Positions 1 through 64,000 of a DNA stretch of 64,000 bases are shown here, one piece after another. The position numbers and the translations under genes are program-made. The stretch covers positions 111,794 to 175,793 of the forward strand of contig CANIQT010000004.1 of the NCBI GenBank assembly GCA_947469885.1, given 5' to 3'. The DNA is from Bacteroidota bacterium. Its GTDB lineage: Bacteria; Bacteroidota; Bacteroidia; 2-12-FULL-35-15. Below the pieces are notes generated by a model, which was not told the DNA's origin, made no database searches, and saw only the letters and a list, made by a program, of their open reading frames with translations. Within the stretch, counting starts at the first letter, position 1. Every line of letters begins with the position of its first letter.

Positions 1-386
1 CCGGAGTTATCACCAACACCTAAGGTAAAACCTTTTGGTTTAGGCAAATCTCCTACAGGAGTTCCAGTTTTCCAGATGTCAAATCCGCTTTTCAATGCAG
101 TTTCCTCATCATTACCGCAATTCTGCTGAACATACAACGCCAGCGCAGTAATCCAATCGATGAGTGATTTTCTTGCAGAATTTTTGGCAGCGGTTTTAGC
201 CTTGCTGCCTCTGTCTGCAAGTTTATCCGAAAATGTATTGATTTTCGTTTGACCTGAAGCAAGTGAGGGTGACGGAGTCGGATAATCTACCGAATCTGCC
301 TCTGTATCATCATGAATTTTCTGAGCTGCCACAACAAGGTCGCTATCCTTTGTTTTGGAAAAACCATACTTAATCTTGACTTTCAT
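1..386 (-). CDS. Partial hypothetical protein (runs off the left edge), paralog of 22793..23410; helical N-domain, probably followed by an FN3-like domain
   Basis: Not in the ORF track. Manual translation MKVKIKYGFSKQKDSDLVVAAQKIH...YPTPSPSL...DRGSKAKTAAK...YVQQNCGNDE...SGFDI...PVGDLPKP aligns without gaps to 22793..23410, about 72/128 identical by hand count. Confidence 0.9.
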   Translation of the reverse strand, partial: MKVKIKYGFSKTKDSDLVVAAQKIHDDTEADSVDYPTPSPSLASGQTKINTFSDKLADRGSKAKTAAKNSARKSLIDWITALALYVQQNCGNDEETALKSGFDIWKTGTPVGDLPKPKGFTLGVGDNS

Positions 387-581
387 ATCTCAATTGTTTT
401 TGGACTCGTTATTTTGATTACATCTTTCATTTTGTTGTGTTCCGAGAATTCCGCTGGTGAATCAAATTTACTTGCGGAAACATCGCACTTGCGCAGTGTT
501 ATATGTTTATAAAATTTATTTTTTCCTATTTTAAACTATTTTTGTTCAATTTTTTAATCAATACCAGTGTTGCCAATGTTT

Positions 582-854
582 TTTGGAACGTCCCAAAAAC
601 ATTTTTCGTACAGACGAAAAACATTTTGCCTGTACAAAAATGATTTTTGCCCAGGCAAAAAACATTTTGGGACGTTACTTAAGTGTTTTTGCCTGGACGA
701 AAACCTTTTTGAAACGTTACAAAGGCATTTTTGCCTGTTCCAAACCTATTTAGTAACGTCCCAAAACGCCAATGGGACGTTCCAAAATTCCATTTCCATG
801 TTGAAATGGAACATTTCCGGGTACAAAAACTCCATCGCCAACAGGCAAAACAGT
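582..854. repeat. Degenerate 21-bp-period array of imperfect palindromes, about 13 units (array A)
   Basis: Units such as TTTGGAACGTCCCAAAAACAT, TTTTGCCTGTACAAAAATGAT and TTTTGCCCAGGCAAAAAACAT. Shadow ORF 567..947 shows F or I every 7 residues. Confidence 0.8.
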
Positions 855-1247
855 GTTTTTATTCCAATTTTAAGCATTGAAACAAAGCAAAACAGTTCAT
901 TTATTCAATCAAAGAACGAAAAACGCTTAATATTAAGCGTACTTTAAAAATTTGTGATTTGTTGCCCAACCATACTATTACAGGTTCAAGGACTTTTTAA
1001 AGTAGTAAGGTTCACTACATGCGGTTTGATTTAGGTATTTGTAATTTAATTAATGCTTCTGATAGGTTATACGTTGACTTTGAAAATAAGGTTTCACTTT
1101 TTTGCAATTATTTTTTTGCTGGTCATATAAGGTTATAAGCAGGGTTTCGGAAAGGGTTACGTTTTTTTGCAAATATTTTTTAAAATAAAATCCTTCCTGA
1201 TTTTATTATGCCTTAGTGGTAAATTCCAAAAGTATTAAATCTTACTT

Positions 1248-2792
1248 TTATTTCAACCCCTGCAATGCCTTTTTAAAACTAACTTTCTCTTCTATTATTT
1301 CAGATAGTTTATCAATAGAAACTCTTTCTTGTAACATTGTATCGCGATAACGGATAGTTACTTTATTATCAGTCAAAGAATCATGGTCAATGGTAATGCA
1401 GAACGGAGTACCAATGGCATCCTGTCTCCGGTAACGTTTACCAATCGTGTCTTTTTCATCGTACGTACAAGAGTTGTCAAACTTTAACATATCCATTATT
1501 TCACGGGCTTTTTCGGGTAAACCGTCTTTTTTTACTAAAGGAAGTATAGCAACTTTAATAGGAGCTAAAAATGCAGGAAGGTTAAGAGCCACACGGGTGG
1601 TGCCGTCTTCCAGTTTTTCTTCAATGAATGCTTTTGATAAAACAGCAAGGAACAAACGGTCAAGCCCTACTGATGTTTCCACCACATAAGGCACATAATT
1701 CTGGTTGAGTTCCGGGTCAAAATATTGTAATTTTTTTCCTGAATGTTGCTCGTGTGCTTTCAAATCGAAATCCGTCCTACTGTGAATTCCTTCTAGTTCC
1801 TTAAATCCGAAAGGGAAGTTAAATTCAATATCGCAAGCGGCATTGGCATAATGTGCTAATTTTAAATGGTCATGAAAACGGTAATTATCTTTTCCTAAAC
1901 CTAACGAAAGGTGCCAGTTCATCCGGGTTTGTTTCCATTGGTTATACCATTCCATCTCTGTTCCCGGGCGGACAAAATATTGCATTTCCATTTGTTCAAA
2001 CTCGCGCATTCTGAAAATAAATTGACGGGCTACAATCTCGTTACGAAACGCTTTCCCGGTTTGTGCAATACCAAAAGGAATTTTCATTCTTCCTGATTTC
2101 TGAACATTCAGAAAGTTTACAAATATTCCCTGTGCTGTTTCAGGGCGGAGATAAATAATGTTTGAATCCTCAGTAACAGCACCCATTGAAGTGCTGAACA
2201 TTAAATTAAACTGTCTTACTTCAGTCCAGTTTTTTGTACCTGAAATAGGGCAAACAATTTCGCAATCAATAATTATCTGTCTTACTTCTTCAAGGTTATT
2301 TTTTTCTAGAGCATCCTTAAAGCGTGAAAGTATTCCATCCGCTTTTGCCTGATTTTCTAATACTCTTGGGTTAGTGGTACAAAATGTTTCTTCATTAAAT
2401 GATTCACCAAAACGTTCTTTTGCTTTGTCCACTTCTTTCTGAATCTTTGCTTCAATCTTCGCCACATGCTCCTCTATTAGCACATCTGCCCGATAACGTT
2501 TCTTGCTGTCTTTGTTATCAATCAAGGGGTCGTTAAAGGCATCTATATGTCCAGAAGCCTTCCAAGTAGTAGGGTGCATAAAGATGGCTGCATCAATACC
2601 CACAATGTTTTCGTGCATCTGTACCATAGCTTTCCACCAGTAGTCGCGCAGGTTTTTTTTTAATTCCACACCCATTTGTCCGTAATCATACACAGCACTC
2701 AAGCCATCATAAATTTCACTGCTTTGAAAAATAAATCCGTATTCTTTTGAATGCGAAATAATGTTTTTAAAAATATCTTCTTGGTTTGCCAT
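1248..2792 (-). CDS. glyQS: Glycine--tRNA ligase (alpha2, eukaryote/archaea-type)
   Basis: Motifs YDYG, LRPETAQG, GKAFRNEI, REFEQME and IGKRYRRQDAIGTPF. Confidence 0.97.
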   Translation of the reverse strand: MANQEDIFKNIISHSKEYGFIFQSSEIYDGLSAVYDYGQMGVELKKNLRDYWWKAMVQMHENIVGIDAAIFMHPTTWKASGHIDAFNDPLIDNKDSKKRYRADVLIEEHVAKIEAKIQKEVDKAKERFGESFNEETFCTTNPRVLENQAKADGILSRFKDALEKNNLEEVRQIIIDCEIVCPISGTKNWTEVRQFNLMFSTSMGAVTEDSNIIYLRPETAQGIFVNFLNVQKSGRMKIPFGIAQTGKAFRNEIVARQFIFRMREFEQMEMQYFVRPGTEMEWYNQWKQTRMNWHLSLGLGKDNYRFHDHLKLAHYANAACDIEFNFPFGFKELEGIHSRTDFDLKAHEQHSGKKLQYFDPELNQNYVPYVVETSVGLDRLFLAVLSKAFIEEKLEDGTTRVALNLPAFLAPIKVAILPLVKKDGLPEKAREIMDMLKFDNSCTYDEKDTIGKRYRRQDAIGTPFCITIDHDSLTDNKVTIRYRDTMLQERVSIDKLSEIIEEKVSFKKALQGLK

Positions 2793-2904
2793 AAATTATT
2801 TACTTTTTTTGTTGAGGTGCAAAAGTATATCTTATTGTTTATTTATATGCATTTTCAATATAAAATATTATTTTTGTTTCCAATAATTTTAAATAAAATC
2901 GTTT

Positions 2905-3513
2905 ATGAAAAAAAGCAAATTAGTATTTCTATTCGTTCTATCACTGGGTATTTCAACAATTTCATTGGCTCAACAAGGCCCTCCGGGCAAACAGGGTCCA
3001 ACGGGTCCACAAGGTGCGCAGGGTCCTGCTGGTCCTCAAGGTCCTTCTGGACCACAAGGGCAGTCGGGTTTGCCAGGTCCTCAAGGTCCGGCCGGCATTC
3101 AAGGTGCGCAAGGTCTTCAAGGTCCTCAGGGAGTTCAAGGTCCGAAAGGGCAGTTAGGAGCCACAGGCGCTATGTCCACTTTTGCGGTTTCGTTTAATGT
3201 TGAAAATAAAGAATCTTCTGCGTGGTTGATTGGTGATAAAGCGGATTATAATTCTGGTTCCAATTCAAATCCTACTCTTGTTTTGTACAGAGGTTTTACC
3301 TATCAATTTAACATCAACGTTGCCGGTTTTCCTTTCAGAATTCAGTCTGTAAATATTGCAAATGGTGCACTTTATACAATAGGAATGACGCCAAGTATTC
3401 AAAATGTAGAAAAAGGAATTCTTACATTTAAAGTTCCGATGGATGCTCCAAATCAATTGTATTATATGTGTGATACTCATCCTGGAATGACTGGAGTAAT
3501 AAATATAAAATAG
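2905..3513 (+). CDS. Secreted collagen-like (Gly-Pro-Gln) protein with C-terminal cupredoxin-like domain
   Basis: Signal peptide, about 21 GXY triplets, C-terminus NPTLVLYRG...[13 protein letters not shown]. Confidence 0.8.
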
Positions 3514-3556
3514 AGCATAAAGTAGAAATTATAAATCCTAAAATCTAGATTATCAA

Positions 3557-4978
3557 ATGAAAAAACAAACTATTCTTTTAGCAGTCATTATAACTTGTCA
3601 ATTATCAATTGTCAATTCCTTTGCCCAATCACCGCAAGGATTCAATTACCAAGCAGTAGCACGAACCTCTTCGGGAGTGGCAATTACCAATCAATCTATC
3701 GGGTTGCAAATTCGACTTTTGCAAGGCAGTGCTACAGGTACTGTGGTTTATACCGAAACACATACCTCTACTTCTAATAATATTGGTTTATTAAATGTAG
3801 TGGTTGGTACAGGAATTACTATTGATAATTTCAATTTAATTGACTGGGCAAATGGTCCTTATTTTATTGAAATAAGTATGGATGTAACAGGAGGTGCTAC
3901 GTATGTATTGATGGGCGCTCAACAATTAATGAGTGTGCCTTATGCCCTGTATGCTGCCAATGGCGGCACAACAGGAGCTACAGGAGCCACAGGAGGTATA
4001 GGTCCTCAGGGAGTGATTGGTTTGACAGGAGCGACAGGTGATGTGGGTCCCACAGGAAATACAGGTGCAACAGGTTTCAGTGGCTCCGATGGCGATAGGT
4101 ATGCAACTTCTTCTACCGATATGCTGACCATTGGATTGGGGATGCAAAGTTTAACTGTTCAAACGGGATTACAATATTCAGTTGGACAAACGGTACTAAT
4201 AGCAAATTCTGTTACTGATTTAATGAAAGGAAACTGTGTTTCTTATAATCCTTTGACAGGAGCATTGGTTGTGAATGTTACCATCGTTTCTGGTTCAGGG
4301 ACATTTGGTAGTTGGAATGTTAATTTGGATGGAGCACCAGGTCCTGTGGGAGCTGCAGGGGCAACAGGACCTGCGGGTGCAAATGGTACTAACGGCAGTA
4401 ACGGGGCAACAGGGGCCACAGGAGATAACGGAACTAATGGAACAAATGGTGTTAATGGCGCAACAGGTGCAACAGGAACTAATGGAACAAACGGAACCAA
4501 TGGTGTGAACGGAGCAACAGGAGCTACCGGTGCGAATGGAACAAATGGTGTTAATGGTGCTACAGGTGCTACAGGAGCAACAGGAACTAATGGAATAAAC
4601 GGTACAAATGGAACCAATGGCGCAACCGGTGCGACAGGTGCTGCCGGGGTTTATGCCGCCCAGTTTAATTTTGTGAACAATGGTTTTACCTCGTGGTTAG
4701 TGGGCAATGTTTCTGATTATGTATCCGGAAATAATTCGAATCCTACTCTTAATTTATATAAAGGACACACCTATTATTTTAACGTAACTGTAAGCGGACA
4801 TCCTTTAAGAATTTCTTCAACCAATGTATTCCCTGGAACACCATTTAATACAGGTGTCACCAACCAGGATGCTCAAAACAGTGTATTGGTTTTTAAAGTG
4901 CCTCAGGATGCACCCGCTACTTTATATTATAATTGTATTTATCATTCAGGCATGTTAGGGGTTATTAGTATTCACTAG
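3557..4978 (+). CDS. Secreted collagen-like protein with phage-tail-like segment and C-terminal cupredoxin-like domain
   Basis: Signal peptide, N-domain QSPQGFNYQAVAR...LMSVPYALYA, GAT/GTN triplet repeats, C-terminus GHPLRI...YYNCIYHSGMLG. Confidence 0.8.
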   Translation: MKKQTILLAVIITCQLSIVNSFAQSPQGFNYQAVARTSSGVAITNQSIGLQIRLLQGSATGTVVYTETHTSTSNNIGLLNVVVGTGITIDNFNLIDWANGPYFIEISMDVTGGATYVLMGAQQLMSVPYALYAANGGTTGATGATGGIGPQGVIGLTGATGDVGPTGNTGATGFSGSDGDRYATSSTDMLTIGLGMQSLTVQTGLQYSVGQTVLIANSVTDLMKGNCVSYNPLTGALVVNVTIVSGSGTFGSWNVNLDGAPGPVGAAGATGPAGANGTNGSNGATGATGDNGTNGTNGVNGATGATGTNGTNGTNGVNGATGATGANGTNGVNGATGATGATGTNGINGTNGTNGATGATGAAGVYAAQFNFVNNGFTSWLVGNVSDYVSGNNSNPTLNLYKGHTYYFNVTVSGHPLRISSTNVFPGTPFNTGVTNQDAQNSVLVFKVPQDAPATLYYNCIYHSGMLGVISIH

Positions 4979-4995
4979 GTTACAATTTATTTAAT

Positions 4996-5035
4996 AAAAG
5001 CCCTGTTTCGAATTTTTTCGAAGCAGGGCTTTTTT
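4996..5035 (+). terminator. Intrinsic terminator
   Basis: AAAAGCCCTGTTTCGAA-tttt-TTCGAAGCAGGGCTTTTTT downstream of the collagen genes. Confidence 0.85.
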
Positions 5036-5098
5036 ATAACAATGAATTTTCAAAAGAGTAAACAATTAATAAAAACAATACATTTGCAAAAACAAAAT

Positions 5099-5662
5099 AT
5101 GATAGCAATAGACAATACCATAGTTTCAGAACATTTATTAGAAAAAAAATTTGTGTGCGATTTGAACGCATGTAAGGGAGAATGCTGTGTAGCTGGAGAT
5201 TCCGGAGCCCCATTGGATTTTGAAGAAATTGCAATTATGGAACATGTGCTAGATGAGGTGAAACCTTACTTACCAAAAGATGGGCTCAAATCTATTGAAA
5301 AATATGGTGTTTTCGTGATTGATGATGATGGTGATTACACCACTCCTTTAGTAAAAGGTAAACATTGTGCATTTACTTTATTTGAAGAGGGTATTGCTAA
5401 ATGTGCCATTGAGAAAGCGTTTTACGATGGTAAAATAAAGTGGAAAAAACCTGTCTCCTGTCATTTATATCCTGTACGTATTACTAAATATAAGGATTAC
5501 GAAGCGGTGAATTATCATAAATGGGAGATATGTAAACCGGCATGTGAGTGTGGTGCGAAATTGGATGTGCCTGTATATAAATTTTTGCGCGAACCATTAA
5601 TCCGAAAATTTGGCGAGGGCTGGTACAAGAAATTGGAACTTGCCGACAAAATGAAAAAGTAG
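5099..5662 (+). CDS. DUF3109 family Cys-rich protein
   Basis: FVCDLNACKGECCVAGDSGAP and KPVSCHLYP. Start moved to ATG 5099 because a TACATTTG -7 box lies at 5079-5086. Confidence 0.85.
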   Translation: MIAIDNTIVSEHLLEKKFVCDLNACKGECCVAGDSGAPLDFEEIAIMEHVLDEVKPYLPKDGLKSIEKYGVFVIDDDGDYTTPLVKGKHCAFTLFEEGIAKCAIEKAFYDGKIKWKKPVSCHLYPVRITKYKDYEAVNYHKWEICKPACECGAKLDVPVYKFLREPLIRKFGEGWYKKLELADKMKK

Positions 5663-6069
5663 TGCTTCTATAACTATTGATTTTACAGCCTTTACAGAAC
5701 AAAATCCCCTGAAACGTCAGTATCTCTAAAAACGTTTTTTTTGATTGTTGCAACTTTTTTTACATTTATTTTTCAGATTTTTTTCGATAGTAGTCTAACA
5801 TAATGCAGGTAAGTACATTGGTGATTTATCAACATTCAACTGTTAATTTCCTGTGTTAGTAACTTCGGCCAAATGTTAATTCTATAGCCCCAATAAGCAC
5901 AATTTTTTTCTGAACATTTGTACTCCTAAAATTCAATAACACTATTTTATTAAAATGTGACAAGAAAGCAGTTGGGCTTTCAGGGGATTTTTACTCTTAT
6001 ATTTTAAAAACAAGCGAGGAAACGGATAGGATTTATAGGGGATTTGCAAATTATAATACAATAAATAAA

Positions 6070-7038
6070 ATGGCTGAAGAATCGATACTAAAAGAAAACA
6101 AAGACAGGTTTGTACTGTTTCCAATTAAGCACAGAGAGATTTGGGAGATGTATAAAAAAGCAGAAGCAAGTTTTTGGACTGCCGAAGAAATAGATTTGAA
6201 TCCTGATTTGCAGGATTGGGAAAATAAATTGAATGATGATGAAAAACATTTCATCAAACATGTCCTTGCATTTTTTGCCGCAAGTGATGGAATTGTAAAT
6301 GAAAATCTTGCGGTTAATTTTATGAGTGAAGTGCAATATCCAGAAGCGCGTTGTTTTTATGGCTTTCAGATAATGATGGAAAACATCCATTCCGAAACCT
6401 ACTCCTTATTAATAGACTCTTATATTAAAGACCCAAACGAAAAAGATAAACTTTTTCATTCGATTGATACATTACCATGTGTTGGAAAAAAAGCGGCATG
6501 GGCTATTAAATGGATAAATAATGGAAGTTTTGCTGAACGACTAATTGCTTTTGCTGCCGTTGAAGGCATTTTCTTTTCAGGAAGCTTCTGTTCCATTTTC
6601 TGGTTGAAAAAGCGTGGGTTGATGCCAGGATTAACTTTCTCCAACGAATTAATTTCGCGTGACGAAGGTTTGCACTGTGACTTTGCCTGTCTATTATATT
6701 CTCAATTAGATAATCTATTACCCAAAGAACAAGTAACAGCAATCATTACCAATGCTGTCGAGATAGAAAAAGAATTCGTTTCTGATGCTTTACCTGTTCG
6801 ATTAATTGGAATGAATGCAACCATGATGTGTCAATACATCGAGTTCGTAGCCGACAGATTATTAGTTGCCCTTGGTTGCGAAAAAGCTTACAACGCTACC
6901 AATCCATTCGATTTCATGGAATTGATTTCATTGCAAGGCAAAACTAATTTTTTTGAAAAAAGAGTTGCTGAATACCAAAAGTCAGGGGTGATGGGTAAGA
7001 AAGAAGACAATATTTTTTCATTGGATGAAGATTTTTAA
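6070..7038 (+). CDS. nrdB: Class Ia ribonucleotide reductase beta subunit
   Basis: [46 protein letters not shown]. Confidence 0.97.
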
Positions 7039-7126
7039 GGTTGTTGCCAATAAACGAATCAAAACGAATTTACAAAAAGAAAAAAATAACAAACAAAACA
7101 TTTATAATATATAACACTCAAAAAAT

Positions 7127-9595
7127 ATGTACGTAATTAAAAGAGACGGAAACCGAGAGTCGGTGAAATTTGACAAAGTAACTGCCCGAATTCAAAAACT
7201 TTGCTACAACTTGGACCCTTCGCATGTAAGTGCCATCAATGTTGCTATGAAGGTAATTGAAGGTATTTACGAAGGAGTAACCACCAGCGAATTGGATAAC
7301 CTTGCTGCAGAAACTGCTGCATCGTTAACCACCAAACACCCAGACTATGCGCTATTGGCGAGCCGCATAGCAGTATCTAACCTTCATAAAAACACAAACA
7401 AATCGTTTTCGAAAACGATGGAATTGTTGTATAATTATGTTGACTCAAAAACGGGTAAGAAAGCCCCATTGATTGCTGATGATGTTCACAAAATCATTCA
7501 AGATAATGCACAAGAGTTAGATTCTACGATTATCTATGACAGAGATTTTGGATATGATTTTTTCGGATTCAAAACACTAGAAAAAAGTTATTTATTAAAA
7601 TTAAATGGTAAAGTTGCTGAGCGCCCTCAACACATGATTATGCGTGTGGCTGTGGGTATTCACAAAGATGATATTGCATCGGTAATCGAAACATATAATT
7701 TAATGAGTGAGCGTTGGTTCACTCACGCTACTCCTACTTTGTTTAATGCAGGAACCCCAAAACCACAAATGTCGTCTTGCTTTTTATTGACAACAAAAGA
7801 TGACAGCATTGATGGTATTTATGATACTTTGAAAAACTGTGCAAAGATTTCTCAAAGCGCAGGTGGTATTGGGTTGAGTATTCATAATATTCGTGCTACC
7901 GGTTCTTACATCCGTGGAACAAATGGAACTTCAAATGGTATCATTCCTATGTTGCGTGTGTTCAACGATACTGCCCGTTATGTGGACCAAGGTGGTGGAA
8001 AACGCAAAGGCTCGTTTGCTATTTATTTGGAGCCATGGCACGCTGATATATTTGAATTTTTAGATTTGCGCAAGAACACTGGCAAGGAAGAAGCCCGTGC
8101 CCGCGATTTGTTCACTGCCATGTGGACTCCCGATTTGTTTATGAAACGGGTGGAAGAAAATGGCAAGTGGAGTTTGTTCTGCCCGAATGAATCGCCTGGG
8201 TTGGCGGACTGTTGGGGAGAGGAATTTGAAAAACTTTATACTAGATATGAATCGGAAGGCAAAGCCCGCAAAACCATACAGGCACGTGAGTTGTGGACAG
8301 CCATCATTGATTCACAAATTGAAACAGGCAATCCGTATATGTTATACAAAGATGCTTGCAATAGTAAAAGCAATCAGCAAAACCTTGGTACAATTAAATC
8401 TTCCAACCTATGTACTGAGATAATTGAATATACATCTCCAGACGAAATTGCTGTATGTAACCTTGCTTCTATTGCATTGCCTCGTTTTGTGGAAGATGGA
8501 AAATTTGACCACAAAAGATTGTTTGATGTAACTTATGTAATTACTAAAAACTTAAATAAAATAATTGACCGCAATTATTATCCTGTTGCGGAAGCTCGTA
8601 ATTCCAACATGCGTCACCGCCCAATCGGAATAGGAGTGCAGGGTTTGGCTGATGCATTTATTCTTTGCCGTTTCCCTTTCGATTCTCCTGAAGCAGTGAA
8701 ATTGAATAAAGAAATTCACGAAACCATTTATTATGCTGCAATGACAGCTTCTAAAGATTTGGCAAAAGTGGATGGTGCTTACGAGTCATTCCCGGGTTCG
8801 CCTGTATCTAAAGGTATTTTCCAGTTTGATATGTGGAAAGATGACAAAGGAAACAAAATTGTTCCTTCGTCTCGCTGGGAATGGGATGTATTAAAAGAAG
8901 AGGTGATAAAACATGGAGTTCGCAATTCCTTACTATTAGCTCCAATGCCGACTGCAAGTACTTCGCAGATACTTGGTAACAACGAATGTTTCGAACCTTA
9001 TACTTCCAACATTTATTCACGCAGAGTATTGTCAGGCGAGTTTGTAATAGTAAACAAACATCTGATGAAAGACCTGGTAAAACTAGGCATCTGGAATGAC
9101 GGATTAAAAAATAAAATCATTATTGCAAATGGTTCGGTGCAGGGAATAAACGAAATACCTGATAACGTAAAAGCATTGTATAAAACAGTTTGGGAAATTT
9201 CTCAGAAAGTAATTATCAATATGGCTGCCGACCGTGGTGCTTACATCTGCCAATCGCAATCATTAAATTTATTTGTACAGGATGCCAACTTTGCAAAACT
9301 TTCGAGTATGCACTTTTATGGCTGGAAAGCAGGATTAAAAACCGGTATGTATTATTTAAGAACTAAAGCTGCTGCTGATGCCATTAAATTTACCGCTGAC
9401 CATGCTGCTGCAAAACAGCCTGCTGAAGTTCTTGGAAACGAAGATGCATTGGTAATAGAGCGCGAGCAACAAATAGGTACAGAGCGCCAACAACAAATAA
9501 GTGCAGAGCGCCAGGCAATACTGGAAGCAGAGAAAGCCGCACAAATAACTTGTTCTATTGATAACAAGGATGATTGTGAGGCGTGCGGAAGTTAA
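7127..9595 (+). CDS. nrdA: Class Ia ribonucleotide reductase alpha subunit with ATP cone
   Basis: VIKRDG ATP cone, [30 protein letters not shown]-terminal CEACGS. Confidence 0.97.
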
Positions 9596-9622
9596 TAGGA
9601 ATTATAAATTAGGAATTACAAG

Positions 9623-9651
9623 AGCCCTGCAATTTTGTGCGGGGCTTTTTT
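9623..9651 (+). terminator. Intrinsic terminator after nrdA
   Basis: AGCCCTGCA...TGCGGGGCT followed by a T tract. Confidence 0.8.
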
Positions 9652-9764
9652 ATGTTTTAAAATAAAGAAATATTAAATAATTTCTCCTTTTATTCTCATT
9701 ACCTCCAAGCAAAAAATAAAAGAGATACATATCTAATATATTGCACAAGTTTGTTGTTCAATCC

Positions 9765-10010
9765 GAAATTACCATAGAGGTAGCCAAAAACACATCATTT
9801 TTTAAATAAAACACCTAAAACGTTAAAAAAAAACTACTTATATGGTAATTGTTGGTTGCCCAAATGCTACCTTATCACATTCTAAGGTACTACTTTCTTT
9901 AACCAAATACTACCTTAGTGGTTACTAAGGTAATACCCGGTAGGGCAAATATCGTCTGGGCGACTACCGAGGTAGCATTTGGGCAACAAAATGCCACCTC
10001 GGTAGTCGTT
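9765..10010. repeat. Degenerate palindromic array, about 42-bp period (array E)
   Basis: CAAATRCTACCTT-type half-units at 9861, 9904, 9946 and 9988 alternate with inverted AAGGTAGCATTTG-type halves. GTTGCCCAAATGCTACCT has its exact reverse complement at about 9970-9987. Confidence 0.7.
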
Positions 10011-10141
10011 AAAAAGGCATTTTTGAGGAAAGAAATTATATAACCTAATAAATATCAATAAATTAGTAAGTGTATGGCTATTTGGTCTGAAAATGTAATC
10101 CGGAGGAGTATAAAGATAAACTAATCAATAAAACGCTAAAA

Positions 10142-10194
10142 GATGAATTTGGGTGGTTTGAGGACGAATTTGGGTAGTTTGAGGATGAATTTGG
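10142..10194. repeat. 2.5 copies of a 21-bp direct repeat
   Basis: GATGAATTTGGGTGGTTTGAG / GACGAATTTGGGTAGTTTGAG / GATGAATTTGG. Confidence 0.85.
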
Positions 10195-10326
10195 AAATAA
10201 GTATATCCTAAAATGATACCGCAAACCAAATCCTATAAGCCAAATTATCCTTTCAATGTATGAAACAGGAAACAGGAAACTAACTTTTGCTTATCTTCGC
10301 AACTAATTAAAAAATCAACTCTTTAT

Positions 10327-10734
10327 ATGAATCGCCCAATACGTGTGTTAATTGCTAAAGTAGGTCTGGATGGTCACGACAGAGGAGCAAAAATAATAGC
10401 TACTTTTCTGAGAGATGCCGGAATGGAAGTAATTTATACCGGACTAAGACAAACACCTGAAATGGTTGTGAATGCTGCTTTGCAGGAAGATGTTGATGCA
10501 ATTGGCATAAGCATTTTGTCTGGTGCTCACAATACTGTTTTTCCTAAAATTATTAAATTAATGAAAGAAAAAGGATTGGATGATGTTTTGTTGACGGGTG
10601 GTGGAATTATTCCTGAACAGGACATGAAAAAGCTACAGGAATTAGGCGTTGGAAAACTATTCCCTCCGGGAACAAATACGGATGAAATAGTTACTTACAT
10701 AAAAGAGTATGCAGAAAAGAATCGTAACTATTAA
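10327..10734 (+). CDS. Methylmalonyl-CoA mutase-type cobalamin-binding small subunit
   Basis: [13 protein letters not shown] (DxHxxG), SILSGAH, GGGII. Confidence 0.93.
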
Positions 10735-10749
10735 AACAAAAAAGAAATA

Positions 10750-11535
10750 ATGGGAAGCTTTGAGAACCTTTTAACAACAATGGATAATGGAACATTAACC
10801 ATCACCATTAATCGTCCTGATAAATTAAATGCTTTAAATAAAAAAACAATTGAAGAATTAAATGTGGCTTTAAAAAATGCAGAAGGAGATGGTGTTGTAA
10901 AAGTAATTGTAATTACAGGGTCAGGACCAAAAGCATTTGTGGCAGGAGCCGATATTTCAGAGTTTGCAGATTTTAATGTAGAACAGGGAAAAGCATTAAG
11001 TGCAGATGGACAAAAAAAATTATTTGATGTAATTCAAAACTTAACCAAGCCTGTAATTGCTGCTATTAATGGTTTTGCATTGGGAGGCGGTTTAGAACTA
11101 GCAATGGCTTGTCACATTCGAGTTGCATCCGACAATGCAAAAATGGGATTGCCCGAAGTATCGCTTGGTGTAATACCCGGCTATGGCGGCACACAGCGGT
11201 TAACTCAATTGGTTGGAAAAGGAAAAGCATTTGAAATGATTATGACGGCTGATATGATTAATGCAGAAGACGCGCTGAAATGGGGGTTGGTAAATCACAT
11301 CATTGCTCAAGAGAATTTATTAACGAAATGTAATGAGTTAGCAACTAAAATTATTTCTCGTTCGCCTTCAGCAATTGCAAGTGCTATCCGCTCTGTCAAT
11401 GCCAACTTTCAGGATAGCGTAAATGGTTTTGAAGTAGAAATAGAAGAGTTCGGAAAATGTTTTGCAACACAAGATTTTAAAGAAGGAACTACTGCTTTTT
11501 TAGAAAAAAGAAAACCAAATTTTACAGGCAAATAA
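10750..11535 (+). CDS. Enoyl-CoA hydratase (crotonase)
   Basis: NRPDKLNAL, FVAGADI, GFALGGGLEL, GLPEVSLG. Confidence 0.93.
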   Translation: MGSFENLLTTMDNGTLTITINRPDKLNALNKKTIEELNVALKNAEGDGVVKVIVITGSGPKAFVAGADISEFADFNVEQGKALSADGQKKLFDVIQNLTKPVIAAINGFALGGGLELAMACHIRVASDNAKMGLPEVSLGVIPGYGGTQRLTQLVGKGKAFEMIMTADMINAEDALKWGLVNHIIAQENLLTKCNELATKIISRSPSAIASAIRSVNANFQDSVNGFEVEIEEFGKCFATQDFKEGTTAFLEKRKPNFTGK

Positions 11536-11628
11536 AAAATCAATGTGTTGATGATTTGATTTGCCGATTTCCGATTAATACTAAACACATTCAGCACATC
11601 AGCATATCAGCACATCAATAAATCAAAA

Positions 11629-13113
11629 TTGAACCCACTAAAAAAACTTGCCTCACAAACTGCAATCTATGGTTTACCAACCATTGTGGGGAGGCTGCTT
11701 AATTATTTACTCACTCCACTTTATACCTATAATTTCTCTCCAGGTGAATATGGAGTAAATACAACTGCCTATTCTTATGTTTCATTTCTGCTTGTGTTTT
11801 TAACTTACGGAATGGAAACAACCTTGTTTCGTTTCTCACAAACAGAAACAGATAAGGCAAAAGTTTACACTACTTCATTGATTTCTTTATTCTTTACATC
11901 TATTTTATTTATTTTTATTTGCACTTTGTTTTCGGGTAACTTAGCCGAAATAGCCAAATTTACTGGTCATCCGGAATATGTTGTATGGTTTGCAATCATT
12001 ATAGGTACGGATGCATTTGCTGCTATTCCTTTTGCAAAACTAAGAGAACAAGGCAAAGCCAAACGTTTTGCAAAGATTAAAGCAATTAATATTGCAGTAA
12101 ACATTGGCTTAAATTTATTTTTTATTTTGTTTTGTAAACACATTCACGATTCTCCAAGTTCTTCTCTAAAGCCTTTTATTGATAGTATTTACAATCCGAA
12201 AATAGGAATAGGATATATTTTTATTTCTAATCTTATTGCGAGTTTAATAACACTGGTAATGCTTTCTCCTGAAATCTTTAGAGTTCAATATGTGTTTGAT
12301 TCCATACTCTGGAAATTGATGATGAAGTATTCCCTCCCTTTATTAATTGCAGGTTTGGCAGGAATGGTTAACGAAACATTAGACCGGATTTTATTATCTC
12401 ATATGTTACCGGAAAAAGTAGCAATGATACAAACGGGTATTTACGGAGCATGTTATAAGATTTCCATCATCATGACTATTTTTGTTCAGACATTTCGGTT
12501 TGCAGCAGAGCCGTTCTTTTTTAATCATTCGAAAGAAAAAGATTCCAAAAAAACATATTCCGTGGTAATGAATTACTTTGTAATTGTTTGTTCCCTGATA
12601 TTTTTAGGAACAATGATGAACATGGAGTGGATTCAATATTTTGTTGGAGAAAAGTACAGATCCGGATTAGCAGTGGTTCCTATTTTGCTGCTTGCAAATA
12701 TGTTTCTTGGTGTATTCTTCAATCAATCCATCTGGTACAAACTGACAGGACAAACACATTACGGTGCTTTTTTAACAATATTTGGGGCAATAATTACCAT
12801 CGTTCTTAATATTTACTGGATACCACGGATAGGCTATATGGGCAGTGCTTGGGCTACATTAATTTGCTATGCAAGTATGATGATTGCTTCTTATTTTTTA
12901 GGTAATAAACATTACCCTGTTAATTATGAGTTAAAACGCATATTGGGATACATTGGTTTATCAGTAACTTTGTATTTTATCAGTACATTTATTCAAACCA
13001 ATTCTACAACAATAAAATTAATTATTGATAATTTATTGCTCGTTTGTTTTATCGCAGTTGTTTGGAAAATGGATGGAAAAAAATTAATACCAGAGAGGAT
13101 AAATGAAAATTAA
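11629..13113 (+). CDS. Polysaccharide flippase / MOP superfamily transporter
   Basis: TTG start, many TM helices, [10 protein letters not shown] and [10 protein letters not shown]; lies upstream of dut as is typical in Bacteroidota. Confidence 0.85.
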
Positions 13114-13537
13114 GATTATAAATAAATCAAAACATGAACTGCCAGCCTATGCATCAGATGCAGCAGCAGGAATGGATTTGAGAGCTAACCTGGACGAACC
13201 CATTGTTTTGAAATCGCTGGAAAGAACATTGGTACCAACAGGTTTGTTTATTGAATTACCAATTGGCTCTGAAGCTCAAATTCGTCCGCGCAGTGGGTTG
13301 GCATTTAAAAGCGGATTAACTGTACTCAACTCTCCGGGGACTATTGATGCTGATTACCGAGGAGAAATAAAAGTAATATTGGTAAATCTTTCTCACCAGG
13401 ATTTTACGATAAATGATGGCGAGCGGGTGGCGCAAATGGTTATTGCAAAGCACGAACAAGCCGAATGGATTGAAGTAGAACAATTAGAGGAAACCGCAAG
13501 AGGTGAAGGCGGTTTTGGAAGTACAGGAAAAAAATAA
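13103..13537 (+). CDS. dut: dUTP diphosphatase
   Basis: [32 protein letters not shown]. Confidence 0.97.
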
Positions 13538-13546
13538 AATAAGTTT

Positions 13547-14545
13547 ATGAAAATAATTATTCCGATGGCAGGAATGGGCAAACGTATGCGCCCACACACA
13601 TTAACAACTCCCAAACCATTAATTCCTATTGCTGGGAGACCAATGGTGCAGCGAATAGTAGAAGATATCACTAAAGTTTGTGATGAAACAGTAGATGAAA
13701 TAGCCTTTGTTATAGGTCGTTTCGGAAAAGAGGCGGAAGACAATTTGGTAAAGGTTGCCGAAAGTTTGGGTGCAAAAGGAAGTATTCATTATCAGGACCA
13801 ACCATTGGGAACAGCACATGCAATCATGTGTGCAAAAGAATGTTTAACAGGCAAAGTAGTAATTGCCTTTGCTGATACTTTATTCAAAGCCGACTTTAAA
13901 TTGGATTCTTCTCAAGAAGGAATTATTTGGGTGCAAAAAGTGGATGACCCGAAACCTTTTGGTGTGGTGAAGATTGATGCAAACAATGTGATTACTGATT
14001 TTGTTGAAAAGCCTCAAACCTTTGTTTCGGACTTAGCTATTATCGGAATTTATTATTTCAAAGATGGGGAATACTTGAAGAGTGAATTACAATATTTACT
14101 CGATAACAATATTAAAGAAAAAGGAGAATATCAATTGACCAATGCGTTGGAAAATATGAAAGCCAAAGGAACAAAATTTAATCCTGGCAAAGTAACGGAA
14201 TGGTTGGATTGTGGAAATAAAGATGCAACCGTTTATACCAATCAACGAATTTTGGAATTTAATAAAGACCAGCAAAGAACTACTACTATTGTTAATGCCA
14301 ACTCATTAATAGTAGAACCTTGTTTTATTGGTGAAAATGTTCAACTGATTAATTCGAAAGTTGGGCCACACGTTTCCATTGGAAATAATTCTGTAATAGA
14401 AAACTCCATTGTCACGAACAGTATCATTCAAACAAACAGTAAAATTAAAAATGCTGAATTAAGTAATTCAATGATTGGTAACTATTCTGAATATACTGGA
14501 AAATCAGATGATGCAAGCATCGGTGATTACAGCACTATCCGTTAA
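13547..14545 (+). CDS. Sugar-phosphate nucleotidyltransferase
   Basis: PMAGMGKRMRPHTLTTPKPL, QPLGTAHA, WLDCG and C-terminal hexapeptide repeats. Confidence 0.9.
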   Translation: MKIIIPMAGMGKRMRPHTLTTPKPLIPIAGRPMVQRIVEDITKVCDETVDEIAFVIGRFGKEAEDNLVKVAESLGAKGSIHYQDQPLGTAHAIMCAKECLTGKVVIAFADTLFKADFKLDSSQEGIIWVQKVDDPKPFGVVKIDANNVITDFVEKPQTFVSDLAIIGIYYFKDGEYLKSELQYLLDNNIKEKGEYQLTNALENMKAKGTKFNPGKVTEWLDCGNKDATVYTNQRILEFNKDQQRTTTIVNANSLIVEPCFIGENVQLINSKVGPHVSIGNNSVIENSIVTNSIIQTNSKIKNAELSNSMIGNYSEYTGKSDDASIGDYSTIR

Positions 14546-14557
14546 TAAAATAAATAA

Positions 14558-16315
14558 TTGAAAAATAAAGTCATATATTTTTTATTTCATTCAGCTATAC
14601 TTGTTGTACTTTCTGTTGTTCTCCTTTCCTCCTGTAAAACATTAGCTAAAGGAACAGCATCTTCAAAAGGTTCAACAGCAGTAAAAGGGGATAAAGAAAA
14701 AATTGCTTTCGAAGTAAAATTTTTTGATGCCAACCGAGAGAAACTGCTAGGTAATTATGATAACGCCATTGTATTGTTTGCGCAAGCTTTGCAAATGGAC
14801 CCCAACAGTGCTGCTTCCAGTTATGAATTGGCAGGCATTTATGCAATTAAAAAGGACAAAACCAAAGCACTTGAATATAGTAAAAAGGCTGCAACACTCG
14901 ACCCATCCAATGTTTGGTATCAATTGCTGTATGCCGACATTTTGAAACAAAACAAACAACCTTTTGAAGTAGCCGAAGTTTACAAAAGGTTGGTTAAAGA
15001 CAATCCAGACAAAATTGATTTTTATTATGAGTTAGCTAATGCCTATTTGTATTCAAATAAAATAAATGATGCTTTGAAAGTGTACGATAAAATGGAGAGT
15101 ATTTTTGGTGTAACCGAAGAAGCGTCAATGCAGAAACTAACTATATATAAATCAACCAAGGACTTTGATAAATCAATTGCCGAAATTCAAAAATTGATTA
15201 AACAGTTTCCGAAAGAACCCAAATATTTAGGTATGCTTGGAGAGTTATATCAATCCAATGGGATGAACGATAAAGCACTTCAGTCATATAATGATTTATT
15301 AAAAATAGATGCTACCAATGCATATGTGCATTTATCATTAGCTGATTTTTATCGAAGTCAGAAACAAAATGACAATGCATTTGATGAAATAAAAATAGCT
15401 TTCCGAAGTAAGGATTTGGATATTGATACAAAAATTAAAATCCTTTTGTCGTACTATGACATTACAGAAAAGTATTCTGAATTGAAGAATGACGCAAGCG
15501 AATTGTGTAAAATACTGGTTGATGTTCATCCTGACGAAGCCAAAGCTTTTGCTATGTATGGCGATTTTTTGTTTAGAGACAAAAAAAATGAGGAAGCTAG
15601 ACTGCAATACCGAAAAGCCATAGCGTTGGATAGAGAGAGATATGCAATTTGGGATAATCTAATGCGGGCAGATTCGGAACTAAATGACCTGACTTCTTTG
15701 GAAAAAGATAGTAAAGAAGCAATGGAATTATTTCCAAATCAACCCTTACCTTATTACTTTAATGGAGTGACTAATATACAATTAAAAAAATATAAAGAAG
15801 CCATTGACGCTTTAACAGAAGGGAAAGAATTTGTAATAGGTGATAAACTTATTTTAGCAGACTTTTATGCAAGGATAGGCGATGCTCAAAACGAGTTAAA
15901 AAACAAGGATGCCTCTGATGCCGCTTTTGATAGAGCTCTTGAATTTGATCCAAACAATGCTACAGTTCTAAACAATTATGCATATTTTTTATCCTTGAGG
16001 AAAACAAATTTAGAAAAGGCGGGTATGATGTCAAAAAAATCAAATGATTTGGAGCCTAATAATAAGTCGTATCAAGACACATTTGGCTGGATTTTATTTC
16101 AGGAGAATAAGTACGATGACGCCAAGGTTTGGATAGGTAAAGCACTTGATAATGGTGGAAAAGAAGATGGTACGGTGCTTGAGCACTTTGGAGATATATT
16201 ATATAAATTGGGCGAAACAGACAATGCATTGAAATATTGGATGGATGCCAAAAAAGCGGGTGGTGCATCCGATTTGATAGATAAAAAAATTACTGATAAA
16301 AAATTCTATGAATAG
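14558..16315 (+). CDS. Tetratricopeptide-repeat lipoprotein
   Basis: Lipobox LSSC, multiple TPRs, VLNNYAYFLS and YQDTFGWIL. Confidence 0.88.
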   Translation: MKNKVIYFLFHSAILVVLSVVLLSSCKTLAKGTASSKGSTAVKGDKEKIAFEVKFFDANREKLLGNYDNAIVLFAQALQMDPNSAASSYELAGIYAIKKDKTKALEYSKKAATLDPSNVWYQLLYADILKQNKQPFEVAEVYKRLVKDNPDKIDFYYELANAYLYSNKINDALKVYDKMESIFGVTEEASMQKLTIYKSTKDFDKSIAEIQKLIKQFPKEPKYLGMLGELYQSNGMNDKALQSYNDLLKIDATNAYVHLSLADFYRSQKQNDNAFDEIKIAFRSKDLDIDTKIKILLSYYDITEKYSELKNDASELCKILVDVHPDEAKAFAMYGDFLFRDKKNEEARLQYRKAIALDRERYAIWDNLMRADSELNDLTSLEKDSKEAMELFPNQPLPYYFNGVTNIQLKKYKEAIDALTEGKEFVIGDKLILADFYARIGDAQNELKNKDASDAAFDRALEFDPNNATVLNNYAYFLSLRKTNLEKAGMMSKKSNDLEPNNKSYQDTFGWILFQENKYDDAKVWIGKALDNGGKEDGTVLEHFGDILYKLGETDNALKYWMDAKKAGGASDLIDKKITDKKFYE

Positions 16316-17189
16316 TTTGAGGATTAATTATCGATTTTTTTTTTCTGGCAATAATTTTATATCGTTTTTTGTAATCTGTATTTTACTATGTACGTTGCCA
16401 TCTTGTAAAAATCAAAAGAAGATAGTACTTAATAATGGTAAATGTATTTTGGATTATAAAAATGCTAAAGCATTAACTACAAATTTGAAAGCAAACGAAT
16501 TTTATTTCGATAAGTTGAATGCAAAACTAAGTGTAGAGTCGCTTATTGATAGTAGTTCGAATTCATTTACTATTAATCTAAAAATAAAAAAAGATAGTGT
16601 AATATGGATGTCGATTTCGAAATTTGGAATTGAAGGTGCGAGGGTATTGATTACTAAAGATTCGGTGAAGTTGAACATTAGTTTTGGTGAAAAAAAATAC
16701 TTTGTTGGTGACTTTTCTTATATCAGTAAACTTTTAAATGCTGATTTGGATTTCGAAATTCTTCAATCATTATTGGTGGGTAATAGTGTGGCGTTTTATG
16801 ACGAAGACAGTAAACTAAAACCGGGAAACAACAATTGCCAATATACACTTGGAACGATAAGAAAACGTAAATTAAGAAGAGTAATGGAAAAAGGAAAAGA
16901 GCTAAGAGAGTCGGCTCAAAGTATTTATTTAATACCAGAATCGTTCAAGATTTCAAGGATATTGTTTTATGAATTTAATCCTGACAGAAGTTTAGACGTT
17001 CGATATAGCGATTATTCAACCGTTGATTCGGCACAAGTATTACCAATGAAGATGAGCTTGATTTTTAAAGGGCAAAAAAATATTTTTATGGATGCTACTT
17101 ATACCAAAATCAGCCTTAACCAAGAACAAACATTTCCTTTCAAAATCCCTGAAGGGTACGAACAAATTATTTATGATGAAAAAAAGTAG
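16308..17189 (+). CDS. DUF4292 family lipoprotein
   Basis: LPSC lipobox, KKDSVIWMSI, ARVLITKDSV, FPFKIPEGY; sits between TPR and EnvC-like genes. Confidence 0.8.
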   Translation: MNSLRINYRFFFSGNNFISFFVICILLCTLPSCKNQKKIVLNNGKCILDYKNAKALTTNLKANEFYFDKLNAKLSVESLIDSSSNSFTINLKIKKDSVIWMSISKFGIEGARVLITKDSVKLNISFGEKKYFVGDFSYISKLLNADLDFEILQSLLVGNSVAFYDEDSKLKPGNNNCQYTLGTIRKRKLRRVMEKGKELRESAQSIYLIPESFKISRILFYEFNPDRSLDVRYSDYSTVDSAQVLPMKMSLIFKGQKNIFMDATYTKISLNQEQTFPFKIPEGYEQIIYDEKK

Positions 17190-18411
17190 TCTTTTTATTT
17201 TTATTGCAATTTGTGTTTCAATTTTCCTGAGCTCTTCTTTTTCTTTTGCTCAAAAGACAAAAAAGGAGCTAGAGAATAAAAAGAAACAGCTTCAAAAAGA
17301 AATTGAATATACCAACCAGTTATTAGATGAAACAAAAAAGAATAAAAAACTTTCGTTAAATCAATTGGTGACCTTAAATAAAAAAATAAGTGTTAGAGAG
17401 GAACTAATTGCAACTATCAATAATGAAGTGGCGACCCTTAATCGTCAGATAAATGAAAATAATAATTACATCAAAGGATTACAAAATGATTTGAGTCGTT
17501 TAAAAGCAGAGTATGCCAAAATGGTTTATAATGCCTATAAGAATCAAGATGCTTACAGCAGATTGATGTTTATTTTTGCAGCAAAGGATTTTGAGCAGGC
17601 TTTTTCCCGATTAAAGTACTTTCAGCAATATAGTGAATACAGGCATAAACAAGCTGAAATGATTCTTGCTACAAACAAAAATTTGAAACAAAAGGTACTG
17701 GACCTTGAAGTAAGAAAGACCGATAAACGAATTTTATTGGGGAGTCAGGAAAAAGAAAAAGAAAGCCTCACCGCTGAAAAGGGAGAGAAGGAACAAGTGT
17801 TCACCAAACTACAAGAACAAGAGCAAAATTTAAAAAAGGATTTGGATAAAAAGAAAAAAGATGCAGAAAAGTTGCAATTGGCAATTCAACGTGCAATTGA
17901 AAAGGAATTAGAAAAGGCACAAAAAGAAGCAGAAACGGATAATAAACCCAAACCATTAAAATTAGTTTTAACCCCAGAAGCTCAAGAGCTCTCTAATTCG
18001 TTCGAAAAAAACAAAGGCAAACTTCCATGGCCGGTTGCAAAAGGCATAGTTAGCGAACGTTTTGGAGTTCATCCCCACCCTTTGATGCCAGGTATTGATG
18101 TTAATAATAATGGAGTGGACATAACAACAAGTAACGGAACGTTGGCGCGTGCAATTTTTGACGGAGAAGTTACTGCTGTTGGCAGTATTCCTAGTTCAGG
18201 TCAATTTATTATTATTCGCCATGGTGAGTTTCTAACCATTTATTCTAATTTGAAAGATGTTTATGTTAAAGTTAAAGATAAGGTTAAAACAAAACAAAAT
18301 ATTGCTTCAATAATAGTGGATGAGGATGACTCAAAAACACTATTGAATTTGCAGGTTTGGAAGGGAAAAACCAAATTGGATCCCGAAGAATGGTTGTATG
18401 AGAATAATTAG
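17173..18411 (+). CDS. Murein hydrolase activator EnvC-like (coiled coil plus degenerate M23)
   Basis: Signal peptide from MMKKSS, long coiled coil, KGKLPWPV, NNGVDI, IIRHG, LDPEEWL. Confidence 0.88.
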   Translation: MMKKSSLFIFIAICVSIFLSSSFSFAQKTKKELENKKKQLQKEIEYTNQLLDETKKNKKLSLNQLVTLNKKISVREELIATINNEVATLNRQINENNNYIKGLQNDLSRLKAEYAKMVYNAYKNQDAYSRLMFIFAAKDFEQAFSRLKYFQQYSEYRHKQAEMILATNKNLKQKVLDLEVRKTDKRILLGSQEKEKESLTAEKGEKEQVFTKLQEQEQNLKKDLDKKKKDAEKLQLAIQRAIEKELEKAQKEAETDNKPKPLKLVLTPEAQELSNSFEKNKGKLPWPVAKGIVSERFGVHPHPLMPGIDVNNNGVDITTSNGTLARAIFDGEVTAVGSIPSSGQFIIIRHGEFLTIYSNLKDVYVKVKDKVKTKQNIASIIVDEDDSKTLLNLQVWKGKTKLDPEEWLYENN

Positions 18412-18427
18412 GCAATCAATATTTTAG

Positions 18428-18435
18428 TATCTTTG
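18428..18435 (+). promoter_or_regulatory. Bacteroidota sigmaA -7 element of tatA
   Basis: TATCTTTG matches TAnnTTTG, about 22 nt upstream of the ATG. Confidence 0.55.
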
Positions 18436-18457
18436 TAACCAATTAAAAAATCAACAA

Positions 18458-18658
18458 ATGTTAAACTCTGTAGTAATCGGATTTCTGGGCTTAGGTGGTT
18501 CCGAAATGGTAATCATTCTAGTAATTGTGTTGTTGCTGTTTGGCGGCAAAAAAATTCCGGAACTAATGAAAGGTCTTGGTAAAGGCGTTAAAGAATTTAA
18601 AGACGCTTCGAAAGGCGAAGGCGCGGAAGAAAATAAATCTCCCGACAAAAAAGACTAA
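18458..18658 (+). CDS. tatA: Twin-arginine translocase TatA/E
   Basis: [38 protein letters not shown]. Confidence 0.96.
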
Positions 18659-18732
18659 TGTTTATTTTTAAATAACTTTACATCTTCCTCTGTTATCGCA
18701 GGGGATTTTGTATTTATAATATTCTGCAATCT

Positions 18733-20160
18733 GTGAAAACATACAATTCTCTATCAGAAATAAAATCTGATTTATTAGCTAATACTATTTCCTGCGTTGA
18801 GCTTGTTAATCAATATTTAAAACGTATTGACGAAAAAAAAAAATTGAACGCTTTTTTGGAAGTGTTCGCTGCTTCCGCTTTGGAAAAAGCAAAACAAGTG
18901 GATGAAAAACTAAAAACCAATACTGCTGGAAAACTTGCAGGTATGGTGATTGCACTGAAAGATAATTTATGTTACAAAAGTCATAAAGTATCGGCTTCTT
19001 CCAAAATACTTGAAGGTTTCGAATCGCTTTATTCTGCAACTGTTGTTGAGCGTTTGTTGGCTGAAGATGCCATCATCATTGGTCGTTGCAACTGTGATGA
19101 GTTTGCAATGGGTAGTTCAAACGAAACTTCTTTTTATGGCAATGTTTTAAATCCTTTAGACCCTACCCGTGTACCGGGGGGTTCTTCGGGAGGCGCTGCT
19201 GTGGCTGTAGCTGCTGATTTATGCCTTGCTTCATTGGGAACTGATACTGGAGGAAGCATTCGTCAACCGGCTTCGTTTTGCGGAGTGGTTGGGTTAAAGC
19301 CCACTTATGGTAGGGTTTCGCGCTATGGTGCCATTGCTTATGCTTCATCTTTCGACCAGATTGGACCGCTTACTAAAAGTATTGAAGATGCTGCTTTGAT
19401 AATGGAAGTGATGGCTGGAAGTGACGATTACGACAGTACGGTTTCTTCCAAACCTGTTCCTGAATATTCGAAACAATTAAATAATAGACCAACAAAACTT
19501 CGAATTGCTTATATAAAAGACTGTTTGGAGGCAAATGGTTTGAATCCTGAAATTAAGACTTATATATATAGTTTAATTGAAAAACTAAAAGCTGCTGGAC
19601 ATACTGTTGAACCTGTTGATTTTCCATATCTTGATTATTTGGTTCCTACTTATTATGTGTTAACCACTGCCGAAGCATCGTCCAACCTTGCTCGATATGA
19701 TGGTATTGGCTTTGGATACAGAAGTCCGAACGCTACTGATTTGGAAAGCACGTATAAAAAATCGCGAACTGAAGGTTTTGGTACAGAAGTAAAACGAAGA
19801 ATAATGTTGGGTACATTTGTGTTGAGTGCGGGTTATTACGATGCGTATTACTCCAAAGGACAAAGGGTTCGGAGGCTTTTGCAAAACAAAACAAACAAAA
19901 TTTTAAATAATTACGATTTTGTTATTTTACCTACCACCCCCGGAACTGCTTTTAAATTTGGCGAACACAATGCCGACCCTATAGCCATGTACCTCGAAGA
20001 TATATTTACTGTACAGGCTAATATCACTGGCATTCCTGCCATTTCGTTGCCTATGGGAACTCATTCAAATGGATTGCCTTTTGGAATTCAGGTGGCTGGA
20101 AAACATTTTTCGGAATCCGAATTACTTTCCTTCTCTGAGTATTTGATGAAGCTGAAGTAG
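18733..20160 (+). CDS. gatA: Asp/Glu-tRNA amidotransferase subunit A
   Basis: PGGSSGG, GTDTGGSIRQPA, SSNLARYDG, GFGTEVKRRIMLG. Confidence 0.96.
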   Translation: MKTYNSLSEIKSDLLANTISCVELVNQYLKRIDEKKKLNAFLEVFAASALEKAKQVDEKLKTNTAGKLAGMVIALKDNLCYKSHKVSASSKILEGFESLYSATVVERLLAEDAIIIGRCNCDEFAMGSSNETSFYGNVLNPLDPTRVPGGSSGGAAVAVAADLCLASLGTDTGGSIRQPASFCGVVGLKPTYGRVSRYGAIAYASSFDQIGPLTKSIEDAALIMEVMAGSDDYDSTVSSKPVPEYSKQLNNRPTKLRIAYIKDCLEANGLNPEIKTYIYSLIEKLKAAGHTVEPVDFPYLDYLVPTYYVLTTAEASSNLARYDGIGFGYRSPNATDLESTYKKSRTEGFGTEVKRRIMLGTFVLSAGYYDAYYSKGQRVRRLLQNKTNKILNNYDFVILPTTPGTAFKFGEHNADPIAMYLEDIFTVQANITGIPAISLPMGTHSNGLPFGIQVAGKHFSESELLSFSEYLMKLK

Positions 20161-20250
20161 TAAAAAGGCTCATTCTTCCATCAGTATCTCCTGCTTTTTA
20201 GATAGAATTTATTACCTATTTTTTAAAAAATTAGTTCGATCACCATTTTC

Positions 20251-20327
20251 TTAACATTTACTTAACATTGAATTAACGCAATGGTAATCTAGAATTTTCT
20301 TTTAGATTCCATAAGAAGTTACTTTTG
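20251..20327 (+). promoter_or_regulatory. Pho-box-like 11-bp-spaced direct repeats plus -7 promoter element
   Basis: TTAACAT at 20251 and 20262, TTAACGC at 20273, GTAATCT at 20284, TACTTTTG at 20320; upstream of phosphate transport genes. Confidence 0.6.
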
Positions 20328-20372
20328 CCTAACGTTAATTTAACATTGAATTCATATTAAAATCCATTTCAA

Positions 20373-21017
20373 ATGAACTTAAACATCTTTCAATTTTTCC
20401 AGCCAAAAGATAAAATCTTTTTTATCCTTTTCCGTAAAGCAACGGCTAATGCTACCGAAACTTCAAAAGCATTGGTTGAGTTAGTAACCACTACTTCTAC
20501 CGACAGGAGAAAAGAATTATTCAGAGAAATTGAACGGCTGGAACATATGGGCGATGGCATTACCCACGAAACTTTTAATGAGTTGAGTTTAAATTTTATT
20601 ACTCCTTTCGACAGGGAAGATATTCATGATTTAGTTTCCTCTATTGACGATATTGTGGATTATATTCATGGTGCATCCAAACGGATTGAACTTTACAAAG
20701 TAGAAGAAATGACTCCGGCTATTATTAAACTTTCTGAATTAATTTTGAAAGGCTGTGAGGAATTGGAAAATGCAGTGTCCGAACTTCGTGTGCTGCGCAA
20801 TGTTTCTAAAATAAAAGAATCAACCGTTCGTATCAATAGTATCGAAAATCATGCAGATGATATTTATGATATGGCAATTGCAAAATTGTTTGAAGAAGAA
20901 AAAAACGCAGTGGAAGTTATTAAAATGAAAGATGTTTTGTTTGTGCTCGAAACCGCCACCGACAAATGCGAAGAAGCTGCGAATGTTATCAATACTATTT
21001 TAATTAAAAATGCTTAA
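20373..21017 (+). CDS. DUF47 / PhoU-like phosphate transport regulator
   Basis: LEHMGD, FITPFDREDI, IENHAD, LETATDKCE; adjacent to Pit. Confidence 0.92.
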   Translation: MNLNIFQFFQPKDKIFFILFRKATANATETSKALVELVTTTSTDRRKELFREIERLEHMGDGITHETFNELSLNFITPFDREDIHDLVSSIDDIVDYIHGASKRIELYKVEEMTPAIIKLSELILKGCEELENAVSELRVLRNVSKIKESTVRINSIENHADDIYDMAIAKLFEEEKNAVEVIKMKDVLFVLETATDKCEEAANVINTILIKNA

Positions 21018-21021
21018 ATAA

Positions 21022-21098
21022 TTATGGGTTATGAGTTATGAATTATGAGTTAAGGGACATTCATAACTCATAATTCATAACTCATAATTCATAACTCA
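21022..21098. repeat. Inverted heptamer-repeat hairpin
   Basis: (TTATGAG/TTATGAA)n followed by (TCATAAC/TCATAAT)n. Confidence 0.85.
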
Positions 21099-21104
21099 AA
21101 AACT

Positions 21105-22757
21105 ATGACTCTATTAATAATAGTAATAGCATTAGCACTGATATTCGATTTCATAAATGGATTTCATGATGCTGCAAACTCAATCGCTACAATTGTTTCA
21201 ACCAAAGTGTTAACTCCTTTTCAGGCGGTGCTGTGGGCGGCATTTTTTAATTGTGTTGCGTTTTTAATTTTCAAAGACCATGCAGTTGCCAACACCATCG
21301 GCAAAACAGTTTATTCCGATTTTATTTCTTTACCCGTAATTTGTAGTGGTTTAATTGCTGCTATCTGCTGGAACCTCCTCACCTGGTGGTACGGTATTCC
21401 TTCTTCCTCTTCGCATACGCTTATTGGAGGATTCGCTGGTTCTGCTATTGCCTATGCATTTCTGAGCAAAGGAATGATGCCTATCAGCGAAATTATTGAT
21501 AGTAGTAAAATTGGAAAAACAATATTATTTATTTTTTGTGCTCCGCTTATTGGTATGATGATTTCTATATTTTTTACTCTTATTTTTATTCAGAACAGAA
21601 CATGGATAAAGGTAGGAATACTGGGAGGTTCGGCTTGTCTCATTTATTTTTTGTTTATCGGTTTTCAAGAAGATAAGTTGGCTGAAAACGTTAATAAATT
21701 TTTTAAAGTAGATAAATACACCTACGAAATAAATATAAAACACGATTCCACAAAAGCACATAAGCTAGAAAAAGCAATGCTGAGTGCCGCTACCTGTCAG
21801 CCTTTTCTTTCCAAATACGAATACCACGGTTCGGAGTATGTGGCAAACGAAATTGTGAACAATGTGGATATGAAAGAAATTACCATCAGCCGATTGGGCG
21901 ACAAACTAAATACTTATTTTAAAATAGACCAGCTGAAAAACAAAGCCAAAGTGGACCCGGCATTTAAAGAAGAATATGAGGAAACAAAAAAAATAGTTGA
22001 CAGTTTGAAACCCATCACCAAAAAGTATTTTGATTTAGGACATGACGGAATGGTGGCTACCATGACTACCTTGTATCCTATTAGCCCTGATAAATTGAAA
22101 GACTTCAGCAAAGCAATGGACATTAATATAAAAGCTGACCTTACCAAAGAATTGAGCAAGGCTGATAATAAAATAGTACGCTGGGGCTTAGTAGCCATGT
22201 TGTTTGTTTTTGCATTCATGTTTATTTACAACGAAAAAATAAAAACCCCGAGTGCCAAACGAACTTCCAACTCTTTCAAACGCGCACAATTACTGTCTTC
22301 TGCCGCTTTCAGTATTGGGCATGGAGGCAACGATGCACAAAAAGTAATGGGAATTATTGCAGCAGCATTGGTTGCCAACGGAAGTATTGTTGATATTAAA
22401 TCAATGCCCGACTGGATTCCATTGTCCTGTTATTTAGCCATCGGATTAGGCACCTTAAGCGGTGGGTGGAAAATTGTAAAAACCATGGGAACCAAGATTA
22501 CAAAGGTAACTCCGCTCGAAGGTGTATGTGCCGAAACAGCAGGTGCCACCACCTTGTTTTTAACAGAGCAAATGGGAATTCCTGTTTCCACTACTCATAC
22601 CATTACCGGAGCCATTATTGGAGTGGGTGCCACCAAAGGACTTAGCGCAGTTCGTTGGGGAGTAACCGTTAGTTTATTATGGGCATGGATACTTACCATT
22701 CCTATCAGTGCTATACTAGGTGGATTATTTTATTGGATATTTAGCTTGTTTTTGTAA
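21105..22757 (+). CDS. Inorganic phosphate transporter (PiT family) with large central insertion
   Basis: GFHDAANSIAT, PSSSSH, HGGNDAQK, PVSTTH; 550 aa. Confidence 0.93.
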   Translation: MTLLIIVIALALIFDFINGFHDAANSIATIVSTKVLTPFQAVLWAAFFNCVAFLIFKDHAVANTIGKTVYSDFISLPVICSGLIAAICWNLLTWWYGIPSSSSHTLIGGFAGSAIAYAFLSKGMMPISEIIDSSKIGKTILFIFCAPLIGMMISIFFTLIFIQNRTWIKVGILGGSACLIYFLFIGFQEDKLAENVNKFFKVDKYTYEINIKHDSTKAHKLEKAMLSAATCQPFLSKYEYHGSEYVANEIVNNVDMKEITISRLGDKLNTYFKIDQLKNKAKVDPAFKEEYEETKKIVDSLKPITKKYFDLGHDGMVATMTTLYPISPDKLKDFSKAMDINIKADLTKELSKADNKIVRWGLVAMLFVFAFMFIYNEKIKTPSAKRTSNSFKRAQLLSSAAFSIGHGGNDAQKVMGIIAAALVANGSIVDIKSMPDWIPLSCYLAIGLGTLSGGWKIVKTMGTKITKVTPLEGVCAETAGATTLFLTEQMGIPVSTTHTITGAIIGVGATKGLSAVRWGVTVSLLWAWILTIPISAILGGLFYWIFSLFL

Positions 22758-22792
22758 CTCGCAGCTTGCTCTAAATAGTTCAAATTTTATTT

Positions 22793-23410
22793 TTATTGAA
22801 CATACATGGAGATAGTATGGCTCCAAACAAGATTATTACTTGCGCCCACTCCAGCACCTCTAACAAACACTTTCTTTCCACTTTCTAAACCCTCAATTAA
22901 TACTTTGGGATTAGTGGAAACTATTGTTTTCCATGTTTCAGGGTCGCTGTTTTCGTCCTGAGTATATCTGTAAACATATGTTCCTGCTTTGTATCCATAC
23001 GATTTCATACTTGCAAAAATTTCGTGCGAATTCAAACCTGGCTCAATGGTAAATTTTTCAGGTTTTGGTAAATCGCCCACCGGCTCTGCTTTTTTACGAA
23101 TGTCGTAACCACTTCTTAATGCTTTTGCTTCATCGTTACCGCAATTAATCTGAACGTATATCCCTAATTTGTTAAGTACATCTTCCAGTGCTTTGCGAGC
23201 CGATTTTTTAGCAGCCGTTTTTACTTTGCTACCTCTGTCTTTCAACGTATCTCTATAAGCATTGGTTTTGGTTGAAACCGCACTAAGAGGAGGCGTTGGA
23301 GAAGGATATTCTATTGAATCATCATTCATACACTTCCTTATTTTTCGGGCTTTCACCAGCAGTTCGTTATCCTTGTATCGTGTAAATCCCGTTTTTATTC
23401 TCACTTTCAT
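22793..23410 (-). CDS. Hypothetical protein: helical N-domain plus fibronectin type III-like C-domain, no signal peptide
   Basis: C-terminal half P..F.IEPG...YVYRY...W...IEGLESGKKVFVRGAGVG...WS resembles FN3; paralog at 1..386. Confidence 0.8.
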   Translation of the reverse strand: MKVRIKTGFTRYKDNELLVKARKIRKCMNDDSIEYPSPTPPLSAVSTKTNAYRDTLKDRGSKVKTAAKKSARKALEDVLNKLGIYVQINCGNDEAKALRSGYDIRKKAEPVGDLPKPEKFTIEPGLNSHEIFASMKSYGYKAGTYVYRYTQDENSDPETWKTIVSTNPKVLIEGLESGKKVFVRGAGVGASNNLVWSHTISMYVQ

Positions 23411-23594
23411 GTCTCATCGTTTTTGTGGTTTAGCTGTATTACTTTCATTTTATCTTTTGTTCACGAGCTTTTCGGGAGTGAATCAACTTAACTCACCTCT
23501 TGCATCGCTTAATTTGTTTGTCATTAATCTATCTTTCATTTTAATTATTAATTATGCATGTGTTTCCAATTATTATACCTCTTTTTCCACTCTA

Positions 23595-23825
23595 TCTTCA
23601 ATTAGAAATGCTCCATCTGCAATTGATTATGCTTTGTCTGCAATAGGTTATACATTATCTGCAATAGAAAATGCTTCATCTGCAATAGCAAAAATGTTAT
23701 CTGCAATTGCGGTTACTCCATCTGCAATAAGAAAAACTCCATCTGCAATAGCAAAAATATCATAGGTAATTGCCGATGCCACATATTCAATTGCCGAAAT
23801 TTCATTTGCAAAGCAAATAAAATGA
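23595..23825. repeat. 21-bp-period array, about 11 units, core TCTGCAAT (array B)
   Basis: TCTGCAAT occurs exactly every 21 bp from 23616 to 23742, with degenerate units on both sides. Confidence 0.9.
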
Positions 23826-24170
23826 ACTACAAATAACTTTATTGCTCCTTCAAATGCTATGGAATCAATAGGTTGCTATAAGTAAAGAACGTAAGTGGTA
23901 ATAGTTAAAAGGTTAATAAATAGAAAACTAATTAATTTGTAGAGGTTTTATCAAGATAGTCCGGTATTTGAGGTTTAAATGGTTTTATAGTTGTTTTGTT
24001 AATTTATACGTAAATAAAATGATTGGGTTTCGTTTTTTGAGTAATTTTTTTGATTTCTTGAAAACATTGGGGATGTTCTTGAAATTGCGATTTAAAAAAA
24101 TCTCTATTAATCTTTGAATTCAATTTAGGTTGTAAATAATGCTGTAAGTTTTACTTACAATATTTAAAAC

Positions 24171-26015
24171 CTACACAAACGCTTGCAAATCGTACAACTT
24201 CTTATAGGTACCATTACTTGCCAGTAAAACACTGTGAGTCCCTCGTTCAATAATTTCGCCTTGTTGCATCACAATAATTTCATCCGCATGTTGAATGGTA
24301 GAAAGCCTATGAGCAATAACCAACGAAGTACGGTTTTTCATTAATTTAAAAAGAGCATCTTGCACCAAACGTTCGCTTTCGGTATCTAAAGCAGAAGTGG
24401 CTTCATCTAAAATTAAAATGGGAGGATTTTTTAAAACCGCACGGGCAATAGAAATTCGCTGACGTTGCCCCCCACTCATTTTGCTTCCCCTATCGCCAAT
24501 GTTGGTTTGATAACCATTTTGCATTTCCGAAATAAACTGATGGGCATTGGCTATTTTAGCAGCTTCTATCACTTGTTGCTCCGTTACGTTTTCAATTCCG
24601 AATGCTATATTATTATATACAGTATCGTTAAACAAAATAGATTCTTGAGTAACAATACCCATTATGGAGCGTACATCTTTTATCCTTGCCTGTTTTATTT
24701 CTACTCCGTCAATCAATATTTCACCTTCGGTAGTATCATAAAAGCGCGGAAGCATATCAGCCAGTGTAGTTTTGCCAGAGCCCGATTGTCCCACCAGAGC
24801 AATAGTTTTACCTTTTTCTATTTTCAGATTTATTTTATTCAACACCCATCCAACTTCGCCTTCGCGATAAGCAAACGAAACATTACGGTATTCAATTTCT
24901 TTTTCAAACCCTTTAATTGATTTTGGATTAGCAACATCTTTAATCGTTACTTCGGCATTCAATATTTTATCAATTCGTTCGGCAGAAGCTAATCCCTTTT
25001 GAACACTGTAATAAGCCGCAGTAAATGATTTGGCAGGAGGAAGCAATTGAGAAAACAACGCAAGATAAGTAATGAAGATAGCTCCTTCCATAGTTTTTTC
25101 GGATAAAACCATTGCACCGCCAACATAAAGAATGACCACAAAAACTGCCACACCCAAAAACTCACTTAATGGAGATGCTAAGTCCACCTTACGCATTACT
25201 CTTACAGAAATAGAATTGTATTTATTGTTTTCATTTCTGAACCGCTCGCTTATTTTTTTCTCAGCATTAAACCCCTTGATGATGCGCAATCCGCCAAGGG
25301 TTTCTTCCATTATGGAAAGCAGGAGTCCCATTTTTTCTTTTCCAGTTGTGGAATTACGTTTCAAACTTTTTCCTATTCTTCCAATCAGTATTCCCACCAA
25401 AGGCAATAAAATAAATGAAATAATTGTGAGCTTGATACTCAATGCAACCATTAATACTAAAAAGACAATGATTGTAACAGGTTCACGAAATATCATTTCC
25501 AACGAAGACATTACACTCCATTCTATTTCGTTTACATCTGTTGTCATCAACGACATTATTTCACCTTTGCGTTGTTCGGAATAATAAGATAACGACAGGT
25601 CCATTGTTTTATTAAATATTTTATTTCTCATATCGCGCACCACACCATTTCGGATAGGTGAAAGAAAATACATGGCTAAGTATCGGAAAAGGTTTTTCAG
25701 AAAAAAGGTAATGATGATAAAGAGACAAATCCAGACAAGTACAGGCATTTTACCTTCCTCTATAGTTTCTTTTGCCAACATATAATTAATAGCATCCAGT
25801 ATTTCGGTGGTAGAAAACCCAAAATGACTTTTGCCTCCTCTTATAATGTATTCCATTTTCGAATTGTCTTCCGAAAAAAGAATTTGAAGAAAAGGAAACA
25901 CCATTGCAATGGAAAACAAGGAAAAAATAACAGAAAGTAAATTGAAGATAATATTTAATATACCATATCGCCAATAGCCTTTTACATAACGAAGAACTCC
26001 AAAGAATTTTTTCAT
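24171..26015 (-). CDS. ABC transporter, fused permease/ATPase (MsbA-like)
   Basis: TM domain, GQSGSGKTT, MSGGQRQR, LILDEATSALD, AHRLST. Confidence 0.93.
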   Translation of the reverse strand: MKKFFGVLRYVKGYWRYGILNIIFNLLSVIFSLFSIAMVFPFLQILFSEDNSKMEYIIRGGKSHFGFSTTEILDAINYMLAKETIEEGKMPVLVWICLFIIITFFLKNLFRYLAMYFLSPIRNGVVRDMRNKIFNKTMDLSLSYYSEQRKGEIMSLMTTDVNEIEWSVMSSLEMIFREPVTIIVFLVLMVALSIKLTIISFILLPLVGILIGRIGKSLKRNSTTGKEKMGLLLSIMEETLGGLRIIKGFNAEKKISERFRNENNKYNSISVRVMRKVDLASPLSEFLGVAVFVVILYVGGAMVLSEKTMEGAIFITYLALFSQLLPPAKSFTAAYYSVQKGLASAERIDKILNAEVTIKDVANPKSIKGFEKEIEYRNVSFAYREGEVGWVLNKINLKIEKGKTIALVGQSGSGKTTLADMLPRFYDTTEGEILIDGVEIKQARIKDVRSIMGIVTQESILFNDTVYNNIAFGIENVTEQQVIEAAKIANAHQFISEMQNGYQTNIGDRGSKMSGGQRQRISIARAVLKNPPILILDEATSALDTESERLVQDALFKLMKNRTSLVIAHRLSTIQHADEIIVMQQGEIIERGTHSVLLASNGTYKKLYDLQAFV

Positions 26016-26075
26016 TCGGCAAATATACGCTTTGCTTTATTTAATTAGTAATTTTGAATTCTTAAATAAACAAAA

Positions 26076-26414
26076 ATGGACAGTACACGACAATTAAAAG
26101 TATCGCGATTGATACAAAAAGAATTAGGAGATATATTTCAGAGAGAAACAAAAATTCTTTTTGGAAAAGCATTAATAACGGTAACCCAGGTTCGCGTTAG
26201 TCCCGACCTAAGTGTGGCTAAAGTATATGTAAGCCTTTTTAATGTGCCCGATACCAAAGTGCTTTTAAAATTAATTCAGGAACATACCAAAGAAATTAGA
26301 ATGAAACTTTCGGACCGGATAAAAAAACAAGTTCGCATTATCCCCAATCTTGTTTTCTTTCTGGATGATTCGCTTGATTATGCCATGAGAATAGATGAAC
26401 TTTTGAAGAAATAG
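26076..26414 (+). CDS. rbfA: Ribosome-binding factor A
   Basis: ITVTQVRVSPDLSVAKVY and IPNLVFFLDDS. Confidence 0.96.
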   Translation: MDSTRQLKVSRLIQKELGDIFQRETKILFGKALITVTQVRVSPDLSVAKVYVSLFNVPDTKVLLKLIQEHTKEIRMKLSDRIKKQVRIIPNLVFFLDDSLDYAMRIDELLKK

Positions 26415-26416
26415 AG

Positions 26417-26542
26417 GGTTACTAATAAACCAATCAAAACTAATTTACTAAATGTTGCTAATAGACGAATCAAAACTAATCTACTAAATCATTTGTATTG
26501 GACTTGTTTCGTAAATTCGTTTTGATTCGTTTATTGGTAACC
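26417..26542. mobile_element. 126-bp MITE/REP-like element built from 36-bp units (family X)
   Basis: Two forward units GGTTRCYAATAAACGAATCAAAACKAATTTACKAAA plus one inverted unit; approximate reverse complement of 63112..63237. Confidence 0.7.
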
Positions 26543-26553
26543 AAACCCACCCC

Positions 26554-27765
26554 ATGAATTTACCCTTCTTCATAGCCAAACGTTATCTGATTTCCAAAAA
26601 ATCGCACAACGCTATTAATATTATTTCGGGTGTTTCAGTTGTTGGAGTTTGTGTAGGAACTATGGCACTGGTCATTGTTCTTTCTGCTTTCAACGGACTC
26701 ACTGATTTAGTGCAATCGCTCTATGGTCGTTTCGACCCTGATATTTCCATCACCATAAAACAAGGAAAAACATTTGACCCCAATGCAAATGAAATTCAAT
26801 TTCTGAAAAGAGCAGAAGGTGTTGCTTACTTTACCGAGGTGATGGAAGGTAATGCACTATTAAAGTTTAACGACAAACAATGTGTTGCTACTGTTAAAGG
26901 AGTAAGTAGCATGTTTCAGAAAATGAGTGGATTTGATACTTTAATTACAGATGGCGTTTTCAGTTTAGAAAAAAACAATATAATTATGGGCAAAGGAATA
27001 GGGAATATACTGGAAGCGAGTCCCAAAGATTTGTTCCGACCTATTTCCATCTATGCTCCAAAAAGAGGAAACACCAGTTCGTTAAATCCTGAAGATGCGA
27101 TGAACGAAATGAAGGTGTATCCGGCAGGAACATTTACCATAAACGATGAGTTTGATTATAAATACATCATCATGAATATTGATAAAGCTCGGCAGTTGCT
27201 GGATTATACAAATGAAGTTACTTCCGTTGAATTAAAACTGCTGCCTACAGCAAACAAAGAGGAAGTGCAACAGCAAATAGTTGCTATGCTTGGCAATAGG
27301 TATGTGGTAAAAAACAGAGAACAGCAAAACGAAATGCTTTATAAAACCATGAAATCGGAAAAGCTGTGGGTGTTTATTATTCTTATTTTTATTTTAATCA
27401 TCGCCACTTTCAATGTCATTGGCTCGTTAACCATGCTTATTATTGAAAAGAAAAAAGACATTATCATATTAAATAATATAGGCGCAGATGTAACATTAAT
27501 AAGAAGAATATTTTTATTTGAAGGATTGATGATTACTGTAATTGGGGCAATAGCCGGGTTAGCGCTTGGTTTGTTGGTTTGCTGGTTGCAAATGCAATTT
27601 TCTTTGGTAAAATATTCTGAAGGTTTTGTGGTGGATGCCTACCCTATAAAAATTAATGCGTTAGATATGTTACTTATAATAAGTGTAGTATTGCTAATCG
27701 GCTTTTTTGCTGCCTGGTATCCTGTCAGATTATTTACAAAGAGAAATGTAGTTTCATTAGTTTAA
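26554..27765 (+). CDS. LolC/E-like (FtsX/MacB) ABC permease
   Basis: FFIAKRYL, VLSAFNG, IATFNVIGSLTMLIIEKKKDI, IFLFEG. Confidence 0.88.
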   Translation: MNLPFFIAKRYLISKKSHNAINIISGVSVVGVCVGTMALVIVLSAFNGLTDLVQSLYGRFDPDISITIKQGKTFDPNANEIQFLKRAEGVAYFTEVMEGNALLKFNDKQCVATVKGVSSMFQKMSGFDTLITDGVFSLEKNNIIMGKGIGNILEASPKDLFRPISIYAPKRGNTSSLNPEDAMNEMKVYPAGTFTINDEFDYKYIIMNIDKARQLLDYTNEVTSVELKLLPTANKEEVQQQIVAMLGNRYVVKNREQQNEMLYKTMKSEKLWVFIILIFILIIATFNVIGSLTMLIIEKKKDIIILNNIGADVTLIRRIFLFEGLMITVIGAIAGLALGLLVCWLQMQFSLVKYSEGFVVDAYPIKINALDMLLIISVVLLIGFFAAWYPVRLFTKRNVVSLV

Positions 27766-27788
27766 GTTATATTTGTTTGCTATAAAAT

Positions 27789-28796
27789 ATGAGTACATCA
27801 ACAAGTTTTACTTCCAAACTTACCTCCAGCGATGGAATAAATTATATCAATATAGGATTAATGCTAATAAGCGTGGTTGCAGCCTATATATTACCTTTCG
27901 AAGTTTTTTTGTTTTCGTATGCCGTGTTTGGACCATTGCATTATCTCACTGAAATATCGTGGCTGGACAAAAAGAACTATTTTGTCAAATCAAAAAAAGA
28001 CATCTGGATTTTTGTGGTGTTAGTTTGTATCATCACCATCGGAATGTTTGATAATAAATCTAGAGTAAACGGATTTGTTGGTAGCATTATGTTTTCAGGA
28101 TTTGTATATGCACTCATCATTTTGTTTGTAGAAAAACTAAGCATAAAATTAGGATTAGTTTTTCTGACGTTTTTGGTTTCTGCCATATTTCATTTCAATA
28201 AATATCCTGATTTACCATTTATGATTTTTGCTGTTTGGCTCCCTACAATAGTTCATGTATTTATTTTTACAGGAGCGTTTATTTTGTTTGGAGCTTTAAA
28301 GTCGAGGAGTAAATCAGGAATTATTTCGTTAATCATTTTTATTGCTTGTGCGGCAATCTTCTTTATTTATGTGCCCGAAAATTTCGGGATTGCTGTAAGT
28401 GAATATGGTAAAAAGGCATATTCTTTTTTCAGGATTGTAAACACATCGTTATACGAATTATTTGGTTTTGGAACATTAAGCAGAGATGATGTGGCTTTAT
28501 ATATGAATCCAAAAGCAGTTGCAGTAATGAGGTTTATAGCATTTGCCTACACCTATCATTACCTGAACTGGTTTTCAAAAACAACAGTAATAAAATGGAA
28601 CCAGGTTTCGAAGAGAAGAATGTCAGTAATTATTTTTTTGTGGGTAGCTTCAGTGGTATTGTATGCAATCAGTTATAAAGTTGGTTTTTATGCTTTATTC
28701 TTATTAAGTATGTTGCATGTGTTTTTTGAATTCCCCCTTAATCATTTTACATTTATAGGAATTGGAAAGGAATTAAAAGCAATATTCAGGAAATAG
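27789..28796 (+). CDS. Hypothetical polytopic membrane protein with several His motifs
   Basis: About 9 TM helices; GPLHYLTE, HVFIFTG, YHYLNWF, LHVFFEFPLNH. Confidence 0.7.
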   Translation: MSTSTSFTSKLTSSDGINYINIGLMLISVVAAYILPFEVFLFSYAVFGPLHYLTEISWLDKKNYFVKSKKDIWIFVVLVCIITIGMFDNKSRVNGFVGSIMFSGFVYALIILFVEKLSIKLGLVFLTFLVSAIFHFNKYPDLPFMIFAVWLPTIVHVFIFTGAFILFGALKSRSKSGIISLIIFIACAAIFFIYVPENFGIAVSEYGKKAYSFFRIVNTSLYELFGFGTLSRDDVALYMNPKAVAVMRFIAFAYTYHYLNWFSKTTVIKWNQVSKRRMSVIIFLWVASVVLYAISYKVGFYALFLLSMLHVFFEFPLNHFTFIGIGKELKAIFRK

Positions 28797-29454
28797 CTTT
28801 TTGTTTTATTCCAATGTAAAATACAGAGAAACTCGCAACAAGAAAAACATGTGCAATGTCTAAATAAGTGAAATATTCATTAATTGAAACTTTTGTTCCG
28901 TTAACTATGCCGGTAAAAAACAAAATCACAATTCCCCAACCAATCCATTCACTTCCCTTTTCTTTATCCTTTTTCTTAAAATGAATAACCATAACAGGGA
29001 TTAAAGCAATTGCACTGTAAATAATAACAACTAAGAAATTACTAAAAACCAAAACAGCTACAGAAAAAAAAATAACCTGAATGATATAACTCCATTTCCA
29101 GATTTGTTTTTTGGGAGAATTTTTTAAAACAGAATGAAGTGTTGCCAATTGAACACAAAAGGCCGAAAAGATATTAAACCATTGCATAGGAAACCAAAAT
29201 GATTTGTAACCAACCCCTTGATGAACTGCAAAAAATGCATGAGAGCAACCACCCACAAATGATGCACAAGTAAGAAAAACATAAAAAAGTTTCCAATAGG
29301 TACCACTTTTACTTACTGTTGGTATTTTAGTTAGTTGCCAATAAAAAAAGAAACATAAACCAGAAATAATAAAATCTGTAAAAGCCGTAACCGGTTGGTG
29401 AAAGGCAATCCCACCAATGTTTATAGTCGTATCAATCTTTGCATAATCAATCAT
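28786..29454 (-). CDS. Membrane protein, DUF6962-like
   Basis: About 7 TM helices; PVTAFTD, GGCSH, DIAHV. Confidence 0.6.
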   Translation of the reverse strand: MIDYAKIDTTINIGGIAFHQPVTAFTDFIISGLCFFFYWQLTKIPTVSKSGTYWKLFYVFLTCASFVGGCSHAFFAVHQGVGYKSFWFPMQWFNIFSAFCVQLATLHSVLKNSPKKQIWKWSYIIQVIFFSVAVLVFSNFLVVIIYSAIALIPVMVIHFKKKDKEKGSEWIGWGIVILFFTGIVNGTKVSINEYFTYLDIAHVFLVASFSVFYIGIKQKAIS

Positions 29455-29536
29455 TTCGCAAAAGTAATAAATAGTTTAAATCAGGGTTATATTATATATA
29501 AGTCATTCTTATACTATATAATATTACTTTTGCAGT

Positions 29537-30772
29537 ATGACGAAAGAATTTTATTTAAAACACCACACCTTTCATATCAAGGCAATTTTTGTTGCCCTCA
29601 AAGATATTTTTGAAAGAAATGAATATGCTGATAAAGCAATTGAAAAAGTAATGCGTGCCAATAAAAACTGGGATGTGCGCGAACGGGGGTTTGTTTCAGA
29701 TGTTACGTATGATATGGTACGCAACTGGCGATTGTTGTTTACATCATCTGGATTGGATCCAGATGCTAAACTTTCAGATAAAAACCTCTGGATGATTTTG
29801 GGAACCTATTTGGTTTTTGATGGTTATACGCTGCCCGAAAGCAATTACTTCAAGGGATTGAATGAAAAAAAGATTATTTCTCAATTAGAGAAATTTCATA
29901 AGATTAGAAAAATAAGAGAGTCTGTTCCTGATTGGTTGGACAAGTTGGGAGAAAAAGAATTAGGGAAAGATTGGGATAAAACTATAAGAGCATTGAACCA
30001 AAAGCCAACAACTGTTCTTCGTGCAAACTCTTTGAAAACAAATCCGAAGGATTTGCAAAAAACGTTGGAGGAGGAAAAAATAACAGATTCATCACTTATA
30101 ATATGGTCGCCCGATGCAGTTGAATTAAAATTTCCGAGAAATGTTTTCCGTACCGAATCATTTCATAAAGGATTATTTGAAGTTCAGGATGCTGCTTCTC
30201 AAATGGTTTCTGAATTCTTAAATGTACAGCCCGGAATGCGTGTGGTAGATGCCTGTGCAGGAGCAGGAGGAAAAACATTGCACCTTGCAGCATTGATGAA
30301 AAACAAAGGACGTATCATCGCTTTGGATGTAAAAGAAAAGAAATTGCTGGAATTAAAAAAACGTGCAGCAAGAGCAGATGTAAGAATAGTTGAAACCAGG
30401 GGAATTGATTCTTCAAAAGTTATTAAACGACTAAAAGATTCAGCAGATAGATTATTGCTAGATGTCCCATGCTCTGGTTTAGGCGTATTGCGTAGGAATC
30501 CTGATAGTAAATGGAAATTAAATCCTGAAGAGATTGATAGAGTAAAACTAATTCAAAGAGAAATCCTTTCTAATTTTTCAGACATAACAAAAGTTGGAGG
30601 AAAGATGGTGTATGCTACCTGTAGTATTTTACCAAGTGAAGGAGAAGAACAAGTGAAATGGTTTATAGAACAGACAGGTGATAAATGGAATCTTGCAGGA
30701 GAAAAAAGATATTCCCCCGAAACCCACCATGCAGATGGATTTTATATGGCACTTCTCGAAAGAATAAAATAA
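29537..30772 (+). CDS. RsmB/NOP family RNA m5C methyltransferase
   Basis: EVQDAASQ, DACAGAGGKT, DVPCSGLG, YATCS, DGFY. Confidence 0.93.
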   Translation: MTKEFYLKHHTFHIKAIFVALKDIFERNEYADKAIEKVMRANKNWDVRERGFVSDVTYDMVRNWRLLFTSSGLDPDAKLSDKNLWMILGTYLVFDGYTLPESNYFKGLNEKKIISQLEKFHKIRKIRESVPDWLDKLGEKELGKDWDKTIRALNQKPTTVLRANSLKTNPKDLQKTLEEEKITDSSLIIWSPDAVELKFPRNVFRTESFHKGLFEVQDAASQMVSEFLNVQPGMRVVDACAGAGGKTLHLAALMKNKGRIIALDVKEKKLLELKKRAARADVRIVETRGIDSSKVIKRLKDSADRLLLDVPCSGLGVLRRNPDSKWKLNPEEIDRVKLIQREILSNFSDITKVGGKMVYATCSILPSEGEEQVKWFIEQTGDKWNLAGEKRYSPETHHADGFYMALLERIK

Positions 30773-31199
30773 TTTATTTAGTAAAATATAGTTCTTTGTT
30801 TTACTGATTCCATTTTCATTTTTTGTAAATAATTCTCTTTTTTCAAAAGCAAAACAGAAAAAAATAAAAAATATTTTTTTTATTTTTTAAAAATCAGGAT
30901 AGAATAAAATAATTTATTTCTCAAATTTATTCAATTCACTTTGTATCAAAAAATGTTTTTATAAAAAACAACAGTCCTCTGTAATGTATCTGTAATCAAT
31001 ACTTACAGAAGTTCATTAAATAAAAAACATTTTTTTATAACAGCAAAAAATTAATAATATTAACCGAACAATTTTAAAATTAATAAACCATCACCACTGT
31101 TATCAACAAATTAGTGTTAATAAAATAAACTATATAAATAATTTTTGCATTAATATTTTAGCGTACTTCGTGGCATAATAATTAATAAACAAAAAAACC

Positions 31200-31307
31200 A
31201 TGGCAAAAAAAGCAGCAAAAAAAGCAGCTCCTAAAAAAGCAGCAAAGAAAGCAGCAAAAAAAGCAGCTCCTAAAAAAGCAGCTAAAAAAGCAGCTAAGAA
31301 AAAGTAA
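31200..31307 (+). CDS. 35-aa histone H1-like Lys/Ala/Pro-rich basic peptide
   Basis: MAKKAAKKAAPKKAAKKAAKKAAPKKAAKKAAKKK; A-rich leader and own terminator; below the ORF-track length cutoff. Confidence 0.85.
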   Translation: MAKKAAKKAAPKKAAKKAAKKAAPKKAAKKAAKKK

Positions 31308-31308
31308 G

Positions 31309-31338
31309 AAAAAGGGCTCGAAAGAGCCCTTTTTTTTT
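31309..31338 (+). terminator. Strong, probably bidirectional intrinsic terminator
   Basis: AAAAAGGGCTC-GAAA-GAGCCCTTTTTTTTT between convergent genes. Confidence 0.92.
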
Positions 31339-31373
31339 GTCCTTTATTTTCCCTCCCTCAATTCATCAAATTA

Positions 31374-32396
31374 CTAAGTCTTCTGAACAACACCAATACC
31401 AGGCAGTTCATTCAATACAATTTTCCCATTTGCAAAAGTTATTCCATCAAACAAATCATTTTTAATTAAAAGAGCTCCATCCAAATCGGCATAATCTACC
31501 AATGGTGATAGTTGAGCAGCAGCAGAGATTCCACATGATGTTTCGCTCATACAACCAATCAGCAATTTAAAATTTAATTCATGCGCTCGTTTTATCATTT
31601 TGTTTGCTTCAAACATTCCGGTACATTTCATCAACTTAATATTAATTCCATGAAAACAATCTTTTACTTTATCAACATCTGAATATCGTTGAACACTTTC
31701 GTCAGCGAAGATCGGAATTGGGCTTCTTTCAAAAAGCCAATGAGAATCATCTAGGTTTTCTTTTTGTAAAGGTTGTTCTACAAACAAAACATTTTTATCT
31801 GATAACCATTCAATCATTTCCAAAGCAATGTGTTTATCTTTCCACCCCTGATTTACATCAATAGCAATAGGTTTATCCGTAACACTTCTAATAGTAGCAA
31901 TAGTTGCTTTATCATTTTCACCATTTAGTTTTACTTTAAAATAGTTGTAATCTGAACCTTCAATAATTTTTTGTTTGATGATTTCCGGTTCGTCAATTCC
32001 AATTGTATAAGTCGTAAATGGAATTTTAGTTTTATCACCTTTAAATAATTCCCAGCAGGATTTGTTTTGCAGCTTCCCTATTAAATCATGTAAGGCAATA
32101 TCTATAGAAGCTTTTGCCGCGGTATTACCTGGAGCTATCAAATCAATTTCATTTAAAATTGATTCAATTTCAAAAGGATTTTGAAATTTGTTTAATACAT
32201 CTTTTGCAATAGTTAAAAATGCTAAAACACTTTGATGCGACTCACCCAAATATGGTGGCATGCTTGCTTCTCCATATCCTGTTAATCCTTCATGCTCTGT
32301 TTGTGTTATTACAATTGGAGTGGACGAACGAATGCCATGTGCTATTTTAAATGGTCGTTTGAAATATAATGTATGTGGTAAATAGGTAAGTTTCAT
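31374..32396 (-). CDS. L-Ala-D/L-Glu dipeptide epimerase (enolase superfamily)
   Basis: GYGEA, FKVKL, DVNQGW, EQP, ADES, NIKLMKC, GCMSE, DLDG. Confidence 0.92.
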   Translation of the reverse strand: MKLTYLPHTLYFKRPFKIAHGIRSSTPIVITQTEHEGLTGYGEASMPPYLGESHQSVLAFLTIAKDVLNKFQNPFEIESILNEIDLIAPGNTAAKASIDIALHDLIGKLQNKSCWELFKGDKTKIPFTTYTIGIDEPEIIKQKIIEGSDYNYFKVKLNGENDKATIATIRSVTDKPIAIDVNQGWKDKHIALEMIEWLSDKNVLFVEQPLQKENLDDSHWLFERSPIPIFADESVQRYSDVDKVKDCFHGINIKLMKCTGMFEANKMIKRAHELNFKLLIGCMSETSCGISAAAQLSPLVDYADLDGALLIKNDLFDGITFANGKIVLNELPGIGVVQKT

Positions 32397-32537
32397 AATT
32401 TTTAAGAAACGAAAGTAATAGAATATTGAACAGATGCTGGAATAAATAGTTGAATTGTTAAATATTTATCAAAACAAGAATGAGTTACATATTATATATA
32501 AGTTATATCTTTGTCAAAGAAATTAAACTTCTGTGAA

Positions 32538-33059
32538 ATGAAAAAAATATTTTTATTATTATTGTGTGCTCCTACTCTTAGTTTGGTAATAAGTTGTGGA
32601 GGTTCTAAAACAGATCAACCGACTTCTACCATTCCTGGGATGAGGGAGGTTATACTAAAGATTAACGGCAACCCTTTATCCATTATGGTTCCTGATTCTA
32701 CCAAAGGGAAACTCGAAATGATTGAACAATCGTGGGGTGCCACCGAAATTAAAGTGGGCAAAGATTTTCAAATATCTATTTCGGAAGGTGAAGGAGATAT
32801 TGCATTAACCAAAAGTGACATTGCCGGAAACGATGTAAATAAATTCAAACGTTATGTGAAAGACGAACCAACATTATTATTTTGGGAATCACAAATTACC
32901 GATTCCGAATACCATTTCTATATGATTAATAAAATAGGAACAGTATCCTATATAATAGAAGATGTAAAAGTGGAGCAATATGACGAAAAAGGAATTCAGG
33001 CAATGATAGATGCTGCAAAAACTTTAAAAGCAACTTCTGTTGTAAAACCCAATTCCTAA
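32538..33059 (+). CDS. Hypothetical lipoprotein
   Basis: MKKIFLLLL...VISCGG lipobox; TATCTTTG promoter element at 32506 supports the later start. Confidence 0.75.
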   Translation: MKKIFLLLLCAPTLSLVISCGGSKTDQPTSTIPGMREVILKINGNPLSIMVPDSTKGKLEMIEQSWGATEIKVGKDFQISISEGEGDIALTKSDIAGNDVNKFKRYVKDEPTLLFWESQITDSEYHFYMINKIGTVSYIIEDVKVEQYDEKGIQAMIDAAKTLKATSVVKPNS

Positions 33060-33148
33060 TTTCAATAACCTTATTTATTAAAACCATTTCTACTTTCGGG
33101 AAATGGTTTTTATTTTTTTATACATACACACATTATTATTCTTAAACA

Positions 33149-34594
33149 ATGCAAACAATTAAAAACTACATCAATGGTGAACTGATTGAGCCAATTGGTA
33201 AAACCTATATTGACAATTATAATCCGTCAATCGGAAAAGTATATTCCTTAATTCCTGATTCTGATGAGCGAGATGTGGAATTGGCTACCCAAGCTGCATT
33301 GCAGGCATTTCCTAAATGGAGCATTACCCCTAAAGGGGAAAGATCTGCCATATTATTAAAGATAGCCGACTTAATAACAAAAAATTTAGAACGACTCGCA
33401 GTTGCTGAATCTGTTGATAATGGTAAACCTGTATCGTTAGCTAAACTTATTGACATACCACGTGCAGCAAGCAATTTTCATTTTTATGCAACTGGTATTT
33501 TACATTACGCTGCCGAAAGTTACGCAATGGAAGACACTGCAATAAATTATACATTGAGAAATCCTGTTGGAGTTGCAGGTTGCATTTCTCCCTGGAATTT
33601 ACCCCTATATTTATTCACATGGAAAATAGCTCCTGCTCTTGCATCTGGAAATTGTGTGGTAGCCAAACCTTCCGAGATTACTCCCATGACCGCTTATCTT
33701 CTTTCTGAATTATGCATCGAAGCGGGTTTACCAAAAGGTGTTTTAAATATTGTTCATGGCTATGGTCATAAAGTAGGTGCCGCTATTTCTGCTCATCCGA
33801 AAATTCCGCTTATCTCTTTTACAGGAGGAACAAAAACCGGTGCGGAAATAGCCAGAGTGGCTGCACCCATGTTCAAAAAACTTTCATTAGAACTTGGTGG
33901 AAAAAATCCAAACATCATTTTTGCTGATTGCGATTATGAGAACATGATGAAAACAACTTTACATTCTTCTTTTTCCAACCAGGGACAAATATGCCTGTGT
34001 GGTTCACGTATATTTGTTGAGAAATCCATTTATGAAAAATTCAAAACCGATTTTGTTGATCGGGTGAATAAAATGAAAGTCGGTAATCCTGCCGATCCTG
34101 ATAGTAGGTTAGGTGCGGTAGTTTCCAAACCTCACATGGAAAAAGTTTTATCCTACATTGAATTAGCAAAACAGGAAGGAGGTACTATTCTTTGTGGTGG
34201 CAATCAAGTGAAGGTGGAAGGTGAATTTGCAGATGGATATTATATTGCTCCAACAGTAATAGAAGGACTAACTTACAATTGCAGAACCAATATGGAAGAA
34301 ATTTTCGGCCCTGTGGTAACCATCATGCCTTTCGAAACAGAAGAAGAAGTAATGATGTATGCCAACTCCACACAATATGGTTTGGCTTCTATTCTTTGGA
34401 CAGAAAACTTAACTCGCGCTCATCGCATTGCGAATAATTTACATACTGGTATTGTTTGGATTAATTGTTGGTTGCTTCGCGATTTGCGTACTCCTTTTGG
34501 TGGAGTTAAAAATTCGGGTGTAGGTCGCGAAGGTGGTTTCGAAGCGTTTGACTTTTTTACAGAACCAAAAAATGTTTGTATAAAACTAAAATAG
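33149..34594 (+). CDS. Aldehyde dehydrogenase, 2-aminomuconate/hydroxymuconate semialdehyde dehydrogenase-like
   Basis: ISPWNLPLYL, LELGGKNP, NQGQICLCGSR, EEIFGP, RDLRTPFGGVKNSG. Confidence 0.88.
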   Translation: MQTIKNYINGELIEPIGKTYIDNYNPSIGKVYSLIPDSDERDVELATQAALQAFPKWSITPKGERSAILLKIADLITKNLERLAVAESVDNGKPVSLAKLIDIPRAASNFHFYATGILHYAAESYAMEDTAINYTLRNPVGVAGCISPWNLPLYLFTWKIAPALASGNCVVAKPSEITPMTAYLLSELCIEAGLPKGVLNIVHGYGHKVGAAISAHPKIPLISFTGGTKTGAEIARVAAPMFKKLSLELGGKNPNIIFADCDYENMMKTTLHSSFSNQGQICLCGSRIFVEKSIYEKFKTDFVDRVNKMKVGNPADPDSRLGAVVSKPHMEKVLSYIELAKQEGGTILCGGNQVKVEGEFADGYYIAPTVIEGLTYNCRTNMEEIFGPVVTIMPFETEEEVMMYANSTQYGLASILWTENLTRAHRIANNLHTGIVWINCWLLRDLRTPFGGVKNSGVGREGGFEAFDFFTEPKNVCIKLK

Positions 34595-35899
34595 CTACAA
34601 AGCCTCTACCACCTTCTCCAATTTAATTCCTCTCGAACCTTTTATTAAAATAGTGAAACCCTTCGGTTGAAATTGTTTTAAATAGCTTGTTGCTTCATCA
34701 CTCGTATCAAAGGTTTTTGCACCTGTGTTTTTTCCTGCTTCTTTAAAATGCCATCCAACTAACAAAACATTAGTAATATTTTTTTTCTTTAATAAAGCTA
34801 CAATTGCTTCATGCTCTTTTGCACTATCCACACCCAATTCCAGCATATCACCCAAAACAACCATCTTGTCAGTTTGATTCATTTGTGCAAAATTTTCAAT
34901 TGCTGCCTGCATACTCGATGGGTTGGCATTATAAGCATCCAGCAATAACAAATTATTTTTTGTTTGCATCACCTGCGAACGATTATTCGAAGGCACATAT
35001 TTTTCTAATCCTAATTTTATCTGTTCTTCCGAAACCTTAAAATGATTTCCAATACATGCAGCTGCCAATATGTTTTCGAAATTATATTTCCCAATCAACT
35101 GTGTTGATATTTCAGGATTATCTTCCATAGATGATAAATCGTCTTTTGCTTTACATTTTAATTTTACAAACGGATTACTCTCCACAAATTTACCAACAAA
35201 ATCACATTTCTCGTTTGTTCCATATGTAATCTGATTTATCCCTTCCGAAAGTTTTTTCAGTAATTCGTTATCATCATTAATAAACAAAGTTCCCTTACTA
35301 TCATTTATATAACTATACATTTCGCTCTTTGCTTTTACAACTCCTTCAAATCCGCCAAACCCTTCCAGATGGGCTTTCCCAATGTTGGTTATCATTCCAT
35401 AATCCGGCTCAGCAAGATTACAAAGCATAGAAATCTCTCCCTGATGATTCGCTCCCATTTCCACAATTGCTATTTCGTGCTCTTTGGTTATACTCAATAA
35501 AGTAAGCGGAACGCCAATGTGATTATTAAAATTTCCCTTTGTAGTTTGTACATTATATTTTTCACTCAATACTGCATTAATCAGTTCTTTCGATGTCGTC
35601 TTCCCATTCGATCCAGTAATACTGATAATAGGTATCGATAATTGTTTACGATGATAATTTGCCAACTCTTGCAATGCTGTCAATACATCATCCACCAACA
35701 AATACCTGCCATCAATTTTGTATTGTTCCTCATCAATCACTGCCAACGAACATCCCGAACGTATTGCCTGTTCTGCAAACTGGTTAGCATTAAAGTTGTC
35801 TCCTTTTAAGGCAAAGAAAATTGCATTTGGTTTTATTTCCCTTGTATCGGTACAAATAAATGGGTGTTCCTGGAAATGAGAATATAGTTTTTGAATCAT
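34595..35899 (-). CDS. murF: UDP-MurNAc-tripeptide--D-Ala-D-Ala ligase
   Basis: ITGSNGKTTSKE, NNHIGVPLT, DAYNANPSSM, GDMLELG, KGSRG. Confidence 0.96.
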   Translation of the reverse strand: MIQKLYSHFQEHPFICTDTREIKPNAIFFALKGDNFNANQFAEQAIRSGCSLAVIDEEQYKIDGRYLLVDDVLTALQELANYHRKQLSIPIISITGSNGKTTSKELINAVLSEKYNVQTTKGNFNNHIGVPLTLLSITKEHEIAIVEMGANHQGEISMLCNLAEPDYGMITNIGKAHLEGFGGFEGVVKAKSEMYSYINDSKGTLFINDDNELLKKLSEGINQITYGTNEKCDFVGKFVESNPFVKLKCKAKDDLSSMEDNPEISTQLIGKYNFENILAAACIGNHFKVSEEQIKLGLEKYVPSNNRSQVMQTKNNLLLLDAYNANPSSMQAAIENFAQMNQTDKMVVLGDMLELGVDSAKEHEAIVALLKKKNITNVLLVGWHFKEAGKNTGAKTFDTSDEATSYLKQFQPKGFTILIKGSRGIKLEKVVEAL

Positions 35900-35902
35900 T
35901 TT

Positions 35903-36685
35903 CTATTGTTTCAGTTCGTCCGGAATAATACAAACCGGTACGGGAATCATTTTATGCTGATTTGCTTTATTCATTTTTGTATAAATATCCAAAACTGTTT
36001 TTTGCCTTTCTGATAAAGTTGAATTGTTTTGTGAATGCTCAACAAATTTCATTGCTTCTTCCAGCTCATCATAACTAGCTCCTATCTGGTCTTCATCACT
36101 TCTTCCGTCATGAAACAAACCATCTGTTGGTGGAGCAATCAAAATCGAATTAGCCACTCCTAATTCTTTTGCCAATGCATATACTTCCGATTTCATAAGG
36201 TCGGCAATCGGACTAATATCAACTCCTCCATCTCCATACTTGGTAAAAAATCCAATCCCAAAATCTTCTATTTTATTTCCTGTACCTGCTACCAATAATT
36301 TATAATGACAGGCAAAAGCAAACAACGTAGTCATTCGCAAACGCGATCGGGTATTTGCCATTGTCAGCCAGTCCTGGGTTTCTTCAGGCAATGCAACACT
36401 AATACTTTTAAATGTTTCGGTGAGTTCCACTTCTTGAGACGAAACTGTATTATATTTACTTTTCAACCAATCAATGTGTTCATGCCCTCTGTCGTATTCT
36501 GCTTTGTTCTGGTGAATTGGCATGTTCAAACAAATGACCTGTTTGCCTGTCATTGCACAAAGTGTGGAAGTTAGAGCCGAATCTACTCCTCCCGAAATAC
36601 CAATCACAAAACCATTGGTATTACTCTGGTCCGAATAATGTTTCAGCCATTTCACTATATGTTGTATCGTTTCCTTTGTTTTCAT
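35903..36685 (-). CDS. nadE: NH3-dependent NAD+ synthetase
   Basis: GISGGVDSA, RSRLRM, FTKYGDG; no glutaminase domain. Confidence 0.95.
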   Translation of the reverse strand: MKTKETIQHIVKWLKHYSDQSNTNGFVIGISGGVDSALTSTLCAMTGKQVICLNMPIHQNKAEYDRGHEHIDWLKSKYNTVSSQEVELTETFKSISVALPEETQDWLTMANTRSRLRMTTLFAFACHYKLLVAGTGNKIEDFGIGFFTKYGDGGVDISPIADLMKSEVYALAKELGVANSILIAPPTDGLFHDGRSDEDQIGASYDELEEAMKFVEHSQNNSTLSERQKTVLDIYTKMNKANQHKMIPVPVCIIPDELKQ

Positions 36686-36691
36686 AATAAA

Positions 36692-36728
36692 AAAAATCCC
36701 GATTCCAGTTATCGTGAAATCGGGATTA
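36692..36728 (-). terminator. Terminator-like hairpin between the porin gene and nadE
   Basis: AATCCCGATT...AATCGGGATT with an A7 tract (T tract on the minus strand). Confidence 0.6.
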
Positions 36729-36786
36729 AAAGTACAATATTATGGGCAGTTCTAAAAATTAGATTTTTTAGGACTACCCATAATTT

Positions 36787-37671
36787 TTAGAAAAGTATTC
36801 CCACTGTTAATACTATTCCGTTCGATTTTATAGTTTGTGGCATTTTACTTTGTGTATAATCAATTCCTCCGTTAGTAAAGTTTGGTCCGTTCGTTTGTTT
36901 CTCCAATGTTTCCGAGTCACTCTTGGTTACCGAAGTAAATCCTAAATTATAATGCAATCCTAACTCAACAGAGGTACTGCCGGAAAGATTGATTTCGCAA
37001 CCTGCGCCAAGATGCAAAGAACCTACATAAATATTCATTTCTTTGGTGATATTAACGTTTGATTTTGTACTTGAAGCTCCTCCAGTGGCAGCTGTGGTAG
37101 GAAGTTCAATAACCTTATCTGTTGCTTTTGCTTTCCAACGAAATGAATTATCCAAACCCACCTGACCAAAATAAGTCATCATCCCTATTTCTTTTGTTTT
37201 CAATTTTATTCCTATTGGTATAGTTACATAAGTTGCCTTAAATTCTCTTTCATTCAATTGGTATTTATAATGTGTTTGGTCGAAAGAGGTGTAACCTGCA
37301 ATATCTCCAGGTCTTGAATTATAGTCTGCTATTACGTCATCCGTTTTCGAATACCAATAACTTACGGTATTTGAATTATTGTTTTGTATGCCTTCATTTG
37401 CATACTTTATCTTTCCTCCGTTTGTATTTATTTCTATCCCTGTTAATAGTGATGCCACTTTTGCCAATCGAAATTCAATACTTAACCCACCGCCAATTTT
37501 TGGAACTATTCCATTTCCTGTCATTATTTTTCCATCAGGTTTGTACCAGTCGATAGAAGGTGTAACTATCAACCCAAAACGAACATTTTTTATGTCCTTT
37601 TCTGAATTATCTTGTGCATCTACAAGGTTACCTGCAAATGCAATTATTGTTATAATTAAAATCTTCTTCAT
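36787..37671 (-). CDS. Outer-membrane beta-barrel (porin family) protein
   Basis: Signal peptide, RFGL.VTP, YVTIPIGIKLKT, C-terminal LTVGILF. Confidence 0.8.
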   Translation of the reverse strand: MKKILIITIIAFAGNLVDAQDNSEKDIKNVRFGLIVTPSIDWYKPDGKIMTGNGIVPKIGGGLSIEFRLAKVASLLTGIEINTNGGKIKYANEGIQNNNSNTVSYWYSKTDDVIADYNSRPGDIAGYTSFDQTHYKYQLNEREFKATYVTIPIGIKLKTKEIGMMTYFGQVGLDNSFRWKAKATDKVIELPTTAATGGASSTKSNVNITKEMNIYVGSLHLGAGCEINLSGSTSVELGLHYNLGFTSVTKSDSETLEKQTNGPNFTNGGIDYTQSKMPQTIKSNGIVLTVGILF

Positions 37672-37753
37672 ATTTTTTCTACTTTTGAGTTTTTATAAAA
37701 CCTATTAACGGAACAATTTTTACGATACAATATTAAGAATAATTTTTATATTC

Positions 37754-38764
37754 ATGACTAAATCTCTTGCATTCATTTTAGTAATAGTTGTATTTTTTTC
37801 TTGCGGTCGCGATACATTAAATGTAGATGTATCGGAGGTGGTAATTCCAGAAATTACCATCAATAGGATGGAGCAGGATATTTTTAATATGGATACTAAT
37901 CATCTAGAGACATCGGTTTTGTTGCTCCAAAAAAAATACGGAAAGTTTTTTAATTCTTATTTAATAGGTGTTTTAAATAATGGTGGAATCCAAGATTCAT
38001 CAAAGGCAAATAAATTAAAACAATTTATTTCTGACAAAGATATGCACGAAGCATACAATGATTGTCAGAAAGAGTTTTCGAACATTGATAATTTGAATGA
38101 AGAATTTTCGCAATCGTTTAAATATTTCAAACATTATTTCCCTAACAGAACTTTACCAAAGGTAGTGACCATGATGTCAGGTTTTAATTATGCCATTGTT
38201 ACATTGGATAGTACATTGGGTATTGGGTTGGAAATGTATTTGGGCAGCAATAATAAATTCTATCCAATGTTAGGATTGCCGCATTACAAAACTAATTTTA
38301 TGAACAAAGAAAATATTTTGCCCGATGCTATGCGTGGATGGATGCTCAATGAGTTTCCTTATATGATGAATAAAAGCGATTTTCTTTCTGAAATAATTTA
38401 TATGGGTAAAATAATGTACCTCACGGATGCGCTTGCTCCATCCATTTCCGATACCTTGAAAACACAATACACAAACCTTCAAACGGAGTATTGCAAACAA
38501 AACGAATTTAATATGTGGAGTTATTTCATTGCTCAAAAACTTTTGTACTCTACCGATCATGCCGAAATTATGAAGTTTACAAACGATGGACCTTTTACCT
38601 CTGCCTTTAGCAAAAGTGCTCCTCCCAGAGTGGGCTATTGGATAGGACGACAAATTATCAAACAATATATGAAAAACAATGCTAACATAACTATCGAACA
38701 ACTGATGAACGAAAAAGACGCGCAGAAAATTTTAACTAAGGCAAAATATAAACCATCAAAATAG
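37754..38764 (+). CDS. gldB: Gliding motility lipoprotein GldB
   Basis: Lipobox FSC, IGLEMYLG, MGKIMY, GPFT, PPRVGYWIGRQII, KYKP. Confidence 0.88.
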   Translation: MTKSLAFILVIVVFFSCGRDTLNVDVSEVVIPEITINRMEQDIFNMDTNHLETSVLLLQKKYGKFFNSYLIGVLNNGGIQDSSKANKLKQFISDKDMHEAYNDCQKEFSNIDNLNEEFSQSFKYFKHYFPNRTLPKVVTMMSGFNYAIVTLDSTLGIGLEMYLGSNNKFYPMLGLPHYKTNFMNKENILPDAMRGWMLNEFPYMMNKSDFLSEIIYMGKIMYLTDALAPSISDTLKTQYTNLQTEYCKQNEFNMWSYFIAQKLLYSTDHAEIMKFTNDGPFTSAFSKSAPPRVGYWIGRQIIKQYMKNNANITIEQLMNEKDAQKILTKAKYKPSK

Positions 38765-38819
38765 TTCTTTGGTTCACTGGTAGAGTTGTGTAAAAAACGC
38801 AAAGCACTTCAGGCTCAGT

Positions 38820-38861
38820 CACCCCTCTCCTTTTTTCAAGGAGAGGGGCCGGGGGTGAGGT
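38820..38861. repeat. REP-like palindrome
   Basis: CCCCTCTCCTT-tttca-AGGAGAGGGG-CCGGGGGTGAGG; a related inverted copy lies at about 53945-53975. Confidence 0.6.
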
Positions 38862-38892
38862 CTAACAATGAAACATTTTAACAATAAAATAA

Positions 38893-39225
38893 ATGAAAAA
38901 ATCAGAAATTAAATTTACAGTAACACTTGACGAAAACAATTTGCCCGAAAAAATTGATTGGTCGGCTGACGATGCAAACGAACAAAGCACTAGCAAGGCA
39001 GTAATGATTGCACTGTGGGATGCAAACGAAAACAACACTCTTCGTATTGACTTATGGACAAAAGATTTTTTGGCAGATGAAATGAAACAATTTTATCATC
39101 AGTGCTTGTTATCAATGGCAGATACTTTTGAACGTGCCACCAGCGAAACCGAAGCGGCAAAAGAAATGCGAAGCTTTGCACAACACTTTGGCGAAAAAAT
39201 GGATTTGATTAAGAAGAAAGAATAG
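38893..39225 (+). CDS. gldC: Gliding motility protein GldC
   Basis: LDENNLPEKIDWSA, LRIDLWTKD, MADTFERAT. Confidence 0.93.
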   Translation: MKKSEIKFTVTLDENNLPEKIDWSADDANEQSTSKAVMIALWDANENNTLRIDLWTKDFLADEMKQFYHQCLLSMADTFERATSETEAAKEMRSFAQHFGEKMDLIKKKE

Positions 39226-39240
39226 TGCTTTAATAGCGTT

Positions 39241-40623
39241 TTATTTGTTTGGAATTCGGATTACAACCTTTGTCCCTTTATTGAGTTCCGAAGTAAGTGT
39301 AATTTCTCCTCCGTGAATTTTTATTATCTTTTCGGTGAGTGAAAGTCCGAGCCCGTTTCCATGAATATTTTTTACATTTTTAGCTCTGTAAAAGGGTTGG
39401 AATATTTTTTCGACATCTTCATTATCTATTCCTATTCCTTTATCCACAAATTCAACTGCTACATATTTTTCTCCAGCACTTATAAATACTTCTATAGTAT
39501 TTTGGGGTGAATATTTACATCCATTATCCATCATATTACTTATGGCTGTTTTTAGCAAATAATCGTTTCCGAAAACCATAAGCTTTTTTTCATCGTCATT
39601 CACATTCTTAAATTGAATCAAAACCGTGTATTCTTTTTTTAGTTTCAATAATTCTCCTCTTGCTTCCCAAACAAGTTCATCAATCCGCAAATTTTTAAGT
39701 GATAGTTCTGAAATGTCGGAACTTACTTTTGCGAGATCAAGAAGTCCGTTAGATAACCCATTCAGATTTTTAATATCCTCTAATACTGATTCCAGAACAC
39801 GTACGTAATCTTCCTTTTCTCTTTCCTTGAGTAGCGACACTTCTATTTGTCCTGTAATAGATGTAAGCGGAGTTCGCAATTCGTGCGATGCGTTGGATAC
39901 AAAACTTCTTTGCATTTCGAACGACCACTCCAATCGTTCCAACATTTTGTTAAAGGTAATGGCAAGCTGTGCTATTTCGTCTGTCCCGTTTCCTTCTTTT
40001 ACTCTCATGTTTAAACTGGCAGCATTTATTTTATCTACCTGTTTCACCACATCCGACATGGGTTCAAGTGCCTGTTTGGCAAAAACTCTTCCTATCAAAA
40101 TAGTAAATAGGATACTCAATAAAAAAGTAATGATTAATAAAAATTTCAAATAGCTCAATTTGCTCAACCCATATTTATCTAGTGCAGATACTACCACCAC
40201 AAACCAATTGTTTTTATTTTTATACAAAAGCCCAAGAACTTCATTTTCTCCTATTTTATAACGCAGTTTATTGTTTAACCTTATTGTGCCTAACTGCTCT
40301 TTATTTATATGAATAGAATCATTATCCATACTTTTATATATGATTCTGTTTTTATAATCAAACACAGCCACCCTTTCGTTAAACATTAGATTTGCTGTGT
40401 TTTTGTCTATTATTTTTAGCAAATTATAATCCACTGCTTTTACATTTACTAAAATTCGTGCTGTTGTTAGCGCTTTGTTTTCAAGTCGCTCGTAAAACTC
40501 ACTTTCTCTGTAAGAAGATGATAAATAATAAATGCTTAATGAAAAAACGATGAGAATAAACGCTACAATCAACGTAAATTGCAACGTAAGGCGGGTTTTT
40601 ATTTTTAATTGAAAAATGTTCAC
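39241..40623 (-). CDS. HAMP-domain sensor histidine kinase
   Basis: Two TMs, DEIAQLA, ASHELRTPL, N box, DKGIGI, GNGLGLS; GTGA overlap with the regulator. Confidence 0.95.
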   Translation of the reverse strand: MNIFQLKIKTRLTLQFTLIVAFILIVFSLSIYYLSSSYRESEFYERLENKALTTARILVNVKAVDYNLLKIIDKNTANLMFNERVAVFDYKNRIIYKSMDNDSIHINKEQLGTIRLNNKLRYKIGENEVLGLLYKNKNNWFVVVVSALDKYGLSKLSYLKFLLIITFLLSILFTILIGRVFAKQALEPMSDVVKQVDKINAASLNMRVKEGNGTDEIAQLAITFNKMLERLEWSFEMQRSFVSNASHELRTPLTSITGQIEVSLLKEREKEDYVRVLESVLEDIKNLNGLSNGLLDLAKVSSDISELSLKNLRIDELVWEARGELLKLKKEYTVLIQFKNVNDDEKKLMVFGNDYLLKTAISNMMDNGCKYSPQNTIEVFISAGEKYVAVEFVDKGIGIDNEDVEKIFQPFYRAKNVKNIHGNGLGLSLTEKIIKIHGGEITLTSELNKGTKVVIRIPNK

Positions 40624-41309
40624 TCTTTTAATATATAACCAACCCCTACTTGTGTTTTTATAAGTTTTGGTTCAAAATCTTTGTCAATTTTTTTTCTCAG
40701 AAAGTTAACATACACATCAATAATATTGGTGCCCGAATCGAAAGCATTGTTCCATACATTCTCCGCTATCTCAGCTCTTGTAACCACCTTGCCTTTATTT
40801 CGCATCAAATATTCGAGCAATCCAAATTCTTTTTGCGACAATTCTATTCTTGTCTCGCCCCTTTTTACTTCGTAACTATCAAGATGCATTTCCAAATCCA
40901 TAAATTTTAAAACTCTCAACGCTTTTTCTCCAGCTTTGGTGCGTTTCAGCAATGCCTTTATTCGTGCCATCAATTCCCCAAATTCAAATGGTTTTAATAG
41001 GTAATCGTCTGCACCGGCATCAAAACCTTTTAGTTTATCCAAACTGGTGCCCAAAGCGGTTAGCATGAGCACCGGAATTTTATCATCACTCTTTCTTATT
41101 TGTTTACATAATTCTATCCCACTAATTCCAGGTAGCATCACATCTAATATTACCAAATCGTAACTTCTCCTATCAAACAGTTGTTTCCCTACATTTCCAT
41201 CATCAGCAGTTTCTACCCAATATCCAACTTCTTCCAAACCAAGTTTGATAAAAGAGGAAACCTTTGGCTCATCTTCCACCAGCAATATTCTTATTTTTAT
41301 TTCTTCCAT
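40620..41309 (-). CDS. OmpR-family response regulator (CusR/ArlR-like)
   Basis: LLVEDE, LDVMLP, GADDYLLKPF, DVYVNFLRKKID, GVGY. Confidence 0.95.
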   Translation of the reverse strand: MEEIKIRILLVEDEPKVSSFIKLGLEEVGYWVETADDGNVGKQLFDRRSYDLVILDVMLPGISGIELCKQIRKSDDKIPVLMLTALGTSLDKLKGFDAGADDYLLKPFEFGELMARIKALLKRTKAGEKALRVLKFMDLEMHLDSYEVKRGETRIELSQKEFGLLEYLMRNKGKVVTRAEIAENVWNNAFDSGTNIIDVYVNFLRKKIDKDFEPKLIKTQVGVGYILKE

Positions 41310-41404
41310 TTTTCTGAAAATTAAATTATAGTGGCAAATGTATCCAATTAATTTTCACTAAAATTAAAATTGTATTAATTTAGATGACTTCATACAGCAG
41401 TTTA

Positions 41405-41690
41405 GGCAACCTTAAAATGTCTTGCAACCATGTTTTGAGGGCTTGCAACCTTACAAAACTGTTTTCGCACCTGCAAAAGTGTTTTATCAACCTTGCAAAA
41501 CTGTTTTTGCAACCGCAAAAGTGTTTTAACAAACCTGAAAAAGTGATTTTGCAACCTTGCAAAACTGTTTTAGCACTTGCAAAAGGCTTTTTGCAACCTT
41601 GCAAAACTGTTTTTGCACCTGAAAAAGTGTTTTTGCAACCTTGCATAGCGGTCTTGCAAGCTTGCAAGACTTTTTTCCAATATAATTACC
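41405..41690. repeat. About 21-bp-period palindromic array with two alternating unit types (array D)
   Basis: TTTTGCAACCTTGCAAAACTG alternates with TTTTTGCACCTGMAAAAGTG; about 13 units. Confidence 0.88.
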
Positions 41691-41782
41691 TTCTTTTGCA
41701 TAAAAGGTTTCCCGTTAAACCACTTTATTTACAACAGAATACCCTTTTATTTAGAATTATTCTTAATTTCGCGGTCCAAATT

Positions 41783-43030
41783 ATGACAACAGCCAAAACA
41801 ATAGTATCCAAACCTTTCGATATTAAAAAAATACGAGAGGATTTCCCGATTCTTTCGAGAAAAGTAAACGGAAAACCACTTATTTATTTCGATAACGCTG
41901 CTACTGGTCAAAAACCACAAGTAGTTATTGACGCAATAGACTATTATTATAAGTATCAAAATTCGAATGTTCACCGAGGGGTGCATACCATGAGTCAGGA
42001 AGTGACGGTGGTTTACGAAAACGCAAGGGCAACTATTCAAAAACATTTGAATGCTACACATGCCCACGAAATTATTTTTACTAAAGGAGCAACTGATGCT
42101 ATTAATCTGGTTGCACATTCATTTGGCAAAAAATTTATTTCAAAAGGTGATGAAATAATTATTTCCACAATGGAACATCATTCCAATATTTTGCCATGGC
42201 AACAATTATGTGAAGAAAAAGGAGCAATATTAATAGTGGTCCCGATTAATGATGCCGGAGAATTATTGATGGATGAATACAAAAAATTATTGAGTGATAA
42301 AACAAAAATAGTAGCTGTAACCCATATTTCGAATGTGTTAGGAACCATTAATCCAATCAAAGAAATTATTGATATTGCTCATGCTAAAAATATTCCGGTA
42401 CTGATAGATGGTGCACAGGCAGTAGCACACACCATGGCGGATGTTCAAAAATTGGATTGTGATTTTTATATTTTCAGCGGACATAAATTATTTGGTCCTA
42501 CAGGAGTGGGTGTTTTGTATGGGAAAGAAAAATGGTTAAACCAAATGCCACCTTACCAAGTAGGAGGAGGTACAATAAAAACAGTTACGTTTGAAAAAAC
42601 AGAGTATGCTGATTTGCCATTAAAATTTGAAGCCGGAACACCACATATAGAAGGAGGAATAGGATTAGCGGTCGCGATTGATTATGTAAACGAAATAGGT
42701 TTGGAAAACATTGCGGCTTATGAAAATGAACTGCTGGTGCACGCTACAGAAGCATTAACAAAAATAGAAGGAGTAAAAATTATTGGCACTTCAAAACATA
42801 AAGCAGCAGTTGTTTCTTTTCTGGTAGAGGGTATTCATAATTACGACCTCGGTGTTTTGCTCGATACACAAGGCATCGCAGTGCGTACTGGTCATCACTG
42901 CACTCAACCATTAATGCAACATTATAATCTCCAAGGTGTAATTCGTGCATCGTTTGCGTTTTATAATACAAAGGAAGAAATTGATATTTTTGTGGAAGGA
43001 TTAAAACGAGCTATAAAAATGTTAAAGTAA
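41783..43030 (+). CDS. sufS: Cysteine desulfurase
   Basis: YFDNAAT, EHHSN, DGAQ, SGHKLFGPTG, RTGHHC. Start placed at ATG 41783 after a TAATTTCG promoter element at 41764. Confidence 0.95.
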   Translation: MTTAKTIVSKPFDIKKIREDFPILSRKVNGKPLIYFDNAATGQKPQVVIDAIDYYYKYQNSNVHRGVHTMSQEVTVVYENARATIQKHLNATHAHEIIFTKGATDAINLVAHSFGKKFISKGDEIIISTMEHHSNILPWQQLCEEKGAILIVVPINDAGELLMDEYKKLLSDKTKIVAVTHISNVLGTINPIKEIIDIAHAKNIPVLIDGAQAVAHTMADVQKLDCDFYIFSGHKLFGPTGVGVLYGKEKWLNQMPPYQVGGGTIKTVTFEKTEYADLPLKFEAGTPHIEGGIGLAVAIDYVNEIGLENIAAYENELLVHATEALTKIEGVKIIGTSKHKAAVVSFLVEGIHNYDLGVLLDTQGIAVRTGHHCTQPLMQHYNLQGVIRASFAFYNTKEEIDIFVEGLKRAIKMLK

Positions 43031-43035
43031 GTAAT

Positions 43036-43068
43036 ACCCCTGTCAGGGTTCCAAACACTTACAGGGGT
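43036..43068. repeat. REP-like hairpin
   Basis: ACCCCTGTCAGGGTT-cc-AAACACTTACAGGGGT. Confidence 0.55.
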
Positions 43069-43097
43069 AAGCACGAACTATTAGCTTTGAACTAAAA

Positions 43098-43517
43098 ATG
43101 AATATAGAACAAACAGAACAGGAAATAATAGAAGAGTTCGAAATTTTTAATGATTGGATGGGCAAGTACGAATACCTGATTGATATGGGAAAATCGCTAC
43201 CGATGATTGATGAGAAATATAAAACGGATGATAAAATAATTAAAGGTTGCCAAAGCAGAGTGTGGATGCATTCGGAATTGAAAGATGGAAAAATAATTTA
43301 TACTGCCGATAGCGATGCAATAATAACCAAAGGTATGGTAGCCTTGATGATTAGAGTATTATCAAATCATGCACCTGACGAAATAATAAATGCAAAATTA
43401 GATTTTGTAGAAAAAATAGGATTAACACAACATTTGTCTCCCACCCGCAGCAATGGTTTGGTGAGCATGATAAAACAAATGAAATTAGATGCGCTTGTTT
43501 ATAGGTCACAACACTAA
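43098..43517 (+). CDS. sufE: SufE sulfur acceptor
   Basis: KYEYLI, IKGCQSRVW, DSDAIITKG, LSPTRSNGL. Confidence 0.95.
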   Translation: MNIEQTEQEIIEEFEIFNDWMGKYEYLIDMGKSLPMIDEKYKTDDKIIKGCQSRVWMHSELKDGKIIYTADSDAIITKGMVALMIRVLSNHAPDEIINAKLDFVEKIGLTQHLSPTRSNGLVSMIKQMKLDALVYRSQH

Positions 43518-43551
43518 TGACAAATGAACTAAAAAAGCAATGAACTAGAAA

Positions 43552-43881
43552 ATGCCAGCAATAATAAATACCCATAATACCGAGCTTACACAACGTGTTA
43601 TTGATACAATTAAAACGTGCTACGACCCGGAGATTCCAGTTGATGTTTGGGAATTAGGATTGATTTATGAAATCAATTTGGACGAAGGAAATAACCTCAA
43701 CGTGAAAATGACATTGACTTCTCCTTCTTGTCCAGTAGCGGAAACACTGCCTCCTGAAATAGAACAAAAACTAAGAGATGTGGAAGGAATTCGTTCAGCA
43801 AAAATTGATTTGACGTTTGAACCACCTTGGGAAAAAGAAATGATGAGTGAAGTTGCACAGTTAGAATTAGGGTTTATGTAG
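43552..43881 (+). CDS. DUF59 / SufT-like Fe-S assembly protein
   Basis: DPEIPVDVWELGLIY, MTLTSPSCP, FEPPW. Confidence 0.92.
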   Translation: MPAIINTHNTELTQRVIDTIKTCYDPEIPVDVWELGLIYEINLDEGNNLNVKMTLTSPSCPVAETLPPEIEQKLRDVEGIRSAKIDLTFEPPWEKEMMSEVAQLELGFM

Positions 43882-43896
43882 TTTGTTTGAATCAAG

Positions 43897-44430
43897 ATGA
43901 AAGATTCAAGAATCAAGATTGTAGTTGCTTTATTGTTAAGTTTTTCTTCGTTTTTAATTTCACAAAACAAAACGCTACCAGTTTCACAACCAATTACTGT
44001 TTATATTTTTTTATCTGAAACCTGCCTCATCTGCCAGAGTTACACGCTTACATTAAAACAACTTTACAACGAACACAAGAAAGATAACATTCGATTTGTC
44101 GGAGTTTTTCCGAATTATTACGCTACACAAAAGGGTGTTGATGAATTCAAAAGCACCTATTCCATTCCGTTTGATTTGATGTTAGATAAAAACAGGGAAC
44201 TTACCAAACACTTCAACGCAAGCATTACACCCGAAGTATTTGTTGAAAACGAAAACAAACAAATTTTATACAGCGGACGAATTGATGATTCGTTTTATGC
44301 AATTGGCAAACGAAGAACGGTAATAACTACAAACGATTTGGCGTATGCGTCATCTGCCATTGCATCTCACCAAAAAATAAAAGCACACACAACACAGGCG
44401 GTGGGCTGTGTAATAACATCCTTAAAATAA
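43897..44430 (+). CDS. Exported thioredoxin-fold (redoxin) protein
   Basis: Signal peptide, CLIC, TPEVF, YSGRIDD, GC. Confidence 0.85.
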   Translation: MKDSRIKIVVALLLSFSSFLISQNKTLPVSQPITVYIFLSETCLICQSYTLTLKQLYNEHKKDNIRFVGVFPNYYATQKGVDEFKSTYSIPFDLMLDKNRELTKHFNASITPEVFVENENKQILYSGRIDDSFYAIGKRRTVITTNDLAYASSAIASHQKIKAHTTQAVGCVITSLK

Positions 44431-44462
44431 TAATGCGAATCAACGGTTGGATTAGGTGCATA

Positions 44463-44604
44463 TTAATTGCCACGACCTTTAGGTCGTGGATAGATAAAAC
44501 AATGAAATTGGGCTTTAGCCAAACTTGTTTATTGTGGCTAAAGCCCAAAGATTATAACATTCAACCACGACATTCAACCACGACCTAAAGGTCGTGGCAA
44601 TTAA
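44463..44604. mobile_element. 142-bp nested-palindrome MITE/REP-like element
   Basis: Perfect 27-bp terminal inverted repeat TTAATTGCCACGACCTTTAGGTCGTGG; inner inverted repeat TTGGGCTTTAGCCA/TGGCTAAAGCCCAA. Confidence 0.75.
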
Positions 44605-44652
44605 ATCAACCATTGATACGCATTAATACACTACTTTTATACAAATAAAAAA

Positions 44653-45234
44653 ATGAGAACAATTAAAATATCTAGTGGTGTCGTATTTCTTTTCGCAATA
44701 ACTATTGTTATTACTTCCTTCGTTAAAGGAGATGATGATAAAAAGAAAAAAGAAAAAGAAGACCCATCCACCATTTATTCGATGGGAGAAGTAAAAGCAT
44801 TTTCGCCCGACAGTATTCCCTATGGCACTTATGTGGCTCTCACCAAAGAAACCATGAATAGGAAAGAAAATTTGATTACAATGAAGTCCGTCACTATTGA
44901 TCAAAAAGGAGAAACAAAGGAATATAATTACGTGATGGATATTAACGACCCTAAATTTGTTATTCGTGATGTAGATGGAAATTATAGTGGAGTAGGCAAG
45001 CTACATGGCAAAGCATGGGAATGGACCAGCTGGAGTTACGATATTTATTTTACCAACCCTGTTGGGAGAATGGAAGCCTACAATTATGTGTCCTTGGTTG
45101 GATTAGTGGTGAACAAAGGCTTTTACGGACCTGATGGTAAGCTGGTAGTGAAATACAAAGAGCGACATAAGTTTATTACAAAAGAACAATTCGAAATTTT
45201 ATATTTGCAGGTGCTCAAGTGTTCCACTAAATAA
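44653..45234 (+). CDS. Hypothetical exported protein
   Basis: N-terminal hydrophobic segment, beta-rich, 193 aa; directly upstream of the next gene. Confidence 0.7.
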   Translation: MRTIKISSGVVFLFAITIVITSFVKGDDDKKKKEKEDPSTIYSMGEVKAFSPDSIPYGTYVALTKETMNRKENLITMKSVTIDQKGETKEYNYVMDINDPKFVIRDVDGNYSGVGKLHGKAWEWTSWSYDIYFTNPVGRMEAYNYVSLVGLVVNKGFYGPDGKLVVKYKERHKFITKEQFEILYLQVLKCSTK

Positions 45235-45236
45235 GA

Positions 45237-46766
45237 ATGAGAAAGGTTACCGCTGTTTTATTTTTTTACTTCGCTTTCATTTCTGCCAAAGCACAAGTTA
45301 CTTTTTCCGAAAACATTGCCCCCATTATTTATAATAAATGCAGCGGATGCCACCATTCTGGAGGAATAGCACCGTTGCCATTTACAAATTACACAGAAAT
45401 AAAACGTTCGGCAGCTATGATAACACTTGCTGCACTTGACCCTAAGATGCGGTTTATGCCGCCTTGGATGCCTGATACCACTTACAGTCATTTTGTGGAT
45501 GAGCGCACATTGACTGCTAACGAAGCCGAACAAATAAAAAAATGGATTGCCGATGGAATGCTCGAAGGCAACAAAGCTGCCGAGCCTGAATTACCATTAT
45601 TTACAAAAGGTTCCCAATTAGGCAAACCCGATTTGACTCTTGGTATGAAAGAATCATTTTTGCACAAAGGAAATAATAAAGACGAATACCAGGTGTTTGT
45701 ATTGCCAACCAATTTAACCGAAGGGCACAATGTATCAGCAATTGAAATTGTTCCCGGCAATCCTAAAATAGCCCATCACATTATTCTAGGTTTGGATACT
45801 ACTCAAATGGCAGAAAAATTGGATGAAAAAACTAATGAGTATGGCTATGAACAATACGGTGGCTTTGGGTTTTATCCTACTTATGATAATTGGTCGGGTT
45901 GGGTGCCGGGCAATAAAACACGCTATTTCCCAACAGGAATAGGCAATTACGTGTTGCCTCATTCAAAAGTGTTGTTGCAAATGCACTACGGACCTTCACC
46001 AATAGATGCAAAGGATTCAACAGTTGTCAATATTTTTTACAGCCACGAACCGGTTACTCGTTTTCTTAAAGGCTGGGTGCTGAGTCCGAACGATATTAAA
46101 GACGGACCTTTTTTTATTGAAGCAAATACCAAACGAACTTTTCATGCACAGTTTAAAGTAACCAGCGATTATAGTTTGATAAGCGTTACTCCTCATGCAC
46201 ATTGGTTAGGCAAAAAATGGGAAGTGTATGCGGTGCATCCCAATGGCGATACCACACATTTGATAAGAATAAACGATTGGGATTTTAACTGGCAAAACTT
46301 TTTTAGTTTCAAAAAATTTATCAAACTCGAAAAAGGAACTATTATTTATTGCAATGCCACTTATGATAATACCGAACGGAATTTCCGCAATCCAAACAAA
46401 CCGCTTAAAAATGTGATGTGGGGCGAAAGTGCAAAAGACGAAATGTTTCTTTTCTACTTTGCTTATGTGCCCTATCAGCAGGGCGATGAAAACATTGAGA
46501 TAGGAGGGAGTGTTAATTTTTTGAATGTAATGAACGACAAAACATCAAACAAAACACGAATAGAATATAGCATTGCTGACAATTCGTTGGTAACTATTAA
46601 ACTGTGTGATGATAAAGGAAAAGTGGTGAAGCAGGTAATAAATAACGAACAAACCAGTTCGGGCAAACACCAAACTGAAGCGGATTCGAAAGGATTAAAA
46701 GGAATATACTGGTGTAAAATTTCAACCGCTTCTTTTACGGATAGCAAAAAAATAATTATTGAGTAG
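45237..46766 (+). CDS. Secreted PHM-like copper type II monooxygenase with CxxCH motif and T9SS-type C-terminal domain
   Basis: CSGCH, MPPW, AHH, QMHY, PHAH, DWDFNWQ, DEM; C-terminal GIYWCKI...KKIIIE. Confidence 0.8.
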   Translation: MRKVTAVLFFYFAFISAKAQVTFSENIAPIIYNKCSGCHHSGGIAPLPFTNYTEIKRSAAMITLAALDPKMRFMPPWMPDTTYSHFVDERTLTANEAEQIKKWIADGMLEGNKAAEPELPLFTKGSQLGKPDLTLGMKESFLHKGNNKDEYQVFVLPTNLTEGHNVSAIEIVPGNPKIAHHIILGLDTTQMAEKLDEKTNEYGYEQYGGFGFYPTYDNWSGWVPGNKTRYFPTGIGNYVLPHSKVLLQMHYGPSPIDAKDSTVVNIFYSHEPVTRFLKGWVLSPNDIKDGPFFIEANTKRTFHAQFKVTSDYSLISVTPHAHWLGKKWEVYAVHPNGDTTHLIRINDWDFNWQNFFSFKKFIKLEKGTIIYCNATYDNTERNFRNPNKPLKNVMWGESAKDEMFLFYFAYVPYQQGDENIEIGGSVNFLNVMNDKTSNKTRIEYSIADNSLVTIKLCDDKGKVVKQVINNEQTSSGKHQTEADSKGLKGIYWCKISTASFTDSKKIIIE

Positions 46767-46778
46767 TATCTTTGCAAC

Positions 46779-47288
46779 ATGGAAAATGAAATAGTAAATA
46801 AAGTATCCGAAAGTGGGTTAATAACCATTGACCTCGAAGAATATTATCCTTTGGGCGAAAGAGTGGTGTTTGATATTAAAGACCATCTTTTCCAGGGATT
46901 GATTTTAAGAGAAAAAGATTTTCGGGAATATATAAAGAACGAAGATTGGAATAAATACAAAAACAAATATGTTGCACTCATTTGTTCTGCCGATGCCATT
47001 GTGCCTACCTGGGCTTATATGTTGTTGGCGACACAGCTGGAACCAATTGCTAAAAAGGTAGTGTTTGGCGATTTGGAAACGTTGGAAACAATACTTTATA
47101 ACGAAATTCTGTCTAAAATTAATCCTGCCGACTATCAAGATGCTCGAATTGTCATAAAAGGATGTGGAGATTTGCCTGTTCCCAAAGCAGCTTATGTTCA
47201 AATTACTTCTCTTTTGCGCCCCGTTGCCAAAAGCATTATGTATGGCGAGCCTTGTTCAACGGTGCCTTTGTACAAAAAAAGTAAGTAA
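46779..47288 (+). CDS. DUF2480 family protein
   Basis: EIVNKVSESGLITIDLE, CSADAIVPTWAY, IKGC, SIMYGEPCSTVP. Confidence 0.88.
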   Translation: MENEIVNKVSESGLITIDLEEYYPLGERVVFDIKDHLFQGLILREKDFREYIKNEDWNKYKNKYVALICSADAIVPTWAYMLLATQLEPIAKKVVFGDLETLETILYNEILSKINPADYQDARIVIKGCGDLPVPKAAYVQITSLLRPVAKSIMYGEPCSTVPLYKKSK

Positions 47289-47298
47289 TTACAATTTT

Positions 47299-47501
47299 GG
47301 TTCTACAAGGTTTCCTGTGCAACAGAAAAAAATCGAAACACATAGATACATAGAAAAAGGAGGACTGATAGTTCTTCTTCAAAGAATACACATAGTTCTC
47401 TATGTGAAAAGCGAAGCTTCTATGAATCCTTACTTTGAGAAAAACATAAACTATGTTCCTATGTGTTTAAATTTTTTACCCACAAGCAACCTTGTAGAAC
47501 C
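47299..47501. mobile_element. 203-bp MITE-like element
   Basis: 14-bp terminal inverted repeat GGTTCTACAAGGTT/AACCTTGTAGAACC; inner AAACACATAG/CTATGTGTTT. Confidence 0.6.
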
Positions 47502-47613
47502 CTAATATTAAAATCTTATCTGTAATTTCAAAAACAAAAAAAACAGGTCCGGGGCTTCCACTCCCCAAACCTGTTTTACCAACTTCACAACTCACCCGAA
47601 AAAAACAACACAC

Positions 47614-48567
47614 TTACAAAAACTCAACAGTAAACTCTCCTTTGTTAACACCATCAGGATTATACACGATTAAAAAATGTTGAGTGGTTACATTTCCCAA
47701 ATCGCTTGCCGATACAGTACCATGGCGACCAGCTGCAAGAGAAAAAAATGTTGCACCAATAGCACCGTTTTTGGTATCCGACAAATAAAAACGTAACTCA
47801 GTTACTCCATCGTTTTCAATTAATAACTGAGCCGTTGCTTCAACGGTGCGCTCCACAATGGTGTACATCATCAACTTTTTTACATGACCCTGAAACAGCA
47901 TTTGCATAATGTTGCGAATAGTAGTTAAATCGAAAAACTGCCCAATCAAAATTTTATTGGTGATGAAATGTTGCATCAATGCCCCTAAATCGTTGTATTT
48001 TGCTTCGCACATCGCCACACGGGCAGTTTCCAACTCATTACTTTTTACTCCTGTTGCTTTTATACTTGCTTTTTGTTTATTCAAAGCAGTGGTTATTAGT
48101 GTAAAAAAATCATCAACAGCAGTTTTCACTGCTGTTAAAGCTGCATCAGCTCCAATAGCCAAACTCAACGACCCGATAGCTGCAATCCGTTCCTCCTGTG
48201 TACCCACCTGAAATGGTCGGTGCCCGTTCGGAAACAGCGCATTGTAGCGGTCGCTTCCTTTTGCATAAACCACCTGAATGGCGGCATCCCATGCGTTTAC
48301 CGTAGTTTTTCTCAATAAAGCCAACAGGTTGGTTAAAGCAATGGTGTCGCTTAACTGCTGTCCTTTTTGAGTTTTCCATGCGGTGTACTTACTTATGTAG
48401 TTCAAATGAACTACTTCGTACACATTAAACAAAGCCAATATAAACAAATCGGCAATGCTCGCTTTCAGGGCTGCATAGTGTATCCTGGATACACGAAGCC
48501 CTAATCTGAAACTGCCTTGTGTGGCAATTTCGATGATGTCGGTTAAAAAAATCCATAATCTTCTCAT
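47614..48567 (-). CDS. Hypothetical protein: long helical N-domain plus beta-sandwich C-domain, no signal peptide
   Basis: Amphipathic helices with YAKGSDRYNALFPNG; beta-rich end LLIENDGVTELRFY...FLIVYN; hairpin at 47540-47577 downstream. Confidence 0.8.
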   Translation of the reverse strand: MRRLWIFLTDIIEIATQGSFRLGLRVSRIHYAALKASIADLFILALFNVYEVVHLNYISKYTAWKTQKGQQLSDTIALTNLLALLRKTTVNAWDAAIQVVYAKGSDRYNALFPNGHRPFQVGTQEERIAAIGSLSLAIGADAALTAVKTAVDDFFTLITTALNKQKASIKATGVKSNELETARVAMCEAKYNDLGALMQHFITNKILIGQFFDLTTIRNIMQMLFQGHVKKLMMYTIVERTVEATAQLLIENDGVTELRFYLSDTKNGAIGATFFSLAAGRHGTVSASDLGNVTTQHFLIVYNPDGVNKGEFTVEFL

Positions 48568-48797
48568 GATTTCTATTTATTAAATTGTTATTATTTATTT
48601 ATCCGCTATACTTATAATTATATACTTACAACTCCATAGTGGCGGTTGAGGCTAAAGAGCGGTTTCTGGTTTTTAAATAAGTTGGCACCTGCTTATTACA
48701 GGCAAAATAAAGTTTTTTCATGTTTTTAAGTTTTAAGTTAATTCAAAGGAACACTTTCCTTGGTAAAATGTTAAATTTTCGATTTTTAGAAATCAGG

Positions 48798-49090
48798 AAT
48801 GCACCAAATCATTCTGTTTGGTGTTGTATCGGATTCAACAATGCGTCAAACCACTCTGTTTGGAGCATTCCTGACTTTAACAATGCGTCAAATCATTCTG
48901 TTTGGTGCATTCCCAATTTCCCAAAAGGCTCATTTTTTATTTTTGTCGGTTTTCCGAATTCAGGAATGCGTCAAATCACCCTGTCTGGAGCATTCCTGAC
49001 TTTAACAATGCGTCAAATCATTCTGTTTGGACCATTGCTGAACCCGATACAGAGCCAAATCAATTGATTTGGTGCATTCTGGAAATGGAA
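48798..49090. repeat. 42-bp-period array of about 30-bp palindromes, 7 units, with degenerate units to about 49230 (array C)
   Basis: AATGCGTCAAATCATTCTGTTTGGWGCATTCC-type units at 48798, 48840, 48882, (48924), 48965, 49007 and 49049. Confidence 0.9.
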
Positions 49091-49365
49091 AAAGTGAAAA
49101 ATGAGAATTGTTGATGTTTTTACTAACAAGAGGGAACAGAAAACCAACCGACATAGTTGTATTCCCTAAACGGGAAAACAATACATCAATTGATTTTGTT
49201 CATTCCCAAATTGGAAAAAACATCAAATTATTATAAAATGTCAAAGAACTAATGCGTAATGGTAAGCGTACTCGTTTGTGGAAGATTTACTTTTTTTTGC
49301 AGTAGTGTTTCAAATGGCAGATGGTTTTGAGTTTAGTAAATTTGTTTTTTGTTGGTAGTTGTTTG

Positions 49366-49401
49366 TTTTGTAAATTAGTTTTGATTCGTTTATTGGTAAC
49401 C
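49366..49401 (-). repeat. Solo 36-bp family X unit
   Basis: TTTTGTAAATTAGTTTTGATTCGTTTATTGGTAACC; another solo copy at 7043-7076. Confidence 0.75.
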
Positions 49402-49860
49402 CTTTTTTTGGTTGTACTCTGTTTTTTTATTTAGGTTTCGTTTTTTGGTAATTATTTTTTGTTTTTATAGTAATAACGCAAAAAGTTAAAAAAGATACAG
49501 GGTTTTTGAAAATATATTTTAGGCTGCAACAGAAAGTGTGCCAAAGTTATTTTTTGAGTAACCTTTGCTTTCTAATTTTAATTGTATTATCCTTACACTC
49601 TCAAATGCTAATAGCATGATTTATGTTTTGAAAATACTCTTTACTCTTTTCATTTTTGATGATTCTATTTCTATTGCCCCATCCCTAATTTTACTCTTCT
49701 TTTTCTCTTCTTTTATTTTTTTAATTCTTACCAAAAGTACTTTATTACTTGCATTTGCAAAGGTGAAACAAAAAAAGAAGACCAGCCTCCGTACTTTTTG
49801 CTAAGCGCAAAAACAGGAGGCAAAATTTAGCGTTACTTTTCTTTTTTAAAATAAATACCA

Positions 49861-50883
49861 ATGAAAAATCTTTTATTACTATTCTGTTTTGTTTTAAGTT
49901 GTGTTTTTGGAAAAGCACAAAACCTTGTTCCTAATGGGAGTTTTGAGGTGTATGATACTTGCCCAAATAACTTAAGCCAAATTTCGTATGCTTTTCCATG
50001 GACTTTTCCATTTGGAACTTCTGATTATTTTAATTCCTGTGCTGGGTCTGGTTCAATAATAAGTGTCCCAACAAATTGGTGTGGACATCAATATGCGAGA
50101 ACGGGTAATGGTTACGCAGGTTTTATTCTAAGAGATGGGGGTTACCTGGAATATCTTCAAGTTGAATTAACGGATACTTTAATAGCTGGCAGAAAATATT
50201 GTGTGAGTTTTTATTTAAGTTTAGCTGACTCATTTGCTTATACAATTAGTAGTGTTGGTCTTTATTTTTCAGATACTGCAATAATAGCCACCAATTATTA
50301 TCCCTTACCCTATACACCTCAAATTCAAAATCCGCCAGCAGCATTTATTAATGAAACCGGTTGGACAGAAGTATCGGGTAATTATATTGCACAGGGGGGC
50401 GAGAAGTTTATCACAATCGGGAATTTTAATCCTAACATATATCCTGATTCTTTACTTCTAAATACTGATACCGTGCCCCATTTCAATGGAGGACCCTGTT
50501 GCTGGTATGATTATGGAAATGGAGATACAATTTATCATTCACCATGGTCATCATATTTCTATCTTGATGATGTTTCCATCGTTCATTGCGATTTGACTGA
50601 GGAAGCGGATAATTTGAATGATGATGTTGTTGTTTCTATTTACCCTAATCCGGCAAAATTATTAGAAACAATCACAGTGCAAATTCCCTTTCAGGGAGAT
50701 ATTCCAAACATTAATATAACAGATTTAGCAGGGAGAGAAATAAACAGTAAGAGTACATTTTTAAAAACAAAAAAAGAATATATTTTTCAAATACAACTAG
50801 TAAAGGGTGCAGAAGGTATTTATTTTATTTCAATTTATTTTAATAATAAACAGTATATAAAAAAATTAATAATTATCAATTAA
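49861..50883 (+). CDS. T9SS type A sorting domain protein
   Basis: Signal peptide, QNLVPNGSFE..DTCP, EYLQVEL, ITIGNF, YLDDVSI; CTD IYPNPA...GIYFI...KKLII. Confidence 0.85.
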   Translation: MKNLLLLFCFVLSCVFGKAQNLVPNGSFEVYDTCPNNLSQISYAFPWTFPFGTSDYFNSCAGSGSIISVPTNWCGHQYARTGNGYAGFILRDGGYLEYLQVELTDTLIAGRKYCVSFYLSLADSFAYTISSVGLYFSDTAIIATNYYPLPYTPQIQNPPAAFINETGWTEVSGNYIAQGGEKFITIGNFNPNIYPDSLLLNTDTVPHFNGGPCCWYDYGNGDTIYHSPWSSYFYLDDVSIVHCDLTEEADNLNDDVVVSIYPNPAKLLETITVQIPFQGDIPNINITDLAGREINSKSTFLKTKKEYIFQIQLVKGAEGIYFISIYFNNKQYIKKLIIIN

Positions 50884-50903
50884 AAAACATAAAACAAAAA
50901 AAT

Positions 50904-53900
50904 ATGAAAAAAATTATCACAACGATAGTCATTGTTTTAATAATGATGCTATCGAATTTTAAAATGAATGCGCAAGCAGATAACTTACTTGTGCATGTAG
51001 GACCACCAGCTTTTTATTTAGGTTGGGGCGCAGCGCAACTGACACCTTTAGATATACGACATGATGGGTTAGCAGACATTAATTTTTACACAGGTGGTCC
51101 GCTTCCTCCTTTTCAACGAATGACAATTAAAGGTACTGGTTATGTTAACCCAGGCTTTGTAGGTATTGGTCAAGGTTTCTTAGCACCCTTATCCTTATTA
51201 CATGTTGATGGTACAAACAATTTAACAGGTGAAGTTTTCAGAACGGATTGCCCAATTGGTAGCGCAGCTGACCCAATAACAAGGTGGAGAATGTTTCGGA
51301 CAGGAACAGAGCGAGGTACATTATGGAATCCGTGGGCAGATGTAAACTTTCCAGGACCAAACTCATTATGGTTAAGATATACACCTAATGATTTTCTTTT
51401 GGATGCTCCTCAAGGTTCGTTTATTGTAAGGGGATGGACGAGGGATTTAAACGGAACAGATGGATTAAATGAAGTATTTAGAACTACCACTTTAGGTTCT
51501 ATGCTCGATTGGGATTTAACTCCTATGGGTGTAGACGGTTTGCAAATTACTACTCAGGATAAAAATACTTTTTTTGATGCTAATATTGATTTGTTTACAG
51601 GACCAGGCGGAGAAACTACTGTGAAGTTGGACAGAAACGGTACAATTACAGGAAGACAGAATGCTTTTTTCGTAATAGGTCAACGCTATGGTATAGTGAT
51701 GGATGCTAACATAACAGGTTCACCAAATCCAGGTGGTCCAATTTTGCATGAGCAGCATATTGTTTTTAAAATTAATAATTCTGAAGGAATGCGCGTGTGT
51801 CCTGGACCTCCAGATGTTAATGCCCAACATTTTGTACGAATAGGTGAAAACACATTTGACCCTATTTTAGGGCTCGCGGGTATGGGCGCTGAAGCAACAA
51901 GGCGTTAGGATGTGGTGGATGATGCAAAGGACCCTCAGTTTCGTATTGCTTTCACTGATAATTTTGCAGCACCAGGATCAGGATTATATACAGATTTTCA
52001 AACAACTTCCAATGGTGATTTGGCAATTTTTCCTACAGATGAGATAACCCCTAATCAACGGTTTGTTGGTATACAAACACCTAGTCCGAATAATACATTG
52101 GAAATATTTTCAACAGCGTTAAGTCCTTGGAGTGCGGACCCTAGTGGGACAAGTGGTTTAAGGCTAACACACATGCCGGCAAATGCTATTACACATGCTA
52201 ACCCAGGCAAAGGTGTACTTTCTGTAGATGCAAATGGGGATGTAATTTATGTGCCGGAGGGTGTAGCTCCTGCTGCTGCAAACTGAGGTACATCCTTAGA
52301 TGCAACTGGTACGATAGTGCAATTGGGGGATGACTGTGCTAATCCAGGAGCTGCCAAATTATTAAGTAACCGGGAAATTCCGATGATGGATTTCAATCTA
52401 ACACTTACTGGTCAGGACAACAATTCGGCAGGACTAGGCTCTATAGTTAATTCTTTAGGTATTGGTACAACCTGCCCTAATATGGTTGGAAGATTAACTG
52501 TTTATGAAAAGGACCCTGTAACGCTTACTGTACCGAACTCGCATGGAGTATATTCTCAAAATTATGATGTTTTAGGAGTTAACGGAGTGGACGAAACTGG
52601 TGTTACGGGAGAAGCCCGAGGTCTGCAAATAAATCCAAGACCTAAAAATTACGGTGGAAAGTTTTATGCAGAAGGGGCAACTGAGGATTTTGGTGTATAT
52701 GGTAAAGCTGATGGTACGGTTACAGGAACTTTAGGAGCTGGGTATGGTGGAGTTTTTGAAGCAGCAAATGGATTTGCAACATCAGTTGGGGTTGCCGGGA
52801 TATCGCAAAGTTCAGCTACAACAGGTGTTGGGGTGTCAGGTGCTTCATTCAATTCTGCCCAAACCAATACCGGGGTTTCTGCTGTTGCTGCTGGGACTAC
52901 TACCTTTACTAATAGAGGGTTAATTGCAAGGTCAGGTGGTTCTTCTGTGCTTAATTATGGTGGTGATTTTAACACAACAAATACTTCTACACTTTTTAAC
53001 TATGCGGTAATCGCAAAAGCTGATAATGCTTCCATAATAAATTGTGGGGTATCTGGGATTGCAAATGGACCTGCTACATCTATTAACTTTGGTATTTTCG
53101 GGCAGGCTACACCTGTTGGACCCAATAGTTATGCAGGGTTTTTTCAGGGAGATGTTTTTATTAACGGACCTACTTTTGCAACCACCATTGGATATATCTC
53201 AGACCAGCAATTTAAAATAGATGTTGACAGTATCACCAATTCGCTCTCAATAATAAAAAATTTAAAACCTAGGTCTTATTATATGGATACGGCTGGTGCT
53301 GGAAATACCTATGGCTTTAACTTTTCAAGCAAGCGACAACTTGGTTTTATTGCTCAAGATGTAGAACAAATATTACCAGAGCTAATAATACCTGGTCATA
53401 AGCCTGAAGTATATGATACATTGGGTAATATTGTAACCCCTTCTGTCGACTTCAAATCTTTGAATTATATTGGATTTATTTCTCTTTTAACTAAAGGCAT
53501 TCAGGAACAAAGCAAAACTATTGATAGCCTAAGAACTAATAATGCAAACATGCAAGACCAACTTAATCAATTATCACAAATGATAAATGATTGTTGTAGT
53601 GCCAATCGTTCCCATGGTTCAAACATTAATAATAATAATTCGAATTCTACAACTTCTACAAATGTAAAACTAACAGACTCGCAAGCAATAGTGCTTGATA
53701 ATGCAGTACCTAACCCTTTTGCGGAGCAGACTACCATCAATTATTTTTTGCCTGATGATGTGGGCAAAGCGCAAATGTTGTTTTATAATGCGGGTGGTAA
53801 GTTAATACAGTCGGTTGAATTAACACAGAGAGGACAAGGGCAGTTGAATGTGTTTGCACAGGATTTAACTAATGGTTTGTACACCTATACGTTGGTGGTG

Positions 53901-53942
53901 GATGGAAAAATATTTGAAACAAAAAAGATGGTGAAGCAATAA
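50904..53942 (+). pseudogene. Tail-fibre-like protein with S74 chaperone domain and T9SS CTD, interrupted by in-frame TAG (51906) and TGA (52284)
   Basis: The three track ORFs share one frame and are contiguous across the stops. Signal peptide only in the first; SDQQFK S74 motif and PNPF...GLYTYTL CTD only in the last. Confidence 0.75.
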
Positions 53943-54044
53943 CACACCCCCCAACCCCCCTCTTGAGAGGGGAATTACTAACGCAAAAAAATCCAGCCCT
54001 TCTGTTTGAACAGCGGGATTTTTGTAAACTGTAAAGTGAAATAG

Positions 54045-54443
54045 TTATCTCCTTACTTTATGACCTTTGTGGTTAAAATAAGGGTCGTGAGACGAATGTT
54101 TGACATGTGCATGACGCTTAGCTCTTTCTTCATCAGCTGCAATTTTGCGTTTTTTAGCCAAACTGGTGCTAAACCAAGCAATGGCAATAACCAAAGCAAA
54201 CCCAACTGCCATATAGATGTAGGACCTGATTTCTTCAGGTGTCATTTTCGATTGCTCTTCTTTAATAGCATTCGCATTTTTGTTCACGTTTCCAAGACTC
54301 GGTCCGTCCTGAGCCATTGCATTGTAGGCAAATAGCATCATTGACGAAAAAAGTAAAGCACAAGTCCTTAATACTCTGTTCCGTCCATTTTCAAATTTGG
54401 TTCTGGCTGAAGTTTTCATATTATTCAATTTATTATATTTCAT
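54045..54443 (-). CDS. Hypothetical membrane protein with basic His-rich C-terminus
   Basis: Signal-like segment plus one TM; minus-strand TACCTTTG at 54476-54483 places the start at 54443 or 54419. Confidence 0.65.
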   Translation of the reverse strand: MKYNKLNNMKTSARTKFENGRNRVLRTCALLFSSMMLFAYNAMAQDGPSLGNVNKNANAIKEEQSKMTPEEIRSYIYMAVGFALVIAIAWFSTSLAKKRKIAADEERAKRHAHVKHSSHDPYFNHKGHKVRR

Positions 54444-54579
54444 ATTTCTAGAGATGGTTTTCAACAATATGGCGACAAAGGTAGAAAAAAAAGTCATTAA
54501 CCAACCACTCTCACCTCTATAGACGCAAATTACTTATAAAAGGTTGCATGTTGATAAAAATATATTTTGGGCAGATAAA

Positions 54580-54611
54580 TTTGCATAATACAGGAACTTA
54601 GCTTACTTTTG
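54580..54611 (+). promoter_or_regulatory. Consensus Bacteroidota promoter of the rimP operon
   Basis: TTTG (54580) + 20 nt + TACTTTTG (54604). Confidence 0.8.
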
Positions 54612-54635
54612 TACCCGTAAAACAGAAAGAGAGTA

Positions 54636-54666
54636 AAAGAGGGGACACGAGTCCCCTCTTTCTTTT
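54636..54666 (+). promoter_or_regulatory. rimP leader terminator-like hairpin
   Basis: AAAGAGGGGAC-ACGA-GTCCCCTCTTT-CTTTT between the promoter and rimP. Confidence 0.75.
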
Positions 54667-54680
54667 ACCTTGAGAATGAT

Positions 54681-55145
54681 ATGATTACGGTTGAAAAAAT
54701 ACAATTATTAACAGCAGCAAAATTAGCCGAAGGCACCGATTTTATTGTTGATATAAGTGTAAAACAAGGCAATAAGATTACCATTTTGCTCGACAACGAC
54801 AAAGGAATTTCGATAGCCAACTGCATAGCCATGAGTAGGTATGTAGAAAGTAATTTGGACAGGGAGGTAGAAGATTTTGAACTAAATGTGATGTCTCCGG
54901 GACTTACTGAACCGTTCAAAATTGCTCGTCAGTATCAAAAAAACATGGGCAGACAAGTGGATGTGGTAACCAAAGAAGGCAAAAAATGGTCGGGTAAGCT
55001 TATAAAGGCAGATGATGAAGGAATTGAGTTGGAAACCAGAACCAAAGAAAAAACAGAAAAAAACAAAGAAAAACACTTAGTAATCAGTAATATCAATTTA
55101 CAATTTAATCAAATAAAAGAAACAAAACTAGTACTATCATTTTAA
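54681..55145 (+). CDS. rimP: Ribosome maturation factor RimP
   Basis: DNDKGISI..C..MSR, FELNVMSPG, RQYQKNMGR; upstream of nusA. Confidence 0.93.
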   Translation: MITVEKIQLLTAAKLAEGTDFIVDISVKQGNKITILLDNDKGISIANCIAMSRYVESNLDREVEDFELNVMSPGLTEPFKIARQYQKNMGRQVDVVTKEGKKWSGKLIKADDEGIELETRTKEKTEKNKEKHLVISNINLQFNQIKETKLVLSF

Positions 55146-55157
55146 ACAGAAAAGAAA

Positions 55158-56408
55158 ATGGAAACCATTAATTTAATTGAATCGTTCTCAGAATTTAAAG
55201 AAGTTAAGAACATTGACCGTCCAACACTTATGAGCATCATTGTTGATGTTTTTAAAAGTATGTTGTTAAAAAAATATGGCTCGGACGATAATTTCGACAT
55301 TATTGTAAACCCTGACCGTGGTGATATTGAAATTTATCACAACCGCACCATTGTGGATGACGAATTTGCTGAAGATAGTTTCGATTTCGACCCGGCTAAA
55401 CACATTGGCTTGTCGGACGCTCACAAAATTGAACCTGATTTTGAATTAGGTGAGGATATTACTACTCCCGTTAAGTTGGACGATTTTGGAAGACGTGCGG
55501 TGTTGGCTGTTCGTCAAAACTTGGTTTCCAAGGTAATTGAATTAGAAAAAGATAGTTTGTATAAAAAATACAAAGAAAAAGTAGGCGAAATTATGGTTGG
55601 AGAAGTATATCAAATATGGAAAAAGGAGTTGTTGATACTTGATGACGAAGGAAATGAGTTGATGTTGCCAAAAACAGAACAAATACCAACCGATTTTTTC
55701 AAAAAGGGAGATACCATTAAAGCGGTGGTTCAACGGGTGGAGATGAAAAACAATAGTCCAATTATCGTATTGTCGCGTACTTCTGCCATTTTCCTTGAGC
55801 GTTTGTTCGAATTGGAGGTTCCCGAAGTGTTTGATGGATTAATTACCATCAAAAAAATTGTTCGCGAACCGGGCGAAAGAGCTAAAGTGGCGGTGGAATC
55901 GTATGACGACCGTATTGACCCAGTTGGGGCTTGTGTGGGAATGAAAGGTTCTCGTATTCACGGTATTGTTCGCGAATTGAGAAATGAGAACATTGATGTG
56001 ATTAACTATACCAGCAATCCTTCTTTATTTATTACCCGTGCGTTGAGTCCTGCAAAAATAACTTCGGTTAAAATTGACGAGGAAACAAAACATGCAGAGG
56101 TGTTCTTAAAGCCTGACCAGGTTTCGTTAGCAATTGGTAAAGGAGGGCATAACATTAAACTTGCCGGAAAATTAACAGGATACGAAATTGATGTGTATCG
56201 CGATACGGATATTGACACAGAAGATGTGGATTTAGAAGAATTTGCAGATGAAATAGAAAGCTGGATTTTGGATTCGTTGAAAAACATTGGTTGCGATACA
56301 GCAAAAAGTGTATTGGAATTATCGAACGAAGAATTGGTGAAACGTACTGATTTAGAAGAAGAAACAGTTAACGAAGTAAAACAAATATTACAATCAGAAT
56401 TTGAATAA
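55158..56408 (+). CDS. nusA: Transcription factor NusA
   Basis: FGRRA, LEVPEV, REPGERAKVAV, DPVGACVGMKGSRI, AIGKGGHN. Confidence 0.97.
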   Translation: METINLIESFSEFKEVKNIDRPTLMSIIVDVFKSMLLKKYGSDDNFDIIVNPDRGDIEIYHNRTIVDDEFAEDSFDFDPAKHIGLSDAHKIEPDFELGEDITTPVKLDDFGRRAVLAVRQNLVSKVIELEKDSLYKKYKEKVGEIMVGEVYQIWKKELLILDDEGNELMLPKTEQIPTDFFKKGDTIKAVVQRVEMKNNSPIIVLSRTSAIFLERLFELEVPEVFDGLITIKKIVREPGERAKVAVESYDDRIDPVGACVGMKGSRIHGIVRELRNENIDVINYTSNPSLFITRALSPAKITSVKIDEETKHAEVFLKPDQVSLAIGKGGHNIKLAGKLTGYEIDVYRDTDIDTEDVDLEEFADEIESWILDSLKNIGCDTAKSVLELSNEELVKRTDLEEETVNEVKQILQSEFE

Positions 56409-56499
56409 ATAGCGGATAGCGAATAGCGAATAGCGAATAGTGGATAGGAATTGCCTATTGCCTTTTGCCTATTACCTATTGCCTATTAACTATTAACTA
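56408..56499. repeat. Inverted heptamer-repeat tract
   Basis: (AATAGCG)n followed by (TTGCCTA)n. Confidence 0.8.
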
Positions 56500-56509
56500 A
56501 TAAAAATAT

Positions 56510-59488
56510 ATGTCGGAAGTCACTGAACAACGATTAAGTAAATTAGCTAAGGAGTACAGCATTGGAGTACACACCATTACCGAATACCTGAAAGGGAAGG
56601 GTCATGACGTGGGTAATAATCCGAATGCCAAAATTTCGGGCGAACTGGTTGCATTGGTGGCTAAAGAATTTCAATCCGAAAAAGCAAAAGGAGAAGAGGC
56701 TGCCAAAGTAACTGCGGGCTCGCAGGCGTTGAAAAAAGAAAGTATTACACTGGCTGAGGATGCCAAACGCCCTGAGCCAAGAAAACAGGAAGAGAAGGAA
56801 GAACTCATCATTAAAAACGTTCCTACCCCTACTGCTGCTGAAAAGGAAAAGACCAATGAAAAAACTAAAAAGGTAGTTGAACCGCCCAAACCTGAACCGG
56901 AGGTAATTAAAGCGGAAGCTAAGTCGGATGTAAAGTTTAAAGTAATTGATAAAATTGATTTAGACAATATCAATTCGAAAACCCGACCGGATAAGAAATC
57001 GAAGAAAGAGCTACAGGAACAGCGGGACGATAAAACACCTCCTAAAAAAGGAAGTAAAGCGGCAAAAGAAAAAGAAGCAAAAGAGGCTGCTGAAGAAAAA
57101 GTAGCAAAAACTGCTAAGGGCAAAGCCAAAAAAGAAGCGGACGAGAAAGAAGAGAAGGAAAAAGAAACCAAGAGCAAAAAAAGCAAAACAGCAGAGCCGG
57201 AAAAACCAGTTGTTGCGGCAGCTCCCGAACCTCCAGTTATTGAACATCATCAAACCAAAATTGAAAAACTGGAAGGCCTCAAAATTATGGGGAAGATAGA
57301 TTTGCCAACAAAAGAGCAGTCTAAAAAGCCGGTAGCATCTTCTCACGGGGCTAACAACGATAAGAAAAAGCGCAAACGAATTAAGAAAAATTTTGGAGGA
57401 GGAACTATTGGCGATAACTGGGATCCAAAAAACAAACCTGCTGAGGGTGCACCAAAACCAGGAGTTGCAGGAACATCCAAACCGAGCGAAACGAAACCCG
57501 GAGCACCTAACACGGGTCCGAGAAAACAATACAACAATCCTCAACCGCCAAGAGGTAAATTTGTTCCAAGAGCTCCTAAAGTGGAGCTTACTCCTGATCA
57601 AATTCAACAACAGGTAAAGGAAACGCTTGCTCGCCTTAGTGGTGCTGGTAAGTCAAAAGCATCGAAACATCGTAAATCAAAAAGAGAAACAGTAAGCGAG
57701 CGGATACAGGAAGCAGCGGATTTACAGGAATCAGAAAAAAAGATAATTAAAGTAACAGAGTTTGTGTCGGCTAATCAGTTGGCTCAAATGATGAGTGTGC
57801 CGGTGAACGAAATTATTTCTACCTGCATGAGTTTGGGAATGTTTGTTTCCATTAATCAGCGATTGGATGCCGAAACACTTTCTATTGTTGCTGAGGAATT
57901 TGGTTATACCTTGGAGTTTGTGAGTGTGGAGGTGCAAGAAGCGATTAAGGAAGAAGAAGACAAACCGGAGGATATGATTGACCGCTCACCTATTGTAACG
58001 GTGATGGGGCACGTTGACCATGGTAAAACATCTTTGTTGGATTATATCCGGAAAGCCAATGTTATTGCGGGAGAAGCAGGTGGTATTACTCAGCACATTG
58101 GTGCTTATAATGTAAAACTTGAAAATGGCAAAACCATTACTTTCCTTGATACTCCTGGTCACGAAGCGTTTACCGCTATGCGTGCCCGTGGTGCTCAGGT
58201 AACTGATATTGCTATCATTGTGGTGGCGGCTGACGACAGTGTGATGCCTCAAACAGTGGAAGCTATCAATCACGCTCAAGCTGCTGGTGTGCCTATTGTT
58301 ATTGCTATCAATAAAATTGATAAACCAGGTGCAAACCCAGATAACATCCGTCAGGCATTATCGCAAATGAATATTTTGGTGGAAGAATGGGGAGGTAAAT
58401 TTCAGTGTCAGGAAATATCGGCTAAGAAAGGACAAGGGGTGGAAGATTTGCTGGATAAAGTATTGCTGGAAGCAGAAATGCTGGCATTGAAAGCCAATCC
58501 GAAGAAAAATGCAAAAGGAACGGTGATTGAATCGGAGTTGGACAAAGGGCGAGGATATGTAAGTACTATTTTGGTGGAAGCAGGAACACTGCATGTGGGC
58601 GATATTGTGTTGGCAGGCTGTTTTAGTGGTAAAGTAAAAGCCATGCACAACGAGCGGGGCTCGAATGTGAAAGAAGCTGGTCCTTCCATGCCTGTGGAAT
58701 TGCTTGGTTTAAGTGGTGCTCCTCAGGCAGGCGATAGATTTCATGTGATGGATGATGAGCGCGAAGCACGCGAAATAGCTGCTAAACGTTTGCAATTGCA
58801 GCGCGAACAAGGTATTCGTACGCATAAACACATTACCTTGGACGAGATTGGAAGACGATTGGCTATAGGCGATTTCAAAGAATTAAATGTGATTGTAAAA
58901 GGGGATGTGGATGGCTCAGTAGAGGCATTATCGGACTCGTTACAAAAACTTTCGACTGAAAAAGTACAAGTAAAAATTATTCATAAATCGGTTGGAGCTA
59001 TCTCTGAATCGGATGTGTTGCTTGCTTCGGCATCGAACGCTATCATAATTGGTTTCCAGGTTCGCCCTTCGGCAACTGCACGTAAAATAGCTGAAACCGA
59101 ACAAATTGATATTCGTTTGTATTCCATTATTTACGATGCCATAAACGAAATTAAAGCAGCTATGGAAGGTATGTTGGCAGCTGAATTTGTAGAAAAAATT
59201 GTTTGCAACATCGAAATACGTGAGGTGTTTACCATCACCAAAGTGGGTACCATTGCAGGTTGTATGGTGTTGGACGGAAAAGTGACCCGGAATACCAAAA
59301 TACGTGTTATTCGCGATGGCATTGTGGTTCACAGTGGTGAGTTGGGTTCGTTGAAACGTTTTAAAGACGATGTGAAAGAAGTAGCAAAAGGTTTTGAATG
59401 CGGATTGAACATCAATGGCTTTAACGACATTAAACAAGGCGATATTATAGAAGGCTACGAAATGGTGGAGGTGAAAGCGAAACTTTAA
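56510..59488 (+). CDS. infB: Translation initiation factor IF-2
   Basis: [32 protein letters not shown]. Confidence 0.98.
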
Positions 59489-59695
59489 ATTAGTTCAAAG
59501 TTTAAAAGTCCAAAGCTAGCTGAGTTAATGTTTGCATGACATTCTCCAGAAATAGAAATCATTGGTTGAGGTGCTTTTTTCTTCAAAATCTCGAAATATC
59601 TCTCAAATCTCATCTAAAAATTAAATTTTTCTTTAAATTTTGCTGTAAAGCTTATTTTTTTACCTTTGCGGTCTTTTCTTAAAAACTTAGATAAA

Positions 59696-60232
59696 ATGCA
59701 AACCCGAAAAGAATACATTATTCAGTTTGTAGCGTTACCTTTTGGAGAGCATCAATTTGAGTTTTTGGTAAAAGACAAGTTCTTTGAACCCCTTGATTAT
59801 TCAGAAATTAAACAAGGCAATATTACCATAAACCTCAATTTACTTAAGCAATCATCCATGATGGTGCTTCAGTTTGAGATTTCAGGAACTGTTAAAATGA
59901 TTTGCGACATCTGCGCTACAGAGTTTGATATGCCCATAGAAGGCAATTATAAGTTGATAGTAAAGGTAGGAGGCTTGGACGATGGCAAGGAAGATGATGA
60001 CATTATCACCATTGCTGCCAACGAACACCAACTGGACTTGTCGCAATATTTATATGAATACATTACCTTGTCGCTGCCTATCAAACGGACACACCCGGTT
60101 GATACAAACGGAAAACCAACTTGTGACAAAGAAATGCTAAAGAAAGTAAAGAAATTTTTGACCAAAGAAGAAAAAAAAGAACAAACCACCGACCCAAGAT
60201 GGGAAGGATTGAAAAATATAAAATTGAATTAA
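59696..60232 (+). CDS. yceD: YceD/DUF177 family protein
   Basis: CDIC, LSLP, DPRWEGLK; promoter TTTG-18nt-TACCTTTG at 59639-59668. Confidence 0.88.
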   Translation: MQTRKEYIIQFVALPFGEHQFEFLVKDKFFEPLDYSEIKQGNITINLNLLKQSSMMVLQFEISGTVKMICDICATEFDMPIEGNYKLIVKVGGLDDGKEDDDIITIAANEHQLDLSQYLYEYITLSLPIKRTHPVDTNGKPTCDKEMLKKVKKFLTKEEKKEQTTDPRWEGLKNIKLN

Positions 60233-60289
60233 AGAGTATTAAGTATCAAGACGAAACAATAAACAATAATAAATAAACAATAAGAAATC

Positions 60290-60472
60290 ATGCCACATCC
60301 AAAGCGAAAATTATCAAGATCAAGAAGAGATAGCCGAAGAGGACAGGACAAAGCGGTAGCATCTACCATGTCCACCTGCTCTAATTGCGGAGCTCCAACT
60401 TTATACCACCGTGTATGCGGTGAATGCGGTTACTACAGAGGTAAACTTGCAATAGAGAAAAAAACTGCTTAA
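60290..60472 (+). CDS. rpmF: 50S ribosomal protein L32 (zinc-ribbon form)
   Basis: PKRKLSRSRRDSRR, CSNC...HRVCGECGYY. Confidence 0.97.
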   Translation: MPHPKRKLSRSRRDSRRGQDKAVASTMSTCSNCGAPTLYHRVCGECGYYRGKLAIEKKTA

Positions 60473-60482
60473 TAGCATTATA

Positions 60483-60557
60483 AAATTCAGATTTCAAATT
60501 TCAGATTTCAGCAATATGAAATCTGAAATTTGAAATTCATAATTATTCGTAATTCGT
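60483..60557. repeat. Inverted heptamer-repeat hairpin
   Basis: (ATTTCAG/ATTTCAA)n / (TGAAATC/TGAAATT)n. Confidence 0.75.
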
Positions 60558-60563
60558 AGGAAT

Positions 60564-61502
60564 ATGAAGATAGGTATAGATATTATGGGCGGTGATTTTG
60601 CACCCGAAGCTACCATTTCAGGAGCGGTGCAAGCTTATGGTGAATTACCCAAAGAAATAAAAATTGTTTTAATAGGCGATAAAAAACAAATTTTAGCAGG
60701 ACTTGCCACTCACAATGCAGATGCCAATGATTTCGAAATTGTAGACGCACCCGAAGTAATAGGCATGGGCGAACACCCTACCAAAGCTTTCTCACAAAAA
60801 CCCAACTCCAGTATTGCAGTTGGGTTTCATCTTTTAAAAGAGGGAAAGATCGATGCTTTTGCAAGCAATGGAAACACCGGTGCCATGCTTATTGGCTGCA
60901 TGTTTACCATCAAAACTATTTCAGGAATCATTCGTCCGTGTATCACCACCATCCTTCCAAAAGAAAACGGAGGAGTGGGAATTATTTTGGATGTTGGTAT
61001 CAATGCTGATTGCAAACCTGATGTATTATATCAATTTGGAGTGTTAGGTTCTATTCTTGCTCAAAATGTATATGGAATAAATAATCCGAAAGTAGGTTTG
61101 TTAAACATAGGTGAAGAGCCCGAAAAAGGAAATCTGGTTGCTCAGGCTGCACATGCGTTGATGAAGGATTCAAAAGATTTTAATTTTATTGGTAATATCG
61201 AAGGTCGTGATGTGTTTAACGATAAAGCGGATGTAATAGTTTGTGATGGATTTACTGGTAATGTGGCCTTAAAACAGCAAGAAGCTTTTTACGAATTGAT
61301 AAAAAGACGTGGCATAAAAGATGAATATTTTGAGCGGTTCAATTACGAAATATATGGCGGTACACCCGTTCTTGGCATCAATTCTACAGTTATGATAGGT
61401 CACGGAATATCAAACGACTTTGCTGTAAAAAATATGATAGTGCTTACCAAAGATGTAGTGGAAGCCAAATTGGGTGAAAAAATAAAAAACGTACTTCAAT
61501 AA
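60564..61502 (+). CDS. plsX: Phosphate acyltransferase
   Basis: DIMGGDFAP, GNTGA, LLNIGEE, DGFTGNV. Confidence 0.96.
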   Translation: MKIGIDIMGGDFAPEATISGAVQAYGELPKEIKIVLIGDKKQILAGLATHNADANDFEIVDAPEVIGMGEHPTKAFSQKPNSSIAVGFHLLKEGKIDAFASNGNTGAMLIGCMFTIKTISGIIRPCITTILPKENGGVGIILDVGINADCKPDVLYQFGVLGSILAQNVYGINNPKVGLLNIGEEPEKGNLVAQAAHALMKDSKDFNFIGNIEGRDVFNDKADVIVCDGFTGNVALKQQEAFYELIKRRGIKDEYFERFNYEIYGGTPVLGINSTVMIGHGISNDFAVKNMIVLTKDVVEAKLGEKIKNVLQ

Positions 61503-61508
61503 TTATCT

Positions 61509-62507
61509 ATGAAAACTACCGCTGCTATTACCGCTGTTGCGGGTTATGTGCCTGAATATATTCTTTCTAATTCTGAATTGGAAAAGTTGGTTCCTACTAC
61601 TTCGGAGTGGATTGAAACTAGAACAGGAATTAAAGAAAGAAGAATATTGAAAGGTGAAGGGCTTGGTACTTCTGATATGTGTGTAGAAGCAATTAATTTA
61701 CTTTTGAAAAAAAGAGGAATAGCTGCAACTGAAATAGATATGATAATTGTGGGAACTGTTACTCCCGATTTTGTGTTTCCTTCTACTTCCAATGTTATTT
61801 GCGACAAAGTGGGAGCTACCAACGCTTGGGGTTACGACCTTTCGGCAGCTTGTTCTGGTTTTGTTTTTGGCTTGGTTACAGGTTCTCAATTTATCGAAAC
61901 TGGAAAATATAAAAAAGTAATAGTAGTAGGAGCTGATAAAATGTCAGCCATACTTGATTATACCGACCGGTCCACTTGTATTATTTTTGGAGATGGAGCG
62001 GCAGCAGTGTTATTGGAACCCAATACAGAAGGTCTAGGGGTTATTGATTCCATTTTAGGGGTTGATGGTTCGGGCAGAAAATATTTGCATCAAAAAGCTG
62101 GAGGTTCAGTAAAACCTCCAACTCATGATACTGTTGACGCAAAGGAACACTTTGTTTTTCAGGACGGACAGCCTGTTTTTAAACGAGCAGTAGTTGGTAT
62201 GGCAGATGTATCAGCAGAAATAATGAAGAACAATAATTTAACTTCACAGGACGTTCAATGGTTAGTGCCTCACCAAGCAAACAAACGAATTATTGATGTA
62301 ACAGCAGAGCGCATGGGTTTGCCTTCCGAAAAAGTAATGTTGAATATTCAGCGTTATGGAAATACAACTGCAGGAACCATTCCTCTTTGTTTGTGGGATT
62401 ATGAAAGTCAATTAAAAAAAGGAGACAACTTAATTATTTCTACATTTGGAGCAGGATTTACCTGGGGAGCTGTATATGTGAAATGGGCGTATGACACCAA
62501 CGAATAA
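61509..62507 (+). CDS. fabH: 3-oxoacyl-ACP synthase III
   Basis: WIETRTGI, AACSGF, FGDGA, PHQAN, GNT, FGAGFTWG. Confidence 0.97.
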   Translation: MKTTAAITAVAGYVPEYILSNSELEKLVPTTSEWIETRTGIKERRILKGEGLGTSDMCVEAINLLLKKRGIAATEIDMIIVGTVTPDFVFPSTSNVICDKVGATNAWGYDLSAACSGFVFGLVTGSQFIETGKYKKVIVVGADKMSAILDYTDRSTCIIFGDGAAAVLLEPNTEGLGVIDSILGVDGSGRKYLHQKAGGSVKPPTHDTVDAKEHFVFQDGQPVFKRAVVGMADVSAEIMKNNNLTSQDVQWLVPHQANKRIIDVTAERMGLPSEKVMLNIQRYGNTTAGTIPLCLWDYESQLKKGDNLIISTFGAGFTWGAVYVKWAYDTNE

Positions 62508-62617
62508 CGAATTGATAAAATAAATTAAACCAAGGAATAAAATTATTTACATCATATTCGTTATTAGTGTAAATTCATTATTCGTTGGAAACAAAAAACA
62601 ATAAAACAATATACAAG

Positions 62618-63112
62618 ATGAAACTAAACGAAATTCAAGACCTGATAAAGTTTGTAGCTAAATCAGGCGTTAGCGAGGTGGAAGTGGAAACTAAGGATAT
62701 TAAAATTATCATTAAAACCCCTGCCGGAAAAGGAAAAGAGCAAGTGATGGTTCAGCAACCTGCGCCAATGGCACAAATGGTAGCTGCTCCAGTTGTTCAT
62801 CAAGTTGCTGCTCCTGTGGCAGAAACTAAAGCTCCTGAAACCAAACCAGTGGCAGTAGCTGATGATGCAAAATACGTAACCATCAAATCGCCAATGATTG
62901 GAACTTTTTATCGTTCGCCTAGTGCCGACAAACCACCATTTGTAAATGTGGGCGATGACATTGCTCCCGGACAAGCTGTATGTATTATTGAAGCCATGAA
63001 ATTGTTCAACGAAATAGAATCAGACATTAAAGGTAAAATAGTGAAAGTATTGGTGAACGATGCTACTCCGGTAGAGTATGACACACCTTTGTTTTTAGTG
63101 GACCCTTCATAG
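62618..63112 (+). CDS. accB: Biotin carboxyl carrier protein
   Basis: SPMIGTFY and EAMKLFNEI; ATG 62618 preferred over the TTG inside a repeat. Confidence 0.96.
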   Translation: MKLNEIQDLIKFVAKSGVSEVEVETKDIKIIIKTPAGKGKEQVMVQQPAPMAQMVAAPVVHQVAAPVAETKAPETKPVAVADDAKYVTIKSPMIGTFYRSPSADKPPFVNVGDDIAPGQAVCIIEAMKLFNEIESDIKGKIVKVLVNDATPVEYDTPLFLVDPS

Positions 63113-63237
63113 GTTGCCAATAAACTAATCAAAACGAATTTACGAAACCTAACAAATACACAATTTAGTAATTAGTTTTTATTCGTTTATTGGTAACTGG
63201 TTTTAGTAAATTAGTTTTTATTCGTTTATTCGTAACC
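63112..63237. mobile_element. 126-bp family X element (opposite orientation to 26417..26542)
   Basis: One forward plus two inverted 35-36-bp units. Confidence 0.7.
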
Positions 63238-63247
63238 ATAATAAAAT

Positions 63248-64000
63248 ATGTTTAAAAAAATATTAATAGCCAACCGTGGAGAAATAGCATTACGTATTAT
63301 TCGTACCTGCAAGGAAATGGGAATTCAAACAGTTGCTGTTTATTCCACTGCTGATAAAGAATCTCTTCACGTAAAATTTGCCGATGAAGCCGTTTGTATC
63401 GGTCCGCCTCCTTCCAAAGAATCTTACTTAAATATTCCAAGTATTATTTCTGCAGCCGAAATTACCAACTCTGATGCCATACATCCGGGCTATGGTTTTC
63501 TTTCGGAGAATGCAAAGTTTTCAAAAATATGTCAGGAACATGAAATAAAATTTATTGGGGCTTCGCCCGAAATGATTAATTCGATGGGCGACAAAGCATC
63601 AGCCAAAGCAACAATGATTGCAGCTGGGGTGCCTTGTGTTCCGGGTTCGGATGGACTTTTAGAAAGCGCAGCACAGGCCATTGAACTGGCACCTAAAGTG
63701 GGTTATCCTATAATTATAAAAGCTACTGCCGGTGGTGGTGGAAGAGGAATGCGCATTGTATGGAAACCTGAAGACATGGAGGCATTGTACGATTCGGCTT
63801 TTAAAGAAGCAGAAGCTGCTTTTGGAAATGGTGCGATGTACATGGAAAAATACATTGAAGAGCCCCGTCACATCGAAATTCAAATTGTTGGCGACCAATA
63901 CGGAAAAGCTTGCCATTTGTCAGAAAGAGATTGTTCTATTCAACGCAGGCATCAAAAATTGATGGAAGAAACGCCATCTCCTTTCATGACTGACGAACTT
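63248..64000 (+). CDS. accC: Biotin carboxylase, partial (runs off the right edge)
   Basis: [48 protein letters not shown]. Confidence 0.97.

Follow-up and report, generated by a model that had tools for sequence, protein, structure and literature searches.

The window, the whole 64-kb stretch of DNA analysed here, belongs to the 4.07-Mb, 91% complete assembly of an uncultured lake Bacteroidota. It contains three minus-strand ORFs (3..386, 22793..23410 and 47614..48567), in agreement with a preliminary description that had placed three stand-alone genes on this strand. These genes and the repeats around them are arranged as follows.

3..386, minus strand: P0003, the 5′ part of a P0002-type gene that runs off the left window edge; helical bundle plus FN3, family A
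387..574, minus strand: gap from array 1 to the P0003 ATG, with blocks in common with the P0002 gap and a relative (G007)
575..860, no strand assigned: array 1; autocorrelation at 617-790, Tandem Repeats Finder (TRF) at 611-669, period 21
9852..10008, no strand assigned: inverted-repeat cluster (two inverted repeats, 95% complementary) that includes one 43-bp direct repeat
10142..10195, no strand assigned: short 21-bp tandem repeat of 2.4 copies found by TRF, separate from the 9852..10008 cluster
22793..23410, minus strand: P0002, 205 aa; basic N-terminal three-helix bundle and C-terminal FN3 domain
23411..23560, minus strand: gap from array 2 to the P0002 start, scanned for motifs and hairpins
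23561..23825, no strand assigned: array 2, period 21/42/63 by TRF and autocorrelation
41405..41691, no strand assigned: array without a module gene, period 42 by TRF and autocorrelation
47540..47577, minus strand: terminator-like hairpin (15 pairs and a T run) directly past the P0001 stop
47614..48567, minus strand: P0001, 317 aa, family D
48770..49097, no strand assigned: array 3, period 42 by TRF and autocorrelation

The complete P0003 gene encodes 205 aa and lies at G000:C4:111568-112179, G000 being the window's genome. Its product is 59% identical to P0002 over the full length, a figure that replaces the earlier estimate of about 56%. Both genes that are complete in the window lie tail-to-tail against unrelated genes, as first described: P0002 against 21105..22757, called by eye as a 550-aa membrane transporter gene (putative pitA), and P0001 against 46779..47288. 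By reading of their N-termini, the module proteins are putatively signal-less.

TRF and autocorrelation located periodic DNA, with periods of 21, 42 and 63 bp, at four of the five places where arrays had been proposed (near 582-854, 23595-23825, 48798-49090 and 41405-41690). Array 1 repeats a 21-bp unit about 13 times, with a 42-bp super-period, each unit combining an A-tract/T-tract core (A4-6 N2-3 T4-6) with an 8-bp GC-rich word that is found in both orientations. Array 2 has about 11 units of 21 bp, in which a conserved core, ATCTGCAAT on the plus strand, is joined to a variable 12 bp, while array 3 has about seven units of 42 bp, made up of a palindrome with an 11-bp stem (AATGCGTCAAA...TTTGGTGCATT) and a second, variable half. 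The array that has no module gene comprises some 13 units, each 21 bp long (super-period 42 bp, TTGCAA...AAAAC.GTTTT), and occupies the divergent gap between 40620-41309 on the minus strand, a 229-aa gene judged by eye to be a putative response regulator, and the 415-aa gene at 41783-43030 on the plus strand. The fifth proposed array, at 9765-10010, is weak and falls below the array threshold, with two 34-nt copies 43 bp apart at 76% identity; the 9852..10008 cluster is at best a degenerate relative of the arrays. Within the close family of P0002, array sequences differ and follow one design: an A-tract, two to three bases and a T-tract, with GC-rich arms on either side.

Assembly artefacts do not account for the arrays: contigs from lake samples cross two of them unchanged. 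One contig of run X3, possibly the source sample, covers 22331-26540 and with it array 2, and one of run X6, another lake sample, covers 41192-41862 and with it the 41405..41691 array.

The gap at 387..574 shares with its counterparts a small GC hairpin followed by CGATG, GATTCAC and AAAATGAAAG, and a motif scan found one exact TAnnTTTG -7 box in it, 84 bp before the ATG; in ordinary genes of this genome the box lies 20-50 bp upstream. The 23411..23560 gap contains neither an exact TAnnTTTG nor a terminator-like hairpin.

The pairing of gene and upstream array, proposed from the window, is statistically strong and is kept across genomes and families of the class. In the window's genome, an array faces the 5′ end of 40 of the 53 members of eight protein families, compared with 210 of about 3254 called genes (about 6%), and all seven P0002 paralogs have one. 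Elsewhere, P0002-like genes (205 aa) carry a 20-21-bp-based array upstream at 24 of 26 assessable loci (16 at lag 21/42/63, two at lag 20/40/60 and six located by coordinates), and P0001-like genes (317 aa) carry a 41/42-bp array at 28 of 30 loci, which come from 11 genomes and five families of the class. Downstream controls yielded arrays at 0 of 18 and 0 of 29 loci, respectively. The preliminary view that the period is conserved and the sequence is not was supported. The period tracks the protein family, with 21 bp beside the 205-aa FN3 family and 42 bp beside the 317-aa family, and the array ends 22-278 bp before the start codon (5th-95th percentile, 75 measured modules).

Beyond these modules, the genome holds 221 tandem arrays of period 21/42 bp, 205 of them outside genes, with a median length there of 279 bp. 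Genome-wide self-similarity, counted as regions that match themselves at 62% or more over 105 bp, has its only peaks at lags 21, 42, 63 and 84, with 149, 182, 144 and 157 regions, against none at lags 19, 20 and 23, ten at lag 22 and three each at 41 and 43; a few arrays have 20- or 22-bp units. Nearly every array has its own unit sequence, unit length being the common property. Unit-to-unit mismatches are equal at all codon positions (0.319/0.316/0.317), as opposed to 0.32/0.31/0.43 in comparison arrays inside real genes, and coding for heptad-repeat proteins was rejected on this ground. The imperfect palindromes reported for the units hold for many arrays, 66% of the 205 folding at z < -4 against shuffles, but some are nearly unpaired. 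The arrays are also not confined to the module genes: about 160 in the genome have no module gene, most of the roughly 205 outside genes lie beside ordinary genes, many of these housekeeping genes, and 15 of 20 randomly drawn other 5′-facing neighbours were ordinary genes. Taken together, the arrays form a lineage-enriched, fast-evolving non-coding class whose only common features are unit length and a total length that is typically about 280 bp. Linked to this class are unannotated, stand-alone genes, nearly all of them preceded by a private array.

The genes are patchily distributed: among 201 genomes of the class, 11 carry P0001-type genes (1-12 matches each), and P0002-type genes occur in 12 of 41; where genomes were searched with both queries, the two families mostly co-occur. 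Arrays are missing from most orthologous congener sites checked, being present at 0 of 5 for glyS, 0 of 5 for the 41783 gene, 1 of 18 for pitA and 1 of 2 assessable for nrdA. Where unrelated loci share an identical unit, homology is limited to the array and 0-200 bp beside it. Selfish-like dynamics are evident from presence and absence in congeners and from the spread of units among unrelated loci.

Where two protein families had been implied, at least eight unannotated families are linked to arrays in this genome. Seven combine an elongated helical bundle with a C-terminal beta-sandwich (FN3, CarboxypepD_reg-like or jelly-roll), and one, family E, is a small Cro/C1-type HTH protein with a pI of 8.7. 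Family A has a basic median pI of 9.5, with a strongly Lys/Arg-rich N-terminal half in P0002, while families F and H are acidic, with a pI of about 5. The predicted structure of P0002 (pLDDT 90.9) retrieved FN3 only in a fold search (Z 15.0, rmsd 1.6, 91 aligned), and the protein has no match to Pfam, NCBIfam, PHROG or PADLOC families. P0001 (pLDDT 89.8) is predicted to form a long antiparallel helical bundle with two helices of about 60 residues and a C-terminal eight-stranded beta-sandwich, and its fold search returned helical bundles of a generic kind and sandwiches resembling PirA or Ena.

Searches of family databases, Rfam and the literature turned up no named system with this layout, as the preliminary description had anticipated, and we found no described counterpart of the conserved gene-array pairing. 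By analogy, the array design is comparable to that of operator arrays, iterons and plasmid centromeres, among them sopC of the F plasmid. In sopC, a 43-bp direct repeat occurs 12 times, and SopB binds a 16-bp inverted repeat within each copy (PMC3177203). The arrays and sopC both have tandem units of about four helical turns containing a palindrome, span several hundred bp and carry a system-private sequence; sopC adjoins the gene of its binding protein, as the arrays adjoin module genes whose products are candidate binders. The arrays differ in lacking an adjoining ParB/ParR/RHH or ParA/ParM gene, in their roughly 200 chromosomal loci as against one per replicon, in their many 21-bp units and in the helical-bundle and beta-sandwich proteins beside them.

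Other repeat systems share parts of this organization. Iterons of theta-replicating plasmids are 17-22-bp direct repeats, about two helical turns apart, that are bound by an adjacent Rep protein. Like the arrays, they combine a period of about 21-22 bp, one helix face and an upstream position with a private sequence that co-varies with the neighbouring gene; unlike them, the arrays have no Rep-type winged-helix initiator alongside, number in the hundreds per genome, run to 10-18 units and often lack a partner gene. Type III toxin-antitoxin loci (ToxIN, CptIN, TenpIN) have a repeat array directly upstream of a stand-alone gene, and the repeat RNA, in units of about 34-47 nt, binds the adjacent protein. 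The modules share with them the stand-alone gene of about 170-320 aa directly behind an array, the locus-own repeat and the patchy distribution, whereas they differ in unit length (21/42 bp), in having no array-gene terminator in the two modules scanned, in proteins that match neither a ToxN/AbiQ-like family or fold nor any PADLOC entry, and in showing no folding strand bias. REP/BIME elements, which are associated with RAYT transposases, are likewise short, often palindromic intergenic units in all orientation classes, including convergent ones, with hundreds per genome and variation between relatives. REPs of one genome have one or few common sequences, in contrast to the arrays, with their private units, strict head-to-tail 21-bp period and absence of a common flank motif; only one clear Y1 transposase gene is present in the genome, with no evident tie to the arrays.

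Our preferred reading, to which we assign a probability of about 35%, is that the arrays, as double-stranded DNA phased with the helix, serve as protein-assembly platforms controlling the adjacent gene, and that they turn over rapidly. Two turns of B-DNA correspond to 21 bp and four to 42 bp; identical sites at this spacing would therefore all lie on one helix face, and cooperative protein loading, with one protomer or dimer per unit, would therefore be possible. The resulting nucleoprotein platform may set transcription of the neighbouring gene. Since the period goes with the protein family, the binder could be the adjacent gene's own product, at least for families A and E, which are basic; such a product would autoregulate or self-assemble on its own array. 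Because families F and H are acidic, binding of each product to its own array cannot be general. Arrays would change through unit duplication and homogenisation and could spread or arise independently of module genes, which would explain the roughly 160 that have none. Against this reading, 38 arrays separate convergent 3′ ends, a setting that offers no promoter to control, fold searches found no DNA-binding fold in families A and D, and TAnnTTTG occurs in only 6 of 40 module gaps and in 11 of the 75 distal flanks, without favouring the sense strand.

The selfish-like dynamics could alternatively mean that the arrays are a satellite or mobile cassette, self-propagating tandem-repeat DNA that inserts or expands between genes, may carry a passenger gene and has no host function, a possibility we regard as real but rather doubtful. 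The orphan genes would then be part of the element or dependent on it, and the 21-bp rule would stem from the copying machinery, or from tolerance, as whole-turn indels leave flanking sites in phase. Such an origin is consistent with the patchy, multi-copy genes, the empty congener sites and the identical units at unrelated loci, with an array density of about 5.4 per 100 kb compared with 0-2 in four congeners, and with units often 94-98% alike within one array, as expected after recent expansion or homogenisation. However, the arrays have no shared terminal sequence or flank motif, no transposase or integrase lies inside the modules, and no reverse transcriptase was found in the 91%-complete genome with its single clear Y1 gene. 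Moreover, the lake samples showed no variation in copy number, and array pairs less than 5 kb apart are scarcer than in simulations (8.6% against 24.6%, below the 1st percentile). The pairing, the gap and the family-specific period are kept across families of the class, which points to selection on the gene-array pair.

An RNA-level module appears unlikely. Here the array would be transcribed into small hairpin RNAs, with or without processing, that bind, titrate or scaffold the adjacent protein or that stabilise the mRNA. The ToxIN-type layout of private direct repeats upstream of a stand-alone gene speaks for it, as do the two thirds of arrays that fold far better than shuffles and several 42-bp units with two hairpins whose stems are kept while loops vary. 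Arrays of 33 of 40 modules are A-rich in gene orientation, compared with about 60% of control spacers, a polarity that would also fit transcription through the array. The plus strand of array 3 keeps G-U pairs where the minus strand would have A-C mismatches, but this better-folding strand is opposite to the gene, and among 40 modules folding shows no strand preference relative to the gene (17 vs 23). A third of arrays pair little or not at all, the two window modules scanned have no terminator between array and gene, a promoter box distal to the arrays was not found, Rfam gave no matches on arrays, and fold searches revealed no RNase or known RNA-binding fold in the proteins. The strict 21-bp rule has no RNA rationale and matches the DNA helix; together with the absent strand asymmetry, it makes us lean towards a DNA-level role, as in the platform reading.

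Least probable, and in our view improbable, is a role as chromosome-architecture elements, in which curved DNA or nucleoid proteins mark domain boundaries, plectoneme tips or silencer nucleation sites and the orphan genes are mere preferred neighbours: it leaves the family-specific period and near-obligate orphan-gene pairing unexplained, most arrays are absent from congeners that share the gene order, an odd pattern for an essential architectural role, overall spacing is near random (CV 0.90), and predicted curvature is no higher than in column-permuted arrays (median 0.834, p = 0.14, with assumed wedge angles), so that nothing beyond periodicity is selected. Sequence repeated in helix phase is coherently curved, and the predicted end-to-end/contour ratio is indeed lower in arrays (median 0.874) than in other intergenic (0.931) or coding DNA (0.948). 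The median spacing of 13.9 kb and the deficit of close pairs also fit such landmarks, as does the presence of arrays in 165 of 377 intergenic regions of at least 350 bp, in every orientation class.

The window holds three stand-alone orphan genes, each turning its 5′ end to a private tandem array of 21- or 42-bp units. This gene-array module is real and wider than first noted. The relevant features of the window are as follows, pitA having been named by eye.

3..386, minus strand: P0003, a paralog of P0002, truncated by the window edge (205 aa when complete)
~582-854: array 1, belonging to P0003
21105..22757: pitA, a 550-aa membrane transporter gene, tail-to-tail with P0002
22793..23410, minus strand: P0002, 205 aa
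23561-23825: array 2, belonging to P0002
41405-41691: array without a module gene
41783-43030, plus strand: a 415-aa gene
47614..48567, minus strand: P0001, 317 aa
48770-49097: array 3, belonging to P0001

The three genes named in the preliminary description all exist, and its two shorter proteins are related, at 59% identity where about 56% had been given. TRF and autocorrelation give a period of 21 and/or 42 bp for all four arrays. At 9765-10010, where a further array had been proposed, there is only an inverted-repeat cluster with a single 43-bp direct repeat; a 21-bp repeat of 2.4 copies lies nearby.

The genome (G000) is a metagenome bin of 4.07 Mb in 50 contigs, 91% complete and about 36% G+C, whose nearest public relatives are uncultured ‘Bacteroidetes bacterium’ MAGs. 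Ordinary Bacteroidota housekeeping genes are present in the window, and its DNA is found again in lake-water metagenomes. Both the 23.6-kb and the 41.5-kb array are spanned by contigs from these samples with no gap or length change; the run covering the former may be the source sample of the window DNA. This unbroken coverage in other lake samples shows the arrays to be real. Among the contigs of four lake runs neither copy-number variants nor empty sites were found at these two arrays, which looked stable in the samples examined.

The periodicity pervades the genome. Counting TRF rows of 80 bp or longer gives 153, 118, 54 and 26 at periods 21, 42, 63 and 84, against 3 and 11 at periods 20 and 22. 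A lag scan unbiased across lags, in which a region requires at least 62% self-match in 105 bp, yields 149, 182, 144 and 157 regions at lags 21, 42, 63 and 84 and none at lags 19, 20 and 23. Merging lags 21 and 42, with array-calling thresholds of our own choice, gives 221 arrays totaling 60.7 kb, with a median length of 279 bp (interquartile range 226-321 bp) and a unit consensus private to nearly every array. Sixteen lie inside genes, 10 at contig edges and 195 between genes (56 divergent, 101 co-directional, 38 convergent), and 165 of the 377 intergenic regions of at least 350 bp (44%) contain one. Short-read assemblies seem to be broken by arrays; besides the ten at contig edges, for many P0001 homologues the only contigs known measure 1-2 kb.

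Clustering the array-flanking genes of G000 produced eight families that mostly turn their 5′ end to an array.

Table. Gene families facing arrays in G000 (members; members with an array at the 5′ face)
Family A, P0002-like: 15; 12
Family B, about 221 aa: 8; 5
Family C, about 232 aa: 8; 6
Family D, P0001-like: 7; 6
Family E, about 120 aa, Cro/C1-type HTH: 5; 4
Family F, about 312 aa: 4; 2
Family G, about 310 aa: 3; 2
Family H, about 320 aa: 3; 3

Together, 40 of the 53 members have an array at the 5′ face, compared with 210 5′-facing genes among approximately 3254 in the genome. These call-dependent counts are approximate, as genes were called by a simple in-house ORF and codon-usage caller (3314 genes, 88% coverage) and 60 array-made ORFs were later taken out. 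The three array-less genes of family A begin 105-163 bp from a contig end (for example C17:163, C23:105 and C37:161), and the seventh family D member reaches a lag-42 self-match of 0.61. Of the P0002 paralogs recovered by a whole-genome search, 7/7 carry an upstream array.

The association extends to related genomes. The P0002-type survey took in 30 loci; their 12 genomes cover three other families of the class as well. The gene was placed by tblastn in 20 loci, of which 19 were kept after a 56-aa fragment was left out. The top lag is 21, 42 or 63 in 16 of these (self-match at least 0.6) and 20, 40 or 60 in two; the one locus without an array carries a gene with an in-frame stop. The other ten of the 30 loci were placed by coordinates: three have no upstream DNA, six of the remaining seven have the array, and in the last (L020) it lies on the opposite side of the gene. 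P0001-type genes turned up in 11 of the 201 class genomes (1-12 matches per genome); the arrays counted for them have a 41/42-bp period and lie no more than 800 bp upstream. Arrays are thus enriched beside homologs, the pattern looked for since the preliminary description, lying upstream in 24/26 P0002-type and 28/30 P0001-type loci and downstream in 0/18 and 0/29, though the genomes compared are related and hence not independent samples. A narrower alignment search of the P0002 family returned only six loci, two in new genomes. Outside the 30 loci surveyed, two MAG loci of this type have self-matches of 0.75 and 0.55, the latter under threshold though periodic by eye. Many full-length relatives of about 200 aa were recovered by profile search, and Atlas clusters contain 50-360 members, mostly from Bacteroidota.

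Period is conserved where sequence is not. In the 75 modules measured, the array ends a median of 97 bp (5th-95th percentile 22-278) ahead of the start codon and is itself a median of 280 bp long. Period tracks family: 21 bp in family A, 42 bp in family D, where a 21-bp sub-period is lacking. Close relatives of P0002 have arrays that differ in sequence, yet each 21-bp unit keeps an A-tract and a T-tract two or three bases apart, between GC-rich words that occur in both orientations within one array. The 42-bp units of families D and H mostly comprise two distinct short palindromes whose stems are kept and whose loops vary. In gene orientation, 33 of 40 module arrays are A-rich, against about 60% of control spacers. 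No universal flank or terminal motif was found. By eye, a short upstream ORF can be made out in the leader of each 205-aa gene (387-470 for P0003, 23411-23470 for P0002; minus strand); it begins ATGAAAG like the main gene, and its terminal TGA overlaps the main ATG (ATGA).

Apart from the small HTH proteins of family E, the module proteins combine helical bundles with β-sandwiches, and P0001, P0002 and P0003 have no credible Pfam or NCBIfam family. The P0002 model (pLDDT 90.9) comprises a three-helix bundle and an FN3 domain. This C-terminal half is a seven-stranded sandwich with the W...GL.SG..Y.FRV...WS signature in the alignment; it superposes on 3f7q_A (Z 15.0, rmsd 1.6, 91 residues), and Foldseek matches P0002 to neogenin FN3 (E 4e-6). 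Pfam returned no match to this half better than E = 1. The P0001 model (pLDDT 89.8) pairs a long helical bundle, matched only by generic helical proteins under trust level, with an eight-stranded sandwich predicted to resemble PirA (Z 9.9 and 9.4) and Ena pilins (Z 8.6). In the Atlas this model lies near a CarboxypepD_reg-like cluster (TM 0.63), and families F and G carry a C-terminal CarboxypepD_reg-like sandwich. No homology between families A and D is detectable by hhalign (probability 2.7%). Family A is basic (median pI 9.5), as is E (8.7); F and H are acidic (about 5). PHROGs and PADLOC gave nothing for 11 of 12 proteins scanned, the exception being one family E member, which matched HTH regulator families. 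A profile search of PDB sequences gave nothing significant (best EspA, E 0.037, for the P0001 family), and a homodimer prediction for P0002 scored 0.00 and gave no verdict.

A two-turn period shared by about 200 unrelated sequences, the absence of coding, the lack of a folding strand preference and the family-specific period together point to arrays that act as double-stranded DNA. By analogy with iterons and sopC-type centromeres, they would present repeated sites on one helical face. Our proposal is that such a phased platform for protein assembly may control the adjacent gene, whose own product would be the likely binder in the basic families. In its fullest form, this reading is of an undescribed Bacteroidota module in which elongated helical-bundle/β-sandwich families co-evolve with private arrays whose defining trait is helical phase, with 21 or 42 bp for each protomer, and not sequence; the protein would assemble as a polymer along its array to form a defined nucleoprotein body some 280 bp long, and the array could multiply as a period-defined satellite. 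We give it roughly one chance in four. Acidic families, arrays in convergent gaps and the many arrays that have no module gene speak for some other explanation of at least part of what is seen.

If true, this reading would introduce a new principle by which proteins address DNA, and perhaps a new principle of mobile DNA too. A functional pairing would define several large, wholly unannotated protein families and a cis element read by period rather than sequence, invisible to current annotation pipelines and motif finders. It would also account for 44% of the long intergenic regions of G000 and may explain contig breaks at arrays in such organisms. The arrays also lend themselves naturally to testing how protein assembly on DNA depends on helical phase.

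A selfish, period-defined satellite would also suit the arrays, given where they are present or absent and how they spread. Arrays fill 38 gaps between convergent genes, and of 20 random other 5′-facing genes, 15 have ordinary Pfam domains; neighbors include ApaG, proline dehydrogenase, an ECF sigma factor, glutathione peroxidase and type IX secretion system (T9SS) cargo. A unit can recur in arrays at unrelated loci, which are then homologous only in the array or a short flank. Orthologous sites in congeners are mostly array-free: an array is present in 0/5 downstream of glyS (one congener at 96% protein identity) and in 0/5 upstream of the 415-aa gene at 41783, and in one of two assessable relatives downstream of nrdA. 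Downstream of pitA, 1 of 18 relatives has an array, a different 41-bp one in G006; gene order there differs in 18/18, and no clean empty site of the P0002 cassette was found. Density is 0-2 arrays per 100-kb sample in four congeners versus about 5.4 per 100 kb in G000. Array pairs less than 5 kb apart are rare (8.6% observed, 24.6% in simulation), a point against the selfish reading. Even if selfish, a bacterial satellite that keeps to one two-turn unit length across some 200 independent sequences would be unusual. In the G006 locus (L032, contig C25), the closest pitA ortholog (90% identity) is followed 400-700 bp downstream by another 41-42-bp array (AGACTAGTATAA...) and no module gene, at the chromosomal site that array 2 and P0002 occupy in G000.

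An RNA role for the arrays, raised in the preliminary description as processed small hairpins, is less likely. Most arrays do fold: 66% reach z < -4 against shuffles, which upholds for many arrays the imperfect palindromes described for the units, though some hardly pair. The better-folding strand, however, bears no relation to gene direction (17 versus 23). Rfam gave no match on arrays at gathering thresholds or at E ≤ 0.5; the sole matches are miRNA-like chance ones to a heptamer hairpin at 21013-21103 and a hairpin at 9945-10024.

Resemblances to known repeat systems are partial. Type III toxin-antitoxin (TA) loci have upstream repeats, a ToxN/AbiQ-type endoribonuclease, an intervening terminator and processed unit-length RNAs that bind the protein. 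The modules share tandem direct repeats directly 5′ of a protein gene, but their helical-bundle and FN3/sandwich proteins have no ToxN/AbiQ match (Pfam, NCBIfam, PADLOC), no RNase fold appeared among the matches listed in fold searches, and a simple consensus scan of two window modules found no terminator-like hairpin between array and start codon. Iteron replicons carry direct repeats of ~17-22 bp two turns apart, in one or a few arrays at an origin, with a winged-helix Rep initiator. The ~21-bp repeats here are phased likewise by two helical turns, but no Rep family is found in the module proteins (Pfam, NCBIfam), and 221 arrays in 4.07 Mb contrast with one or a few per replicon.

REP/BIME-RAYT systems use one or a few conserved palindromic units in each genome, with repeats flanking the RAYT (Y1 transposase) gene. 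In contrast, nearly each array has its own consensus, with no enriched flank k-mer. One Y1_Tnp match lies above cut-off in G000 (C16:70560-70898, its only clear Y1_Tnp gene), and a weak Y1-transposase-like ORF (C27:38576-38767) adjoins two arrays at C27:39140-40083; a REP/RAYT-like link of arrays to this ORF is possible. Unlike CRISPR, units are contiguous with no unique spacers, and the module proteins include no cas family. Partition centromeres consist of tandem units of about 43 bp or 11-20 bp that each hold the binding motif, beside genes for a centromere-binding protein and a partition NTPase. The 42-bp units with internal palindromes recall partition centromeres (sopC/parC); sopC comprises 12 x 43 bp with a 16-bp inverted repeat in each, according to the accessible text of PMC3177203. 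However, the module proteins include no ParB, ParR, RHH or partition NTPase family, and the genes stand alone. The protein-partner or copy-number hallmarks of type III TA, iteron replicons, partition centromeres and CRISPR are therefore absent. No named system with this layout turned up: literature searches on Bacteroidota 21/42-bp arrays and helically phased bacterial tandem repeats yielded nothing relevant.

Tandem sigma-A promoters are rejected. The Bacteroidota -7 box is in use, TAnnTTTG peaking 20-50 bp before G000 start codons, but its density is 0.41 per kb in arrays versus 1.68 per kb in other intergenic DNA. It occurs in only 6/40 module gaps, with no sense-strand excess in the 160 bp distal to arrays (11/75 modules). 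Coding for heptad-repeat proteins, an alternative named in the preliminary description, fails on the lack of a third-position mismatch excess (0.319/0.316/0.317 by codon position in the longest open frame; 0.32/0.31/0.43 for in-gene arrays) and the existence of 20- and 22-bp arrays. Selection for curvature beyond periodicity left no sign with the wedge parameters used.

Other repeats were observed alongside the arrays. Heptamer tandem runs lie at 21022-21098, 56408-56503 and 60482-60537; in the first, a TTATGAG run followed by an inverted TCATAAC run forms a long hairpin between two genes. Thirty-six G000 regions self-match at lag 7, and since 7 x 3 = 21, the heptamer runs may be related to the arrays. 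The accessible text of PMC4679880 deals with TAACTGA heptamers, not 21/42-bp arrays. A 36-bp repeat of two copies lies at 26418-26543, and the stretch beside it varies in copy number among lake samples (joints ‘skips 54’ and ‘goes back 37’), a variation the 21/42-bp arrays did not show. At 31190-31304, a Lys/Ala-rich 12/39-bp repeat (AKKAA...) resembles a histone H1-type tail, and metagenome contigs of differing lengths pile up there. Adjacent genes at 2905-3513 and 3557-4978 encode signal-peptide-bearing collagen-like (G-x-y repeat) proteins with a common C-terminal domain, ending ...MTGVINI and ...MLGVISI. A conserved family of ~325 aa (C2:88791-89765, C3:167565-168539 and C30:10315-11301 in G000; L063:341-1273 in G006) carries 14-aa repeats (GIPEKR.G.N...) in its N-terminal third, where the 42-bp units are truly coding, and its C-terminus reads as winged-helix-like.
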